Shown: positions 1 through 64,000 of the stretch, in pieces
How positions within the stretch are numbered: position 1 is the first letter of the stretch
Layout: every line of letters begins with the position of its first letter
Source of the DNA: Macrostomum lignano
Lineage: Eukaryota
Assembly: GCA_002269645.1 (NCBI GenBank)
Contig: NIVC01001316.1
Location: forward strand, 34,338-98,337
DNA: 64,000 nucleotides
Direction of reading: 5' to 3'
Translations under genes and position numbers: made by a program
The notes under the pieces: model-generated
What the model was told of the DNA's origin: nothing
The model's input: only the letters and a program-made list of their open reading frames with translations
Database searches by the model: none

Positions 1-2
1 AT

Positions 3-1646
3 GAGCACGCGAAGCATGTCTATAATTACTTTAATTGTCAAAACTTCTTCCAGTATCACCTGCTTTACCTCTACACAGATGTGTTTCTGCTGGCTGATGT
101 GTTTGAAACCTTCAGATACACCTGGTACACAGCATATGGCCTCAATCCAGCACATTATGTGTCTCTCCCTGCCACTAGCTGGGAATCTTTGCTTAAAATG
201 AAATGGGATCAAGATCCAGATTGGTACATTGAACTTCTTACAGACATTGACATGTACAATTTTGTCGAATCGTCAAAGCGAGGGGGAATCTCAATTTGCG
301 TTAACAGGTATGCAAAAGCAAACAATCCCTACATTGGATCTTACAATAAGGAGCAACCCTCAAACTACATTACTTACTTGGACGCTAATAATCTCTACGG
401 GTGGGCGATGACTCAAGATCTTCCAGTTAGAGATTTTCGATGGCTACCCTCATCAGAATTCAAATGGGACTTTTCATTGGCTGCAATTTATGAGGTTGAT
501 GTTTACATTCCACCAGAGCTTCACGACTATTTCTCTGACTTTCCACCCTTCCCAGAGAACATCAAGTGCCCGAAAATAATCGAAACTCCCAATGGAACTT
601 GGCACCTGTCAGGAACAGAAAAAGAACATACAGAGAAACTAACACAGAATCTAAACAACAAGACACGTTACAAAATCCATTACAAACTGCTTCAGTATTT
701 TATCTCACTTGGTTGCAGGGTCACCAAAGTTCACAGGGCTCTTACATTTACAGAGGAAGCGTGGATGAAACCCTACATTGATAAGAACACCCAGTTTAGG
801 ACCAAAGCAACCAACGACTTTGACAAGAACCTCTTTAAGTTGGCCAACAACTCTGTCTATGGCAAGACTCTTGAGAATGAGCGGAAAAGAACAAACCTGA
901 AACTTGTTACCTCATCAGAGCCTGATGTTATTCAGGCAAATATGTCAAAGCCAACGTTCAAAGAACTCCACATCTTTAATAGCTACTTAGGTGTGATCAT
1001 ATTTTACAAAACCAAGGTGACGCTGCGCAAGCCGATCTATACAGGTGTCACTGTTCTCGACGAATCAAAACGTCTGATGTACCAATTCTTCTATGGCATG
1101 AAGCAGCAGTACAAGGATAAAATGAAACTCTTGTACACCGACACAGACAGTTTTATTATGGACATTCAAACAGAAGACATTTATCAGGACATGCTGCAGC
1201 AAAAAGATTTGTTTGACTTGTCTGAGTATGATGAATCTTGCAGGACACAGAATGGTGATCAAGTGTTTGACGCTACTAACAAGAAAGTGATTGGGAAAAT
1301 GAAGGACGAGATTGCTGGTGACATAATCACTGAATTCATTGGGTTGAGAGCAAAGTCCTATTTTATAAAATGTGAGTCGTCAGACCCAATCAAAAAATCA
1401 AAGGGAATTCCGAAACGTGTAGTTAGGAAGGAAATTAATGAAGCTGAATACAGAGACGCCTTGAATTGCAACAAAAAGACATCACACGAGTTCTCAAAGC
1501 TACAATCTAAAAACCATATTATTCACACAATTCAGCAAAAGAAGATTGGACTGTCAGGTGCAGATAACAAAAGATTCATTTTTGATGACAATATTAACAG
1601 TCTACCGTTCGGGCACTGGAGATTAGGTTTAGGAGGTGGAGGTTAG
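3..1646 (+). CDS. Protein-primed family B DNA polymerase (pPolB), C-terminal part, uninterrupted; 5' end outside the window
   Basis: Frame is open from base 3 (EHAKHVYNYF...). PolB motifs YLDANNLYGWAM, KLANNSVYGKT, YTDTDS and FIGLRAKSY. Confidence 0.96.
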   Translation, partial: EHAKHVYNYFNCQNFFQYHLLYLYTDVFLLADVFETFRYTWYTAYGLNPAHYVSLPATSWESLLKMKWDQDPDWYIELLTDIDMYNFVESSKRGGISICVNRYAKANNPYIGSYNKEQPSNYITYLDANNLYGWAMTQDLPVRDFRWLPSSEFKWDFSLAAIYEVDVYIPPELHDYFSDFPPFPENIKCPKIIETPNGTWHLSGTEKEHTEKLTQNLNNKTRYKIHYKLLQYFISLGCRVTKVHRALTFTEEAWMKPYIDKNTQFRTKATNDFDKNLFKLANNSVYGKTLENERKRTNLKLVTSSEPDVIQANMSKPTFKELHIFNSYLGVIIFYKTKVTLRKPIYTGVTVLDESKRLMYQFFYGMKQQYKDKMKLLYTDTDSFIMDIQTEDIYQDMLQQKDLFDLSEYDESCRTQNGDQVFDATNKKVIGKMKDEIAGDIITEFIGLRAKSYFIKCESSDPIKKSKGIPKRVVRKEINEAEYRDALNCNKKTSHEFSKLQSKNHIIHTIQQKKIGLSGADNKRFIFDDNINSLPFGHWRLGLGGGG

Positions 1647-1733
1647 ATTCGGGCACTGGAGATTAGGAGATTAGGAGGTTGGGTTTAGGTTTAGGAGAAA
1701 ATTTACTAAACCTCATAAAAAATGACATAAAAA

Positions 1734-2135
1734 ATGACGACAAATAACTTTCTTGAAGATTTGGCTAACGAACTGGAAATCCCAAACTTTAGAGGAATAT
1801 TTATGAGGGACACTCTGCCTGATTTTCCTCTAAGAAAGGAATGCGGCATCATGAACTTTGACACCACCGATAAGCCAGGATCTCATTGGGTTTGCTGGGT
1901 GATTGATCCCGATCTCAAGCACAAGTGTTATTACTTCGATAGCTATGGGACGGCAGTACCAGAAGAGCTAAGAAATTATATGAAGGGAAAAAATAATAAA
2001 AAAATTTATCGCTCAGACTTTATTCTCCAAGGTCTTAGCAGTGATATTTGCGGTGAGCTGTGCATGACTGTTTTGTATGCAATGACCAAAACACGAAAGA
2101 CCTACAAGGAAATTAATCTTGGCTGTGTTTCGTAA
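1734..2135 (+). CDS. Adenain-like cysteine (maturation) protease
   Basis: GSHWVC (His), YYFDSYG (Asp), Q...CGELC (Gln/Cys) in the order of adenoviral and Polinton C5 proteases. Confidence 0.9.
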   Translation: MTTNNFLEDLANELEIPNFRGIFMRDTLPDFPLRKECGIMNFDTTDKPGSHWVCWVIDPDLKHKCYYFDSYGTAVPEELRNYMKGKNNKKIYRSDFILQGLSSDICGELCMTVLYAMTKTRKTYKEINLGCVS

Positions 2136-2139
2136 GGGT

Positions 2140-2805
2140 TCATTGTGCATTTCTCGTCGTCCTTCTTGCCGACTTTCTTTCCGCATAATGTTGAAAAACT
2201 TTCTCGAGTTCATTTTTCAGCTGACTCATGTCATCAGTACCGACCATGTTCAAGTTCATTCGAATTGATTGTTCATAAAGATCCTGAATGGTTTTGAACT
2301 CATCCTCTGAAATGAACTTATCCTCGATTGCCCTTGAAATGTACCCTATGATTGAAGTGTGCACCCCTTTCTCTTTTACTTGCTTCTCCTGTAGCTGCTT
2401 TAGTTTTTTTCGCCTGTTTCGCGCTAATGCTCCAGTAATTGCTGAAATAAGTCCACATGCAGCACCTACTGAACCAAGTGGAATTGCGATTGGGACTGTG
2501 ATGGCTGGCAACACTGAGACAGCTGCAGCAGACCCAGTTAGAACAGACACAGATCCTAGAATCATATTGCTGTAGTCGAAAAATTTACAGTGGCTGTCAT
2601 AGCGCTTAATTTTCTTTGCGTTGTGGAAAATATTTTTTTCAAGATCATCTCGCATTTTTTGAATCTCCACCAGTCGAAACTGTTGAGAGTTACAAGTAAT
2701 GACGGGGTAGAGTTTTTGTTGCTCATATTGGGGTGCACTAGGTGCTTTGGGAGCTGTGGGTTTTGTGGGAGCGTTCGGATCATAAAGAGAATTTTGAGCA
2801 TCCAT
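2140..2805 (-). CDS. Conserved Polinton accessory membrane protein (LYP...FRL.EI motif, hydrophobic hairpin; resembles the adintovirus GasderminX-type ORF)
   Basis: LYPVITCNSQQFRLVEI, a ~50-aa Gly/Ala-rich hydrophobic stretch, a basic coil and an IEDKFISEDEF tail. Family name is from memory, not a search. Confidence 0.6.
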   Translation of the reverse strand: MDAQNSLYDPNAPTKPTAPKAPSAPQYEQQKLYPVITCNSQQFRLVEIQKMRDDLEKNIFHNAKKIKRYDSHCKFFDYSNMILGSVSVLTGSAAAVSVLPAITVPIAIPLGSVGAACGLISAITGALARNRRKKLKQLQEKQVKEKGVHTSIIGYISRAIEDKFISEDEFKTIQDLYEQSIRMNLNMVGTDDMSQLKNELEKVFQHYAERKSARRTTRNAQ

Positions 2806-2912
2806 TTTTTAGGGAATTTAAAAAAAATCGACAACTAGTTGGTGGTGGCTAGATTTGTTTTACGTTTGGTTGCTTTGTCTGCAGTGACGGCAACGGGTCT
2901 CTTCGAATCTGC

Positions 2913-3587
2913 CTATTCATTGTCTATGAGCTCGATTCTACGCCTGATCTCAAACAAGTCGGTTGGATCACTTATTTCCCTTGTGCACCCTACCCTTGTG
3001 GTCTGTGGTGCCTCTTCAGCGTCAATGTTTTTAAGATTATGCAAGCGTTCAAGACGACTGATTCTTCTCAACGATTTCTGCCATTCGGTAAAAATTAAAT
3101 CTAAAAAAACTTTAATTGTATCAATTCTTACTTTGATTTGATCATGCAACGCTGTTGACTGAGTCATGAACTCTTCTAAATTCCTCACTTTACCTGTGTT
3201 TGTGAAAACTCCTTCTTCAAGAATGCGCATTCGTCTATCGGTGGAATTTCTCAGAAGATTAACTGTCGATGCTAAATTTGTTCTTAAGCCGTTGATTTGC
3301 GAGACTGCCGAAGTTATTTCTGACCTTAGTTCATTAGTTGCGTGTACAACCTGTACATAAAGCTTATCACTTTCAAACTTCTGCCTAGCTACTTTAAGCC
3401 TGAGATCTTCTATGTTAATTTGCAACTGGTGCATGGAGCGCTCTAATTGTTTCAGTCTGTTTTTATTCAGTTTGATCTCTGGGATCTCTTCGTCGCTGTT
3501 GATATATCGCCTGTCAAGGATGGATATATGAGCTGATGTAAGAGCGCTGTTGCCAGAAAAGGATTCACCTGCAAAATTAATAGACAT
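2913..3587 (-). CDS. Coiled-coil protein of Polinton A (224 aa), function unknown
   Basis: Heptad-rich ORF with a homologue at 17596-18405 and the A-rich AAAAATG start context seen on other element genes. Confidence 0.75.
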   Translation of the reverse strand: MSINFAGESFSGNSALTSAHISILDRRYINSDEEIPEIKLNKNRLKQLERSMHQLQINIEDLRLKVARQKFESDKLYVQVVHATNELRSEITSAVSQINGLRTNLASTVNLLRNSTDRRMRILEEGVFTNTGKVRNLEEFMTQSTALHDQIKVRIDTIKVFLDLIFTEWQKSLRRISRLERLHNLKNIDAEEAPQTTRVGCTREISDPTDLFEIRRRIELIDNE

Positions 3588-3602
3588 TTTTATTGAGAGA
3601 AT

Positions 3603-4403
3603 TTAAATCAGAATCTTTTTCTCCTTGTTGATCATGACAAACTGGTAACGCTGATTCCACTTGTCATAGCAAAGATTAACGAATTCCTCCTGTGAAATCT
3701 TTCTGTTTGAGTTTTTTGTTGGATTTATGAAATAGGCAGGCGCAATGACCTCATTGTAAAATCTTTTTAGCCTTTCCTGTGGAATGGTTGGAAACAGGAG
3801 AATCAGATTGCAGTTCCCGCGAATTGTTTTGTTCGGGAGCTCGAACCAATTCTGTGCAATGTAAATTACATTACAATTGTTATGTCGCCCTCTTGTAAAA
3901 TAGTTTTCTATCTGCTTCTGTGGGCCTGTCATACAATCATCAAAGACGATCAAATGCTTTCTCCCCTTTTCTAGCTCATCTGGATGGGGTAGAAGTTTGG
4001 TCTTTGGATCAACCTGTGGATCTCCATAGGTGAACACTTTAATGTTCTGCCATTTTTCATTGTCTTTGAGGTGCTTTGCATATTCGGCAGCTACAATTTC
4101 TGGGTTACTGGGAAGGCTCATTTGGTTATTAAAACATTGAATAATGTCCTCTTTGTTCAGTTTGTTTTGCAATCTAGAAATCAGAATTTTATACTCATCT
4201 TGATACAGTGTGGGAGAGTAGATGTGCAGAGTGTCATAGTCGATAAAGCCAGGTCTAAGAAGCATGTTAAAGACTCTGAATGTTTTACCTGAACCTGACG
4301 AACCAACAACAATGCATCTGAAGTGACTCGGGATTGACTCGTGATGAGAAAACTTAATCTGATTACGTGTCCAGTGAGGATTGAAGTCGTTTGAAAAGTA
4401 CAT
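3603..4403 (-). CDS. A32/FtsK-like genome packaging ATPase
   Basis: Walker A GSSGSGKT, Walker B LIVFDD, and YFTRGRHNNCNVIYIAQ motif. Confidence 0.95.
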   Translation of the reverse strand: MYFSNDFNPHWTRNQIKFSHHESIPSHFRCIVVGSSGSGKTFRVFNMLLRPGFIDYDTLHIYSPTLYQDEYKILISRLQNKLNKEDIIQCFNNQMSLPSNPEIVAAEYAKHLKDNEKWQNIKVFTYGDPQVDPKTKLLPHPDELEKGRKHLIVFDDCMTGPQKQIENYFTRGRHNNCNVIYIAQNWFELPNKTIRGNCNLILLFPTIPQERLKRFYNEVIAPAYFINPTKNSNRKISQEEFVNLCYDKWNQRYQFVMINKEKKILI

Positions 4404-4510
4404 TTTTTCTATGATGAAAAAATTTTTTTAATAATAAAACATTTAGAAGATGTGTCATTTTGGGACTAGTCTTATACTCTTACACGTCTTGTACCCTCGG
4501 AAAGTACCCT

Positions 4511-4897
4511 TTAGTCAAATTTGAAACCACTTCCTTTTTTAATGCTTGCTCTCATCTTTTCATAGACTGCAGGGTCTACACTGTCTGGATTTGGGGCCAG
4601 CGGAGCCAACGGGGCCGGCGGTTGAATCTCTTGTTTAGGTGTTCCAGTATCCTTTATCTTTTTCGCTGCTGTGGCTACACTGCCAGCCGCTTCGGCAACG
4701 TTCTTGATGTTCTCTTTGTTCTCTCCAATGACCTTAAAAATCTTGGCCCCTTGAGCGATCAAATCGGCAAGGCCATTTCCAGAGCGTTCTTTTCTTGGAT
4801 AGTGGCCTGCAGGGAAAAGTCCAGATCCGCGTTTAATGAGATTAAGTTCCTCTTTGTCATAGTATTTGTCAATGTCTTTTTCGAAAATAATTGGCAT
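4511..4897 (-). CDS. Small Polinton protein (128 aa; probable start MPIIFEK; KGSGFKFD C-terminus), possible virion core protein
   Basis: ATG at 4897 in an AAAAAGATG context. The ORF-track extension upstream is the neighbouring gene read in another frame. Homologue at 19414-19793. Confidence 0.65.
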   Translation of the reverse strand: MPIIFEKDIDKYYDKEELNLIKRGSGLFPAGHYPRKERSGNGLADLIAQGAKIFKVIGENKENIKNVAEAAGSVATAAKKIKDTGTPKQEIQPPAPLAPLAPNPDSVDPAVYEKMRASIKKGSGFKFD

Positions 4898-4913
4898 CTT
4901 TTTAAATAGAAAT

Positions 4914-5479
4914 TTATTTTTTGTTAAACCGTGAAAGCAAAAGTTCTCTTGCTCTTTTATCGATATATTTTCTCTCAAGCATTTTGTCCAGGATGTTGAC
5001 AAATTCTTTTCTATTCTCGTCTTTCATTCCGGTCTTTGCCGCTCCTAGAAGAACAGCTAACCGCTTGTAGAATTCAGGCATGCCTTTTCCGGAAGAGCTT
5101 GGAGGTGATTCGAATGATTGGTCAGAGGAGGAACTGTCATGTGGCGCTTGTCTTTGTTGAGGTGTGAATACTCTGTCATTGATTCGCTTCATTCGTTCTG
5201 GGGAGAGCCGCTCTAATTGTCGCCATTCATCTGGGCGCTGGTTTCTGTACTGGGAAATCTCATTTGGCCCTGCTTTTTCAAGCGCTTCTAGTACTTGTTC
5301 GGGTGTGATTTGTTGCTGTGGCGGTGGAGGTTGTTGTGGTTGTGGTTGTGTTTGTGGTTGCTGCTGTTGTGGTTGTTGTAGTTGTTGTTTTGGTTGCTGC
5401 TGTTGTGGCTGTGGTTGTTGTGGTTGTTGTCTTATGACCTCTTCTTGATCCGGCAAACCAAACCATTGTTTAAAGTATT
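4914..5479 (-). pseudogene. 3' half of the Gln/Pro-rich Polinton ORF (PZ-like C-terminus), split by the Helitron insertion
   Basis: Near-identical to 19810-20390; the 5' half is at 40762-41395. C-terminal motif RLAVLLGAAKTG...EFVNILDKML. Confidence 0.85.
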
Positions 5480-6581
5480 TCTTTTTCTTCTAAATATACT
5501 AAATCTCTAAGGTTTGTATGCTTGTCCATAACGCTCTAGTCTTCTAAATATACTAAATCTCTAAGGTTTGTATGCTTGAATGAATGAATGTCCATAACGC
5601 TCTAGAGACTGCAATTCTTCACCGATTTTGATCGCGTTTTCGCCAAAAGATTCAAAATTGTCTGGAAAGAAGACGGTTAAAATTTCTTTAATCTGCTTCA
5701 ATGCTAAAGGGATTAAATATTCGAAAAACTGTTTTAAATGGCCTTTTTCAATGCAAATTTTATCAGCCAGAAACTTCACTGCCAATTTTAATTGATTGCG
5801 CCAGAGCCAACTGATAAGAAAACTCACTCCGCTCCACTTAAAGGGGGGCAATAAAAAATTATTCTGGCTGCTGGCAGCCAGCTCTAATTAGCTAGTCTAA
5901 ATATACTAAATCTCTAAGGTTTGTATGCTTGAATGTCCATAACGCTCTAGAGATTGCAATTCTTCACCGATTTCGATCGCGTTTTCGCCAAAAGATGCAA
6001 AATTGTCTGGAAAGAAGACAGTTAAAATTTCTTGTATCTGCTTCAATGCTAAAGGGATTAAATATTCGAAAAACTGTTTTAAATGGGCTTTTTCAATGCA
6101 AATTTTATCAGCCGGAAACTTCACAGTCAATTTTAATTGATTGCGCCAGAGCCAACTGATAAGAAAACTCACTCCGCTCCACTTAAAGGGGGGCAATAAA
6201 AAATTATTCTGGCTGCTGGCAGCCAGCTCTAATTAGCTAGTCTAAATATACTAAATCTCTAATATTTGTATGCTTGTCCATAACGCTCTAGAGATCGCAA
6301 TTCTTCACCGATTTTCATCGCGTTTTCGCCAAAAGATTTCTAATCAGCCTGGGATTGTATGGTTAAAATTTCTTGTATCTGCTTCAATGCTTAAGGGATT
6401 AAATATTCGAAAAACAGTTTTAAATGGGCGAATTCAATGCAAATTTTATCAGCGAGAAACTTCACAGTCAATCTTAATTGATTGCGCCAGAGCCAACTGA
6501 TAAGAAAACTCACTGGACCCCACTTAAAGGGGGGCAATAAAAAATTATTCTGGCTGCTGGCAGCCAGCTCTGATTAGCTAG
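5480..6581 (+). repeat. Tandem mini-Helitron units: a 60-bp stub plus three ~340-355-bp units
   Basis: Units 5540-5895, 5896-6240 and 6241-6581 each end in the CTGGCTGC-tg-GCAGCCAG hairpin followed by ...AGCTAG. Confidence 0.85.
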
Positions 6582-7456
6582 TCTAAATATACTAAATCTC
6601 TAATATTTGTATGCTTGCTTGTCCATAACGCTCTAGAGATTGCAATTCTTCACCGATTTTCATCGCGTTTTCGCCAAAAGATTTGTAATCAGCCTGGGAT
6701 TGTATGGTTAAAATTTCTTGTATCTGCTTCAATGCTAAAGGGATTAAATATTCGAAAAACTGTTTTAAATGGGCTTTTTCAATGCAAAATTTTATCAGCG
6801 AAAAACTTCACAGCCAAATTTAATGATTGCGCCAGAGCGAACTGATCAGAAAACTCACTGGGCCCCACTGCCCAGATAATTACTCTATTTAAATTGCGCA
6901 AGCATACCAGGGTCAAAAATAAAATTATTCTGGAGGCTAGCAGCGAGCTCTTTAAGCGTCAAAGATTTGTTTTTCGTAACGCTTTACAGACTGCAATTCT
7001 TGACCAATTTTGATCGCGTTTTCGCCAAAAGTTTTGTAATTATCTGGAAAGAGGACAGCTAAAATTTCTTTAATCTGCTTTAATGCTAAAGGTATTAAAT
7101 ATTCGAAAAACAAGTTTATCTAAATGCTTTTAATGGAAGGCCAAGCAGCGTTGAATTCTTGACTGGCTGAATTCCAATTCTAAATGATTGCGCCACAACT
7201 GCGTACTGCATATTCTCGCTATAAACTGACTCTGAGCTTTTCAGCAGGAGGCAGTGTGCCAAGCATTGCGCAGGCACTCTGGAGGAAGAGAGAAATCAGC
7301 CAGTGCATTTTAAAAGTATTGAAATTGAGAGATTTACTTAACTGTGCAATGGCTCTGCCAGTACCAAAACTGTGCACACTGAGCAGCCTATCACTGCTAT
7401 GTATTTGACTGCAGTGCCGAAGCATATATGTCTGATTTTTGCGCCCTCCCATCAGT

Positions 7457-7540
7457 AGGCGGAATACCCGCAGTGTAGGCAGTAGGACTAGGTTTAGGCT
7501 AGGCGCAAGGTCCAAGGTTCGAGTCCGCCTCGCCGGCCGA
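7457..7540 (+). other. Degenerate tRNA-derived (SINE-like Pol III) head inside a Helitron unit; copies at ~35605-35690 and ~36235-36315
   Basis: TAGCCGCACTGTAGGC D-arm-like segment (clearest in the 35.6 and 36.2 kb copies) and B-box GGTTCGAGTC; the cloverleaf is incomplete. Confidence 0.45.
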
Positions 7541-7901
7541 TAATTAAAATTAAATAAATTAGTTCATTTATACCTAGCGCCTCAACTAATTGAATCACTT
7601 TTGATTAATTAGTAAGCCACACTCCATGAATGATTTTTGCTATTCAGCACAATATTTTTGAGCACAAGTTGCTAAACAAATTTGAATTTGATTTGATTTC
7701 AGCCAGTGCATTTTAAAATTTGATTTGTAAAAGACTGCTTTGTGTATTACTGCTCCCGAATTGCAGACGATGCTGCTAAATAGCTAAACAGCTGAAGGTA
7801 CTGCTAAATGCTGAGCTGCGCAAAAGACTGCCGATATGTATCGAAAATTGATTAGTGAGTCCTACTAAATGCTGAGCAAATTATCAGATTACTGAAAGAA
7901 T

Positions 7902-8375
7902 AGTAGAAGGCATGAGGGGGCTTTTGGGACAAAATTTTTCACCTCCTCCATAATCCACCTAAATCCATCCATATTATCCCTGACAGAATCAGAAAAAAGG
8001 GGGGTCGCACTCGCTCCGAAAACGTCCTCCATAATCCACCTAAATCCATCCATATTATCCCCGACAGAATCAGAAAAAAGGGGGGTCGCACTCGCTCACA
8101 AAACATCCTCCATAATCCTATTAAATCCATCCATATTATCCCTGACAGAATCAGAGCATTATCCCTGACAGAATCAGAGCATAACAGTAGGACACCTGTT
8201 ATGCTCACTGACACTGACATAATCCACTGACATCCACCCATAGCATTTTCGAAACAATCAGAAAATAATCTGCATTCTTCTCCCCACATTCAATCCGCAA
8301 CGTGCTACCACATCCCTAAGACTTTAAATCATCAGCGCAGGGTCCTTACCCTTTGAAAAAATCTAAATTTTCTCT
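7902..8375 (+). repeat. Left terminal inverted repeat of Polinton B, with internal ~71-bp tandem repeats
   Basis: Reverse complement of 23535-24009 with roughly 8 mismatches and 1 indel counted by eye. Confidence 0.96.
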
Positions 8376-8397
8376 GAATCTTGATTGTCTTTTATAT

Positions 8398-9075
8398 GCT
8401 TACGAAGCTTCGTAAATTGAAATTTTCTGTCGCTAAAGATATTTACTCTGAACTACTACTTCTACTAGCAGTAAGTTAAAAACATATTTTAGTATTTTCT
8501 GCTTTTTCATTAAAGAGTTTACGAAGCTTCGTAAATTGAAATTTTCTGTCGCTAAAGATATTCACTCTAAACTACTACTTCTACTAGCAGTAGGTTAAAA
8601 ACATATTTTAGTATTTTCTGCTTTTTCATTAAAGAGTTTACGAAGCTTCGTAAATTGAATTTTTCTGTCGCTAAAGATATTTACTCTGAACTACTACTTC
8701 TACTAGCAGTAAGTTAAAAACATATTTTAGTATTTTCTGCTTTTTCATTAAAGAGTTTACAAAGCTTCGTAAATTGAAATTTTCTGTCGCTAAAGATATT
8801 TACTCTGAACTACTACTTCTACTAGCAGTAAGTTAAAAACATATTTTAGTATTTTCTGCTTTTTCATTAAAGAGTTTACGAAGCTTCGTAAATTGAAATT
8901 TTCTGTCGCTAAAGATATTCACTCTAAACTACTACTTCTACTAGCAGTAGGTTAAAAACATATTTTAGTATTTTCTGCTTTTTCATTAAAGAGTTTACGA
9001 AGCTTCGTAAATTGAAATTTTATGTCGCTAAAGATATTCACTCTGAACTATTACTTCTACTAGTAGTAGGTAAAA
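8398..9075. repeat. Array of six 119-bp repeats (last one partial), each with the palindrome TTTACGAAGCTTCGTAAA
   Basis: TACGAAGC registers at 8401, 8520, 8639, 8758 (variant), 8877 and 8996. Confidence 0.95.
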
Positions 9076-9236
9076 AAACGTGTCGAGTCAGATTCCAATT
9101 AACAAAAAAAACCGAATTATGTTGATTCAGTTATTATTTATTTTAATAATTATAAAGAGGCCTTTTTTTAACGACTATTCAATTTATATAAATCACCATT
9201 TCAAGCACAACAGACAGCCATGTAGTAGTCACTTCT

Positions 9237-10037
9237 TCACTCCATGACATCTACTCCGTCACCTGGGTCATCTACTTCGTCACCTGGGTCGTCTACTTCG
9301 TCACCTGGGTCGTCTCGAACGTCCACGGCCCAATTGGTCAGGGCAATCTCGGCTGTGACGCCTTCTTCGTTTACGTATTCGAACGTCTCATGCTCAACTT
9401 CCAAGGCCAGACGAAATTCTTCGTCGTCCTTGGTAAAATCGACGATTGCCTTCTTGTATTTCAAAATCGTTGTAAGGCAATATCCAGTAAATGGCAGAGC
9501 TATGTAACGCATCGCTAGCTCGTAGTACGCTACATACTCTTTCGCCTTTCGGACGGTCAATCCGAATTCCTCCGCAATCTTCTCGATAGGCCTAGTTTTC
9601 GTACTGAAGACGATTGCCCGAGCCTGCTCGAACATTCCTAGGCTTTTTAAGTTTTCTAGCGGCCGCAGACAGTCCGAAATAGTCACAAATATACTGCGGA
9701 CCTCTTCGCTAGATTTATTCCGTAGATCTTGTCCTAGGCTGGACAGCAGCGTCTTAAGCAGGCCACCGTCAATGCGAAGACCTTTTGCGGCCAGATAAGT
9801 GAGCCTCCGTTTGAGATTTCGTAGGAATGTCTCCTGCTCGTTGTCGGCATTGCGATTCATTGGTCTCCTTTTATGTTTTTTACTCTTGTTTTTTCCATCT
9901 TCTTCTAGCTTGTCAAGTTTCTCCTTAAACTTCTTCAGCTCCTCCGGCGACCAAGACGCTAACGCCTCCGCAAGCGAAATATCGCTTTTCGCATGCAGCT
10001 CCTTCAATTTCTCGATTGTTTTCTCAATGTTGCTCAA
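9237..10037 (-). CDS. Orphan Polinton ORF (up to 266 aa): basic NLS-like patch, HTH-like segment and acidic DDPGDEV x3 tail; putative DNA-binding regulator
   Basis: Long open frame. KNKSKKHKRRP; PIEKIAEEFGLTVRKAKEYV. The track start at 10037 is TTG and the first in-frame ATG is at 9860. TATA box upstream; AATAAA downstream on the minus strand. Confidence 0.7.
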   Translation of the reverse strand: MSNIEKTIEKLKELHAKSDISLAEALASWSPEELKKFKEKLDKLEEDGKNKSKKHKRRPMNRNADNEQETFLRNLKRRLTYLAAKGLRIDGGLLKTLLSSLGQDLRNKSSEEVRSIFVTISDCLRPLENLKSLGMFEQARAIVFSTKTRPIEKIAEEFGLTVRKAKEYVAYYELAMRYIALPFTGYCLTTILKYKKAIVDFTKDDEEFRLALEVEHETFEYVNEEGVTAEIALTNWAVDVRDDPGDEVDDPGDEVDDPGDGVDVME

Positions 10038-10117
10038 TGTGAAAATTGTGGCAATCGTTGTCGATAGACTTGATAGTGAATTTAGCGCATAACCCCCAGA
10101 CGAGGATTATGATTCGC

Positions 10118-10212
10118 TTTTATAGCTTTGGAAGGCGTGGGATTCTCTTTTTATTCTAGAATATTCTAGAAGCAGAATTCTAGAAGGAAAACACTTTTCG
10201 TTGCTATAAATA
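10118..10212. promoter_or_regulatory. Bidirectional promoter: TATAAAA (minus, 10118-10124), heat-shock element (10154-10185), TATAAATA (plus, 10205-10212)
   Basis: TTCtaGAAtaTTCtaGAA at 10154-10171 is four perfectly alternating nGAAn units; a further TTCtaGAA lies at 10178-10185. Confidence 0.7.
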
Positions 10213-10314
10213 CGCCGGAATTAGACCACCCTATCCCGTCTCTCCCACTCCCATATAATCCCCTTTACAAGCTTTCGCGCAAGGTTTTCTTTCCAACCAC
10301 TTGAGGCACTTGAA

Positions 10315-10815
10315 TCATTCTGCTCTCTCTACCCCCAGCTCTTTCAGCAGTCTTCCCAATTCATTGTTAGGAGCGCACAAAATAAACTCTGCTCCCGTGC
10401 GTTCGCCCTCTCTCCCCGTGCACTCGCCCTCTCTCCCCAAACACCCGCCCTCGGCGTACACCCCCAACCCCAGTTTTGTCTTACTAAAAATAACAGCTTT
10501 AACTAGCTTCCGAGCGATCGACTCACGAAATCCGCTTGAAATCCCCATATTGTCGAGTCTCCTGAGCATTTCTTTGTCCCAGCGATTCTTCTCCTCAGGA
10601 AAATCTCCATACTTAACGTCGTGCCACATGCAGACAGAGTCTAGCTCGTTCACAGGCTCATGCCCAGGATTTGGGTTGTTGTTTCCATCCAGCTGTATTT
10701 CAAGAGGATTCAAAGGCCCGCAATATTTATAGCCGGGAAGTGTCCAGCCTTTGTTTGGATGAGGAAGCTTTTCTATCAGTCCATGTGAATCTAACTTACC
10801 ACCAGAGCGTTGCAT
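10315..10815 (-). CDS. Parvovirus-VP1-type phospholipase A2 protein (PLA2X-like)
   Basis: LPGYKYCGPLN Ca-binding loop and catalytic D...HD.KY (ELDSVCMWHDVKYGD). Confidence 0.9.
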   Translation of the reverse strand: MQRSGGKLDSHGLIEKLPHPNKGWTLPGYKYCGPLNPLEIQLDGNNNPNPGHEPVNELDSVCMWHDVKYGDFPEEKNRWDKEMLRRLDNMGISSGFRESIARKLVKAVIFSKTKLGLGVYAEGGCLGREGECTGREGERTGAEFILCAPNNELGRLLKELGVERAE

Positions 10816-10844
10816 TATTTTATTTTATATTTTCTTTTTAAAAA

Positions 10845-11881
10845 ATGACAGATCAGAAACTTAAAAAACTCTACTACAGCGACAAAGGATTCTTTGTAGG
10901 AAAAAATGCAGTCACCAAACTCGCAGAACTAAGTAAGGAACCAAAAGCTAAAGTAGAAAAGTGGCTCTCTAAGCAAGCAGTCTACCAAGTCTATTTCCCA
11001 CCAGTAAAATTTGAAAGGCCCCATTTCAGTATTTATAAACCTAATGAGGCGCACCAAGCAGATCTTTTGTTTCTCCCCAACGACTCAGGCTACAAGTATG
11101 CTCTCACAATTATTGACATTGCTTCCAGATATAAGGAAGCTCGCCCACTCAAGACGAAGAAGTCAGAGGTTGTTGCCAGCGCACTGCAAGATATTTATAA
11201 AAACTCTCCGCTCACATACCCCCAAACCTTTATGACCGACCCGGGTAAGGAATTCATGGGTGCAGTGAAATCCCTTATGGAAAAGCACAATACAGAGATT
11301 CGCTACGGAAGAACAGACCTGCACAGGGATCAAGCGTACGTTGAGAGATTCAATCTAACTCTAGCCAAGAGACTATTCACTAAGCAGACAGCGCAAGAAC
11401 TCAAACTGAGTGCGGGGCAGTACTATACCAAGTGGACAGAAAGACTCCCCACTGTTATAGAGCAACTGAACAATGAAGTCACACGCATGACTGGATTGAA
11501 ACCATCCCATGCAATTAAACAAGACACTGTCGAACTTAAGGCATCTCATAGAACAGACAACAACACGACAACCCCACACAACACACACAACACAAAACAC
11601 ACCTCGAACTACCCTAAGCTTCCAGGAGTTGAATCACCATACATACTGACAAACTCTGAGTTTCTACGCTTTTTATATCACCTGGAGAGCTAGAGAAAGA
11701 CACCAAAAGAAGAGCTACAGATCCATACTTCAGCCTTGATGTGCATAAAATAGACAGACATTTTACCTCCGACTCCGGTGACTATTACTTTTTATCTCAA
11801 GCCTTTAACCCTAAATCCCCCACGCGGTCATTCACTAGAGCTGAACTCCTAGTGATACCAGCTGACACAGAAATTAATTAA
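10845..11881 (+). pseudogene. Retroviral-type (rve/DDE) integrase; two 1-nt frameshifts near the 3' end
   Basis: HQADLLF, IIDIASRY, TDPGKEF, ERFNLTL. The C-terminus continues in shifted frames as PGELEKDTKRRATDPYFS and PTRSFTRAELLVIPADTEIN* (stop 11879-11881). Confidence 0.92.
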
Positions 11882-11897
11882 AATATTAAAATAAAAA

Positions 11898-12343
11898 ATG
11901 ACAAAGATTGAAACCAGAACCATCAATAAACTCAATAAAATCATTGAATCAAAGAAACAGGTATTATATCAATTAAAGGTGCCAAAGTAAAAATCGATCC
12001 CACGCAGCAAATACTTCAGTGTAATGAGCAAAGACACAGCATCACAGATGAAAAGTCAGGAGGAATCCTACCATTAGCAGCTCTTATTCCGATCATTGCA
12101 GGCGCTGTAAGTGCCGCAGGTGGTGTAGCTGGAGGTGTAGCAACTGCTGTTAAAGCTGGGAATGATAGAGCCCACCAGCTGGAATTGCAAAAGATTGCAA
12201 GAGACAAAGGTATAACAATTAAGGCAGGAGAGGGCTGCCCCGATCGTGATGATTGTGAGAATGAAAATTCTATAAGCAAGTCTGACATTGTCAAAGCAAT
12301 CATGACACTGCACAATGCTGGGTTTACAATAATGCGCATGTGA
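11898..12343 (+). pseudogene. Small Gly/Ala-rich amphipathic virion protein (GGILPLAALIP motif; cupiennin-like/pVI-like type); one frameshift; not in the ORF track
   Basis: ATG at 11898 in AAAAAATG context. Adding 1 nt near 11963 gives a 148-aa ORF containing KSGGILPLAALIPIIAGAVSAAGGVAGGVATAV. Confidence 0.7.
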
Positions 12344-12483
12344 ATGTGAATGTGAAAGTGATGAGGTTTAAAACCCCACTTTATCCAGCTTCATAAACCT
12401 AACGCTACTGATAGGATGTAGAAACAGTTCAACTTTTCTATCAGGGTAGTAACCCTTAAATTTTTTTTATTTTAGAGAAAAAA

Positions 12484-15400
12484 ATGCCAAAAGCTAATCC
12501 AGCAAAAGATTTAGTCAACAAACATTTTTCAAAAGGCGTCTCATTTCAAGACAAAAGTAATTCACTAAGAGAAGCATGCAAACAAAAGTTCAACACCGAC
12601 CCTGGTCATCTGGGAAGCTATGAAAAACAGTTGGAAATCATCAAACAATTAGAATCCAACCAGTATGCGCCTATACAAAATCCTGCAAAGGAACACCAAG
12701 AGAGGAGTCGCAACTTAGTTAACAAATATGAAACTCTCACTGGTGAAAAAGCAAAGTACCCACAAAATAAGCAGGAACAAGAGAAATTAGAGCAATTAAT
12801 CCATTTAAAAGAGTCGGAGCTTGCCACTGAAAAAGATTAATTTTGCACAGAGGAAGTTTACAGAACATTACATAGAGTACACAATCCCAATTAACGGCAC
12901 CAACGGCACCACCGCAAACATCTACGACTATAAAGACAGCATCCAATCAGTTGTTGATCACACACTCAAAACACGCAAGACTTTTAAACTACAGATATCA
13001 TTCAAGATTGCGTTTTAAAATGCCTGCAAAACCTACTGAGCATCTCGAGTATTACATGACAACAAAGGCAAAGCCATTCACCCCTACAGACACACTGGAT
13101 CCTTTCCTTCAAGATGTCACTAAGAAAATTGAAGCGTTTACATCCAGAGGTTCCGGATGGGTCGTAGGAGGGATTCAAAGAGCAATTGTCATGGTCATGA
13201 AATATGACCCACTTAAAGCCTCCTCTTATATAGAGCTCCCGCATTAGCTAGCCGGTAAAAAAGCTTGCATAAATGTTAAAAATAAAGACAATTGCTGTGC
13301 TCTATGGGCAGTTCTTTCTGCACTTCTTCATGATAGGGTACCTCACCACCCCGAAAGAACCTCAAATTATCAAAATTATTTCAAGGACTATCTCATCGAA
13401 TGTGAAAAGAAGGGAATCAGGTTTGACAAAGGAGGCTTGGCGATCTCTCAGATCCCAAAGCTAGAAGAAGTGTTTAATAACAAAATTAGAATCACAGTCT
13501 TTGAGTGGAGTGAAAAAACTGAGAAAGTTCAACCGGTCAGATGTAGCAAAGACGTTTTAGATCCGAGGGGAAAAGGCGGACTGAAGTGGATCTTCTAGTG
13601 ATTGGTAATTTACTAGAGGAGGCTCACTATGTTTGGATTAAAGATCTTTCAAGACTCATTCACAAGCAGTTGAATAATCATCACGAGGCTGTTGCCATCT
13701 GCCGCTTGTGCCTTAAGCATTACAGTGGACCTGAACGCTTTGAAAAACTAGCAGAGCATGAATTATCATGCGAGGATCACCCAACAAACTGCTCTCTTCC
13801 TTCAGCTGAAGAGAAGTATCTCCGGTTTAAGAATTATCATAAGATGGAGAAGCTCCCATTTGTTGTATATGCTGATTTCGAATGCTCAATCGTGCCAGAA
13901 ACTCAAAAACAAACTCCAACTCAAAAACATATCCCCAATTCAGTAGCATATGCCTTTATTAATACAAAAGGACTTGTTGAGTATAATTATTTCTTTGGAG
14001 AGCAGTGTGTGGAGCAGTTTATTGCCAGAATGTTAGAGTTGCAAAAAGTGATTAGCACCCTTCAACCTGTTCCAATAATGATGACTGAGGAGGATGAAAG
14101 CAATTTCCTATCAGCAACTCATTGCCACATCTGCAGGAAACATTTAACTTGCACTAATATTAAAAACCCCACCGTTAGGGACCACTGCCACTATACTGGG
14201 AAATTTAGAGGTGCAGCGCATAACACCTGTAATCTAAAGCTAAAATCGAACATTCATGATCTAACAATATTTTGTCACAACGCAAAGAACTATGACATGC
14301 ATTTAATAGTTGAAAAAATCGGCATGATTCCAGACATACACCTTGATTGCATCGCAGAGAACAAGGAGAAGTTTAAGTGTGTTGATATTAAACAGGATAA
14401 TTCGGGTACAGGTAAAATAAGACTGAAGGATTCATATCAATTTCTAGCTGCCAGTCTAGACGAACTAAGCAAGAATCTAAAAGATGAACAATGTACATAT
14501 ACAAAGATGTTTGCAAGTAAAATTAACAACAGTGATGAATCATTTAAACTTTTAAGAAAGAAAGGCTTCTACCCCTATGAAAATATTACTGGGTATCACG
14601 TATTTGAAGATGGTTTACCACCACAGGAGAAGTTCTTTTCAAAACTAACAGACTCTGAAATCTCTGACAAAGACTATGAGCACGCGAAGCATGTCTATAA
14701 TTACTTTAATTTTCAAAACTTTTCCAGTATCACCTGCTTTACCTCTACACAGATGTGTTTCTGCTGGCCGATGTGTTTGAAACCTTCAGATACACCTGGT
14801 ACACAGCATATGGCCTCGATCCAGCACATTATGTGTCTCTGCCTGCCACTAGCTGGGAATCTTTGCTTAAAATGAAATGGGATCAAGATCCAGATTGGTA
14901 CATTGAACTTCTTACAGACATTGACATGTACAATTTTGTCGAATCGTCAAAGCGAGGGGGAATCTCAATTTGCGTTAACAGGTATGCAAAAGCAAACAAT
15001 CCCTACATTGAATCTTACAATAAGGAGCAGCCCTCAAACTACATTACTTACTTGGACGCTAATAATCTCTACGGGTGGGCGATGAGTCAAGATCTTCCAG
15101 TTAGAGATTTTCGATGGCTACCCTCATCAGAATTCAAATGGGACTTTTCATTGGCTGCCATTTATGAGGTTGATGTTTACATTCCACCAGAGCTTCACGA
15201 CTATTTCTCTGACTTTCCACCCTTCCCAGAGAACATCAAGTGCCCGAAAATAATCGAAACTCCCAATGATAATAATGGAACTTGGCTGTCAGGAACAGAA
15301 AAAGAACATACAGAGAAACTAACACAGAATCTAAACAACAAGACACGTTACAAAATCCATTACAAACTGCTTCAGTATTTTATCTCACTTGGTTGCAGGG

Positions 15401-16325
15401 TCACCAAAGTTCACAGGGCTCTTACATTTACAGAGGAAGCGTGGATGAAACCCTACATTGATAAGAACACCCAGTTTAGGACCAAAGCAACCAACGACTT
15501 TGACAAGAACCTCTTTAAGTTGGCCAACAACTCTGTCTATGGCAAGACTCTTGAAATGAGCGGAAAAGAACAAACCTGAAACTTGTTACCTCATCAGAGC
15601 CTGATGTTATTCAGGCAAATATGTCAAAGCCAACATTCAAAGAACTCCATATCTTTAATAGCTACTTAGGTGTGATCATATTTTACAAAACCAAGGTGAC
15701 GCTGCGCAAGCCGATCTATACAGGTGTCACTGTTCTCGACGAATCAAAACGTCTGATGTACCAATTCTTCTATGGCATGAAGCAGCAGTACAAGGATAAA
15801 ATGAAACTCTTGTACACCGACACAGACAGTTTTATTATGGACATTCAAACAGAAGACATTTATCAGGACATGCTGCAGCAAAAAGATTTGTTTGACTTGT
15901 CTGAGTATGATGAATCTTGCAGGACACAGAATGGTGATCAAGTGTTTGACGCTACTAACAAGAAAGTGATTGGGAAAATGAAGGACGAGATTGCTGGTGA
16001 CATAATCACTGAATTCATTGGGTTGAGAGCAAAGTCCTATTTTATAAAATGTGAGTCGTCAGACCCAATCAAAAAATCAAAGGGAATTCCGAAACGTGTA
16101 GTTAGGAAGGAAATTAATGAAGCTGAATACAGAGACGCCTTGAATTGCAACAAAAAGACATCACATGAGTTCTCAAAGCTACAATCTAAAAACCATATTA
16201 TTCACACAATTCAGCAAAAGAAGATTGGACTGTCAGGTGCAGATAACAAAAGATTCATTTTTGATGACAATATTAACAGTCTACCGTTCGGGCACTGGAG
16301 ATTAGGTTTAGGAGGTGGAGGTTAG
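12484..16325 (+). pseudogene. pPolB of Polinton B, broken by ~5 frameshifts and one in-frame TAG (13245-13247)
   Basis: Fragments join in order: GSGW...KYDPLKASSYIELP, KKACINVKN, CHIC...VRDHCHYTGKFRGAAHNTCN zinc finger, exonuclease YADFE, RKKGFYPYE, then polymerase motifs ~99% identical to 3-1646. Confidence 0.95.
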
Positions 16326-16423
16326 GTTTAGGAGGTGGAGATTAGGTTCGGGCACTGGAGGTTAGGTTCGGGCATTGGAGATTGGGTTTAGGTTTAAGAG
16401 AAAGTTTAATAAAACTCATAAAA

Positions 16424-16825
16424 ATGACGACAAATAACTTTCTTGAAGATTTGGCTAACGAACTGGAAATCCCAAACTTTAGAGGAATATTTATGAGGGA
16501 CACTCTGCCTGATTTTCCTCTAAGAAAAGAATGCGGCATCATGAACTTTGACACCACCGATAAGCCAGGATCTCATTGGGTTTGCTGGGTGATTGATCCC
16601 GATCGCAAGCACAAGTGTTATTACTTCGATAGCTATGGGACGGCAGTACCAGAAGAGCTAAGAAATTATATGAAGGGAAAAAATAATAAAAAAATTTATC
16701 GCTCAGACTTTATTCTCCAAGGTCTTAGCAGTGATATTTGCGGTGAGCTGTGCATGACTGTTTTGTATGCAATGACCAAAACACGAAAGACCTACAAGGA
16801 AATTATTCGTACCTGTGTTTCATAG
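16424..16825 (+). CDS. Adenain-like cysteine protease (Polinton B)
   Basis: Nearly identical to 1734-2135; probable ATG at 16424. Confidence 0.9.
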   Translation: MTTNNFLEDLANELEIPNFRGIFMRDTLPDFPLRKECGIMNFDTTDKPGSHWVCWVIDPDRKHKCYYFDSYGTAVPEELRNYMKGKNNKKIYRSDFILQGLSSDICGELCMTVLYAMTKTRKTYKEIIRTCVS

Positions 16826-16829
16826 GGGT

Positions 16830-17487
16830 TCATTGTGCATTTCTCGTTGTACTTCTCGTTGTCCTTCTTTCCACATAATGTTGAAGAACTTTCTCGAGTT
16901 CATTTCTCAGCTGACTCATGTCATCAGTACCGACCATGTTCAAGTTCATTCGAATTGATTGTTCATAAAGATCCTGAATGGTTTTGAACTCATCCTCTGA
17001 AATGAACTTATCCTCGATTGCCCTTGAAATGTACCCTATGATTGATGTGTGCACCCCTTTCTCTTTTACTTGCTTCTCCTGTAGCTGCTTTAGTTTTTTT
17101 CGCCTGTTTCGCGCTAATGCTCCAGTAATTGCTGAAATAAGTCCACATGCAGCACCCACAGAGCCGAGCGGGATTGCGATTGGGGCTGTGATGACTGGCA
17201 ACACTGAGACAGCTGCAGCAGATCCAGATAGAACAGACACAGATCCTAGAATCATATTGCTGTAGTCGAAAAATTTACAGTGGTTGTCATAGCGCTTAAT
17301 TTTTTTTTGTGTTGTGGAAAATATTTTTTTCAAGATCATCGCGCATTTTTTGAATCTCCACTAGTCGAAACTGTTGAGAGTTACAAGTAATGACGGGGTA
17401 GAGTTTTTGTTGCTCATATTGGGGTGCACTAGGTGCACTAGGTGTTGTGGGAGCGTTCGGATCATAAAGAGAATTTTGAGCATCCAT
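16830..17487 (-). pseudogene. Accessory membrane protein (GasderminX-type), with a 1-nt insertion in a poly-T run near 17300
   Basis: Two track ORFs join into a homologue of 2140-2805. Confidence 0.75.
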
Positions 17488-17595
17488 TTTGTAGGGAATT
17501 TTTTTAAAAAAATCGGCAACTAGTTGGTGGTGGTTAGATTTGTTTTACGGTTGATTGCTTCGTCTGCAGTGACGGCAACAGGTCTCTGAATTTGC

Positions 17596-18405
17596 CTATT
17601 CATTGTCTGTGAGCTCCATTCTACGTCTGATCTCAAACAAGTCGGTTGGATCACTTATTTCCCTTGTGGTCTGTGGTGGTGCGTCTTCAACGTCAATGTT
17701 TTTGAGATTATGCAAGCGTTCAAGACGACCGATTCTTCTCACCGATTTCTGCCATTCGGTAAAAACTAAATCTACAAAGACTTTAATTGCAGTAATTCTT
17801 ACTTTGATTTGATCATGCAACGCTGTTGACTGAGTCATGAACTCTTCTAAATTCCTCACTTTAACTGTGTTGGTTGCGACGTTTTCTTTAATTCTATCAT
17901 GCAACGCTGTTGACTGGTTCATGAACTCTTCTAAATTATTCACTTTAACTGTGTTGGTTGCGACGTTTTCTTTAATTCTATCATGCAACGCTGTTGACTG
18001 GTTCATGAACTCTTCTAAATTCCTCACTTTAACTGTGTTTGTGAAAACTCCTTCTTCAAGAATACGCATCCGTCTATCAGTGGAATTTCCCAGAAGATTA
18101 ACTGATGATCTCAAGCCGTTGATTAGCGAGACCGCCGAAGTTATTTCTGACCTTAGTTCATTAGTTGCGTTTAACAACGGCACATAAAGCTTATCACTGT
18201 CAAACTTCTGTCTAGCTACTTTAAGCCTGAGATCTTCCATGTTGATTTGCAACTGGTGCATGGAGCGCTCTAGGGCTTTCAGTCTGTTTTTATTCAGTTT
18301 GATCTCTGGGATCTCTTCATCAGTGTTAATGTAGCGCTTATCAAGGAAGGAAGTTGTGAGAGTGCTGTTGCCTGTAGTTGATTCACCTGCAAAATTAATA
18401 GACAT
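17596..18405 (-). CDS. Coiled-coil protein (269 aa) with three 28-aa tandem repeats
   Basis: Homologue of 2913-3587; 84-nt repeats register at 17836, 17920 and 18004. Confidence 0.75.
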   Translation of the reverse strand: MSINFAGESTTGNSTLTTSFLDKRYINTDEEIPEIKLNKNRLKALERSMHQLQINMEDLRLKVARQKFDSDKLYVPLLNATNELRSEITSAVSLINGLRSSVNLLGNSTDRRMRILEEGVFTNTVKVRNLEEFMNQSTALHDRIKENVATNTVKVNNLEEFMNQSTALHDRIKENVATNTVKVRNLEEFMTQSTALHDQIKVRITAIKVFVDLVFTEWQKSVRRIGRLERLHNLKNIDVEDAPPQTTREISDPTDLFEIRRRMELTDNE

Positions 18406-18420
18406 TTTTTAAATGAAAAA

Positions 18421-19221
18421 TTAAATTAAAATTCTTTTCTCCTTATTAATCATGACAAACTGATAAGGTTGGTTCCACTTTTCATAGCATATGTTAACAA
18501 ATTCCTCCTGTGATATTGTTCTGTTAGAGTTCTTAGCTGGATATGTAATGTGAGCTGGGGCAATGACTTCATTATAAAATCGTTTCAGTCGATCCTGTGG
18601 TATGGTTGGGAAAAGGAGAATCAAATTACAGTTACCTCTAATTGTTTTATTTGGCAGTTCAAACCAGTTTTGGGCAATGTAAATAACATTGCAGTTATTG
18701 TGTCTACCCCGGGTGAAATAATTTTCTATCTGTTTCTGGGGACCGGTCATGCAGTCATCAAAGACAATCAGGTGCTTTCTCCCCTTTTCTAGTTCATCAG
18801 GTTGAGGTAAGAGTTTAGTTTTAGGATCTATCTGTGGATCTCCATAAGTGAAAACTTTAATATTTTGCCATTTTTCATTGTCTGGGATGTGCTTTGCGTA
18901 TTCAGTGGCTACAACTTCCGGGTTGCTGTTGAGGTCTTTTTGATGTCTAAAACATTGAATAATATCTTCCTTGTTGAGTTTGTTCTGTAGGCCCGCTACT
19001 AGCATTTTATACTCATCTTGATACAGAGTGGGTGAATAGATATGTAGTGTGTCATAATCGAGGAATCCAGGTCTGAGGAGCATGTTAAAAACTCTGAAGG
19101 TTTTCCCTGACCCAGATGAGCCAACAACAATGCATCGGAAGTGCCCTGGAATTATCTCGTTGTGAGCAAATTTTATCTGATTGCGTGTCCAGTGGGGATG
19201 AAAGTCGTTTGTGAAGTCCAT
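18421..19221 (-). CDS. A32/FtsK-like packaging ATPase (Polinton B)
   Basis: Walker A and B motifs; about 34 aa differences from 3603-4403 by hand alignment. Confidence 0.95.
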   Translation of the reverse strand: MDFTNDFHPHWTRNQIKFAHNEIIPGHFRCIVVGSSGSGKTFRVFNMLLRPGFLDYDTLHIYSPTLYQDEYKMLVAGLQNKLNKEDIIQCFRHQKDLNSNPEVVATEYAKHIPDNEKWQNIKVFTYGDPQIDPKTKLLPQPDELEKGRKHLIVFDDCMTGPQKQIENYFTRGRHNNCNVIYIAQNWFELPNKTIRGNCNLILLFPTIPQDRLKRFYNEVIAPAHITYPAKNSNRTISQEEFVNICYEKWNQPYQFVMINKEKRILI

Positions 19222-19413
19222 TTTTTATGTAAAAAAACTTTTTCTTTTTAAACTTGTGTATTTAAGACGCGTGTGTCTTTTTTCGGGATGTGTATGTGTG
19301 TGTCTCTTTACGGGATATGTGTCTTTTTTCGGGTTGTGTGTGTCTTTTCGACTAGTCCTACATCCGACTAGTCCTACACCCTCACACCTCTTTTACCGTC
19401 AGGGTGCACCAAA

Positions 19414-19793
19414 TTAGTCAAATTTAAAACCGCCTCCTTTCTTATATTCAGCTCTCATCTTTGCGTAGATGGCTGGATCGACACTATCTGCACTCGGTGC
19501 AAGGGGTTGAATATCTGGTATTGATTTCCGGGTTTCATGAACCGTATCCTTTATCTTTTTGGCTGCTGTGGCTACACTGCCAGCCGCTTCGGCAACGTTC
19601 TTGATGTTCTCTTTGTTCTCTCCAATGACCTTAAAAATCTTGGCCCCTTGAGCGATCAAATCAGCAAGACCGTTCCCTGAGCGTTCTTTTCTTGGATAGT
19701 GGCCTGCAGGGAAAAGTCCAGATCCGCCTTAATGAGATTAAGTTCCTCTTTGTCGTAGTATTTGTCAATGTCTTTTTCGAAAATAATTGGCAT
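19414..19793 (-). pseudogene. Small protein (homologue of 4511-4897), frameshifted near 19727
   Basis: ATCCGCCTT here versus ATCCGCGTTT in copy A (1 nt shorter). Confidence 0.65.
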
Positions 19794-19809
19794 CTTTTTA
19801 AATAGAAAT

Positions 19810-21024
19810 TTATTTTTTGTTAAACCGTGAAAGCAAAAGTTCTCTTGCTCTTTTATCGATTTATTTTCTCTCAAGCATTTTGTCCAGGATGTTGACAAAT
19901 TCTTTTCTATTCTCGTCTTTCATTCCGGTCTTTGCCGCTCCTAGAAGAACAGCTAACCGCTTGTAGAATTCAGGCATGCCTTTTCCGGAAGAGCTTGGAG
20001 GTGATTCGAATGATTGGTCAGAGGAGGAACTGTCATGTGGCGCTTGTCTTTGTTGAGGTGTGAATACTCTGTCATTGATTCGCTTCATTCGTTCTGGGGA
20101 GAGCCGCTCTAATTGTCGCCATTCATCTGGGCGCTGGTTTCTGTACTGGGAAATCTCATTTGGCCCTGCTTTTTCAAGCGCTTCTAGTACTTGTTCGGGT
20201 GTGATTTGTTGCTGTGGCGGTGGAGGTTGTTGTGGTTGTGGTTGTGTTTGTGGTTGCTGCTGTTGTGGTTGTTGTAGTTGTTGTTTTGGTTGCTGCTGTT
20301 GTGGTTGCTGCTGTTGTGGCTGTGGTTGTTGTGGTTGTTGTCTTATGACCTCTTCTTGATCCGGCAAACCAAACCATTGTTTAAAGTATTTGTATTTTCT
20401 AAACCTGTTCAAGTCAATCCTGTTTTCATGTAAAACTTTCAAAACACCGTTGTTCTTGAGAATGTCTATGTCCCTCTCTAAAGCGAAGGTAACCAGATCT
20501 CTATAATTCTTTAATTGCTTCTCGGATATTTTTTCCTGATTTTTAGTCATGTAGTCGAGTAAACTTTGAGTGAAGGGGATTCGTTTAGTTTCTGCGCCTT
20601 TATTGATTGAAATAGTTTCCTTCGTCACTTCAATGTTGTAATCCGCCGGTTCCCCGGTGATATTTTTTCGCCAGGCGCTAATTCCAAATATATATTTTCC
20701 ATCATCCGTTACGGGGCCAAAAAAGTTATCCGTCACTTTCATCTGCACTGGTTGTCCTGGTTGCTGAGCCTGTGGTTGTCCTGGTGAAGATGGGATTTTA
20801 CCCAATGTGTTTTGCAAGTGGCTCTCTTGAATATCATCAACTGCTTCCTTCACAGTGTCGAGGTTTTTCTTCGCTTCTGTGTATCCGGGTTTGTGAAATT
20901 CGGTGGCTGCTTGGACAAACTCATTGTAGGATTGTTGCTCCTTATTTATTAGCCCGGTAACTCGTTTCTCTGCTTGTGCTAGCTTCTCCAATTCAGATAT
21001 CTGCTGTGTACTTTTTCGCTTCAT
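19810..21024 (-). CDS. Gln/Pro-rich Polinton protein (PZ-like C-terminus); a premature TAA at 19861-19863 removes the last 17 aa
   Basis: 387-aa ORF; copy A has TAT at the equivalent codon and continues to ...SRFNKK*. Confidence 0.8.
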
Positions 21025-21054
21025 TTCTTATTTTATTTTATTTTTAGTTAAAAA

Positions 21055-22350
21055 ATGAACGACCCACTGACACCAGTTTTCTACAAAATTAACAAGCCTA
21101 TTTTGAGTGATGATAGCACAATCAAAGCGACACAAGTTAGAGTTCCGAGTCACGAGAACCAGAATGAAACTAATCTTGGTCCTGGCCAAACACTGACATT
21201 TACATACAATGGATGTTCGTCTTTGGTCAGTGTCCACAGTCTAAGGAGCGGCTTCTATATGACGTTTCAATTCAAAACTAAAGGAGGCGCAGACGCCGCT
21301 CATGCTAATGATGATCTACACAATGCGGATGTCGCACTAACCAGTAATTTCTGGGCTTATATGTTCAAAGAGTTTAATGTGTCCAATGGAAGTACAGAGT
21401 TGGAAAGAATAGCAAACTTTGGTGTGGTCCATGATACCCAGTGCTTGATTGAGAACCTGGATTTTATTCAGATGGGGAGCGGTGCTGGATTCATCCCCAA
21501 TGAACAGACAGGAGATGAGAATGACCCTGGTTACAAAAAGAGAAAGGAGAGATACAACTATGCTCTTGCTGGTGAGAACGATGCTGCTAAGAATCCGTTG
21601 TTTAGGTCTGTAGATATTTTTGTACCTTTGAGGTTTATGAGTGGTTTCTGTAATAGTTTCAATCGGTTGACAAGCAACTTTAGCTACACATTTAGATTGA
21701 CTAGAGATGATCGGAACAGAGGAATTTGGTCGGGGGCCAATCATACATCGATGGAGATTAAGCTAACTAGCGTGGAGCTGTACTTAGAAATTATTGAGCC
21801 CAAGACTGCACTCAAAGCTGAATACTTGAAGGCGATTGAGAAAGACATTGATGTTGCTTATACAGCTTATATGTGCAGAGATGAGCGGAATGACGCAAGA
21901 CACAATATTTGCATTAAAGAAGGCTCCTGTAGCAATCCAAGGTACATTATTGTCACTATGAGGAATACAACTAATGTAGGTAGATATCTACATGGAAACA
22001 TTCGATCGATTCAGCATGAGATCAGTGACAATTTATACCCTGCATTGCCACAAAATGGGAATTTCTCGGAGAACAAGATTAGTAAGTTTTACAATGAACT
22101 GTCGGACTTGGCTGTCAAAGAGAATAACGGTATTGTTTTGACAACCTTGCAGTATAAAAAACTATATCCAATATTTGGTGTTGATGTGACTGCTAGACAA
22201 ATGCCTACAGACAATAGCCCTGTTAACATTGTGACTAATATCGAGCGGAAAGAATTTGGTGCCGCAACGGCTGTTGATCTGTTTATTATCTATGCATTTG
22301 AGAGGAAGATCAAGGTCAATATGATCAATAACTCGTCTAGTAAAGTTTGA
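21055..22350 (+). CDS. Major capsid protein (double jelly-roll, hexon-like), intact
   Basis: 431 aa, beta-rich; Polinton MCP-like segments NPRYIIV, YPALPQNGNFSENK and PIFGVDV; position next to the penton gene. Confidence 0.85.
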   Translation: MNDPLTPVFYKINKPILSDDSTIKATQVRVPSHENQNETNLGPGQTLTFTYNGCSSLVSVHSLRSGFYMTFQFKTKGGADAAHANDDLHNADVALTSNFWAYMFKEFNVSNGSTELERIANFGVVHDTQCLIENLDFIQMGSGAGFIPNEQTGDENDPGYKKRKERYNYALAGENDAAKNPLFRSVDIFVPLRFMSGFCNSFNRLTSNFSYTFRLTRDDRNRGIWSGANHTSMEIKLTSVELYLEIIEPKTALKAEYLKAIEKDIDVAYTAYMCRDERNDARHNICIKEGSCSNPRYIIVTMRNTTNVGRYLHGNIRSIQHEISDNLYPALPQNGNFSENKISKFYNELSDLAVKENNGIVLTTLQYKKLYPIFGVDVTARQMPTDNSPVNIVTNIERKEFGAATAVDLFIIYAFERKIKVNMINNSSSKV

Positions 22351-22373
22351 ATAATTTTTTTTTTAATAAAAAA

Positions 22374-23232
22374 ATAGAAGCCATAGCCGAAAGACTGAAC
22401 AACATTGTTTCACACTCTAAGGAGAGCATTCCAATCACTGTAGCGGGTCGCATTACTGAGTCAAACGGAATCTTCATTCAAAAATTGGAGCAACCACTTC
22501 GTTTGGATCCCGAGGCGAATTACCACGTCTATCTCAATGATTTCACTGGGTGGTCAAATGTTCCCAATGTGACAGCGGAAAATAACAAGTTTTATTACAA
22601 ATGGAAGCGTACTACAACAGAGGTTGTGATATTTCCTGTCAGCACACAGAGCGTGGATACTTATAATTACTTCTTGGAGAACGTCTTCACTAAACGAAAG
22701 CATTTTGAGATACCGGATGAAAGCAAACCAGAAAATAAACTGTTCCCTGTTAGATTAACTTATGATCTAACTGTCATGAGAGTTGTCTTGCAAGTTCATA
22801 AGGACGCAGAGGTAGAGTTTAAAGATGGCACTTGGTATCGCGAGTTGGGATTTGAAAAGAGAGTTTATGGTGGCGCCACAGACCAAAGCCCGCTGCAGGC
22901 GCCTGGCACTGTTGCTGTGTCCCGGCTAATATCCGGTATGTACTTGGCGCCAAATATCGCTGACATTGTCAAAGGTTTGAATATATTAATTCGCAGCAAT
23001 CTGAGCCATGATTGGATATTCAAGGGCAAACGAAGCAACATACTTTTTAACATTTCAAACTCTGTTGCTGGTGGCAAAATGCTTGTGCAAAAGCCAAACC
23101 CCGTGAAAAAGAGTCATTCTGAGTAATAGAGAGATACATGAAATCATTTTGCAGTTTGAAACAGAGGATGGCGTTGGTGTCGATTTTAACGGGGAAGAGT
23201 TTGTGCTAACAATTATTATTGAGAGAATGTGA
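22374..23232 (+). pseudogene. Minor capsid protein (penton-like); start codon appears as ATA; one frameshift near 23110
   Basis: AAAAAAATA-GAA context at 22374. PNVTAENNKFYY motif. The shifted frame ends ...EDGVGVDFNGEEFVLTIIIERM* (stop 23230-23232). Confidence 0.8.
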
Positions 23233-23293
23233 GTCGTCTTCAGACTTGTAAAATTACGATATAAGCCGCCAGGTACAACCGTGTAGTTGGCTA

Positions 23294-23530
23294 CTACAAC
23301 TGCCTTATAACTTCAGCAAAGTTATAATAGCTGTCAAAATTGTTAATGACTACTCCGTGTTTTTCAAACCAGTGAGATTTAAGTGCTTGATTAATATTAG
23401 AGGCATTGATATCAACGCCGGGCCAATATTTTCTCATGTACTCGCTGCATTCAAGTTTGCATCGGTACTTGCTCTTGAAATTAGGCTCATGCGCTTTGTA
23501 ATAAGAACCTGGAGAGACAACTGGAAACAT
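23294..23530 (-). CDS. Small orphan ORF (78 aa, MFPVVSPGSYY...) starting 5 nt inside the right TIR boundary
   Basis: TAAAAATG start context shared with other element genes; no recognisable domain. Confidence 0.45.
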   Translation of the reverse strand: MFPVVSPGSYYKAHEPNFKSKYRCKLECSEYMRKYWPGVDINASNINQALKSHWFEKHGVVINNFDSYYNFAEVIRQL

Positions 23531-23534
23531 TTTT

Positions 23535-24009
23535 AGAGAAAATTTAGATTTTTTCAAAGGGTAAGGACCCTGCGCTGATGATTTAAAGTCCTTGGGATCT
23601 GGTAGCACGTTGCGGATTGAATGTGGGGAGAAGAATGCAGATTGTTTTCTGATTGTTTCGAAGATGCTATGGGTGGATGTCAGTGGATTATGTCAGTGTC
23701 AGTGAGCATAACAGGTGTCCTACTGTTATGCTCTGATTCTGTCAGGGATAATGCTCTGATTCTGTCAGGGATAATATGGATGGATTTAATAGGATTATGG
23801 AGGATGTTTTGTGAGCGAGTGCGACCCCCCCTTTTTTCTGATTCTGTCGGGGATAATATGGATGGATTTAGGTGGATTATGGAGGACGTTTTCGGAGCGA
23901 GTGCGACCCCCCTTTTTTCTGATTCTGTCAGGGATAATATGGATGGATTTAGGTGGATTATGGAGAAGGTGAAAAATTTTGTCTTAAAAGCCCCCTCATG
24001 CCTTCTACT
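23535..24009 (-). repeat. Right terminal inverted repeat of Polinton B
   Basis: Reverse complement of 7902-8375. Confidence 0.96.
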
Positions 24010-25609
24010 AAGAATCATTGCTGAGAAGACTCATTCATGCAGACTGCAATGGGAAAAATTGAAAAAAAAACTGCTGAGGTATTCCTCCAGACTTATGAGT
24101 ACTCGTAGGATACTCGTACCTGCAGGCTGCTAAGAGTATGACTGCAGTCTGTTTGCGGGATTAGAAGGGATAGCTAATTTCAGGTTGTTGTGGGGATAAC
24201 TGCCGATTTCTGGGGGGGGGGGAGGGGTTAACTTCAAAGTGCGAAGTTACTAAACTTCTAGAATAGTATAGGGCTTTTAGTAGAAGGTCGGCAGTTCGAG
24301 TCTACATTGAAGCAGCGAATTTATCTTTGTGACAATAATCATTGTTTCCTACGGGGATTCATGCAAATTTTTAACATTTTATTTTGTATACACTTTTGCT
24401 GGGGCTACGCTAAGCTTCAAGAGCAGCGCTTATCTGCTGTAAGTGCTAATTTGCAAAGGGTATTGCTAATCTGGGTGAGCAGCGCTAATCGGGGAGAGCA
24501 GTGCTAATCTGTCGACGCATATAATAAAATAATAAATATGTAAGGAGATTAAATTTACCCTGCAAGTTGCAAAAACATTTTAAATGGTTTCGATTATGCA
24601 GAAGCAATATGGCCATATGCAAAGATTAGTGGCCATCTGCTCACTGATTGTGCAAAACAGTGCTGGTGAGCCATTGCTAAACTGCTGGTGAAGCATTGCT
24701 AAACTGCATTGCTAAACTGCTGGTGAACCATTGCTAAACTGCAGAAAGCTATAGTGAAATATTGTATTTTTTAATATAAACTTCTTTTAAACAGAAGGAA
24801 ACGCAAAGGCAAGAAAAAACGAACAAGAATCATCATGGCAATCATAAAAGAAGCGCCCTGTCGAAAGTAAAAGGCTCATCGGGAATTACTGACTGTTAAG
24901 ACTGCTAAGACTATTGCTACGAGCATAATGCTCGTATGGCAAATTGCTGTGATATATCAATACTCATGGAAGGATTTATAGGATATCAAGACAAAGGGGA
25001 ATTGCTATAATTGTCATTCTGGGGAGAATTGCTTTGAATTCAAGGTTCATTTGTGAAATTGCAGAAATTAATTGTTGAAATGCAAGTGCCAAGATATCAA
25101 ATGGTTAGTCACTCAATTTTCAGGCTCATGGGGAAATTGCTAACATTTCCAAAGCTCATTGGGGAATTGCTGAAATTTGACTACAGGTTAAGGGTTATGG
25201 TTTTGGTTGAATTATAGAGCGATCGTCGTGACAATCATCAATGATCCATCGAGGAATTGCTAAGATTAAAGGCTCTTGGGGCGAATTACTTAAATGCTTT
25301 GGCTCTACAGGGAATTGCTGATAGGTCAAGGCTTTCGGTGAAATTCAGATTACAAACCTTATGAGGAAGTTACTTTAATGCTGAGGCTCAAGGCTCATAG
25401 TGGATTGCTAACATGCCAAGACTCACTTAAGGGTAGGTTTGGGGCTTAGGGTCAGTTTTGGTTCAATCATAGATTAACCGCTGTCAACAATCAATTAAAG
25501 ACTTGCTAAGATATCAAAACTCATGGGGGAATAGCTGAGTTATCAAGGCTTATAAGGGGATTGCTGAATTCTTGGGAGAGGGGAGTTGGGTTGTTGGGAT
25601 GTCAAGGCT

Positions 25610-25915
25610 AATTACTGCGCTGGAAGAATTGCTGCAATGTCGAGGCTTACTGGGGGAATTGCTGAGATGTCAAGGCTTACTGGGGGAATTGCTGAGATCT
25701 CAGACCTTACTCGGGGAATTGCTGAGATTAGGCTTACTGGGGAATGCTAAGATGTCAAGGCTTACTGGGGGAATGCTGAGATCTCAAGGCTTACTGGGGA
25801 AATTGCTGAGATGTCAAGGCTTACTGGGGGAATTCCTCAGACGTCAAGGCTTACTGGGGGAATTGCTGAGATGCCATGGCTTACTGGGGGAATTGCTGAG
25901 ATGTCAAGGCTCATG
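25610..25915 (+). repeat. ~30-bp minisatellite (GGCTTACTGGGGGAATTGCTGAGATGTCAA); longer copy at ~38315-39030
   Basis: Direct tandem repeats at the same position in two family-A Helitron units. Confidence 0.85.
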
Positions 25916-27840
25916 AACGATGGCTGAATTTTTTTTTTGGGGGGGGGGTGTTACGTTGTTGGGCGATTGTCAGATAGTCAGGTAGTACGGCTCAAGTAGC
26001 TCATGTAATTCAGATAATGAAAAAGTACACACAAGTGATGCTGATTTCTGCTAATATGAAATACCAGCGCATTTAATCCTTTGCGCTGGTTTGATCCTTT
26101 GATTTAGGCTAATATAGAGAGAGGGTCTAAGGGCGTCAGGGATTTGCATATTGAGCTCCTGCTGCGGATCAGAATATGCCCAGCCCGTGACGAAATGCAT
26201 CAAGAGTTTGTGCTTGAAAGGATAAGCACTATTTGCTGATTTAGAAAGGGTTTTGAGCTGATAAACGAAACTTTTTTGGCTAATGAAAATTCGGATTAAT
26301 GACAATTTATTTCTGCAAAAATTAGAAAAGGTAATTTTTGATTATTGGAAATCAACATTTTGGATGATTATAGTAAGGTTACTCTTGTGCCAAAATAAAA
26401 ACTAATTGGTGTCATTTTCAAGGCTCCCCAGCGGGGGGCTAAATGGCTAGTCTACATATACTAAATCTCTAATATTTGTATGCTTGCTTGCTTGTTTGCT
26501 TGTCCATAACGCTCTAGAGATTGCAATTCTTTACCGATTTACATCGCGTTTTCGCCAAAAGATTTGTAATCAGCCTGGGATTGTATGGTTAAAATTTCTT
26601 GTATCTGCTTCAATGCTAAAGGGATTAAATATTCGAAAAACATGCTTTTTTGCAAAGGTCAAGCAGCTCTTTCGACTTGAAATGCGCTGTAAGAATGCTA
26701 GAGAAAAAACCGACTGACTGAATTCTGATTTTGATAAAGATTGCATCACAACAAGTTTAAAACACTGTGCCAAGTTGAAAGACAGAAATTGCGTAACCAT
26801 ATTGCTAACTTTAAATGAGACTGATGCTGACTGCCTGAGTATTTGATTATGTCATAGCTGCTTCGTGTGACTTTCACTCGAAGAGAATTTGTGTTAGTAT
26901 TTGCATAACGTTCTAGAGATAGAACCAATTGACCAATTTTAATCGCGTTTCCACGAAAAGATTTGTAATTATCTGGAAAGAAGACAGTTAAAATTTCTTT
27001 AATTGGCTTTAATGCTAAATGTATCAAATATTCGAAAAACGAGTTTTCCCAATGCTTTTAATGGTAGGGCAAACTAGCTTGAATTCTTGACTGGACTGGC
27101 TGAATTCCAATTCCAATTATGATTGCGCCATAACTTTTCTCTCTCCACTGTGTAAGCTTCAATACTGGTTGCAGTGTGCAAGGAGAAAAAAATGCTCAGT
27201 GGCTGCGTGTGTACATTCTGACCCTGGCTCTGACTGGCGGACTCCATAGAAAATTGCTAGATTTCACTCAATCAACTGTGCATTGGCTCCGCCTTCACGC
27301 CTACACACTGAGCAGCCTATCACTGCTATGTATTTTAACTGCAGTTCTGAAGCATCCTATATACTAAAAATGAAAATCTTGCTTGCTTGCAATCGATTAG
27401 AGAAAAAATGGCTTAACCGATTTTCATGAGACTTGCACTGTTCGATCAGAAATTTTCCCGTGACGGTACATGTGTCTTGGCTAAGAAATTGCTCGATGCT
27501 AAAGGCATAAAATACTCGAAAAACATGCTTTTTTGCAAAGGTCAAGCAAACTTTTCGACTTGAAATGCATTGTAATAATGCTAGAGAAAAAATTGACTGG
27601 TTGAATTCTGATTCTGAAATAGATTGCATCATAACTGAATTGTAACTCCGACTTGAATTGCGTCACAGTATTGAAAATGCAGTGTGGAAGCGTAGCACCA
27701 GACTTGATTTAGATTGCGTAACCATATCCTCAACTTTAATTGAGACTGATACTGACTTGCCTGGGAAATTGATTATGTCATAACTGATTCGTGAGTGAGT
27801 GTTGAATTATATAAGTGCTACAATTTAATTTATAAATTCG

Positions 27841-27910
27841 ATAATAGCTAGCCTAGAAGTGAACAGACTGGACTGCAAATGCAGCGACCTGGGTTCGAAT
27901 CTAAGTAGTG
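27841..27910 (+). other. Second tRNA-derived head (T-arm with GGTTCGAATC); copies at ~30790-30855 and ~39940-40010
   Basis: At 39986-40002, CTAGG-TTCGAAT-CTTAG folds as a T-arm. ACTGCAAAT resembles an anticodon loop. Not a complete tRNA. Confidence 0.45.
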
Positions 27911-27964
27911 AAAAGTTTTTTATTAAAACCTTTTATTAAAGAACAAATAAAGGACAAAATGCGT

Positions 27965-29220
27965 CAGGTAAAAAAGCATAGAAGCGTCATGTAAAAAATC
28001 ATAGAAGCGTCATGTAAAAATCATAGAAGCGTCATGTAAACAATCATGAAAGCGTCATGAAAAAATCATAGAAGCGTCATGTAAAAAATCAAAGAAGCGT
28101 CATGTAAAAAATCATGAAAGCGTCATGAAAAAATCATAGAAGCGTCATGAAAAAATCATGGAAGCGTCATTTAAAAAATCATAGAAGCGTCATGTAAAAA
28201 ATCATAAAAGCGTCATGTAAACAATCATAGAAGCGTCATGTAAAAAATCATAGAAGCGTCATGTAAAAATCAAAGAAGCGTCATGTAAAAAATCATAGAA
28301 GCGTCATGTAAACAATCATAGAAGCGTCATGTAAACAATCATGAAAGCGTCATATAAACAATCATAGAAGCGTCATGAAAAAATCATGAAAGCGTCATGA
28401 AAAAATCATAGAAGCGTCATGAAAAAATCATGAAAGCGTCATGAAAAAATCATAGAAGCGTCATGTAAAAAATCAAAGAAGCGTCATATAAAAAATCATA
28501 GAAGCGTCATGTAAAAAATCATAGAAGCGTCATGTAAACAATCATAGAAGCGTCATGTAAAATATCATAGAAGCGTCATGTAAACAATCTTGAAAGCGTC
28601 ATGTAAAAAATCATAGAAGCGCCATGTAAAAAATCATAGAAGCGTCATGTAAAAAAGCATAGAAGCGTCATGTAAAAAATCATAGAAGCGTCATGTAAAA
28701 AATTCATAGAAGCGTCATGTAAACAATCATGAAAGCGTCATAAAGAAATCATAGAAGCGTCATGCAAAATTATAGAAGCGTCATGTAAAAAATCATAGAA
28801 GCGTCATGTAAAATATCATAGAAGCGTAATGTAAAAAATCATGAAAGCGTCATGAAAAAATCATAGAAGCGTCATGTAAAATATCATAGAAGCGTCATGT
28901 AAAAAATCATAGAAGCGTCATGTAAAAAATCATAGAAGCGTCATGTAAACAATCATAGAAGCGTCATGTAAAAATCATAGAAGCGCCATGTAAAAAATCA
29001 TAGAAGCGTCACGTAAGCAATCATAGAAGCGTCATATAAAAAATCATAGAAGCTTCATGTAAAAAATCATAGAAGCGTCATGTAAAAAATCATAGAAGCG
29101 TCATATAAAAAATCAAAGAAGCTTCATGTAAAAAATCATAGAAGCGTCATGTAAAAAAATCATACTGACATCAAAAATCAAGTGACAAAAAAATGTCAGA
29201 CATGAAAGAAGTGTCATGTA
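27965..29220 (+). repeat. Satellite 1, ~23-bp monomer GAAGCGTCATGTAAAAAATCATA
   Basis: About 50 tandem copies within Helitron unit 27355-30299. Confidence 0.95.
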
Positions 29221-30044
29221 AAAATTAAATGAAGCTATTGTGCTGTGCTGGGGAGACTTACTGTGCTAGATGTCAAGGCTTACGGAGAAAAACTGAGATT
29301 ACAGGGGGGGGGGTTTCTGAGATGTCAAAGCAAAAGTCAGAAGCTACTTCAAAGTACATGTACTTTACTCAATTTTTTTATTACATTCTTTGTTGGCTCG
29401 CCACGGGGGGGCGCTGATAGAAGAAGAGTCATGTAAAAAAGAAAAGAAGCACTATGTATACATAAAAGAAGAGTCATGTCGAAGTTAAAAGATTCATTTG
29501 GGAATTGCTACGATGTCAAGGCTTGGAGGGAATCGCTATAGTGCTTGATTCTTAAAGAAGGAATCACTAAATTTTCAAGGCTTAGGGGAGAAGAATTGCT
29601 GAGATTTCAAGGCTTTAGGTTGGGTTAAAGTTAGGTTTAGGTCAGGTGTGGGTTGAGGGTTATATTTTATCGGGTTTCAAGGTTAACAGGGGATTTTTCA
29701 GATATCAAGGTTTATGGGGGGCATTGCTGACATGTCAAGGCTTACGGGGGAATAGCTGAGATGTCAAGGCTCATGGGGGAATAAATGAGATTTCAAGGCT
29801 AAAGTCAGAAGCTACATGTAGTCCATTGAAAACTTTTTTTCTTTATTTGTTGGCTCCTCACGGGAGGGATCGCTGATAGAAAAACCGTAATGTAAAAAAT
29901 AAAAGAAGCTTCATGTCGAAGTTAAGAGATTCATTTGGGAATCCCTACGATGTTGAGGCTTGCAAGGAATCGCTTTAATGCTGTAGTAGTGCTATAATGA
30001 CTGTTAAAGAGAATTACTGAAATGTCAATGCTTTAGGGTCAGGG

Positions 30045-30095
30045 TTAGGGTTAGGGTTAGGGTTAGGGCTAGGGTTAGGCTAGGGCTAGGGTTAG
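30045..30095 (+). repeat. Interstitial telomere-type (TTAGGG)n tract
   Basis: AGGGTTAGGGTTAGGGTTAGGGTTAGGG followed by degenerate copies. Confidence 0.85.
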
Positions 30096-30914
30096 AAGGT
30101 TGACAGATTTTTTAAGATTGCAAGGCTTATGGGGCATTGCTAAGATGTCAAGGGGGTTGATATGCTAAGGCTTGTGGGGAGATTTTCTGACATGTCAAGG
30201 CTTACAAGGTATAATGCAAAGAGACGCTTACATGTAGTTTATTAAAAAAAACTTGTACCGCATTTTTTTGGCTCCCCAACGGGGGGCGCTGATTGCTAGT
30301 CCAATATACTAAAAATGAGTTGTCTGTATGTATGTATGTATGTGGGTAGGTATGCGATAGATTTCAGAAAAATTGGCTCAACTGATTATCTTCAAACTTG
30401 CACCATTCGATCAGAAATTTTCCTGGGACGGTACATGCATCTTGGCTAAGAAATTGCTCAATGTTAAAGGGATTAAATATTCGAAAAACATGCTTTTTTG
30501 CAAAGGTCAAGCAGCTCTTTCGACCTGAAATGCATTGTAAGAATGCTAGAGAAAAAACTAACTGACTGAATTCCGATTGTGATAAAGATTGCATCACAAC
30601 AAGTTGAAAACAGTGCCGAAGAAAATGCACACACGACATGATTTAAATTGCGTAACCAATATTGCTAACTTGAAGTGAGACTGATACTGGCTGACTGAGA
30701 AATTGATTATGTCATCACTTTTTACTCCAATTGACTTGCTGTAAGAATTGAATTATAAGGGCCACAATTCATGTTCCCCAATTGAAAAGAGATAGCCAAG
30801 ATGCGAACAGACTGGAATGCTAATGTAGCGACCTGGGTTCGAATCTTAGAAGCGCAAAATAATTTTTTTATTAAAACACCTTAAAAACAAAAAAACTGCT
30901 AAACATAAAAAAAG

Positions 30915-33900
30915 CGCAATAGAAGAGCCACCATGTCAAACCTAAAGGAGCCACCATGTCGAACATAAAAGAGCCACCATATCGAACATAAAAGAGTTAC
31001 CATGTTAAAAATTAAAGAGCCACCATGTCGAACATTAAAGAGCCACCTTGTCAAACATAAAACAACCACCATTTCGAAAATTAAAGAGCCACCATGTCAA
31101 ACTTTAAAGAGCCACCATGTCGAACATAGAAGAGCCACCATGTCAAACATAAAACCGACACCATTAAGAACATTAAAGAGCCACCATTTCAAACCTAAAG
31201 GAGCCACCATGTCGAACATTAAAGAGCCACAATGTCAAACATTAAAGAGTTACCATTTCAAACCTAAAGGAGCCACCATGTCGAACATTAAAGAGCCACC
31301 ATGTCGAACATAAAAGAGCCACCATATCAAACATTAAAGAGCCACCATGTCGAACATTAAAGAGCCACCATGTCGAACATAAAAGAGCCACCATATCAAA
31401 CATTAAAGAGTTACCATGTCAAACATTAAAGAGCCACCATGTCGAACATTAAAGAGCCACCATTTCAAACCTAAAAGAGCCACCATGTCAAACATTAAAG
31501 AGCCACCATTTCAAACCTTAAAGAGCCACCTTGTCAAATATTAAAAAGCCACCATGTCGAACATAAAAGAGCCACCATGTCGAACATTAAAGAGACACCA
31601 TTTCAAACCTAAAAGAGTTACCATGTCAAACATTAAAGAGCCGCCATGTCAAACATAAAACAGACACCATTAAGAACATTAAAGAGCCACCATGTCGAAC
31701 ATTAAATAGCCACCATGTCAGAAATAAAACAGCCACCATTTCGAAAATTAAAGAGCCACCATTTTAAACATTAAAGAGCCACCTTGTCAAATATTAAAGA
31801 GCCACAATGTCAAACATTAAAGAGCCACCTTATCAAACATTAAAGAGCCACCATGTCGAACATAAAAGAGCCACCATGTAGAACATAAAAGAGTCACCAT
31901 GTCAAGCATTAAAGAGCCACCATGTCAAACATTAAAGAGCCACCAGGTCAAACATGAAAGTGCCACCATATAAAACATTAAAGAGCCACCATGTCAAACA
32001 TTAAAGAGCCACCAGGTCAAACATATACATGACTCCATGTCAAACATTAAAGAGCCACCATGTCGAACATAAAAGGGCCACCATGTCAAATATTAAAGAG
32101 CCACCATGTTAAACATTAAAGAGCCACCAGGTCAAACATGAAAGTGCCACCATGTAAAACATTAAAGAGCCACCATATCGAACATTTAAGAACCACCATG
32201 TCAAACATAAAATAGCCACCATGTGAAACATATAGGTGACTCCATGTAAAACATTAAAGAGCTACCATATCAGACATATACATGACTCCATGTCAAACAT
32301 ATACGTGACTCCATGTTAGACATTAAAGAGCCACCATGTCGAACATTAAAGAGCCAACGTGTTAAAAATACAAGAGCCACCATGTCAAACATATACATGA
32401 CTCCATGTCAAACATTGAAGAGACACCATGTCGAACATAAAAGAGCCACCATGCAAAACATAAAAGAGCCACCATGTCTAACATTAAAGAGCCACCATGG
32501 CAAACATATACATGACTCTATGTCGAACAATCAAGAGCCACCATGTCAAACATATACATGACTCCATGTCTAACGTTAAAGAGACACCATGTCAAACATA
32601 AAAGAGCCACCATGTCAAACATTTAGGAGCCACCAGGTCAAACATGAAAGTGCCACCATGTAAAACATTAAAGAGCCACCATGTCAAACATATACGTAAC
32701 TCCATGTCAAACATTGAAGAGACCCCATGTCAAACATTAAAGAGCCACCACGTCGAACATAAAAGAGCCACCATGTAAAACATATACGTAACTCCATGTC
32801 AAACATTGAAGCGACACCATGTCGAACATAAAAGAGCCACCATGTCGAACATTAAAGAACCACCATGTCAAACATAGAAGAGCCATCATGTCAAACATAT
32901 AAGTGACTTTATGTCGAACATTAAAGAGCCACCATGTCTAACATTAAAGAGCCACCATGTCCAACATTAAAGAGCCACCATGTCAAAAATTAAAGAGCCA
33001 CCATGTCAAACATTAAAGAGCTACTTTGTCTAACATTAAAGAGCCACCATGTCAAACATTAAAGAGCCACCATGTCAAACATTAAAGAGCCACCATGTCA
33101 AACATAAAAGAGCCACCTTTTTGAACATTAAAGAGCCACCATTTCGAACATTAAAGAGCCACCATGTCAAACATAATAGAGCCACCATGTCAAACATTAA
33201 AAAGCCACTTTGTCAAACATAGAAGAGCCCCCATGTCAAACATAGAAGAGCCCCCATGTCAAACATTGAAGAGACCCCATGTCAAACATTAAAGAGCCAC
33301 CACGTCGAACATAAAAGAGCCACCATGTAAAACATATACGTAACTCCATGTCAAACATTGAAGCGACACCATGTCGAACATAAAAGAGCCACCATGTCGA
33401 ACATTAAAGAACCACCATGTCGAACATAGAAGAGCCATCATGTCAAACATATATGTGACTTTATGTCGAACATTAAAGAGCCACCATGTCTAACATTAAA
33501 GAGCCACCATGTCCAACATTAAAGAGCCACCATGTCAAAAATTAAAGAGCCACCATGTCAAACATTAAAGAGCTACTTTGTCTAACATTAAAGAGCCACC
33601 ATGTCAAACATTAAAGAGCCACCATTTCGAACATTAAAGAGCCACCATGTCAAACATAAAAGAGCCACCTTTTTGAACATTAAAGAGCCACCATTTCGAA
33701 CATTAAAGAGCCACCATGTCAAACATAATAGAGCCACCATGTCAAACATTAAAAAGCCACTTTGTCAAACATAGAAGAGCCCCCATGTCAAACATAGAAG
33801 AGCCCCCATGTCAAACATAGAAGAGCCCCCATGTCAAACATAGAAGAGCCCCCATGTCAAACATAGAAGAGCCACTATGTCAGACATTGAAAAGCCACCG

Positions 33901-33960
33901 TATCAAACATTAACTCCATGTACGAGCGTAGAACATAAAAGAGCCAGCCTGTTAAACATA
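30915..33960 (+). repeat. Satellite 2, 23-bp monomer GAGCCACCATGTCAAACATTAAA; short version at ~40070-40450
   Basis: About 130 copies within Helitron unit 30300-34677; includes a 552-bp higher-order duplication. Confidence 0.95.
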
Positions 33961-34049
33961 AAAGATACACAATTTCAAACGTAAAAGTAAGCGAATTTTA
34001 AAGGAGCCGCTATAATGCTAAGGAAATTGTCGCACTAGCTACTTATTGT

Positions 34050-34535
34050 CTGGTGGATGCTTGCTATTTGGGGATGCTATCTATCTTGGGGATGCTTGCT
34101 ATCTGGGGGATGCTTGCTATCTGGGGGATGCTTGCTATCTGGGTGATGCTTGCTATCTGGGGGATGCTTGCTATCTGGGGGATGCTTGCAATCTGGGGGA
34201 TGCTTGCTATCTTGGGGATGCTTGCTTTCTGGGGGATGCTTGCTATCTTGGGGATGCTTGCTATCTGCGGGATGCTTGCTATCTGGGGGATGCTTGCTAT
34301 CTGGGGGATGCTTGCTATCTGGGGGATGCTTGCTATCTGGGGGATGCTTGCTATCTGGGGGATGCTTGCTATCTGGGGGATGCTTGCTATCTGGGGGATG
34401 CTTGCTATCTGGGGATGCTTGCTATCTGGGGGATGCTTGCTATCTGGGGGATGCTTGCTATCTGGGGGATGCTTGCTATCTGGGGGATGCTTGCTATCTG
34501 GGGGATGCTTGCTATCTGGGGGATGCTTGCAGTCT
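34050..34535 (+). repeat. 18-bp minisatellite GGGGGATGCTTGCTATCT (~27 copies)
   Basis: Homogeneous tandem array; only ~3-4 copies in the sister unit at ~40555-40615. Confidence 0.95.
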
Positions 34536-37500
34536 TGGGATGATTTCTTTTTGCAATGCACTTCATTTGAGCAGTTTGTCTGTTGTCTTTTTGAAGGATT
34601 TTTGGCTGTCTTTTTGTTACTTGTAGAAAACAGAGATTATATCCAGATGTCCCCCATCGGGGGGCGAAGATTGCTAGTCTATCTTTCTTAAATATACTAA
34701 ATCTCTAAGGTTTGTATGCTTGAATGAATGTCCATAACGCTCTAGAGATCGCAATTCTTCACCGATTTTCATCGCGTTTTCGCCAAAAGATTTCTAATCA
34801 GCCTGGGATTGTATGGTTAAAATTTCTTGTATCTGCTTCAATGCTAAAGGGATTAAATATTCGAAAAACATGCTTTTTTTCAAAGGTCAAGCAGCTCTTT
34901 CGACTTGAAATGCATTGTAAGAATGCTAGATAAAAAACTGACTGGCTGAATTCTGATTCTGATAAAGATTGCATCACAACAAGTTTAAAACACTGTGCCA
35001 AGTTGAAAGACAGAAATTGCGTAACCATATTGCTAACTTTAATTGAGACTGATGCTGACTGCCTGAGTATTTGATTATGTCATAGCTGCTTCGTGTGACT
35101 TTCATTCGATAAGAATTTGTGTTAGTACGAGCGTATTCGTGTAACTCTTTAGAGATCGAACCGATTGACCAATTTTAATCGCGTTTTCGCCAAAAGATTT
35201 GTAATTATCTGGAAAGAAGACAGTTAAAATTTCTTTAATTGGCTTTAATACTAACGGTATTAAATATTCGAAAAACGAGTTTTCCCAATGTTTTCCCAAT
35301 GCAAGGTTGAATTCTTGACTGGCCGAATTCCAATTCCAATTATGATTGCGCCATAACTTTTCTCTCTCCACTGTGTAAGCTTCAATACTGGTTGCAGTGT
35401 GCAAGGAGAAAAAATGCTCAGTGGCTGCGTGTGCCCTGGCTCTGACTGGCGGACTCCATAGAAAATTGCTATTTATAGATTTCACTCAGTCAACTGTGCA
35501 TTGGCTCCGCCTGCACGCCTACACACTGAGCAGCCTATCACTGCTATGTATTTAACTGCAGTTCTGAAGCATATATGGCTGATTTTGTTGTCCTCCCATC
35601 AATAGGCGGAGTAGCCGCACTGTAGGCACTAGGACTAGGTTTAGGCTAGGCGTAAGGTCCAAGGTTCGAGTCTGCCTCCCCGGCGGATAATTAAAATTAA
35701 AACAATTTAATAATTTATAGCTTGTGCCTCGACTAATTGGAACATTTTTTGATTAATTTCAATTGAAACATTTTTCATTAATTCGCAATTCATTTTGCTA
35801 CGAGCTACTCGGCACAAGCCAGTAATCAAATCTGATTTGTTAAAACTGCTTCGAGTATAACTGATCCCATCAATGGGTATTGTCTAGCTCCATAGAAGTA
35901 CGAAATTACTAAACTGCAGACAATGCTGCTAAATTGCTTAAAGGTATTGCTAAATGCAGAGCTTTCCGAGACTGCCGATATGTATCGAAAATTGATTAGT
36001 GAGCCGTACAATTCTGAGCAAATTGCAGTTTTCTGAGGGGACTGAGATGCCGGCCAGAGAAGAACTGCAGACTGTGAATTAGTTCCTCCAGACTTAAATC
36101 TAATTTATAGATTTCACTTAACTGCGCATTGACGCTGCCTGCATGCAACCCGTGCACTGAGCAGCCTATCACTGCCGTGTATTTGACTAAAGTGCCAAAG
36201 CATATATGGCTGATTTTGTCGCCCTCCGATCAATAGTCGGAGTAGCCGCACTGTAGGCATTAGGACCAGGTTTAGAATAGGCGTAAGGTCCCAGGTTCGA
36301 GTCTACCTAGCAGCGGACAATAAAAATTGAACTAATTATTTCATTTAAGCTTGTGCTTTGACTAATTGGAACTATTATGCTTAATTAACAGGACACACTT
36401 GATGAACTATTTTTGCTATATGGCACAAGTCGCTAAGCAAATTTGATTTGTAAAAACTGCTTCGAGTACATGTATTACGAGCGTTAGCGAGTATTGCTAA
36501 ATGCTGAGTTTTGCAAGACTGCCGATATGTATCGAAAATTTATTAGTGAGCCGTAAAATTCTGAGCAAATTGCAGTTTGCAGAGGAAACTGAGGAGCCGG
36601 CCGAGAGGAGAACTGCAGGCTGCTGAGAGGATGAATGAAAATTGTTAATGGAACAGTTGAAGACTGCAAATGGAATGACTGCAGACTGCTGAGGGGAACT
36701 GCAGATTGTCGAAGGGATCATTGCGGATTGCAAAGGGGAAACAACTGCAAACTGTTGATGTTGTTCCTCAAGACTTATGAGCGTATAGCTGCAGACTGCT
36801 GAGAGGGAAAACTGCCCACTAATTGGAGGATAATGGCAGACTTCTGAGGATAACAAAAAACCATTGAGTTTTGAGTGAATATTAACTGTGGAAGATTAAG
36901 TACAAGTTGTTGAAGGGATTACTGTGGGCTGCTAAGTGAAATATTTTTTGCTAAGGGGACAATTCTATGCCACTGAGGGTATACATGCTTAATTTTAATA
37001 AAAGTTGTAGAATTCAAAGAGGATGATAAATGCCGGCTGGTAAGAAATGACTGCAGTCTTTTTTGCGGGATTAGATGAAGGGATAATTTCAAGTTTTGTG
37101 GGGATAAATGCCGATTTATGGGGGTTAGGTTCAAATATGGAGATAAGTGGCCATCTGCTCGCAGATTTTGCGGAAAGTGCTGGTGAATTATTGCTAAACT
37201 GCTGGTGAACCATTGCTAAAGTGATGGTGAAACACTGTAATTTTTTTAAAAAATTCTACTTTGAACAGAAGAACTCAAGGCAAGAAAAAGCGAAAAAAGA
37301 ATCACCATGTCAACCATAAAAGAAGCGGTCTGTCGAGCATAAAAGACTCAATGGGAATTGCTAAGATGTCAGGGCTGGTATGGGAAATTGATTTGATGTC
37401 AGGACTCATGGGAGAATTTCTATGATCCAAGGCTTAGGAGGCAATTGCTATAATGATGTAATTCTGGGGAGAATTGCTTTGATTTCAAGTTTCATTTGTG

Positions 37501-40500
37501 AAATTGCTGATTTATATTGGCTCATTGGAAAATTGCCTTGCTGTCAAAGCTCATGGGGATAATTACTGGAATGCTTTGGCTGTTGGGGAATGGTCGAGAT
37601 TGTTAGGGTAAGGTAAGGGTTAAACCATAAATGAAATTGGCCTGTCAAACATTAAAGACTTCATTGGGGAATGCCAAAGTTCATGGGGGGATATCTGGAT
37701 TATACTGTGGCTCAAGGCTAGGGAAAAATTGCTGTGATTGCAAGACTTGGGGATATTGCCTAAATTTTGTGGCTCAATTAAGAGTTTCTCAGATATTTCT
37801 GAGATATCAAGTCTCATTATGGAATCACTGAAATGTCAACGCTCATGGGGGATCCCTGTAATGCTGTAGACTGTGGCTCTTTGGGTATTGCTGAGATACT
37901 AAGGTTCAGATGAGACTGGCCGAGATGTCAAAGGCTCATAAGGGAATAGCTGAAATTCAATAATTGTCAAGGGTAATTGTTGAAATACTATGGTTTATGG
38001 TGGGACTTGCTGAAATGCTATGACTTGGCAGGGTTAGGGTTAGTTTTCAACCATGACTCATGTGGAATTGCTGAATTTCTTAAGCTGAGAGGGAGTGGCT
38101 GAAATGCTGTGACTCGACTGCAAGTTAGGGTTATGGTTTGGGTTTGGGTTCAATTATAGAACAATCGTCTTGTCAGACATAAATGATTCCTGGTGGAATT
38201 GCTAAGATTAAAGGCTCTTGGGGCGAATTACTTAAATGCTTTAGCTCTTCGGGGAATTGCTGACAGGTTAAAGCTTTCGGCGAAATATAGATTTCAAGGC
38301 TTATGAGGCTTATGATGAGATGTCAAGGCATACTGGGGGAATTGCTGAAACGCCAAGGCTTACTGGAGAAATCGCTGAGATGTTAAGGTTTACTGAGGAA
38401 ATTTCTGAGAAGCTGCCAAGGCTTACTGGGGAATCACTGAGATGTCAAGGCATACTGAGAAAATTTCTGAGATGTCAAGGCTTACTGGGGGAATTGCTGA
38501 GATGTTGAGCCTTACTGAGGAAATTTCTGAGATGACAAGGCTTACTGGGGGAATTGCTGAGATTTTGAGGCTTATTGAGGAAATCTTAAGATGCAAAGGC
38601 TTACTGGGCTTGCTGTCGACGCTTACTGACAAGGGAATTTCTGAGACGTTGCTTACTGGGGGAATGGCTGAGATGCCAAGGCTTACTGGTGGAATCGTTG
38701 AGATGTCAAGGCTTTCTGAGCTGGAAGAATTGCGCGGCTGTCAAGGCTCGAGTTTAATTGCTGCGATTTGGATGCTTACTGAGGGAATTTCTGAGATGTC
38801 AAGGCCTTCTATGGGAATTGTTGAGATATCAAGGCTCATGAGGGGGGGGGGTGGCGGAATTTTTGGGCGGAGGGGAGTTGGGTTGTTGGGATGTCAAGGC
38901 TTACTGGGCTGGGAGAATCGCGAAGATGTCAAGGCTGAAGTATAATTGCTGCAATTTCGAGGCTTATTGAGGAAATTGCTGAGAGTTCAAGGTTTCCTGA
39001 GGGAATTGCTGAGATATCAAAGCTCATGGAGGATGGCTGAATTGTTAAGGGGAGGGAGTTAGATTGTTGAGAGATTATCAGATCGTCAAGTAGTACGGCT
39101 CAGGTAGCTCATTTAATTTAGATATTGAAATAGTACGCACAAGTGATGCTGATTTCTGCTAATAGAAATACCAGTGTATTTAATAAAGGTTTGGTTCTTT
39201 GAGTTAGGCTAATAAAGAGGGGTCTAAGGCCGTAAGGGATTGGCATATTGAGCTCCTGCTGCGGACCAGAATATGCTCCGGCCAGTGACAATATGCACTA
39301 AGAGTTTGTGCTTAAAAGGATAAGCACTATTTGCTGATTGAGATAGGGTTTTGGGCTGATGAAAGTTTTGATTCATGGCAATTTGGTTTCATTTTTAAGG
39401 CCCCCCAGCGGGGGGCTAAATGGCTAGTCCAATATACTAAAAATCAAAACTATGTACCTATCTATATCCACCATATACTAAAAATGGTCTGTCAGTATGT
39501 GTGTGTGTGTGATCGATTTTAGCAAAAACGGCTCAACCGATTTTCTTCGAACTTGCACCATTCGATCAGAAATTTTTCCGTGACGAACATGCATCGTGGC
39601 TAAGAAATTGCTCGATGCTAAAGGGATTAAATATTCGAAAAACATGCTTTTTTGCAAAGGTCAAGAAGCTCTTTCGACTTGAAATGCATTGTAAGAATGC
39701 TAGAGAAAAAACTGACTCGTTAAATTCTGATTCTGAATTAGATTGCATCACAACAAGTTGAAAACAGTGTCGAAGAAATGCACACACGACTTGATTTAAA
39801 TTGCGTAACCAATATTGCTAACTTGAACTGAGACTGATACTGGCTGACTGAGAAATTGATTATGTCATAACTTTTTACTCTAATTGACTTGCTATAAGAA
39901 TTAAATTATAAGGGCAACAGTTCATGTTCTCCAATTGAAAAGAGATAGCCTAGATGCGAACAGACTGGACTGCTAATGTAGCGACCTAGGTTCGAATCTT
40001 AGTAGTGCAAAATAATTTTTTTATCAAAACACCCTAAAACACAAAAAGCTAAACATAAAGGAAGCGCAATGTCAAACATTAAAGAGCCAACCATCTAAAA
40101 CATTAAAGAGCCACCATGTCAAACATATGCATGACTCAATGTCAAACATATGCGTGACTCCATGTCAGACTTTAAAGAGCCACCATGTCGAACATTAAAG
40201 AGCCACCATTCGAACATAAAAGAGCCACCATGTAAAACATATACGTGACTCCATGTCAAACATATACGTGACTCCATGTCAAGCATAAAAGAGCCACCAT
40301 GTCGAACATAAAAGAACCACCATGTCAAACATAAAAGAGCCACTATGTCAAACAATAAACAGACACCATGTCAGACAATAAAAAAACCCCGAATCAAACA
40401 TAAAAGAGCCACCATGTAGAACATTAAAGAGCCACCATGTCAAACATAAAATTTACACAATTTCAAACGTAAAAGTAAGCGTCATGCCAATTTTAAAGGA

Positions 40501-40761
40501 GCCACTATAGAGCTAAGGAAATTGTAGCACTAGCTACTTATTGTATGGTGGATGCTTACTATTTGGGGATGCTTGCTATCTGGGGGATGCTTGCTATCTG
40601 GGGGATGCTTGCTGTCTTGGGATGATTTCTTTTTGCATTACACTTTATTCGAGCAGTTTGTCTGTCGTCTTTGTGAAGGCTTTATTTGGCTGTCTTTTTG
40701 TTACTTGCAGAGAACAGAGATTCTATCCAGATGTCCCCCAACGGGGGGCGAAGATTGCTAG

Positions 40762-41395
40762 TGTATTTTCTAAACCTGTTCAAGTCAATCCTGTTTTCAT
40801 GTAAAACTTTCAAAACACCGTTGTTCTTGAGAATGTCTATGTCCCTCTCTAAAGCGAAGGTAACCAGATCTCTATAATTCTTTAATTGCTTCTCGGATAT
40901 TTTTTCCTGATTTTTAGTCATGTAGTCGAGTAAACTTTGAGTGAAGGGGATTCGTTTAGTTTCTGCACCTTTATTGATTGAAATAGTTTCCTTCGTCACT
41001 TCAATGTTGTAATCCGCCGGTTCCCCGGTAATATTTTTTCGCCAGGCGCTAATTCCAAATATATATTTTCCATCAACCATTACGGGGCCAAAAAAGTTAT
41101 CCGTCACTTTCATCTGCACTGGTTGTCCTGGTTGCTGAGCCTGTGGTTGTCCCGGTGAAGATGGGATTTTACCCAATGTGTTTTGCAACTGGCTCTCTTG
41201 AATATCATCAATTGTTTCCTTCACAGTGTCGATGTTTTTCTTCGCTTCTGTGTATCCGGGTTTGTGAAATTCGGTGGCTGCTTGGACAAACTCATTGTAA
41301 GATTGTTGTTCTTTGTTGATTAGTCCGGTAACTCGTTTCTCTGCTTGCGCCAGCTTTTCTAGTTCAGAGATATGATATGAACTTTTCCGCTTCAT
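40762..41395 (-). pseudogene. 5' half of the Gln/Pro-rich (PZ-like) ORF of Polinton A
   Basis: MKRKSSYHISELEK...NRFRKY, in frame with 4914-5479 once the insertion is removed. Confidence 0.88.
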
Positions 41396-41425
41396 TTCTT
41401 ATTTTATTTTATTTTTAGTTAAAAA

Positions 41426-42320
41426 ATGAACGACCCACTGACACCAGTTTTCTACAAAATTAACAAGCCTATTTTGAGTGATGATAGCACAATCAAAGCG
41501 ACTCAGGTAAGAGTTCCCAGTTAGGAAAATCAGAATAAAACTAATCTTGGTCCTGGCCAAACACTGACATTTACATACAATGGATGTTCGTCTTTGGTTA
41601 GTGTGCACAGTCTTAAGAGCGGCTTCCATATGACATTTCAATTCAAGACAAAGGGTGGTGCGGATGCGGCTCGTGCTAACGTTGACAAGCATGATGCGGA
41701 TGTGGCTCTGATCAGTAACTTTTGGGCGTACATGTTCAAGGAGTTTAGTGTATCGAATGGGAGCACAGAGTTGGAGCGAATCGCCAACTTTGGAATTGTC
41801 TATGACGCTCATTGTTTGATCGAGAATCCTGATTTTATTCAGTTGGGAAGTTGTGCGGGTTTTATTGCAGATGAAAAAGAAGGAGACATCAATGACAGTG
41901 GCTATAAAAATAGGAAGAAGAGATACAACTATGCATTGCAAGGTGCTGATGATGTTGCTCAGAACCCGCAGTATCGGTCTGTTGATGTATTTGTACCATT
42001 GAGATTCATGAGTGGATTCTGTAATACATTTAATCGACTGACTAGTAACTTTAGCTACACATTTAGACTGACTAGAGATGATCGCAGTAGAGTGTTGTGG
42101 ACTGGGGCGGACCACACTAGGATGGAGGTGAAGCTAACCGGAATCGAGCTGTATTTGGAAGTCATTGAGCCAAAGACCGCACTAAAAGCGGATTATCTCA
42201 AGGCAATAGAGAAGGACATTGATGTTGCATACACGGCCTACATGTGTCGAGATGAGCGAAACGAAACTAGAACAAACATCTGCATTAAAGAGGGATCATG
42301 CAGCAATCCACGGTATATTA
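41426..42320 (+). pseudogene. Major capsid protein of Polinton A; TAG at 41522-41524; truncated by a Helitron at 42321
   Basis: Homologous to 21055-~21950 with many synonymous differences; breaks at ...NPRYI. Confidence 0.88.
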
Positions 42321-43759
42321 TCTCTCTCTTAATACTAAAACTGACGCGATGTTTGTCTGTCTGTATGTAGTAAGTGAACTCCTACAATTCTGCCAAGTCA
42401 GCGTTGAAACTTATATGGGAAAACTGCAAATTTTCCGGAGCAGGCTTTTCTCTCTCTCTTCTCTATCTCTCTATCTATCTCTTCTTCTCTATCTTCTCTT
42501 CTTAATACTAAAACTGGTGCGTTGTTTGTCTGTGTGTGTGTGTGTTTCTTAATACTAAAACTGGTGCGTTGTTTGTCTGTGTGTGTGTGTGTTTGTTGGA
42601 TAACTCCTCCTAGAATACTTGCAAGTCAGCGTTGAAACTTATGTGGGAAAACTGCAAATTTTCCGAGGATGGCTTTAGGCTGTTTTAATCTTTTATTTTT
42701 ACATTTTAAGATCCCTAAAAAAGCAGAAAACGGCAATTCTGACCTTTGATAATCTTAATTGTACCCTCTTTCTGCTCGGAGCTGAAAATTTGCATGAATT
42801 TTGAGTGATTACGCCACAACTTTTTCCTATGTCGCCAGTGCATTTACTCTCCAGTGGGGGGATGGGGCGTTCTAAGTGGCTGCATGCGTACAATTGGACC
42901 CTGGCTCACCGGCAATTGCTACGGATCGATATTAGTCAACTGCAATTTGGCTTAATTGATGAATTTCGTGGGGTGGTGGGTGTGAAGCGCAACGATATGG
43001 CTACTGGGTCGAGATTCAATTGGTTTTATTATCAGCGCCTTTCATTAGGAAACCCTGTGTTGAACTGTGAAATTCAATGAATAAACTTGCGAGCCTCTCA
43101 GTGGAAAAGGCAGTGAATGTACGCACAAAAATTCAATGCTTTAAACTGGGAAGTTTTAAACGCAAAGTGTTCCTCAACTTTTAAAATTTGAGAGGAGAGA
43201 CTTATATTGCTGGAAAGATCTTGCAACGCTGGTTTCAAAGATGTAAGTTGTTTGCTTTAAAAATGAAAACTTAAAGCACAGCATTCAGAAAACGATAACC
43301 ATGCTTTTAACTTTCTGCAAAGATTGTACTCATTTTTGCGATACGTAATAGATAAAGTTGAGGAGTTCAATTTCTTACTGCCGCTCTGCATTGGAGGGGG
43401 GTCGGTCGCTGTGTATTGGAGGGTTTATTAAGATTGCGTAACCTTATTTTTAACTTTCAGATAAAATTGGGGGATTGCGTTCGCACATTTAAGCCAGCTA
43501 TCATTTGGAGTAATTTCAGTATTTGAGGAGTCGGGGGGGGGTGGAGGCTCAAGTTATTTTTTTGACTAAAATCACGTACACTGGGCCTTTACTTACACTG
43601 AACTCTTACTTAATAGCGCGAAATTCCAATTCAGTTACATTTCCTTCGATATCAGAATAGAATTTGTCTAATATTCCGATTGAGCTATTTCCTTATTTTT
43701 TTGTCATTTGCTTTTTGCTTTTTTGCCCATTTGCTATTCCCTATTTGCTTACTATAATA

Positions 43760-46700
43760 ATGCCAAAACGTGGTCGAGGAAGCCTTTCCCGCTCTACACG
43801 CGCTGCATCGGATGCCAAGAAGCGCAGGGCGTCGGAGACACCCGATGAGCGTGCAGCGCGCGTTGAGCGGGAGCGGCAGCATAGGGCCGAGAGAGCCGAG
43901 GGCGAAGTGGAGCGCCAGAATCGCCTCGAGTCCAATCGAATGCGCACAGCCGGAAGCCGTGAGGCCGAAGGCGAAGTGCAGCGCCAGCATCGCCTTGAGT
44001 GCAATCGACTCCGCTTAGCTGAAAGCCGGGATGCTGAAGGCGAGGTGGAACGCCAGAATCGGCTCGACCACGACCGGCTGCGTGCTGTCGAAAGCCGTGA
44101 AGCCGAGGAGGAGGCAGTCCATCTGCATCGCCTGGAGGCGCAGCGGCAGCGCCAGGTCCAGTATCGCGCGGCTGAGTCCGCTGAGGACCACGACCGCCGT
44201 GTACACGCACAGGCAGAGTGGCGCCGAGACAGGTAGGGTTCCTATATAAAATTTTATTCTGCTATTCTTATGTGTGGTAGCTCATAATCTGAGACTATTA
44301 AATTTTCTGCATGTGGATCTGGATTTTCAAGAATTCCTGATTAAAATACTCTATTTCATTACCACAGGCTGCTGGAGCTGGCACACCAGCCACATGTTCT
44401 CGGTCGCATGGACCGCCAATGCCCTCACTGCAGCGCGCTACGCTGGACGGACGAGCCAGCTAGCATTTGCTGCCATGCTGGAAAGGTGAGTTGATATTTA
44501 TTGTTTTAGTTTACTTGAATTGCTGCCTCATTTATGCCTCCTGTACTGTATCAAGCCTCTGACCACCTATGGAGTCATCGACAATTGCATGATTTGCTGC
44601 AGCCCGTCTCCGCATAAAAGCTACTTCAGTTTTTTTTCTAACACTGACAGACCGTCCTGGAGCAGCGCCGAGACCCGCCTGATGTTCTGAAGCGGCTGCT
44701 GACTGGCGAGCATCCGTTCAGCTCGCAGTTCCTGAAGGACATCAGGAAGTATAACGGCGCGCTCCATATGACCTCGCTTGGTTCCAGGCAGCGTGAACAG
44801 CCCGGGTGGAACCCCAGCTTCATCCTCCATGGTCAGATGCACCATCGGATCGGCAGCCTGTTGCCGGACCCAGGGGATGCGGCCAGGTTCTGCCAGGTCT
44901 TCTTTGTGGACCAAGAGCTGCAGAACAGACTGCAATGGACAGCAGGTCTCAACGACACTTTGCTGCAGGAGCTGCAAGCTGTTCTGCATGATTGCAACAG
45001 CTACGTGCGCAGCCTGAAGTCCGCAGTCGACTTGCTGCGCAGCGACCCGCAGCTGCAGAGCGCCAGGGTCGTCATCAACCCCGATGCCCGCCCATCTGGG
45101 GAGCATGTCCGACGCTTCAACTTGCCCGAGTGCAGTGAGGTCGGCATCCTGACGGACCTTGGCGATGCTGATGGCGTAGTTCAGGCGCAATGGCGGAGCG
45201 TGGTTTTGCGTCTGAGAGGTGGTGGTAAGTACTTTAAGCGTCTTAAAAGACTTAAAATTTGGGTTGCATTGTAAAGTTAGATAATAAAATAAACGTTTTG
45301 GGTTATTCAGGTGTACATTTTGGTTGCTTTTGAACTGTAGTTTAGAATTAAATTACCCAACTGCATCCACAGGCCTCCAGGAGATCTCTGAGACCCATCG
45401 CTCCTACGATCCGTTGGAGTACGTGCTGCTGCTTCCGTACGGCGAGGACGGCTGGCACATTGGGCTCAAGAAGGATCGAGGCATCACCATGATGAAATAC
45501 TACGCCTACTTGATCCAGGTGCGACCAGGCCAGTTCAACAGCCTGCTGTACGGTCGCCGGCTCTTCCAGCAGTTCCTGGTGGACCAGGCTGCCAAGATCG
45601 AGTCCGAGCGACTTACGTACATCCGGCAGCACCAAACGGATCTGGTGTCCGAAAGTCTTCGGGGTCTCCGCGATGCGCTGCACGAGGACGACGGCAGGCC
45701 GGAAGAAGTCGGGAAGCGTGTCATTCTTACTTCCAGCTACGTGGGAGGTCCACGGTACCGTCTGGAGCGTCAGCAGGATGCCATGGCGTATGTTCACGCC
45801 TTTGGCCGCCCAGACCTGTTTCTGACGATGACATGCAACCCGAAGTGGCCGGAAATTCTGGCCGAGCTGCTTCCAGGGCAGACTGCCGTCGATCGGCCGG
45901 ACATCACCGCCCGGGTGTTCGAGCTGAAGAAGAAGGCCTTCTTAAACAGGCTTAAGAGTCTGTTTGGAGATACTCTGGCTCGAGTCTGCTCGCTGGAGTA
46001 CCAGAAGCGAGGCAAGTGTACTTTTAAGCTTTAAACTGTAGCATTAACTGTTGGCTCCATAACTTCGTAAATTTCAATAAAATTATTGATGATCAATTAT
46101 CAATAAATTTTATCCACAACCAGGTCTTCCCCACGTGCACGCGCTGCTGTGGCTGGCGAACAAGCTGAAGCCGGATCAGTACGACGCCGTCATCAGCGCG
46201 GAGATCCCGGACCCTGTCGCCGACGCCGACCTGCATCAGCTGGTGGCGGAGAACATGCTGCACGGTCCCTGTGGGCAGCAGCTCAACTCTGCCGCGGCGT
46301 GCATGGAGAAAGGCAAGTGCAGCAAGCGCTACCCGAGGGAGTTCCTGGCCGCCACGAAGGTGGAGGAGGATGGCTACCCGCATTACTGCCGCAGATCCGT
46401 CGAGATGGGCGGCTTCACGGTGACGAAGCTCGCAAAGCTGCATGGCGGTCAGAGGGTGATGTTCACCTTTGACAACCGCTGGGTGGTGCCGTACTGCCCA
46501 GCGCTGCTGCGCGAGTTTCGCTGTCACCTGAATGTCGAGATCTGCGCGACAGTTCGGGCCATCAAGTACGTGGTGAAGTACATCACCAAGGGTAGCGACA
46601 TGGCAGCATACCAGATCCGTAAGGAGTCGGCGGCTGCTGCGAATGCCAGCGCTGATTCGGCCACTGAAGGACCACTGGCGATCGCCGGTCCGTCCACGTC

Positions 46701-49390
46701 GACTGGGACTGCTGCTGCTGCTGCTGCGACTTCCGCAAAGCGACACAAGATCGATGAGATCGACGAATACCTACTGGGCAGGTTCATCGGTCCAATGGAG
46801 GCGGTCAACACCATCCTGGGCTTTGAGGTTCACAGCCGATACCCCCCTGTGATCAGGCTCGCGGTTCATCTTAAGGACGAGCAGCGGGTCTTCTTCACAG
46901 ACGAGACGGCTCAGGCTGTTGCTGCTACGCCCAAGGCCACGACTTTGACCGCCTTCTTCGATGTGAGTTTTGCAGAAAAAGTGCAATTTTTCAACTTTTT
47001 CCTCCTTCCTGTTAATTCCTGTTCTTATTCTTACCCGCCCAGCTTTGTCGCCATGACGATATCGCCCGAGGGCTGCTGTACCAGGAGGTGCCCCGGCACT
47101 TCACCTGGGACAGAAGTGCGCACCAGTGGCATCGCGCAGGTCGCGGCCGAGTCGCTGCTGATCAGCCAGCCGATGTTCTGACGACCAGCAACATCGGCCG
47201 CATCTACACAGTCAGTCCACGGATGGGCGACTGTTTTTACCTGCGCCTGCTGCTGGTGAATGTGCGCGGCCCGACTTCGTTCGAGGCTCTGCGCACTGTC
47301 GATGGAGTCCTGCTGCCGACCTTCAAGGCCGCCTGCCAGGCTCGCGGACTGCTGGAAGACGACAGGCACTGGCAGCTGTGTCTGTCCGAAGCTGCCCAGA
47401 CGCGGATGCCTGCTGCTCTGCGCCGACTTTTTGCCGCAATTTTGGCGCACGGCGATCCAAGCGACCCCGTGAAGCTCTGGGAGGAGTTTTCCCGCGAGAT
47501 GGCTGGCGACCTGCTGCACCAGGGCTTGAGCGCCGAGGCTGCTATGGCCGAAGTGCTGCGGTCGCTGCAGAAGCGGCTGGAGCGGATGGGCGGATCCGAG
47601 CTGTCTGCCTACGGCCTTCCTCAACCACTGGCAGAGCCGGATCAGGTAAATAAAATCACTTCTATGCACTGACTGTTAATTTTTTTTACCTTTATTTGCT
47701 AACTGATGACAGCCACTTTTCAATATCCAGACTCGGCTTCTTTCTGACTGCCTGCCGACGCCCCATGAAGCTGCTGAGCTGCAGTCCGAAGTGGATGCGC
47801 TGGTCGCTACCCTGACTGACGAGCAGCGAGCTGTCTTCGAGGCCGTGCAGTCCAATCTGACGGCCGGTGGCGGCGGGCTGCATTTCATTGACGCTCCTGG
47901 AGGCACAGGCAAGACGTTCCTGCTCACACTTCTGCTGAAGTCGGTTCGAGCAAGACGTCAAATCGCTGTTGCCGTCGCGTCATCGGGCATCGCGGCGACT
48001 ATTCTACCCGGAGGTCGGACCGCCCACTCGATGTGAGTTTTGTGTCCGCATAAATATTTTTATAAACTGTTAGTTTTTAAGCACAGAAAGTCATCCCTTA
48101 TTTATCATCACAATTGACCATCCTCGCGATACCTGCCTACAGGTTCAAGATCCCCGTCTGCGCTGTACGGCAGGACAGCGCCTTCTGCTCCATCGGCAGG
48201 CGGAGCAAATTGGCGGAGATTCTGCGGAACGCCCGCCTCATCGTGTGGGACGAGGCTCCGATGACGCACCGCAAAGACCTCGAGATCGTCGAGCGGACTC
48301 TGCGGGATTTGCTGCACGGTGGGCAGCCGTTCGGGGGAGCGCTGCTGGTGCTGGCTGGCGACTTTCGGCAGTTGCTTGCTGTTGTGCCCGGAGGGACGCA
48401 GGCCAACACGATCGAAGCCTGCCTGAATCGGTCGGTGCTGTGGCCGCACTTCCGGCAGCACCAGCTCACAAGGAATCTGCGGCTGGAGGGCGGCTCGGCT
48501 CTCCAAAGCTACGCGGATTTTCTTATGCAGGTGAGAATCTCTGGAGTTTCTATGCTCTCATTAAGCATGCGAATTGAAGGAAAAAATTGTAAAATTTCAT
48601 TCCACTTTTTCACCGTCAGGTTGGCAACGGGGAGCTGCCAGAGGACGTTGAGGGCATGGTCTCCTTGCCTAGCGAGATCCTTCTGCCCGAGGACACAACC
48701 ACTGAGCAGCTCATCCGGCACGTTTACCCGTCCTTTGAGCCGAGTGCGCAGCGTGACCAGATGTTCGCGGAGCGGAGCATCCTGGCGCCACTCAACAGGA
48801 CGGTGGACGAGGCCAACGCCGCCTGCTTAGCGCTCTTCCCCGGTGAGAGCCGACTCTACTTATCTGTCGACTCGATTCCGAATGACGACACGGCAGCGAC
48901 CAATTTTCCGCCGGAGCTGCTGAACCGGCTGGACCCCAGCGGTATGTCGCATCACCGACTGGAGCTGAAGGTCGGCATGCCGGTCGTCATGATGCGGAAT
49001 CTCGACCCACCGCTGCTGTGCAACGGGACTCGGCTGCTGCTGCGTGAACTGCGTGACAACGTCCTGCTAGCGGAGGTAACCACTGGCGTCTACCGTTCGC
49101 GGCAGGTGTTCATCCCGCGGATCCCGCAGGAGCCGAGTCCGACAGAGGTTCCGTTCGTTTTCCGCCGTCTGCAGTTCCCGATCCGGCCGTGCTTCGCCAT
49201 GACCATCCACAAGAGCCAGGGCCAGTCGCTGGGCACCTACGCCGTCGACCTGACGACGGCTTGCTTTCAGCATGGCCAGCTCTACGTGGCTCTGAGTCGT
49301 GCGCGGAGTGCCGATGGCGTCAAAGTTCGGGCTCCAGGCGGACGGACGCGGAACATCGTGCTGCGCCAGCTTATCGGCAAGCAGAACTAA
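43760..49390 (+). CDS. Helitron RepHel transposase (1568 aa); exons 43760-44232, 44368-44485, 44651-45224, 45373-46011, 46124-46962, 47043-47645, 47731-48032, 48143-48530, 48620-49390
   Basis: Splice phases close to 4707 nt with no stop seen. 23-aa STPR-like repeats; C..C...W...CC zinc finger; YDPLEYVLL; Rep motifs LFLTMTCNPKW, EYQKRGLPHVH and KYVVKYITKG; Pif1 helicase motifs APGGTGKT, IVWDEAPM, AGDFRQ and MTIHKSQGQS. Confidence 0.93.
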
Positions 49391-49429
49391 CTATTATCTG
49401 AACTGAACTGAACTGAATCATAGGCAGGA

Positions 49430-50140
49430 TGAAAGAAATATATAGGTTTGAGTGACAGATTATAAGAGTGAGTGGCAAATTATGATAGCGAGTGACAAAT
49501 AATGAGAGTGAGTGCCAAATAATGAGAGTGAGTGACAAATTATGATAGCGAGTGACAAATTATGAGAGTGAGTGACAAAGTATGAAAGGGAGTTACAAAT
49601 TTGAGAGCGATAATGCATATAAGAGTTCCAAATTATGAGAGTAAGTGAGTGAAAAATGATGAGAGGTAGTGACAAATTGTGGCAAAGTGTGGCAAATTAT
49701 GAGAGTAACGAATTCGAGAGCGATAATACTTATGAGAGTGCCAAATTATGAGAGTGATTGAGTGAAAAAGGATGAGGGAGTTACAAATTTTATGAGTGAG
49801 TGAGTGAAAAATGACGAGGGAGTGACAAATTATCAGAGTGAAAAATTATAAGATTGATAAATTATGAGTGACAAACTATGAGAGTGACAAATTATGAGTG
49901 AAAAGTTGAGAGTTGAAAATTATGTGAGTGATAAATTATGAGAGTGCCTAATTAAGAGTTTTGCAAATAATGAGAGTAACAAATTTGAGAGCGATAATAC
50001 TTATGAGAGTGCCGAATTGAGAGTGTGACAAGTTATAAGAGTGAAAAATATGAGAGTGACAAATTATGAAAGTCAAAAATCAAAATCATGAGAGTGATGA
50101 ATTATAAGAGTGACGAATTATGAGTGATAATTTTGTAACA
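49430..50140 (+). repeat. Degenerate ~20-bp tandem repeat (GAGAGTGAGTGACAAATTAT-like) downstream of RepHel
   Basis: Recurrent ATTATGAGAGTG cores. Confidence 0.8.
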
Positions 50141-51596
50141 TGAATAATAAACTACTGGCAAAACTGTTCCACTTACAGAGCTGCTGAATGAATTACAGAT
50201 ATAATATTTTAGTATAAGGGGATGCTTCTAAGAAAGCTCGGGCTCCTACCAATTTAGATCCAATTGCTGTATTTATTTTTCAGAATATTTTCGACGTACA
50301 AAGTATCCATACGTAATTATTTATATTAAACATTCTATTTCGTTCTGCATAATTTTCACTCAATTTTAAATCCTATTTTTTAAGTTAAAGATGATCGCGC
50401 TCAAATGCTATAAAGTAGGTTCCCAGTGTAGCTCTTAGATCGCCTCCTAAATACTTATTTAGATTTTCAATCAAGTCTAAAAAACAACTCTAGAAAACAA
50501 CCTTGATAATTATTTGCCCTTTTCTCTTCCCATTTCTCTCCACCTGTGCTTGCATCCCTATATTGTAATGCATTGCTTAAAACAAATATATGCCATACTG
50601 TACTCGGGGTGCGCAGGATTCAGAATACAAACAAGGCTGTCAATCATAGGCTATTAGTAACATGTATAAGTAATGGAAAGGCATAAAATTCACATGAATT
50701 TAAACTTAACAAGTACTTAGCCAAAGAGACTATCCCATTTATTCGATCGTTTCCTGCGTACCCCCCAATAATGTCTTTGAATTAGTTTTTATATTCAACA
50801 GAGGTGAAGGAATTCGAGTAGGGGTATTCAGCTAGCTGTGAAAGGAACGCAGCAACATAAGTACTTGAAGAAGTCAAGAAGTTGTAATTCAGTGCAGCTA
50901 TACAAAGTAGTTTTGGTACTTTTTCCACCATTCTCACTAAGATGTACAGTCCTGCATGACTGCTATAGCTGACGGGCAGCCAATCAGTTTTTCGCACATT
51001 TAACTGCCTTACAATGAATTGGCAGAGAATGAGTAGCCAACCAGCTGTTACAGAGTGATTCATTCAATTAATGATTTGCGCAAAGTGGCGGTCTATCACA
51101 GACTTTAGATTATCACAATTTTAGACTGACTGTGAACTCTAAGCTCTTAATAGAGAATGCCATAGCAGAACATTTAAGCTGCAATCGCACCCTAACGCTG
51201 ACTCATATTCCTAAAGTTTGATTTGCATCAATTTCAGTTGACAGTGAGCACTTGAATTTTACAGCTTTATTATCGGTGCCTTTCAAAAGGCAGCCCTGTG
51301 TATTAGCTGCGCAGTGAAATTCAAGAGGTGGGGGGGTCAAATGCCGCGGTGCATTGGAGGGGGTGGGTCGCTGTGTATTGGAGGGTTGATTTACATAGAT
51401 TGCGCAACTATAATGTTCACTTAATTGAGACTGATACTGACTGCCTGAGAAATAGTTATGTCAATGTCAAAGCTGCTTCGTGTGACTTTTACTGAAACTG
51501 AGTTGGGTTATGGGATTCAGCTGATGGAGATCACTTAATGGAATTCCGGTGATAGGAGTTCTTCCCCTTTCTCCTCCAGCGGAGGAGTTGGCCTCG

Positions 51597-54500
51597 TCTC
51601 TCTATATATACTAAAGTTGACGTGTTGTTTGTCTGTCTGTCTGTGTGTGTGTGTGTGTGTGTGTCATTTCGACAACTCCTCCTTGAATAGTGGCAACTCA
51701 GCGTTGAAACTTATATGGGAAGATTGGAAATTATCCGAGGTCGGCTATAGGCTATTTTAATTCTGAAATTTTAATTTCTAAGATCCTCAAAAAAGCAGAA
51801 AACGGCGGTCTTGACCTTTGATAATCTTAATTGTCCCCTCTTTCTGCTTGGAGCTGAAAAAATGCATGAATTTTTAGTGATTGCGCCACAACTTTTCCCT
51901 ATCTCTGTAGTGTATTTTCTTTCCAGTGGGGGGTGGGAGCGTTCTCAGTGGCTGCGTGTGTACACTTGGACCCTGGCTCACTGGCTGACTTTATAGATAA
52001 TTGCGCAATGATATGGCTACTGATAAGTTTTCCTGCCTCTCAATGGGCAGCCCTGTGTATTTGTTGGACATTGAAATTCAATGCATCAACTTGCAAGCAG
52101 GCAGTGAACGTACACTCGATACTTCAATGCTATAAATCAAACAGTTTCAAACGCTAACTGTTCCTCGAGTTTTAAACTTTGAAAGAAGAGACTTATATTG
52201 CTGGAAAGATCTTGCAACGCTGAGTTCGGGGATATAAATTGTTTGCTTTAAATATGAAAAGAAAAAGCACAGCATTTGAAAAACTATTTCCATACTTTTA
52301 ACTTTTTGCAAATATTGTACTCAGTTTTGCGAGACGAAATAGATAAAGTTGGGGGGAGGGTTCAACTTCTCACTACTGCTGTGGATTGGAGGGTTGATTT
52401 ATATTGCGCAATGTTTTTGTTAACTTTAACTGAGACTGATAATGACTGACTGTGAAATCGGTTGCGACATCAATTTGTTTCATTATCTGTGCCTTTTAAT
52501 AGGCTGCCCCGTGTAATAGCCGGCCTGTGTAATGAATGAATAAACTTGCGAGCCTCTTTGGCAGGCAGTGAACGTACACTCGATATTTCAATGCTTTAAA
52601 ACGGGAACTTTCAAACGCTAACTGCTCTTCGAGTTCTAAACTTTAAGAGAAGAGACTTATACTGCTGAAAAGATCTTGCAACGCTGAGTTCGAGGATATA
52701 AATTGTTTGCTTTAAATATAAAGACTAAAAGCACAGCATACAAAAACTATTTCCATACTTTTAGCTTTCTGCAAAGATTGTACTCATTTTTAGTTCAATG
52801 CCCCCAACACCCGGGTTCAATTTCTAACTGCCACTGCGTATTGAAAAGGGGCCGGGCTCTGTGTACTGGAGGGTTGATTTAAATTGCGCAATCTTTTTGT
52901 TCACTTTACCTGAGACTGATACTGACTGACTTTGAAATCGGTTGCGCAATCAATTGATTCAATTGGCTCAATTTTTTATTTAAACACGCAGCTGTGTGTA
53001 GCTTTAACCCTAACCCTAACCCTAACAATAACCCTAACCAATGAATCCTAATATTTTATTCCTTTTGACGGAGAAAATTTCGATTGAGTTCAGTTTTAAA
53101 GAGATATTTTCAATGGTTTTCAGTTTCACGGAGAGGATTTCTGTTTCGCGGAGAGGATTTCAATGGTTTTCAGTTTCACGGAGAGGATTTCTGCTTCGCG
53201 GAGAGGATCTTGATAGATTTGGCATCTTCAATCAGTCATAAAAGAGAGTAAAGAGAAGATCAAAAAGAGAAGAGACATGAGATGGTATAAAACAGAGTAG
53301 AAATGAGTGGATAGATTAGACATGACCGATGGAAGAGAAGAGGGGAGTAAGGCGGAAACGAAGAGGGAGAGAGAAGAGAAGAGGAGAGAGGAGATGAGAG
53401 GGGAGATAGCAGATAGCAGAGGGAGACAAGAGAGATAATAGGAAAGAGAATAGATGACGGATAAGAGCGTACAGAGGAAATAGAAGAGAGGGGAGAGTAG
53501 AGGAGAAAGAAAGAGTGAGATGAGGGAAGAGATATGAGAGAGGAGATATGAGAGACGTGAGAGTCTTTGAGCTATGGTCTTTGAAAGGTTTTGTAAAGAA
53601 TTTGGAGAGATGATAGGAGAGAGAATAGAGATGAGGGATAAGAGCGTACAGGGGAAATAGAAGAGAGGGAGAGTAGAGAAGAAAGAAAGAGTGAGATGAA
53701 GGATGAGAGATGAGGGAGGAGAGGGGAGAGAGAAGAGAGGAGAAAAGAGGGGAGAAATGAGACAGGAGAGAGTAGAGACGAAAGACCAGGGAGAAGATAT
53801 AAATAAGGGAGTAGAGGTAGAGATGAGATGAGAGAGAGGAGAGAGAAGAGAGTCACGATAATAGCGAAGAGAGGAGAGAGGAGATATGAGAGACGTAAGA
53901 GTCTTTGAGCTATGGTCTTTCAAAGGTTTTGTAAAGAATTTGGAGACGATTTGGAAGATGGGATTCAAGTCATGGAGTTTCAGCTAATGGATTTCAGGGA
54001 ATGGAATTCCGGTGATGGGAGTTCTTCCCCTTTCTCCTCCGAAGGAGGAGTTCCACTCGTCTCTTAATACTAAAACTGGTGCGTTGTTTGTCTGTGTGTG
54101 TGTGTGTTTGTTGGATATCTCCTCCTAGAATACTTGCAAGTCAGCGTTGAAACTTATGTGGGAAAACTGCAAATTTTCCGAGGATGGCTTTAGGCTATTT
54201 TAATCTTTTATTTTTACATTTTAAGATCCCTAAAAAAGCAGAAAACGGCAATTCTGACCTTTGATAATCTTAATTGTCCTCTCTTTCCGCTCGGAGCTGA
54301 AAATTTGCATGAATTTTGAGTGATTACGCAACAACTTTTTCCTATCTCGGCAGTGTATTTTCTCTCCAGTGGGGGATGGGGGCGTTCTCAGTGGCGGCGT
54401 GTGTACACTTGGACCCTGGCTCACTGGCTGACTGTATAGATAATTGCGCAATGATTTGGCTACTGATAAGTTTTCTTGCCTCTCAATGGGCAGCCCTGTG

Positions 54501-57500
54501 TATTTGTTGGACATTGAAATTCAATGCATCAGCTAGCAAGCAGGTAGTTAACGTACACTCGATACTTCAATGCTATAAATCAGACAGTTTCAAACGCTAA
54601 CTGCTCTTCGAGTTCTAAATGTTAAGAGAAGAGACTTATACTGCTGAATAGATCTTGCAACACTGAGTTCGAGGATATAAATTGTTTGCTTTAAATAGAA
54701 AAACTAAAAGCACAGCATCAAAAAAACTATTTCCAGACTTTTAGCTTTCTGCAAAGATTGTACTCATTTTGGGGTTCAATGGGCGTTCGACTGACCCCCC
54801 AACAGTTGGGGGTTCAATTTCTAACTGCCACTGCGTAGTGGAAGGGGGTCGGGCGCTGTGTACTGGAGGGTTGATTTAGATTGCGCAAACTTTTTGTTAA
54901 CTTGAACTGAGACTGATACTGACTGACTGTGAAATCGGTTGCGCCATCAATTTGTTTTATTATCTGTGCCTTTCAATAGGCTGCGCTGTGAAGTTTTGAA
55001 CATTGAAATTCAATGCATAAACTTGCGAGCCTCTTTAGCAGGCAGTGAACGTACACTCGATATTTCAATGCTTTAAATCAGAAAGTTTCAAACGCAAACT
55101 GTTGCTCGAGTTTCTAACTTTGATAGGAGAAACTTATATTGCTGGAAAGATCTTGCAACGCTGAGTTCGGGGATATAATTTGTTATCTTTAAATATGAAA
55201 AGAAAAAGCACAGCATTTAAAAAAACTATTTCCATGCTTTTAATTTTCTGCAAAAATTGTTCTCAGTTTTGCGAGACGTAATAGATAAAGTTGGGGGGGA
55301 GGGTTCAACTTCTCACTGCTGCTGTGTATTGGAGGGTTGATTTAGATTGCGCAATGTTTTTGTTAACTTTAACTGAGACTGATACTGACTGACTGTGAAA
55401 TCGGTTGCGCAATGAATTGATTCAATTAGTTCAATATTTTTATCAGTGCCTTTTAACACGAAGCTGTGCGTAGTTCTAACCCTAACCCTAACCCTAACCC
55501 TAACCAATGAATCTGGAGAGTTGAGTTGTTTGACGGAAAAAATCGATTGAGTCCAGTTTAGCGGAGACGATTTCAATGTTTTAATTTTGACGGAGAGGAT
55601 TTCTGTTTGGTGGAGAGGATTTCTATTTCTCGGAGGGGATTTTGATGAATGTCAGTTTCACGGAGAGGTGTTTGATGGAGTTCTCTTTTACGGAGAAGAT
55701 TTCGATGATGTTCAGTTTCGCGGAGAGGAGTTGGATGATGGGATTCAGGGAATGGCATTTCAGGGAATGGAGTACCGGTGATGGGAATTCTTCCCCTTTC
55801 TCCTCCAGAGGAGGAGTTGGCCTCGTTAATACTAAAACTGGTGCGTTGTTTGTCTGTGTGTGTGTGTGTTTGTTGGATAACTCCTCCTAGAATACTTGCA
55901 AGTCAGCGTTGAAACTTATATGGGAAAACTGCAAATTTTCCGAGGATGGCTTTAGGCTATTTTAATCTTTCATTTTCAATTTTTAAGATCCCTAAAAAAG
56001 CAGAAAATGGCGGTCTTGACCTTTGATAATCTTAATTGTCCCCTCTTTCTGCTTGGAGCTGAAAATTTGCATCAATTTTAGTGATTGCGCCATAAAATTT
56101 TTCTATCTTGGCAGTGTATTTTCTCTCAAGTGGGGGGATGGTCGCGTTCTCAGTGGCTGCGTGTGTACACTTGAACCCTGGCTCACTGACTGACTTTATA
56201 GACAATTGCGCAACTATTTGTGTTCTGTTTTTTAACAGGAAGCCCTGTGTATTTTTTGCACAGTGAAATTCAGTGCATTTTAATGCATAAACTTGCGAGC
56301 ATCTTTAGCAGGCAGTGAACGTACACTCGATATTTCAATGCTTAAAATCAGAAAGTTTCAAACACTAACTGTTGCTCGAGTTTTGAACTTAGAGAGGAGA
56401 GACTTATATTGCTGGAAAGATCTTGCTGCAATGAGTTCGGGGATATAAGTTTTTTGCTTTAAATATGAAAATTAAATTCACAGCATTCAAGAAAAGATTT
56501 TCATACTTTTAGCTTTCTGCAAAGATTGTGCTCATTTTGGAGTTCAATGGGGGTTCGACCGACCCCCCAATAGTTGGTGGGGGGGAGTTCAATTTCTAGC
56601 TGCACTGCGTATTGGAAGGGGGTCGGTTGCTGTGTATTTGAGGGTTGATTTAGATTGCGCAATCTTTTTGTTAACTTTAACTGAGGCTGATACTGACTGC
56701 CTGAGAAATAAGTTGCGCAATTTAATTGGTTCAATGTTTTTACGGCGCCTTTCAACACGCAGCTGTCAACCCTAACCCTAACCCTAACCAATGAATTCTG
56801 AGAGCTGGGCTATTTGACGTAGAAATTTCGATTTAGTCCAGTTTCACGGAGAGGATTTCTATTTCGCGGAGAATATTTCGATGGTGTTCAGTTTCACGGA
56901 GAGGATTTCGATAGTGTTCAGTTTCACGGAGACGATTTCTGTTGCGCGGAGAGGTGTTGGAAAATGGGATTCCGCTGATGGAGTTCAGGGAATGGAATTC
57001 CGCTGATTGGAGTTCTTCCCCTTTCTTCTCCGAAGGAGGAGTTGGCCTCGTTAATACTAAAGTTGGTGCGTTGTTTGTCTGTGTGTGTGTGTGTTTGTTG
57101 GATAACTCCTCCTAGAATACTTGCAAGTCAGCGTTGAAACTTATATGGGAAAACTGCAAATTTTCCGAGGATGGCTTTAGGCTATTTTAATCTTTTATTT
57201 TTACATTTTAAGATCCCTAAAAAAGCAGAAAATGGCGGTCTTGACCTTTGATAATCTTAATTGTCCCCTCTTTCTGCTTGGAGCTGAAAATTTGCATCAA
57301 TTTTAGTGATTGCGCCATAAAATTTTTCTATCTTGGCAGTGTATTTTCTCTCAAGTGGGGGATGGTCGCGTTCTCAGTGGCTGCGTGTGTACACTTGAAC
57401 CCTGGCTCACTGACTGACTTTATAGACAATTGCGCAACTATTTGTGTTCTGTTTTTTAACAGGAAGCCCTGTGTATTTTTTGCACAGTGAAATTCAGTGC

Positions 57501-60500
57501 ATTTTAATGCATAAACTTGCGAGCATCTTTAGCAGGCAGTGAACGTACACTCGATATTTCAATGCTTAAAATCAGAAAGTTTCAAACACTAACTGTTGCT
57601 CGAGTTTTGAACTTAGAGAGGAGAGACTTATATTGCTGGAAAGATCTTGCTGCAATGAGTTCGGGGATATAAGTTTTTTGCTTTAAATATGAAAATTAAA
57701 TTCACAGCATTCAAGAAAAGATTTTCATACTTTTAGCTTTCTGCAAAGATTGTGCTCATTTTGGAGTTCAATGGGGGTTCGACCGACCCCCCAATAGTTG
57801 GTGGGGGGAGTTCAATTTCTAGCTGCACTGCGTATTGGAAGGGGGGTCGGTTGCTGTGTATTTGAGGGTTGATTTAGATTGCGCAATCTTTTTGTTAACT
57901 TTAACTGAGGCTGATACTGACTGCCTGAGAAATAAGTTGCGCAATTTAATTGGTTCAATGTTTTTACGGCGCCTTTCAACACGCAGCTGTCAACCCTAAC
58001 CCTAACCCTAACCAATGAATTCTGAGAGCTGGGCTATTTGACGTAGAAATTTCGATTTAGTCCAGTTTCACGGAGAGGATTTCTATTTCGCGGAGAATAT
58101 TTCGATGGTGTTCAGTTTCACGGAGAGGATTTCGATAGTGTTCAGTTTCACGGAGACGATTTCTGTTGCGCGGAGAGGTGTTGGAAAATGGGATTCCGCT
58201 TATGGAGTTCAGGGAATGGAATTCCGCTGATTGGAGTTCTTCCCCTTTCTTCTCCGAAGGAGGAGTTGGCCTCGTCTATATATACTAAAGTTGACGCGTT
58301 GTTTGTCTGTCTGTATGTCTGTCTGTATGTCTGTCTGTATGTCTGTCTGTCATTTCGACAACTCCTCCTTGAATAGTGCCAACTCAGCGTTGAAACTTAT
58401 ATGGGAAGATTGGAAATTATCCGAGGTCGGCTATAGGCTATTTTAATTCTGAAATTTTAATTTCTAAGATCCTCAAAAAAGCAGAAAACGGCGGTCTTGA
58501 CCTTTGATAATCTTAATTGTCCCCTCTTTCTGCTTGGAGCTGAAAATTTGCATGAATTTTAAGTGATTGCGCCATAAAATTTTGCTAACTTGGCAGTGTA
58601 TTTTCTCTCCAGTGGGGGGATAGGAGCGTTCTCAGTGGCGGCGTGTGTACACTTGGACCCTAGCTAACTGGCGGACAGTGAAATTCAATGCATCAATTTG
58701 CGAGCCTCTCTAGCAGGCAGTGAACGTACACTCGATATTTCAATGCTTTAAATCAGAAAGTTTCAAATGCTAACTGTTGCTCGATTTTTGAACTTTGAGA
58801 GGAGAGACTTATATTGCTGGAAAGATCTTGCAACGCTGAGTTCAGGGATATAAGTTGTTTGCTTTAACTGTAAAAATTAAAAGCACAGCATTCAAAAAAC
58901 GATTTTATTACTTTTACTTTTAACTTGCTGCAAAGATTGTACTTATTTTTGCGATAGGTCAGAGATAAATTTGGGGGGTTCAATTGCTAATTGCCACTGC
59001 GTAGTGGAAGGCGGTCGGGCGCTGTGTATTGGAGGGTTGATTTAGATTGCGCAATCTTTTTGTTAACTGTAACTGAGACTGATACTGACATACTGTGAAA
59101 TCAGTTGCGCCATCAATTTTGTTTTATTATCTGTGCCTTTCAATAGGCTGCCCTGTGTAATAGCCGGCCTGTGTAGTAAATGAATAAACTTGCGAGCCTC
59201 TTTGGCAGGCAGTGAACGTACACGCGACATTTCAATGCTTTAAAACGGGAACTTTCAAACGCTAACTGCTCTTCGAGTTCTAAACTTTAAGAGAAGAGAC
59301 TTATACTGCTGAAAAGATCTTGCAACGCTGAGTTCGAGGATATAAAATGTTTCAAAAAACCATTTCCATACTTTTAGCTTTATGCAAAGATTGTACTCAT
59401 TTTTTTGTTCAATGCCCCCAAAAGTTTGAGGTTCAATTTCTAACTGCCACTGCGTATTGAAAAGGGGTCGGTCTCTGTGTACTGGAGGGTTGATTTAGAT
59501 TGCGCAATTTTTTTGCTAACTTTAACTGAGACTGATACTGACTGACTGTGAAATCGGTTGCGCAATCAATTGATTCAATTGGTTCATTTTTTATTTGAAC
59601 ACGCAGCTGTGTGTAGCTCTAACCCTAACCCTAACCCTTAACAATAACCAATGAATCCTGATATTTATTCTTTTTGACGGAGAAAATTTCGATTGAGTCC
59701 AGTTTAAAAGAAAGAATTTCGATGGTTTTCAGTTTCACGGAGAGGATTTCTGTTTCGCGGAGAGGATTTCGATTCTCTTCAGTTTCACGGAGAGGATTTC
59801 GATGGTTTTCAGTTGCACGGACAGGATTTCTGCTTCGCGGAGAGGATCTTGATTGATTTGGCATCTTCAATCAGTCAGAGAAGAGAATAAAAAGAAGAAT
59901 GAAAAGAGAAGAGATATGAGATGGTAGAAAACAGAGTAGAAATGAGTGGAGAGATTAGACATGACAGATGGGAGAGAAGAGGGGATTAAGGCGGGAACGA
60001 AGGACAGAAAAGCGAAGAGGAGAGAGGAGATAAGAGTGGATATATGAGATAGCAAAGGGAGACAAGAGAGATAATAGGAGAGAGAATAGATGAAGGATAA
60101 GAGCGTACAGAGGAAATAGAAGAGAGGGGAGAGTAGAGGAGAAAGAAAGAGTGAGATGAGGGATGAGAGATGAGAGAGGAGCGGAGAGAGAAGAGAGAAA
60201 AGAGGAGAAAAAAGGGGAGAAAGGAGACAGACGAGAGTAGAGACGAAAGACGAGGGAGAAGATATAAATAAAGTAGTAGAGATGAGAGGAGAGGGAGGAG
60301 AGAGAAGCGAAAGGAAAAGAGCGAGAGGAGAGAGGAGAGAGATGAAAAATCAGAGATGAGAGAGTTAAGAGAGGAAGTAGTGAGGAGAGGAGAGATGAGA
60401 GATGCGAGGAGAAGAGATGAGTGAGAACATAAGAGAGAAGAGATTAGAGATTAGAAAAGAGAGAAGAGAAGAGACGGGGGTAGTGGAAAGGAGGAAAGAA

Positions 60501-60564
60501 AGATGGGAGACAAGAAAGTAGAGTCTGAGACCGTATATGAGATATAAGAAATGAGAGCAGAGAG

Positions 60565-60647
<83 letters not shown>

Positions 60648-63600
60648 TAAGAGAGACGATAGATAAGTGAGTAGAGATGACATATGAGAGAGAAGAGAAG
60701 AAGGAGAGATAAGAGAGAAGAGAGGAGACAGGAGACAGAAGTGAAGAATAGAGATGTGATAGAACAGAGAACAGAGGAGACAGGAGGGGTTACAGACGAA
60801 AGACGAGGGAGAAGAGATAAATAAGGAAGTAGGGGTAGAGATGAGATGAGAGAGAGGAGAGAGAAGAGAGTCACGATAATAGCGAAGAGAGGAGAGAGTA
60901 GATATGAGAGACGTAAGAGTCTTTGAGCTATGGTCTTTGAAAGGTTTGTAAAGAATTTGGAGATGATTTGGAAGATGGGGTTCAAGACATGGAATTTCAG
61001 TTGATGGATAATTCAGGGAATGGAATTCCGGTGATGGGAGTTCTTCCCCTTTCTCCTCCGAAGGAGGAGTTCCACTCGTCTATCTATCTATCTATATATA
61101 CTAAAGTTGACGTGTTGTTTGTCTGTCTGTCTGTGTGTCTGTCATTTCGACAACTCCTCCTTGAATAGTGGCAACTCAGCGTTGAAACTTATATGGGAAG
61201 ATTGGAAATTATCCGAGGTCGGCTATAGGCTATTTTAATTCTGAAATTTTAATTTCTAAGATCCTCAAAAAAGCAGAAAACGGCGGTCTTGACCTTTGAT
61301 AATCTTAATTGTCCCCTCTTTCTGCTTGGAGCTGAAAATTTGCATGAATTTCAAGTGATTGCGCCACAACTTTTCCCTATCTCTGCAGTGTATTTTCTCT
61401 CCAGTGGGGGGATGGGGCGTTCTAAATGGCTGCCTGTGTACAATCGGACCCTGGCTCACTGGCTGACTGTATAGACAATTGCGCAAAGATTTGTGTTCTA
61501 ATTTTCAATAGGCAGCCCTGTGATTTTGTTGAACGTTGAAATTCAATGCATAAACTTGCGGGCCTCTTTAGCAGGCAGTGAACGTACAATCGATATTTCA
61601 ATGCTTTAAATCAGAAAGTTTCAAACGCAAACTGTTGCTCGAGTTTTTAACTTTGAGAGAAAAAATTTATATTGCTGGAAAGAACTTGCAAAGCTGATTT
61701 CAGGGATATAAATTGTTTGCTTCAAATATGAAAACTAAAAGCTCTGCATTGCAAAAACTATTTCCATACTTTAAACTTTCTGCAAAGATTGTACTCATTT
61801 TGGCGAGAGGTGAGAGATAAAGTTGGGGGTTTCGACTTCTAACTGGCGCTGTGTATAGGAAGGGGGTCAGTTGCTTTGTATTGGAGGGTTGATTAGATTG
61901 CGCAAACTTTGTGTTAACTTTAACTGAGACTTATACTGACTAACACAGAAATATATTGCGCAATCAATTGATTCAATTGGTTAGCTTTTTTATTATCGGC
62001 CCTGTGTATTAGCTTGGCAGTGAAATTCAATGTACAAAATTGCGAGCCTCACAGGCAAGCAGTCAGGAAATCGGTAAATTTCAAACGCTAACTGCTCCTT
62101 GAGTTTTAAACTTTGAGAGGAGAGACTTATATTGCTGGAAAGATCTTGCAACGCTGAGTTTAGGGATATAAGTTGTTTGCTTTAAATATGAAAAGAAAAA
62201 GCACCGCATTTAAAAAACTATTTCCATACTTTTAACTTTCTGCAAAAATTGTACTCAGTTTTGCGAGACGTAATAGATAAAGTTGGGGGAGGGTTCAACT
62301 TCTCACTGCTGCTGTGTATTGGAGGGTTGATTTAGATTGCGCAATGTTTTTGTTAACTTTAACTGAGACTGATACTGACTGACTGTGAAATCGGTTGTGC
62401 AATGATTTGATTCAATTAATTCAATATTTTTATCAGTGCCTTTTAACACGAAGCTGTGCGTAGTTCTAACCCTAACCCTAACCCTAACCCTAACCCTAAT
62501 GAATCTGGCGAGTTGAGTTGTTTGACGGAAAAAATTCGATTAAGTCAAGTTTAGCGGAGACGATTTCAATGTTTAAATTCTGACGGAGAAGATTTCTGTT
62601 TCGTGAGAGGATTTCGATGATGTTCAGTTTCACGAAAGGATTTCCATGGTGTTCAGTTTCACGGAGAGGATTTCGATCATGTTCAGCTTCACGGAGAGGC
62701 TTTCTGTTTCGCGGAGATAATTTATGATTGATTTCTGTTTTATGGAAACAATTTTGATGGATTTAAGTTTCAAGGAGAGGATTTCGAAGGAGTCCAGTTT
62801 CACTGAGAGGATTTCGATGGTTTTTAGTTGCACAGACAGGATTTTTGCTTCGCGGAGAGGATCTTGATGGATTTGGCATCTTCAATCAGTCAGAGAAGAG
62901 TAAAGAGAAGACTGAGAAAGAGAAGAGAGAAGAGATGATAGAAAACAGAGTATAATTGAGTGGAGAGATTAGACATGACAGATTGGAGATGATAGGAGAG
63001 AGAATAAATGAGGGATAAGAGCGTACAGAGGCAATAGAAGAGAGGGGAGAGTAGAGGAGAAAGAAAGAGTGAGATGAGGAGATGAGGGATGAGAGAGCAG
63101 GGAGAGAGGAGGGAGAAGAGAGATGGAAGATAGAGATGAGAGAGATAAAAGTGCAGAGAGAAGTAATTAGTGAGGAGAAAGAAGAGAGTAAAATAAAAAT
63201 CAGAGCGCAGGCCGCAAGAGTTGAGAGATGGGAGTTGATAGATTGTAGAGGATTTGGAGATGATTTGGAAGATGGGATTCAATTCATTGAATTTCAGCTG
63301 ATAGGAGTTTCTCCCTTCAGAATTCCGGTGATGGAGTTCTTCCCCTTCAGAATTCCGGTGATGGGAGTTCTTCCCATTTATCCTCCGAAGGAGGAGTTCC
63401 ACTCGTATATACTAAAGTTGACGCGTTGTTTGTCTGTCTGTCTGTCATTTCGACAACTCCTCCTTGAATAGTGGCAACTCAGCGTTGAAACTTATATGGG
63501 AAGATTGGAAATTATCCGAGGTCGGCTATAGGCTATTTTAATTCTGAAATTTTAATTTCTAAGATCCTCAAAAGCAGAAAAGGCGGTCTTGACCTTTGAT

Positions 63601-64000
63601 AATCTTAATTGTCCCCTCTTTCTGCTTGAGCTGAAAATTTGCATGATTTCAAGTGATTGCGCACACAACTTTTCCCTATCTCTGCAGTGTATTTTCTCTC
63701 CAGTGGGGGGATGGCGTTCTAAATGGCTGCATGTGTACAATCGGACCCTGGCTCACCGGCTGACTTTATAGACAATTGCGCAAAGATTTGTGTTCTAATT
63801 TTCAATAGGCAGCCCTGTGATTTTGTTGAACCTTGAAATTCAATGCATAAACTTGCGGGCCTCTTTAGCAGAGCAGTGAAGCTACAATCGATATTTCAAT
63901 GCTTTAAATCAGAAAGTTTCAAACGCTAACTGTTGCTCGAGTTTTTAACTTTGAGAGAAAAAATTAATATTGCTGGAAAGAACTTGCAAAGCTGATTTCA
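51597..64000 (+). mobile_element. Tandem array of non-autonomous family-B Helitrons: 51597-54059, 54060-55825, 55826-57050, 57051-58274, 58275-61078, 61079-63405, 63406-end
   Basis: Each starts T(C)...TACTAAA(A/G)...GTTTGTCTGT and ends with a CTCCTCC/GGAGGAG-type hairpin plus CTCG. Confidence 0.88.
59870..60900 (+). repeat. GA-rich polypurine tract with a (GA)n microsatellite (~60570-60645); related tracts at ~53250-53900 and ~62900-63230
   Basis: The plus strand is almost all A/G. Confidence 0.85.

What the first reader, a model, noticed from the sequence alone, without database searches (positions are those of the whole stretch)
5480..40761. Russian-doll locus: one Polinton split to the nucleotide by a 35.3-kb Helitron concatemer that itself contains a second whole Polinton
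Seen: AAAGTATT (ends 5479) plus TGTATTTTC (starts 40762) restores the reading frame RFRKYKYFKQW exactly as in the uninterrupted copy (20383-20399). The insert begins TC, ends hairpin-CTAG, has no TSD, and the target is T|T rather than the usual A|T. Inference: either successive Helitrons stacked at one site and Polinton B then integrated, or the concatemer moved as a block carrying a 16-kb virus as cargo. The inner virus shows more lesions than the outer one, which fits the cargo scenario but could reflect assembly error.
Basis: partly seen in the sequence, partly recalled or inferred. Interest (0 to 1): 0.8.

Follow-up and report, generated by a model that had tools for sequence, protein, structure and literature searches.

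The report
Polinton pierced by Helitron arrays
A virus-like Polinton element, probably in a Macrostomum flatworm genome, is cut exactly in two by a 35-kb head-to-tail chain of rolling-circle transposons (Helitrons) that itself holds a second Polinton; this is a real and tidy case of ordinary transposon nesting, and nothing shows that the chain carried the virus.

Summary
Polinton A stops at 5479 and resumes at 40762, and the uninterrupted sequence exists in Polinton B (20383-20399). The 35,282-bp insert is a non-coding array of nine Helitron units. All lie on the + strand, and each unit ending in hairpin-CTAG is joined directly to the TC start of the next. Unit U4 holds Polinton B (7902-24009), which has 477-bp inverted ends, AG...CT tips, a 6-bp AAGAAT duplication and the full Polinton gene set.

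New points:
- A second Helitron array enters Polinton A's capsid gene at 42320|42321 (A|T) and runs to the window end.
- This second array includes an autonomous, possibly intact, intron-bearing RepHel gene.
- All units of both arrays share one 5' core.
- The host is probably Macrostomum lignano.
- A and B are mosaics: polymerase 99.3% identical, ATPase and capsid about 80% identical with dN/dS about 0.07.
- A is very young, yet the array units are only 68-92% alike. The arrays were therefore heterogeneous before they arrived, either as blocks or by rapid stacking at the Helitron 5' edge.

Head-to-tail Helitrons, T|T targets and read-through are all published. Transport of B as Helitron cargo is neither required nor excluded. 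Moderate interest.

The parts
1..5479 (+). Polinton A, left in-window part. It continues beyond the window start. It holds the pPolB C-terminal 548 codons (3-1646, +, open), protease (~1734-2090, +), g2 (2140-2805, -), g3 (2913-3587, -), A32-type ATPase (3603-4403, -), g5 (4511-5002, -) and the C-terminal part of g6 (4914-5479, -).
   Evidence: Collinear with B 14676-20390. Pfam and tblastn. The pPolB frame is open from base 3.
5480..40761 (+). Helitron array 1: 35,282 bp, or 19,168 bp without Polinton B and one duplication copy. It is non-autonomous and sits at T|T inside gene g6 of Polinton A.
   Evidence: No RepHel remnants.
5480..5539 (+). U0: a 60-bp fragment holding only a 5' end. It stops at the CTAG that is part of the conserved 5' region and is followed directly by a new TC start.
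5540..6581 (+). U1-U3: three mini-units of 341-356 bp (5540-5895, 5896-6240, 6241-6581). Each ends with hairpin GCTGGC-A-GCCAGC, 9 nt and CTAG.
6582..26450 (+). U4: a Helitron unit of 3,755 bp of its own sequence, interrupted by Polinton B. Its 3' end is CCCC-AGC-GGGG ... CTAG.
   Evidence: U7 is collinear on both sides of B's insertion point and has no Polinton.
7896..7901 (.). Left copy of the 6-bp target duplication AAGAAT of Polinton B.
7902..24009 (+). Polinton B, 16,108 bp, with termini AG...CT.
7902..8378 (+). Left terminal inverted repeat of B. It contains 81-bp tandem repeats.
10315..10815 (-). PLA2-like (PLA2X-type) gene of B.
   Evidence: Pfam PF08398, E 6.5e-13.
10845..11860 (+). 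rve integrase of B, broken by one frameshift.
   Evidence: Pfam PF00665. The homologue matches in two frames.
13586..16325 (+). Protein-primed DNA polymerase B with an N-terminal endonuclease VII domain, in B. Broken by two frameshifts.
   Evidence: Pfam. Full-length homologues of 930-956 aa match in three frames.
16382..16825 (+). Adenain-type cysteine protease of B, open.
   Evidence: Pfam PF00770, 21.4 bits against a cut-off of 21.3. Homologue match.
16830..17480 (-). g2 of B, function unknown. Broken by one frameshift, in a homopolymer run.
   Evidence: The A copy is open (221 aa).
17596..18405 (-). g3 of B, function unknown, open. It carries an in-frame 84-bp tandem repeat that A lacks.
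18421..19221 (-). A32/FtsK-type packaging ATPase of B, open.
   Evidence: Pfam PF04665.
19414..19898 (-). g5 of B, a homologue of a 130-aa protein of relatives. Split into two reading frames (at least one frameshift).
   Evidence: The A copy is open (163 aa).
19861..21024 (-). g6 of B, 387 aa, glutamine-rich, function unknown, open. This is the uninterrupted version of the gene that array 1 cuts in A.
21055..22350 (+). Double jelly-roll major capsid protein of B, open.
   Evidence: Pfam PF21738, E 5e-9. Homologues up to 76% identity.
22347..23229 (+). Gene after the capsid gene in B, the candidate penton (minor capsid) protein. Broken by one frameshift.
   Evidence: Homologues of 261-273 aa match in two frames.
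23532..24009 (-). Right terminal inverted repeat of B.
24010..24015 (.). Right copy of the target duplication AAGAAT.
26451..30299 (+). U5, a composite unit. An x-type 5' part, 89.5% identical to the start of U7, runs to ~27349. A second (y-type) 5' core then starts at 27350. It also holds a 23-bp satellite (27961-29164) and ends in hairpin-CTAG.
30300..34677 (+). U6, a y-type unit with a 23-bp satellite of 130 copies (30923-33913) and an 18-bp repeat (34049-34530). Its 3' end differs from that of U8 at 1 of 32 bases.
34678..39427 (+). U7, an x-type unit and paralogue of U4 (68-79% identity), without a Polinton.
39428..40761 (+). U8, a y-type unit and paralogue of U6 (about 82-84% identity). 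It has a doubled 5' core (39428 and ~39470). Its 3' end abuts Polinton A.
40762..42320 (+). Polinton A, middle part. It holds the N-terminal part of g6 (40762-41395, -) and the first two thirds of the capsid gene (41426-42320, +). The capsid gene has one in-frame stop and is cut off by array 2.
42321..64000 (+). Helitron array 2, at least 21.7 kb, running off the window. It sits at A|T in Polinton A's capsid gene. Unit ends, each a hairpin CTCCTCC-N3-GGAGGAG plus 5 nt plus CTCG, lie at 51596, 54059, 55825, 57050, 58274, 61078 and 63405. Extra 5' cores lie at 42332, 42505 and 42552.
42546..51596 (+). Autonomous Helitron unit of array 2, about 9 kb.
43760..49390 (+). RepHel gene: GC-rich exons (55-58% GC) and about nine short AT-rich introns. 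It carries Rep motifs (EYQKRG-LPHVH across a GC-AG intron, and YVVKYITKG) and a PIF1-type helicase.
   Evidence: 96% identical to a Macrostomum lignano protein.

Best explanation
This is a stack of ordinary transposition events in a transposon-rich region, most likely of Macrostomum lignano.

Step 1. A Polinton (A), an adintovirus-like element encoding polymerase, integrase, protease, ATPase and capsid, integrated recently.

Step 2. A non-autonomous Helitron array was placed between two T's inside its gene g6 by a RepHel rolling-circle transposase. A second array, which contains an autonomous RepHel gene, was placed at an A|T in the capsid gene 1.56 kb away. The target is nearly free of mutations, yet the units of each array are only 68-92% alike. 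The arrays were therefore not made on the spot by copying one unit. They arrived already heterogeneous. The more likely route is as multi-unit blocks, with the transposase starting at one 5' end and reading through internal terminators to a downstream 3' end. The alternative is a quick series of insertions, each into the (A/T)|T dinucleotide that the host base forms with the leading T of the resident Helitron.

Step 3. Polinton B, a recombinant relative of A, was inserted into unit U4 by a retroviral-type integrase, which made the 6-bp duplication.

The structure, the junctions and the insertion chemistry implied by the end signatures are shown. The route of array arrival, and whether B entered U4 before or after the array reached A, are inferred. 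I consider integration of B on the spot more likely than transport as cargo.
For: - Exact junctions and the uninterrupted paralogue.
- Eight internal CTAG|TC junctions, seven preceded by a hairpin, all on one strand.
- Three different stem sequences at the same distance from the unit end.
- One shared 5' core in all units of both arrays, including the autonomous unit.
- A RepHel gene next door with a Helitron-type Rep motif and at least one splice pattern that keeps it open.
- Polinton B hallmarks.
- U7 is collinear across B's insertion point without a Polinton.
- A is young: one small lesion in 7.0 kb, polymerase 0.67% different from B with 7 synonymous and 4 non-synonymous changes, and no difference in 690 bp around the junction.
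- The units are old relative to each other.
- A 3-kb block spanning two unit junctions is 96% identical between the window (51510-54474) and M. lignano contig NIVC01004741.1. Neighbouring units within one array are only 80-93% alike. Multi-unit blocks are therefore copied between loci.
- Literature: unlike Helitrons joined CTAG|TC and the host-base-plus-T target model (PMC2267711); TT as the commonest non-AT target, circles with CTAG-TC junctions and terminator read-through (PMC4778049); use of a downstream Helitron's terminator and Helitrons up to 39 kb (PMC6431247); Helitron arrays in plants and cnidarians (PMC11934779).
Against: - No second copy of array 1 or of Polinton B with its flanks could be examined, because the host genome is not searchable with these tools.
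- Reading through eight terminators in one event has no direct precedent that I found.
- B's two inverted repeats differ by 2%, more than A and B differ in the polymerase gene. Either the repeats were not identical at integration, or A and B have exchanged sequence by gene conversion. The second case would weaken the 'A is young' argument drawn from A-B identity, though not the argument drawn from A's open reading frames.
- Only one host junction pair is available for array 1, and only a 5' junction for array 2.
- The 96% block shared with the M. lignano contig could reflect segmental or whole-genome duplication rather than transposition.
Confidence: 0.6

Rival explanations
1. Cargo scenario. 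Polinton B integrated into U4 while the array sat at another locus. RepHel then moved the whole 35.3-kb array, Polinton included, into Polinton A in one rolling-circle event.
For: - The array looks pre-formed.
- Helitrons up to 39 kb and read-through to a downstream Helitron terminator are documented (PMC6431247, PMC4778049).
- In the shared 7 kb, B carries more small lesions than A: 4 or more frame breaks against one stop.
- A possibly intact RepHel gene lies 3 kb away.
Against: - Nothing in the sequence requires it. The duplication only records integrase action.
- The lesion difference is a handful of events. Over whole lengths the rates are similar (about 6 breaks in 16 kb against 1 in 7 kb).
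- A and B are near-identical over the polymerase gene and g6. That fits B arising close to A, whereas under the cargo scenario it would be coincidence.
- It needs a 35-kb transfer past eight terminators rather than 19 kb.
- No second copy was found, though none could be searched for.
Confidence: 0.2
2. Stepwise stacking. The array was built in place by about nine separate insertions of different family members. Each went into the T|T (array 1) or A|T (array 2) formed by the host base and the first T of the resident Helitron. The 3'-most unit would then be the oldest.
For: - Each insertion regenerates the target, and the outcome is exactly CTAG|TC with no host base in between.
- This model was proposed for two unlike, adjacent maize Helitrons (PMC2267711).
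- The units are unlike each other.
Against: - It needs nine or more hits on one dinucleotide, twice within one young Polinton, in the time in which 690 bp of flank gained no substitution.
- The x-a / y-b pair order recurs inside the array (U4...U6 and U7-U8).
- A two-junction block is shared at 96% with another locus.
- Both of the last two points suggest multi-unit copying.
Confidence: 0.25
3. Assembly artefact. Near-identical Polinton segments and tandem Helitron units led the assembler to join pieces that are not contiguous in the genome.
For: A and B share stretches of 99-100% identity. The region is full of tandem and dispersed repeats.
Against: - The two ends of the insert are reciprocal. 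A Helitron 5' TC abuts one Polinton base and the 3' CTAG abuts the very next base. A false join would not produce that.
- Polinton B has matching duplications on both sides.
- Only one of the three frame-breaking indels in the polymerase gene and g2 lies in a homopolymer run.
- Unit number and satellite lengths could still be wrong.
Confidence: 0.05

Closest known systems
Head-to-tail Helitron pairs and arrays (maize r1 region, Myotis, Arabidopsis centromeres, cnidarian subtelomeres)
   Same: Precise CTAG|TC junctions with no host base, uniform orientation, and units that can be unlike each other (PMC2267711). Arrays are attributed to rolling-circle replication or local amplification (PMC11934779). 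The joined ends match the circle junction seen with Helraiser (PMC4778049).
   Different: Here nine or more unlike units sit at a single dinucleotide inside a nearly unmutated target, and this happens twice within 1.6 kb. There are also short stutters that hold only a 5' end (60, 41, 128 and 47 bp). The family-2 units end in CTCG rather than CTRR.
Polinton/Maverick elements of animals (adintovirus-like)
   Same: Inverted ends with AG...CT tips, a 6-bp duplication, pPolB with an endonuclease VII domain, rve integrase, adenain-type protease, A32-type ATPase, double jelly-roll capsid protein and a PLA2-like gene. Polymerase and virion modules are exchanged between lineages (PMC8502044).
   Different: The polymerase is at most 47% identical, and the capsid protein at most 76% identical, to anything in the protein collection. 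Two mosaic relatives lie 15 kb apart.
Helitron gene capture by terminator read-through (3' transduction)
   Same: It would explain block movement of several units, and of whatever lies between the first 5' end and the last 3' end (PMC4778049, PMC6431247).
   Different: Known captures are host gene fragments. I found no documented capture of a complete 16-kb virus-like element, and none is shown here.
Non-autonomous Helentrons (HINEs / DINE-1) that carry satellite-like repeats
   Same: A T|T target, T-rich variable 5' boundaries, and internal tandem repeats that fill much of the element (PMC4067079, PMC7492417).
   Different: The ends are TC...hairpin...CTAG, not subterminal inverted repeats. 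The neighbouring RepHel has the Helitron-type residue in Rep motif 2 and no endonuclease domain.

Membership tests
Polinton/Maverick (Polinton B) | Long terminal inverted repeats with 5'-AG...CT-3' tips | tested here: met
   Arms of 477 bp, 98% complementary. The tips are AGTAG...CTACT.
Polinton/Maverick (Polinton B) | 6-bp target site duplication | tested here: met
   AAGAAT at 7896-7901 and 24010-24015.
Polinton/Maverick (Polinton B) | [quoted passage not shown] | tested here: met
   The Pfam PF03175 hit is below its cut-off on one piece. However, 6,061 homologues were found, and full-length homologues of 930-956 aa align end to end. The gene has two frameshifts.
Polinton/Maverick (Polinton B) | Retroviral-type (rve) integrase | tested here: met
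   PF00665 at 38 bits against a cut-off of 32.6. One frameshift.
Polinton/Maverick (Polinton B) | Adenain-type cysteine protease | tested here: met
   PF00770 at 21.4 bits against a cut-off of 21.3, which is marginal. A conserved 130-aa homologue exists in relatives.
Polinton/Maverick (Polinton B) | A32/FtsK-type packaging ATPase | tested here: met
   PF04665 at 29.3 bits against a cut-off of 22.8.
Polinton/Maverick (Polinton B) | Double jelly-roll major capsid protein and a penton protein | tested here: inconclusive
   The major capsid protein is met: PF21738 at 36 bits against a cut-off of 27. The penton protein is inferred only from its position after the capsid gene and from conservation in relatives. 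No fold test was done.
Canonical Helitron (array 1 units) | 5'-TC and 3'-CTRR termini | tested here: met
   TC and CTAG at the host junctions and at eight internal junctions.
Canonical Helitron (array 1 units) | Short hairpin about 10-12 nt before the 3' end | tested here: met
   Stems of 5-8 bp, 8-9 nt before the terminal CTAG (12-13 nt before the unit end), with three different stem sequences at the same place. Single-sequence fold z-scores are weak, -0.6 to -2.6.
Canonical Helitron (array 1 units) | No target site duplication | tested here: met
   The flanks rejoin without extra or missing bases when compared with Polinton B.
Canonical Helitron (array 1 units) | Insertion between A and T | tested here: not met
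   The target is T|T. TT is the commonest non-AT target of Helraiser (PMC4778049). Array 2 does have A|TC at its 5' junction.
Canonical Helitron (autonomous unit, array 2) | RepHel protein: HUH Rep with two tyrosines, plus a PIF1-type helicase | tested here: met
   PF14214 at E 1.8e-52, and PF05970 and PF21530. Motifs LPHVH and YVVKYITKG are present. Intactness is not proven; open splice patterns exist.
Canonical Helitron (array 2 units) | 3'-CTRR terminus | tested here: not met
   The units end in CTCG after the hairpin. No host 3' junction is available in the window to fix the exact end.
Helentron / Helitron2 | Subterminal or asymmetric inverted repeats, an endonuclease domain (Helentron), and 'S' between G and P in Rep motif 2 | tested here: not met
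   The motif reads RG-L-PH (criterion from PMC4067079). No endonuclease domain appears in Pfam. By eye, the 5' ends have no inverted match to the 3' regions. The T|T target and internal satellites are the only shared traits.

The most novel reading that the evidence does not exclude
A Helitron array moved as one 35-kb block and carried a complete 16-kb Polinton with it. A rolling-circle transposon would then have acted as a vehicle for a virus-like element.
Probability: 0.2. Interest if true: 0.7.

Novelty: new member of a known kind. Interest (0 to 1): 0.4.

Why it matters
The locus offers an unusually clean natural record of how Helitron arrays form. Two heterogeneous, precisely joined arrays sit at single dinucleotides in a target young enough to serve as a clock. 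An autonomous partner that may still be coding lies in the same array. If other copies of the same unit order exist in the genome, the locus would show that whole arrays move as blocks. That is relevant to how Helitron arrays build subtelomeres and centromeres. It would also settle whether such blocks can carry a virus-like element. Separately, the two Polintons show capsid and ATPase module exchange under purifying selection in a flatworm. This points to a recently active, recombining population of adintovirus-like elements in a laboratory model animal.

Tried and rejected
- Exact-protein look-ups of three window genes found nothing. Scans of IMG/VR for the Polinton tip and of JGI metagenomes for the Helitron 3' end also found nothing. 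No second copy of array 1 or of Polinton B could therefore be examined.
- Rfam gave no match in the window.
- The Helentron/Helitron2 classification was considered because of the T|T target and the internal satellites. It was rejected on the Rep motif, the lack of an endonuclease domain and the end structure.
- I first read the RepHel gene as degenerate, with seven or more ORF pieces. I withdrew this after finding short AT-rich introns with GT/GC-AG borders. One of them restores Rep motif 2. A strict splice-site search found no fully open model. A relaxed search found two. No spliced sequence was written out.
- Divergence between B's inverted repeats (2%) was rejected as a clock, because it exceeds the A-B divergence in the polymerase gene.
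- Lesion counts were rejected as a way to order events, because there are too few of them.
- Gene conversion between A and B was considered as the cause of the mosaic identity. It cannot be excluded. It does not explain why the insert survived in a tract that is identical on both sides, and A's open reading frames show independently that A is young.
- For the A-B alignment the two flanks of A were placed side by side in a temporary file. The file was deleted. No joined, repaired or consensus sequence was kept or printed.

Full report
**1. The observation**

The window reads ...ttgtttaaagtatt|TCtttttcttctaaatatac... at 5479|5480. At 40761|40762 it reads ...gatgtcccccaacggggggcgaagattgCTAG|tgtattttctaaacc.... 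The second Polinton carries the undisturbed sequence ...ttgtttaaagtatttgtattttctaaacc... at 20383-20399, and its minus strand translates to RFRKYKYFKQW.

A self-comparison shows that 1-5488 is collinear with 14676-20400 and that 40762-42321 is collinear with 20391-21950. The insert is 35,282 bp. No base is lost or duplicated. The GTATT present on both flanks is also present twice in the uninterrupted copy, so it is not a target duplication. The target is T|T, with the usual one-base ambiguity.

**2. What the insert is**

The 32-nt 3' end occurs twice, at 34646-34677 and 40730-40761. The 5' motif occurs at 5486, 5540, 5893 and 34684. Chance expectation for both is 0. A scan for the 5' core ATACTAAA and for hairpin-CTAG signals resolves the insert into nine units joined head to tail on the + strand:

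| Unit | Coordinates | Notes |
|---|---|---|
| U0 | 5480-5539 | 60-bp fragment holding only a 5' end |
| U1 | 5540-5895 | mini-unit |
| U2 | 5896-6240 | mini-unit |
| U3 | 6241-6581 | mini-unit |
| U4 | 6582-26450 | holds Polinton B |
| U5 | 26451-30299 | composite, second 5' core at 27350 |
| U6 | 30300-34677 | satellite-rich |
| U7 | 34678-39427 | paralogue of U4 |
| U8 | 39428-40761 | paralogue of U6, doubled 5' core |

- Every internal junction is CTAG|TC with no base in between.
- Except at the end of U0, a 5-8 bp hairpin lies 8-9 nt before the CTAG (12-13 nt before the unit end).
- Three different stem sequences occupy that position: CCCCC/GGGGG, GCTGGC/GCCAGC, and CTCCTCC/GGAGGAG in the neighbouring array. 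This argues for the structure better than the weak single-sequence fold scores do.
- U0 stops at a CTAG that belongs to the conserved 5' region. It is followed at once by a new 5' end.
- Similar stutters holding only a 5' end occur at 27350, ~39470, 42505 and 42552.
- No part of the insert encodes RepHel, and large parts are 18-30 bp satellites.
- The units are unlike each other. U1-U3 are 88-92% identical, the start of U5 is 89.5% identical to the start of U7, U6 and U8 are about 82-84% identical, and U4 and U7 are 68-79% identical.
- The pair order 'x-type unit with a-type end, then y-type unit with b-type end' occurs twice (U4...U6 and U7-U8).

**3. The inner Polinton**

Polinton B spans 7902-24009 (16,108 bp). 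It has 477-bp inverted ends that are 98% complementary, AGTAG...CTACT tips, and AAGAAT on both sides.

Its genes are:
- a PLA2-like gene;
- rve integrase;
- protein-primed polymerase B with an endonuclease VII domain;
- adenain-type protease;
- two genes of unknown function (g2, g3);
- A32-type ATPase;
- g5;
- the 387-aa g6;
- the double jelly-roll capsid protein;
- a candidate penton gene.

Broken genes in B: polymerase (two frameshifts), integrase (one), g2 (one, in a homopolymer run), g5 (at least one) and the penton candidate (one). The other genes are open. U7 aligns collinearly with U4 on both sides of B's insertion point and has no Polinton there. B therefore entered Helitron sequence by integrase action.

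**4. The outer Polinton and its second wound**

In the window, Polinton A consists of 1-5479 and 40762-42320. Its polymerase frame is open from the first base. The protease, g2, g3, ATPase and g5 genes are open. Gene g6 is split by array 1. The capsid gene has one in-frame stop.

The capsid gene is cut off at 42320|42321, where a new Helitron 5' end begins (TCTCTCTCTTAATACTAAAACTG...). B continues there with its own sequence, so the target was A|T. The remaining ~2 kb of A is not in the window.

**5. The second array and the autonomous partner**

From 42321 to the window end there is a second head-to-tail array. Its units end with CTCCTCC-N3-GGAGGAG, 5 nt and CTCG.

The unit 42546-51596 carries a RepHel gene at 43760-49390, with Helitron_like_N at E 1.8e-52 and PIF1 domains. 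The gene has 55-58% GC in a 40% GC neighbourhood. About nine short AT-rich stretches with GT/GC-AG borders interrupt it. One of these restores Rep motif 2 as EYQKRG-LPHVH. By the criterion of PMC4067079, the L in that motif marks a Helitron rather than a Helentron. Homologues align exon by exon, and splice patterns exist that leave a single open frame. The gene may therefore be intact.

All unit 5' ends of both arrays, including that of the autonomous unit, share the core (T/C)n-ATACTAAA-...-TTGTnTG followed by a (TGNN)n run. All such cores lie on the + strand, apart from one lone, unrelated hit and the hits in a repeat inside Polinton B. It is an inference that the same or a related RepHel serves both arrays.

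**6. The host**

A RepHel piece is 96% identical to a Macrostomum lignano protein. Contig NIVC01004741.1 of assembly GCA_002269645.1 carries the same family-2 array and a truncated copy of the RepHel gene. A fragment of a different Polinton polymerase lies next to it.

Window 51510-54474 matches that contig at 96% across two unit junctions. Neighbouring units within one array are only 80-93% alike. Multi-unit blocks are therefore shared between loci.

**7. Ages**

A and B are mosaics.

| Region | Substitutions between A and B |
|---|---|
| Polymerase | 0.67% |
| 690 bp around the array 1 junction | 0 |
| g2 | 4.8% |
| g3 | 9.5% |
| ATPase | 20.5% |
| Capsid gene | 20.3% |

- The ATPase and capsid differences are mainly synonymous. 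In the ATPase, synonymous sites are saturated and dN is 0.068. In the capsid gene, dN/dS is 0.065.
- The two elements therefore carry old, functional alleles of the virion module on a nearly identical replication module. This matches the module exchange described for adintoviruses (PMC8502044).
- In the polymerase gene the few differences are 7 synonymous to 4 non-synonymous. Little of this divergence is decay after integration.
- A has a single small lesion in 7.0 kb.
- A is therefore very young, whereas the array units differ by 8-32%.
- The heterogeneity of the arrays must predate their arrival in A.

**8. Mechanism**

The end signatures indicate RepHel-mediated rolling-circle insertion. 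Two published routes can give unlike units joined CTAG|TC.

- Route 1 is read-through of internal terminators to the terminator of a downstream Helitron (PMC4778049, PMC6431247). This moves a pre-existing array as a block.
- Route 2 is repeated insertion at the (A/T)|T formed by the host base and the first T of the resident Helitron (PMC2267711).

I favour block arrival for three reasons: the target is young, the unit-pair order recurs, and a two-junction block is shared with another locus. This preference is an inference.

T|T is the commonest non-AT target of an experimentally studied canonical Helitron (PMC4778049), so it is not exceptional.

**9. Cargo or later arrival of B?**

The duplication shows integrase action but not its date. 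B has more small lesions than A in the shared 7 kb (4 or more against 1). Over whole lengths the rates are similar and the numbers are small.

B's inverted ends differ by 2%. This conflicts with the near-identity of A and B elsewhere, so it is not usable as a clock. The close relationship of A and B fits local origin better than coincidence.

I put cargo at about 0.2. Only a survey of the whole genome can decide.

**10. Verdict**

This is a real, well-resolved nest of known element types. It is a good natural specimen for studying how Helitron arrays form and how Polinton modules exchange. On present evidence it is not a new kind of system.

Noticed in passing
window 42546-51596 (RepHel gene 43760-49390): An autonomous Helitron whose RepHel gene has 55-58% GC exons in a 40% GC region and about nine short AT-rich introns. 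It may be intact. It is 96% identical to a Macrostomum lignano protein.
   Followed up: partly
window 3603-4403 against 18421-19221, and 41426-42320 against 21055-21949: The two Polintons share a 99.3% identical polymerase gene. Their ATPase and capsid alleles are about 80% identical, with saturated synonymous sites and dN/dS about 0.07. This indicates virion-module exchange between lineages, or partial gene conversion on the spot.
   Followed up: partly
window 42320|42321: Polinton A is cut a second time, at A|T in its capsid gene, by another Helitron array that runs to the window end. The last ~2 kb of A is not in the window.
   Followed up: yes
window 5480-5539, 27350, ~39470, 42321-42552: Short fragments holding only a Helitron 5' end (60, 41, 128 and 47 bp) recur, each followed by a fresh 5' end. 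U0 ends at a CTAG inside the conserved 5' region without a hairpin. They may mark premature termination and re-initiation by RepHel.
   Followed up: no
window 27961-29164, 30923-33913, 40051-40451, 34049-34530, 25626-25911, 38316-38836: Satellite-like arrays (23-bp units of up to 130 copies, plus 18-bp and 30-bp units) fill much of the non-autonomous Helitron units. Two different 23-bp satellites are present.
   Followed up: no
window 8400-9077: A 119-bp tandem repeat of 5.7 copies (96% matches) lies just inside Polinton B's left inverted repeat. The inverted repeats themselves contain 81-82 bp tandem repeats.
   Followed up: no
window 10315-10815: A PLA2-like gene next to the integrase in Polinton B. 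This accessory gene is typical of one class of adintovirus virion modules (PMC8502044).
   Followed up: partly
window 17812-18039: An in-frame 84-bp tandem repeat (2.7 copies) lengthens gene g3 of Polinton B relative to A.
   Followed up: no
L008 11412-13853 (M. lignano contig NIVC01004741.1): At another locus, a truncated copy of the same RepHel gene abuts a fragment of a different Polinton polymerase (31% identical) on the opposite strand. Helitron-Polinton adjacency therefore recurs in this genome.
   Followed up: partly
window 5480-64000: All Helitron units of both arrays (about 20 5' cores) and both Polintons have the same orientation. This resembles a one-strand transposon cluster, but no small-RNA data are available.
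   Followed up: no
window 7902-8378 against 23532-24009: Polinton B's two inverted repeats differ at about 2% of positions. That is more than A and B differ in the polymerase gene (0.67%) or around the junction (0). This is unexplained.
   Followed up: partly

What the first reader, a model, noticed from the sequence alone, without database searches (positions are those of the whole stretch)
8398..9075. hr/oriP-like array: 119-bp repeats each holding an 18-bp perfect palindrome and a copy of the element's terminal octamer
Seen: six units at an exact 119-bp period. Each has TTTACGAAGCTTCGTAAA (one mismatch in unit 4) and, on the minus strand, AGTAGAAG(TAGTAG), whose first 8 nt equal the element's terminus AGTAGAAG (7902-7909), e.g. 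at 8453-8466; the last unit carries a variant. The array abuts only the left TIR. Inference: binding platform for a dimeric protein, an enhancer, or auxiliary origin/terminal-protein sites for protein-primed replication.
Basis: partly seen in the sequence, partly recalled or inferred. Interest (0 to 1): 0.75.

Follow-up and report, generated by a model that had tools for sequence, protein, structure and literature searches.

The report
Palindrome array beside Polinton HTH gene
A virus-like transposon in an animal genome carries, next to one of its ends, a six-fold repeat of a palindromic DNA site directly behind a gene for a predicted two-part DNA-binding protein with a heat-shock-type promoter, which may be a stress-triggered switch of the element but has not been shown to bind or act.

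Summary
The array is real: 5.7 units of 119 bp (8400-9077), 96-100% alike, starting 21 bp inside the left TIR of a 16.1-kb Polinton/Maverick with a 6-bp TSD. There is none at the right end. The 18-bp palindrome is perfect in 4 of 6 units. The unit occurs in contigs of 4 of 4 runs laid (four studies, two organism labels), so it is a family trait. Better conservation of the palindrome than of the spacer was not shown (P 0.26). New here: the gene ending 160 bp away (orfH) encodes a predicted homodimer (0.81, best control 0.04) with a helix-turn-helix and an acidic tail. It sits behind the window's only heat-shock element and a TATA box. Best reading (0.40): stress-induced orfH dimers bind the palindromes and use the array as an enhancer, like baculovirus IE1/hr but from unrelated parts. 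Binding is untested. Main rival: neutral subterminal minisatellite (0.30). Others: partition or tether site, packaging or origin helper. It is not an hr, oriP or sopC by membership. The scan had no sequence look-alike; one unchecked note describes arrays inside a Polinton-ended shell elsewhere.

The parts
7896..7901 (+). left target-site duplication (AAGAAT)
   Evidence: same hexamer at 24010-24015
7902..8378 (+). left terminal inverted repeat of the Polinton, 477 bp, itself holding 81-bp x2.6 and 23-bp x2.1 tandem repeats
   Evidence: 468 of 477 identical to the right TIR; repeats
8400..9077 (.). 119-bp tandem array, 5.7 units, 499-1176 nt from the left end
8518..8535 (.). dyad 1: 18-bp perfect palindrome (example, unit 2; also 8637, 8875, 8994; 16-mer at 8400; one mismatch at 8756)
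8578..8593 (.). dyad 2: terminus-like octamer plus a second, degenerate terminus-like half (example, unit 2; also 8459, 8697, 8816, 8935, 9054)
   Evidence: 13-15 of 16 matches to an end-to-end fusion of the termini; 89 of 20000 shuffles reach 13
9137..9142 (-). AATAAA, likely polyadenylation signal of orfH; would put the array outside the mRNA
   Evidence: function inferred
9237..10106 (-). orfH: open frame (first ATG at 9860; homologs align about 60 residues further upstream). Predicted helical N-terminus, basic patch, dimerising long helix, helix-turn-helix, acidic disordered tail
10118..10124 (-). TATA box upstream of orfH
10153..10172 (.). heat-shock element: four perfect alternating nGAAn pentamers, 29 bp upstream of the TATA box
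   Evidence: only run of 3 or more pentamers in 64 kb; 0 runs of 4 in 300 shuffles of the element; motif definition recalled
10315..10815 (-). parvovirus-type PLA2 gene
   Evidence: PF08398, E 6.5e-13
10845..11693 (+). retroviral-type integrase
   Evidence: PF00665, E 2.1e-9
12876..16325 (+). protein-primed PolB, spread over several frames in this copy (broken)
   Evidence: PF03175, E 1.3e-4, below cut-off, on one piece
16424..16825 (+). adenovirus-type protease
   Evidence: PF00770, E 1.6e-4
18421..19221 (-). A32-type packaging ATPase
   Evidence: PF04665, E 7.5e-7
21055..22350 (+). double jelly-roll major capsid protein
   Evidence: PF21738, E 5.2e-9
23532..24009 (-). right terminal inverted repeat; no array inside it

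Best explanation
The array and orfH form one accessory cassette between the left TIR and the PLA2 gene. Shown in sequence: an array of dyads, a gene ending 160 bp from it, and a heat-shock element plus TATA box in front of that gene. Predicted: orfH is a homodimer joined by an antiparallel long helix with one helix-turn-helix at each end and an acidic tail. Inferred: host heat-shock factor switches orfH on under stress; orfH dimers bind the 18-bp palindromes, one half-site per subunit; six sites in a row make a cooperative platform whose acidic tails act as an enhancer for the element's own genes, starting its lytic or transposition programme. It would work like baculovirus IE1 on hrs or EBNA1 on FR, but from unrelated parts.
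For: (1) Unit present in contigs of 4 of 4 runs, four studies, two organism labels; tandem in organism B (go-back joint of 119); other copies end the array differently but rejoin the same flank at 9096-9105. (2) orfH has 7 homologs at E<=1e-3 among 1.84 billion proteins; three clusters are named Macrostomum lignano proteins, one with 8 members. (3) Model on 8 sequences: mean pLDDT 78, helices 112-147, 153-159, 164-179. This part matches HTH DNA-binding domains: EsrB Z 7.0, rmsd 2.7, 63 aa and sigma region 4 Z 6.0, rmsd 1.4-1.9 (low-confidence model); DeoR Z 4.8, KorB Z 4.7; 8 of the top 11 rows are ParB-family domains, Z 3.9-4.8. (4) Homodimer of residues 60-240: score 0.81, best of 3 controls 0.04, runs agree in at least 93% of contacts, pLDDT at least 87. 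The mark was reached by 21 of 30 solved homodimers and 0 of 23 single chains (microbes); for eukaryotes 17 of 29 and 0 of 30. (5) Acidic C-terminal stretch in the query and most homologs. (6) The window's only heat-shock element lies 29 bp upstream of orfH's TATA box. (7) 8 of 18 listed substitutions in orfH are synonymous against 22.6% expected, P 0.03.
Against: Binding of orfH to the palindrome is inferred from adjacency and symmetry only. The arms are not significantly more conserved than the rest: 1 of 18 variable columns against 2.4 expected, P 0.26, from a table that showed 40 of 88 rows. A minor unit variant lacks dyad 1 altogether (joint 9077 to 9037 in X1 and X2), and in X2 and X15 some contigs leave for a different sequence at 9149, so not every array need have orfH behind it. 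No contig spans array and gene. All structural Z-scores lie within the tool's stated background range; no Pfam or PHROG HTH family reaches significance (best HTH_60 E 0.066, one member). Tandem duplication is common in this element and window (98 TRF rows). This copy has no ATG upstream of 9860 and a broken PolB.
Confidence: 0.4

Rival explanations
1. Neutral subterminal minisatellite. Slippage during strand-displacement replication, helped by the hairpin-forming palindrome, amplified a 119-bp stretch that is then copied with the element; the HTH gene next door is coincidence.
For: Units 96-100% alike with an identical pair three units apart, i.e. recent turnover. The TIRs and an internal gene carry their own tandem repeats, and the window has 98 TRF rows. 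Array ends fall at the palindrome in this copy (left) and in other copies (right). Variants lose dyad 1 or break the octamer. No significant arm conservation. An unchecked scan note reports arrays inside a Polinton-ended shell.
Against: A palindrome of 18 bp or more arises in only 48 of 20000 shuffles of the unit. The unit is kept as a tandem in two organism labels. In one diverged full-period contig, 5 of the 6 listed differences not private to the window's last unit fall in columns 22-40 and the sixth in the palindrome's centre, none in its arms (small numbers). The neighbour is a predicted dimeric HTH protein.
Confidence: 0.3
2. Partition or tether site. orfH dimers on the array form a sopC/SopB- or FR/EBNA1-like handle that holds an excised, extrachromosomal form of the element in the nucleus or on mitotic chromosomes.
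For: Same anatomy as sopB-sopC: direct repeats right behind the 3' end of the gene, each with a 16-bp inverted repeat (PMC3177203 abstract). ParB-family DNA-binding domains align over 67-86 residues, longer than plain HTH hits. Profile comparison with six ParB-type proteins lands on the HTH (E 0.0011). EBV FR has 18-bp palindromes in tandem units and serves segregation (PMC3820569 passages).
Against: Profile probability only 19.9%. No GxxRxxA patch in orfH, and none in the N-terminal part of five homologs. The dimer forms through a helix before the HTH, more like TrpR (Z 4.1, 95 aa). No ParA-type partner was seen among the element's genes. A stress-inducible promoter suits a switch better than a maintenance factor (inference).
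Confidence: 0.12
3. One-ended packaging signal or helper for replication or integration: the array marks the left end for the packaging ATPase, or dyad 2 offers extra terminus-like sites for integrase or terminal protein.
For: Adenovirus has a repeated AT-rich packaging domain next to the left ITR only, working within about 600 bp of the ITR (PMC5033970 passages). This array is one-ended, 71% AT and starts 21 bp inside the TIR. Dyad 2 resembles fused termini.
Against: No TTTG-N8-CG motif in 7902-9240 on either strand. Contigs matching the PLA2 3' end run on into other sequences at 10320-10325 and are far deeper than orfH (15-93 times; depth is no copy number), so many related elements seem to lack this cassette, which fits an accessory better than an essential signal. 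The octamer is broken in a variant.
Confidence: 0.1
4. Enhancer, silencer or boundary bound by a host factor, with orfH acting elsewhere.
For: The palindrome's outer 7 bp equal those of the BmNPV hr palindrome (PMC13513840 table note), and hrs recruit host bZIP factors per that paper. A TATA box lies 4 bp from the first palindrome, pointing into the TIR.
Against: The hr likeness is post hoc (1.2e-4 for one fixed arm, before allowing for the many motifs I could have compared) and the spacing of the arms differs. No host factor was identified.
Confidence: 0.08

Closest known systems
Baculovirus homologous regions (hrs) with IE1
   Same: AT-rich tandem units, each with a palindrome; enhancer and origin activity through a virus-encoded binder (PMC13513840, PMC6669502 passages). 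The outer 7 bp of the palindrome arms are the same.
   Different: One array at one end, not several dispersed; 119-bp unit with a perfect 18-mer instead of about 72 bp with an imperfect 30-mer around an EcoRI site; linear protein-primed element; orfH showed no similarity to IE1 in any search run (IE1 was not compared directly).
EBV oriP family of repeats with EBNA1
   Same: Tandem units each with an 18-bp palindrome bound by a virus-encoded homodimer; enhancer and segregation roles (PMC3820569 passages).
   Different: 20 x 30 bp against 5.7 x 119 bp; no DS-like element; EBNA1 is a beta-barrel dimer, orfH a predicted helical HTH dimer.
F-plasmid sopC with SopB (ParB family; also KorB, Spo0J, Noc, VirB)
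   Same: Direct-repeat array with a 16-18-bp dyad directly behind the 3' end of an HTH gene; weak structural likeness of the HTH plus following helices.
   Different: No ParB N-terminal domain motif, no ParA partner, dimer formed by another part, eukaryotic host.
Adenovirus packaging domain (A-repeats)
   Same: Repeats next to the left inverted repeat only, in a related kind of linear virus-like genome with protease, protein X and packaging ATPase.
   Different: A-repeats are short bipartite motifs, not palindromic tandem units; the motif is absent here.
Polinton/Maverick (adintovirus) accessory regions
   Same: TIRs, 6-bp TSD, AGT-type end, core genes, PLA2 and protein X; accessory ORFs flank the core (PMC8097293 section 7; PMC8502044 passages).
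   Different: No palindromic array, HTH partner or heat-shock promoter appeared in the passages read.

Membership tests
Polinton/Maverick (host element) | TIRs and 6-bp TSD | tested here: met
   477-bp TIRs, 468 identical; AAGAAT both sides
Polinton/Maverick (host element) | pPolB, integrase, ATPase, protease, capsid genes | tested here: met
   Pfam; PolB broken over several frames and below cut-off
Polinton/Maverick (host element) | end motif (AGT)2 or (AG)3 | tested here: inconclusive
   ends AGTAGA, one base from (AGT)2 (motifs from PMC8097293)
Baculovirus hr | several arrays dispersed over the genome | tested here: not met
   one array; no other near-palindrome within 3 mismatches in the window
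Baculovirus hr | about 30-bp imperfect palindrome with EcoRI core in about 72-bp units | tested here: not met
   18-bp perfect palindrome, HindIII core, 119-bp unit
Baculovirus hr | enhancer or origin activity | not testable with these tools
   needs reporter and replication assays
EBV oriP (FR/DS) | tandem 18-bp palindromes | tested here: met
   anatomy only
EBV oriP (FR/DS) | EBNA1-type beta-barrel binder | tested here: inconclusive
   the candidate binder is predicted mostly helical; no such fold listed, which does not exclude it elsewhere in the element
parS/sopC with ParB | direct-repeat array with dyads next to the binder's gene | tested here: met
   orfH ends 160 bp from the array; sopC for comparison
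parS/sopC with ParB | ParB-type HTH DNA-binding domain | tested here: inconclusive
   Z 3.6-4.8, tied with other HTH families; hhalign 19.9%
parS/sopC with ParB | N-terminal ParB domain with GxxRxxA patch (motif recalled; seen in alignment A2) | tested here: not met
   absent in orfH and 4 of 5 homologs; the fifth has a match only in its extreme C-terminal tail
Adenovirus packaging domain | one-ended position beside the left inverted repeat | tested here: met
Adenovirus packaging domain | TTTG-N8-CG repeats | tested here: not met
   0 matches in 7902-9240, both strands
Operator array for orfH (proposed) | sequence-specific binding of orfH to dyad 1 | not testable with these tools
   no protein-DNA job offered; needs binding assay

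The most novel reading that the evidence does not exclude
A lineage of animal Polintons carries its own stress-inducible control cassette: host heat-shock factor turns on an element-encoded HTH dimer with a ParB-like DNA-binding fold, which assembles on a centromere-like palindrome array at one end to reactivate the element and hold its excised, extrachromosomal form. This would be a first cis element plus cognate regulator for Polinton reactivation, and a prophage-like stress induction in an animal virus-like transposon.
Probability: 0.2. Interest if true: 0.85.

Novelty: new variant of a known kind. Interest (0 to 1): 0.58.

Why it matters
What makes endogenous Polintons of animals switch on, and which cis signals they use besides their ends, is open: their particles had not been observed as of PMC8097293 (abstract start). 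This locus names a trigger (heat-shock element), a regulator (orfH) and a target (the dyad array), each testable with isolated parts. If the array is neutral, the heat-shock-controlled HTH gene is still an uncharacterised Polinton accessory gene family.

Tried and rejected
No whole genome is held, so copies in this assembly could not be compared. Palindrome patterns: 0 hits in viral contigs and metagenomes; 2 hits in prokaryote genomes, single, with no repeats around them, taken as chance. No related loci for integrase or PolB in viral contigs or for orfH in metagenomes. Word-based homolog search of orfH found none; the follow-up with the alignment could not be made. Atlas searches gave only unnamed clusters at 0.91 with low recognition. 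Foldseek: no match at E<=0.001; PDB sequences none. No Rfam family, no tRNA. The unit does not fold better than shuffles as single-stranded DNA (z -0.15). The idea that the 119-mer is an old dimer of about 60-bp halves was rejected (362 of 400 shuffles score as high). Ten window proteins are not in the collection by exact sequence. No RNA holder listed. The two other Polinton fragments in the window do not reach the left end, so they cannot test the array. One loose-end motif has no match in the window. Literature: searches (listings) showed no paper on palindromic arrays, HTH partners or heat-shock promoters in Polintons; the library lacks most subscription journals and Repbase reports, and I opened no supplements, where element maps may show such arrays.

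Full report
Setting. The array lies in a Polinton/Maverick at 7902-24009. It has 477-bp TIRs (468 identical) and the 6-bp duplication AAGAAT on both sides. Pfam finds PLA2, integrase, protein X, a PolB piece, protease, A32 ATPase and a double jelly-roll capsid. PolB is spread over several frames, so this copy is broken. TIRs, TSD, size and accessory regions fit the description in PMC8097293 (passages and section 7); PLA2 and protein X fit the Alpha-type virion module in PMC8502044 (passages). The host is not known to me. The nearest named relatives of one gene are from a flatworm at 19-28% identity.

Observation. Confirmed with corrections. There are 5.7 units of exactly 119 bp at 8400-9077. 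Full units differ at 0-4 sites; units 2 and 5 are identical. The 18-bp palindrome is perfect in 4 of 6 units, a 16-mer in unit 1, and has one mismatch in unit 4. The terminal octamer is in 6 of 6 units. The array starts 21 bp inside the left TIR, and no unit exists elsewhere in the window. Because the copies descend from one unit, chance has to be judged per unit: 48 of 20000 shuffles give a palindrome of 18 bp or more, and 472 of 20000 give the octamer. The octamer is the left half of a second dyad that matches an end-to-end fusion of the two termini at 13-15 of 16 sites; 89 of 20000 shuffles reach 13 (post hoc). The unit is not an old dimer of half-units and has no unusual single-strand fold.

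Is it a family trait? No assembly was held. Twenty of 24 listed runs hold part of the left end. I laid 4 of them, from four studies and two organism labels, on one repeat period plus the next 1.4 kb. All four hold the unit. Organism B shows a go-back joint of 119, so the unit is tandem there too. Summed depth over the unit is 15-25 times that over single-contig parts of the next gene in three runs and 3-8 times in the fourth. The tool warns this is no copy number, and overlapping contigs inflate it, but it fits a modest array rather than a large host satellite. Other copies end the array just after the palindrome and rejoin the same flank at 9096-9105. Results against a strict functional reading: a minor variant of about 63 bp lacks the palindrome (X1, X2; about 2% of depth); an X2 loose end breaks the octamer; some contigs of X2 and X15 leave for other sequence at 9149; no contig spans array and gene. 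Contigs at the PLA2 3' end are 15-93 times deeper than orfH and run on into other sequences, so the array and orfH look like an accessory cassette of part of the family.

Is the palindrome conserved? Not shown. Pooling variable columns from the window (9) and from the displayed contig rows (9; the table showed 40 of 88 rows), 1 of 18 falls in the 16 arm bases against 2.4 expected (P 0.26), and 2 of 18 in the arms of dyad 2 against 2.0. One diverged full-period contig leans the right way: of its listed differences, after setting aside two private to the window's last unit, one hits the palindrome's centre, five the stretch between the dyads, none the arms; two of its ten differences were not displayed.

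The neighbour. A frame on the minus strand (9237-10106, orfH) ends 160 bp from the array, with an AATAAA at 9142 between them. Its first ATG is at 9860, though homologs align about 60 residues further upstream, so this copy may be damaged at its start. phmmer finds 7 homologs among 1.84 billion proteins; three clusters are Macrostomum lignano proteins, one with 8 and one with 4 members, which suggests a mobile gene (inference). Of 18 listed substitutions tested, 8 are synonymous against 22.6% expected (P 0.03; two listed rows at the 5' end were left out). AlphaFold on 8 sequences gives pLDDT 78 with a long helix (112-147) and two short ones (153-159, 164-179). This part matches HTH DNA-binding domains in three structure searches: EsrB Z 7.0 (rmsd 2.7, 63 aa) and sigma region 4 Z 6.0 (rmsd 1.4-1.9) with the low-confidence model; DeoR Z 4.8, KorB Z 4.7, Spo0J and TrpR Z 4.1; and ParB-family domains in 8 of the top 11 rows (Z 3.9-4.8). 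All are within background range, and Foldseek found nothing at E<=0.001. A profile comparison with six ParB-type proteins aligns the HTH at probability 19.9%. So an HTH is likely; ParB membership is not established, and the N-terminal ParB motif is absent. Two copies of residues 60-240 fold as a dimer with score 0.81 against 0.04 for the best of 3 controls; runs agree in at least 93% of contacts, pLDDT at least 87. The mark was reached by 21 of 30 solved homodimers and 0 of 23 single chains among microbes, and 17 of 29 and 0 of 30 among eukaryotes. The interface is the long helix, antiparallel about residue 129, which places one HTH at each end, the geometry needed for a dyad site (inference; the spacing could not be measured). 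The query and most homologs end in an acidic stretch, disordered in the model. Upstream of the frame lie a TATA box (10124) and, 29 bp further, four perfect alternating nGAAn pentamers, the only run of three or more in 64 kb; 300 shuffles of the element gave no run of four. Reading this as a heat-shock element rests on recalled knowledge.

Mechanism. Shown: array, two dyads, adjacent gene, promoter motifs, presence across samples. Predicted: dimer and HTH. Inferred: stress induces orfH through host heat-shock factor; dimers load on the six palindromes; the acidic tails activate the element's genes (0.40). Rivals: neutral slippage array (0.30), partition or tether site (0.12), packaging or end-processing helper (0.10), host-factor site (0.08).

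Comparison. It works, if functional, like baculovirus hr/IE1 (PMC13513840 and PMC6669502, passages) or EBV FR/EBNA1 (PMC3820569, passages). In layout it is closest to sopB-sopC (PMC3177203 abstract; PMC3597684 passages; array seen directly). In position it recalls the adenovirus packaging domain (PMC5033970 passages). It fails defining features of hr (dispersal, palindrome type), of ParB (N-terminal motif) and of the A-repeats (motif absent), so it is filed under none. The palindrome's outer 7 bp equal those of the BmNPV hr palindrome; I treat this as probable coincidence.

Novelty. Six searches (listings) and passages of three Polinton or adintovirus papers showed no such array, partner or promoter; subscription journals, Repbase reports and supplements were not seen. 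The scan's index had no sequence look-alike and one unchecked note on arrays in a Polinton-ended shell. Verdict: a real, family-level feature; a new variant of the known kind 'palindromic repeat array for a virus-encoded dimer' if functional; interest 0.58, resting mostly on the heat-shock-controlled HTH gene beside it.

Noticed in passing
window 10153-10172 and 10118-10124: Perfect four-pentamer heat-shock element with a TATA box in front of orfH; the only one in the window. It may merit study as a stress trigger even if the array is neutral.
   Followed up: partly
window 8390-8396 (minus): A TATA box 4 bp from the first palindrome points outward into the left TIR; the right end has no counterpart.
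   Followed up: no
window 1-5494 and 40762-42321: Two further Polinton fragments, 81-95% and 87% identical to the full element; several subfamilies cluster in 64 kb.
   Followed up: partly
window 5543-6859: 345-bp x3.8 tandem array starting where the first Polinton fragment breaks off; unrelated to the 119-bp unit.
   Followed up: no
window 17812-18039: In-frame 84-bp repeat (x2.7) in a coiled-coil-like gene; the fragment at 3128-3203 has a single copy, so copy number varies between elements.
   Followed up: no
window 23126-23531: Non-coding stretch between the minor-capsid-like gene and the right TIR, with short inverted repeats near 23270-23330.
   Followed up: no
window 43760-49390: G+C-rich Helitron remnant (Helitron_like_N and PIF1 matches, in pieces).
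   Followed up: partly
window 27961-29164, 30923-33913, 34049-34530, 40051-40451: Host satellites of 23 and 18 bp, and short TTAGGG runs at 30033, 53005, 55476 and 62466.
   Followed up: no
proteins P0002 and P0007 clusters: orfH homologs are multi-copy in Macrostomum lignano and carry no informative annotation; an unnamed HTH family, probably mobile.
   Followed up: partly

Follow-up and report, generated by a model that had tools for sequence, protein, structure and literature searches.

The window analysed here, a stretch of 64,000 nucleotides of Macrostomum lignano DNA, contains a Polinton/Maverick element in which positions 10116-10213, judged by their sequence, are a near-exact copy of the promoter core of a host hsp90 gene (A/T box, heat shock element or HSE, and TATA box). 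The core, which was likely captured, faces a minus-strand cargo gene, and it is reasonably probable that it serves this gene as a one-way, HSF-dependent promoter.

The first-pass annotation had placed its promoter motifs inside a Polinton, correctly: core genes, inverted ends and a target duplication were all found. The element and its genes lie as follows.

7902..24009, no strand: Polinton/Maverick element of 16.1 kb with AG..CT ends and 479-bp terminal inverted repeats
9237..10040, minus strand: cargo gene toward which the promoter points; its product is predicted to have N-terminal helices, a ParB/KorB-like helix-turn-helix and an acidic tail
10225..10312, minus strand: probable remnant of another, diverged phospholipase-A2-like gene, derived from its 3' part (translation judged by eye)
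10315..10815, minus strand: phospholipase A2-like (PLA2) gene (PF08398, E 6.5e-13)
10845..11693, plus strand: retroviral-type integrase (PF00665, E 2.1e-09)
13844..16325, plus strand: protein-primed DNA polymerase B, pPolB (PF03175), in three separate frames in the window copy
16424..16825, plus strand: adenovirus-type protease (PF00770)
18421..19221, minus strand: packaging ATPase (PF04665)
21055..22350, plus strand: double-jelly-roll major capsid protein (PF21738)

The 479-bp terminal repeats are 98% alike, and a 6-bp target duplication, AAGAAT, flanks 7902-24009 on both sides; terminal repeats, AG..CT ends and a 6-bp duplication are the Polinton criteria of PMC8097293. With integrase, pPolB, ATPase, protease and capsid genes between such ends, the element is a Polinton/Maverick. 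ATPase, protease and capsid all scored over the Pfam cut-offs, while the open reading frame at 22776-23126 gave no match in the Pfam search of the element. The window copy is probably a damaged member, because its polymerase lies in three frames and its cargo start is broken near 10037. The translation of 10225-10312 resembles, by eye, residues near the end of a 166-aa phospholipase protein, and this remnant suggests that the promoter/cargo cassette arrived by recombination.

Two more partial copies of the family occupy 1-5494 and 40762-42321 (81-95% and 87% identical to the main element). A 119-bp tandem array (8400-9077; 5.7 copies, 96%) separates the left terminal repeat from the cargo gene, in sister copies too, and the terminal repeats contain 81-82-bp repeats (7944-8155 and 23755-23965). 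Elsewhere in the window we noted Helitron-like helicase pieces (PF14214, Pif1 2B) in a GC-rich stretch at 45489-49390, as well as minisatellite arrays with a 23-bp unit (53 and 130 copies) together with short TTAGGG runs in interstitial position (27961-33913, 30028-30099 and 52999-62504).

In a genome search with window positions 10000-10320, 40 of 59 candidates were scored: five matched over the full length (family A, 98-100%) and 35 matched 10140-10192 only. Among the 30 loci fetched, four were the promoter of a host cytosolic hsp90 gene. These four are near-identical copies of one host locus (97-99.6% over long stretches); the copy that was read through is intact, has introns and ends in MEEVD. 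The promoter region of the window comprises the following features.

10116..10131, minus strand: TATA box (10118-10124) with flanks; 15 of 16 bases equal the hsp90 TATA region (by eye)
10140..10192, minus strand: 53-bp block in which 51 of 53 bases agree with the promoter of host hsp90 (genome search and alignment)
10154..10171, no strand: perfect four-unit HSE (pattern scan)
10178..10185, no strand: an additional pair of nGAAn units whose phase differs from that of the four-unit HSE; host hsp90 has them too
10204..10213, plus strand: A/T box reading TATAAATA, a form present only in the five family-A copies

Outside the GAA/TTC triplets, 33 of 35 bases of the block are identical to hsp90, and because the match extends beyond the triplets in this way, we regard the likeness as homology. 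Convergence on the HSE consensus was considered as a source of the match and is ruled out by the same 33 bases. Eighteen hsp70 promoters, serving as controls, reached just 25-34 of 53 bases, as against the 51 of hsp90. Across the hsp90 loci (10-20 kb each), the block is the sole match of at least 45 bases to the Polinton. In the window copy, the spacer between HSE and TATA box is 11 bases shorter than that of hsp90 (by eye), and the upstream GC-rich part of the hsp90 promoter is missing. Upstream of the A/T box, another 10 bases agree with hsp90 (1 of 454 control windows reached at least 10); this likeness was spotted post hoc and is excluded from the evidence.

All motifs of the first-pass annotation were recovered at their positions. 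The octamer TTCTAGAA occurs at 10154-10161, 10164-10171 and 10178-10185; its third copy lies 6 bases from the four-unit HSE and is therefore out of phase with it. TATAAAA on the minus strand (10118-10124) and TATAAATA on the plus strand (10205-10212) leave gaps of 29 and 19 bases to the HSE units, respectively. Four units 29 bases from a minus-strand TATA box is the layout of a canonical heat-shock promoter, as had been proposed. That the window holds no other four-unit HSE was also confirmed, the match staying single even with one mismatch allowed. The pattern appeared in 0 of 100 dinucleotide shuffles of the window and, in the genome (764 Mb), 526 times versus 107 times for a reversed control; such hits are still rare, as had been argued, but at about 0.04 per 64 kb they are ten times more frequent than first estimated. 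The minus-strand TATA box and an HSE conserved in relatives, as anticipated (kept in 5/5 sister copies, with four perfect units in 4/5), uphold the earlier reading as a heat-shock promoter, which had nonetheless missed the hsp90 origin and included a two-way activity that now looks doubtful.

The A/T box of host hsp90 reads CTAAAAATAG, which we take to be MEF2-type. The same decamer served as a Mef2 site in a schistosome study (PMC4117452). It was seen beside HSEs in 16 of 18 host hsp70 promoters (by eye), and in 4/4 and 2/3 hsp90 promoters. A promoter grammar of HSF plus MEF2-type sites in M. lignano is suggested.

The block has a third holder, a dispersed small non-coding repeat (the X repeat; 17 loci examined, e.g., C1585:162540-163030) that carries 56-78 bp of the hsp90 promoter, namely A/T box and HSE without a TATA box. 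One X-repeat insertion, on three contigs, lies directly behind a TMEM17/216-like gene.

Transfer from host to element is the simplest reading and, by the sequence comparisons, probable. The hsp90 promoter shares box and HSE with the X repeat, HSE, spacer and TATA box with family C (described below), and HSE and TATA flanks with family A; in the hsp90 loci compared, none of the flanks of the X repeat or of the Polinton families was found at the promoter. A second cytosolic hsp90 paralog (three copies), which differs from the first at 48 of 80 four-fold sites, retains a weak HSE and 3' flank (33 bp, 79%, E 0.003), which suggests that host hsp90 has had the motif for a long time. In six hsp90-family loci of greater distance, the stretch fetched contained no HSE. 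We consider it quite unlikely that, conversely, a mobile element (X repeat or Polinton) gave the block to the hsp90 promoter. Such a course could draw on the X repeat, whose box and HSE are 83-96% identical to hsp90, with box triplets unchanged in 14/14 haplotypes, and on the known role of transposons as HSE donors to genes (PMC6927752); but hsp90 shares different parts with each party while bearing the flanks of neither element, the old paralog retains a trace of the motif, and CTAAAAATAG beside an HSE is the general host layout, as the hsp70 promoters indicate. The X repeat complicates the direction, and we regard the host-to-element course as likely rather than proven.

The hsp90-type module is widespread among Polintons of this host. 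Other copies share 113-127 bp with hsp90, TATA box included, at 83-89% identity (36 matches; 40 scored of 85 candidates). Family C comprises 20 further loci with about 118 bp in common with hsp90, reaching from the A/T box to beyond the TATA box (83-89%); in three of its haplotypes, 72-77 of 93 non-triplet bases match hsp90. All ten family-C loci that were extended to 18-20 kb have integrase or PLA2 genes close to those of the window (integrase mostly 83-96%), and nine have further core genes. Their cassette is inverted relative to the window, the promoter lying near the terminal repeat and pointing in the same direction as integrase and polymerase. An exact 34-letter pattern occurs 44 times in the genome (4 hsp90, 4 family A, 1 X repeat and 35 others); at the 28 other sites examined, a cargo gene lay beside the promoter in 28/28 and other Polinton DNA in 27/28.

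Within 15 family-C haplotypes, none of 18 triplet columns had changed, versus 29 of 93 others (Fisher p 0.0025), the haplotypes being related and most family-C copies having been found with the HSE block as query, which favours intact HSEs. The four-unit HSE is perfect in 11/13 family-C and 3/4 family-A haplotypes, and in 1/14 X-repeat haplotypes, where end deletions in several copies were scored as mismatches. Constraint on the HSE triplets across the Polinton family is thus apparent from the alignments. In the X repeat, the HSE triplets decay while those of the A/T box persist, and this decaying block provides a built-in neutral control for the constraint in Polintons.

The fast-evolving cargo gene has a 259-aa frame in two of four sister copies; in the window, its start being damaged near 10037, a 207-aa ATG frame (9237-9860) remains. 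Relatives gave 119 matches in the genome, and of 109 locus records (some places were fetched twice), 92 fall into 20 subtypes; full-length subtype pairs are 27-43% identical. Eight subtypes include copies with hsp90-type promoters, two have a second HSE and TATA module, and ten have no HSE within 350 bases. Some copies of the HSE-bearing subtypes are also without an HSE, while one copy (L155) has a third four-unit HSE. A cargo tree was built from 16 natural C-terminal frames and five outside proteins, leaving out the 207-aa, 225-aa, P92, I131 and O93 types, and in this tree, where the family-A row is a long branch, a clade of the six hsp90-type rows was rejected (AU p 0.0012). Since the proteins behind the hsp90-type promoter do not form one clade, promoter and cargo have likely been reshuffled among unrelated subtypes. 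The 207-aa and 225-aa types show weak homology to the main family (HMM E 0.033 and 0.004, two targets).

Several cargo subtypes are split by a GT..AG intron at one place, after a K/R-T-R motif. Such introns are consistent with transcription by host polymerase II; intact vertebrate Mavericks are reported to be intronless (PMC8097293).

Structure models of the cargo reached pLDDT 84 and 89. The C-terminal domain was folded alone, as the wide search with the full-length model was dominated by the N-terminal helices, and its best structural match was the KorB DNA-binding domain (rmsd 3.6 over 78 aligned residues; the Z of 6.7, the highest obtained, is one that common helical arrangements also reach). 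Helix-turn-helix proteins made up the majority of the top 50 structural matches, and weak Pfam HTH matches were found in a few of 18 cargo members. Models and matches are suggestive only of a ParB/KorB-like helix-turn-helix DNA-binding protein: the cargo shares with the ParB/KorB/SopB domain the predicted helix-turn-helix and helical subdomain, yet has no significant sequence or Foldseek match to it and no visible ParB CTPase domain. Foldseek against the PDB (both models) and viral structures (full-length model) gave nothing at E 0.001, with E values near 1. Pfam returned no match over the cut-off for the cargo proteins, nor for 40 of 112 relatives; the single-protein search and that among longer proteins found no cargo homologue, the first Atlas search gave weak matches only, and scans of viral contigs found no relative.

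A word-index search retrieved three matches, all M. lignano proteins, and the family amounts to 112 clusters in a 50%-identity library. A distant relative scored 0.92-0.93 by features to DUF3102/UPF0137 clusters (the feature-matched clusters contained DUF3102 in 16-37% or UPF0137 in 65%). Of seven metagenome cargo loci, two lie beside pPolB sequence and none has an HSE, three of them having fewer than 200 bases upstream. The metagenome relatives beside pPolB point to a widespread, unannotated Polinton gene family. That the cargo might act as a regulator of element genes or DNA is an evenly balanced proposition.

A second, unrelated four-unit HSE and TATA module (type II) occupies the same Polinton slot before the 240-aa and 225-aa cargo types. 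It gave 14 matches, 12 of which were fetched; nine lie beside Polinton genes, whereas three (L171, L177 and the promoter context of fragment L170) are not clearly placed. Behind none of the 12 fetched matches was there a recognisable host heat-shock gene that could be the donor. Since here an unrelated HSE module precedes related genes, type II points to selection for HSF input as such.

Upstream of the HSE-less subtypes, we saw TATA boxes and repeated TGACTCA/TGACTAA-like motifs, which we take to be AP-1-like. These motifs may hint at other stress inputs.

We deem it very unlikely that the hsp90 piece is a neutral passenger, acquired by chance and carried along in a lineage that amplified recently, without any function for the element. 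Half of the cargo subtypes do lack an HSE module, the haplotypes are related, and the search was biased toward intact HSEs. Nevertheless, the triplets were spared while adjacent bases changed, the module stands upstream of the start of many unrelated cargo subtypes, and in family A the spacer is roughly one helical turn shorter.

A two-way promoter had been put forward in the first-pass annotation, and of this claim the part that stands is the plus-strand TATA-like sequence, which is kept in family A: TATAAATA is identical in 5/5 family-A copies and absent from the 15 other element haplotypes. However, its distance of 18 bases to the HSE puts it precisely where hsp90 has its MEF2-type A/T box CTAAAAATAG, and it would open a long antisense leader. 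A truly two-way family-A promoter, in which the plus-strand TATA restores HSF-driven transcription toward integrase and polymerase, thus appears doubtful to us, even though it would be compatible with the best explanation and might compensate for the inversion of the cassette relative to family C. Besides the conservation of the octamer, its low frequency by chance (a TATA-like octamer in 0.7% of shuffles of the 45 flanking bases), the palindromic HSEs and the different cassette orientations of families A and C speak for it. But family C also has a MEF2-type box at this place, and read the other way this box is often TATAAATA; variants of the A/T box thus easily mimic a TATA box. Moreover, the leader to the integrase ATG would measure 599-611 bases and run antisense through the PLA2 gene; it would contain 3-5 upstream ATGs and, in 3/5 family-A copies, an AATAAA at +146. 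By eye, a reverse TATA is also missing from copies that carry the type II module in this orientation.

For the one-way promoter that we favour, the following sequence of events can be envisaged. A Polinton family would have captured the promoter core of host hsp90; under heat, or when proteins misfold, host HSF would become active, a factor for which the genome has genes (7 matches); HSF would bind the copied HSE and drive the cargo from the minus-strand TATA box; and integrated copies would thereby make an early, stress-coupled DNA-binding regulator. HSF binding and function of the copied HSE are probable. Between a true heat switch and a promoter that is simply strong in general, the switch seems somewhat favoured.

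The heat response of the donor bears on this last point. In a M. lignano heat-shock table (PMC12801592), the log2 increase is 13-14 for two hsp90 clusters and 1.2-1.4 for three others. Domain scores differ between donor and second paralog by +3.1/-0.8 bits and between the mild and the strong group by +3.5/-0.8, a match that is indirect and made across Pfam versions, with one mild cluster unplaced; it suggests that the donor may be the hsp90 with high expression and mild induction, as opposed to the paralog that rises about 2^13-fold. The captured piece could accordingly be mainly a strong general promoter with slight heat induction and HSF acting at a basal level, like its probable donor, the housekeeping hsp90; we regard this as unlikely. 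The score pattern of the donor, fitting clusters induced just 2.3-2.6-fold, is in keeping with such a promoter, as is the lack of a broad Polinton induction among the domain-labelled rows of the table (PMC12801592), where two pPolB transcripts with very low counts appear, one rising (log2 2.8, mean count 4) and the other falling (-1.6), and where the domain labels include no rows for PLA2, ATPase or protease; the cargo genes carry no domain label and so fall outside this domain-based look-up. Against it, the upstream GC-rich part of the hsp90 promoter was left behind, and an unrelated HSE module is found before related genes. Four of 24 sequence runs (RNA status partly guessed, treatment and strand unspecified) are uninformative either way. 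All four consist of contigs; in three of them, short pieces of low depth cover the cargo gene but leave 10081-10280 empty, while the fourth, which may contain DNA, has a contig through the TATA region.

Stress-coupled HSEs are known from other mobile elements. The nearest case, likely in the same host, is that of Ty3/Mdg4 LTR elements of M. lignano, which have repeatedly and independently acquired canonical HSEs upstream of their TATA boxes; these HSEs are needed for heat induction in vivo, and their mutation abolished the heat response of reporters (PMC12801592). The present element differs from them in being a dsDNA virus-like Polinton with an internal single-gene promoter and a traceable host donor, and PMC12801592 gives no hit for Maverick, hsp90, MEF2 or captured. 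The Ty1/copia element ONSEN of Arabidopsis is likewise a selfish element that uses host HSF through HSEs (PMC3907296, PMC12801592, PMC6927752), but in this plant retrotransposon the HSE drives the whole element, and we met no report that names a donor promoter. Caenorhabditis Helitrons are DNA transposons with HSEs bound by HSF-1 (PMC6927752); their HSEs form dense clusters that mainly affect adjacent host genes, whereas here one hsp90-derived module faces a gene of the element. Finally, the Drosophila Hsp70-alpha-beta (alpha-gamma) repeats at 87C join a fragment of a duplicated hsp70 promoter to transposon sequence and make heat-induced RNA from it, but they are local, non-coding rearrangements whose RNA is degraded (PMC4691828), unlike the dispersed family with coding genes and constraint described here. 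In the open-access literature searched, HSEs were not reported from any Polinton, nor had an hsp90 or other donor promoter been traced for any element; a Polinton case with a traced hsp90 donor appears to be new.

For Polintons integrated in animal genomes, whose particles have not been observed (PMC8097293), our finding names a candidate trigger, HSF, and a candidate first gene, in an animal that already offers heat-shock RNA data and HSE reporters. Going further, one may tentatively ask whether animal Polintons have a prophage-like stress switch, i.e., a variable slot beside the terminal repeat with an early DNA-binding regulator and swappable host stress promoters; we rate this general proposal as speculative and, if anything, somewhat unlikely. 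Such a slot would have taken the hsp90 core at least once and passed it among unrelated regulator alleles, in addition to a second, independent HSE module, and if this is true, host HSF would be a natural trigger for activating animal Polintons. The case also illustrates how the copying of a host promoter can make a mobile element stress-responsive in a single step, here with a likely donor that is still identifiable.
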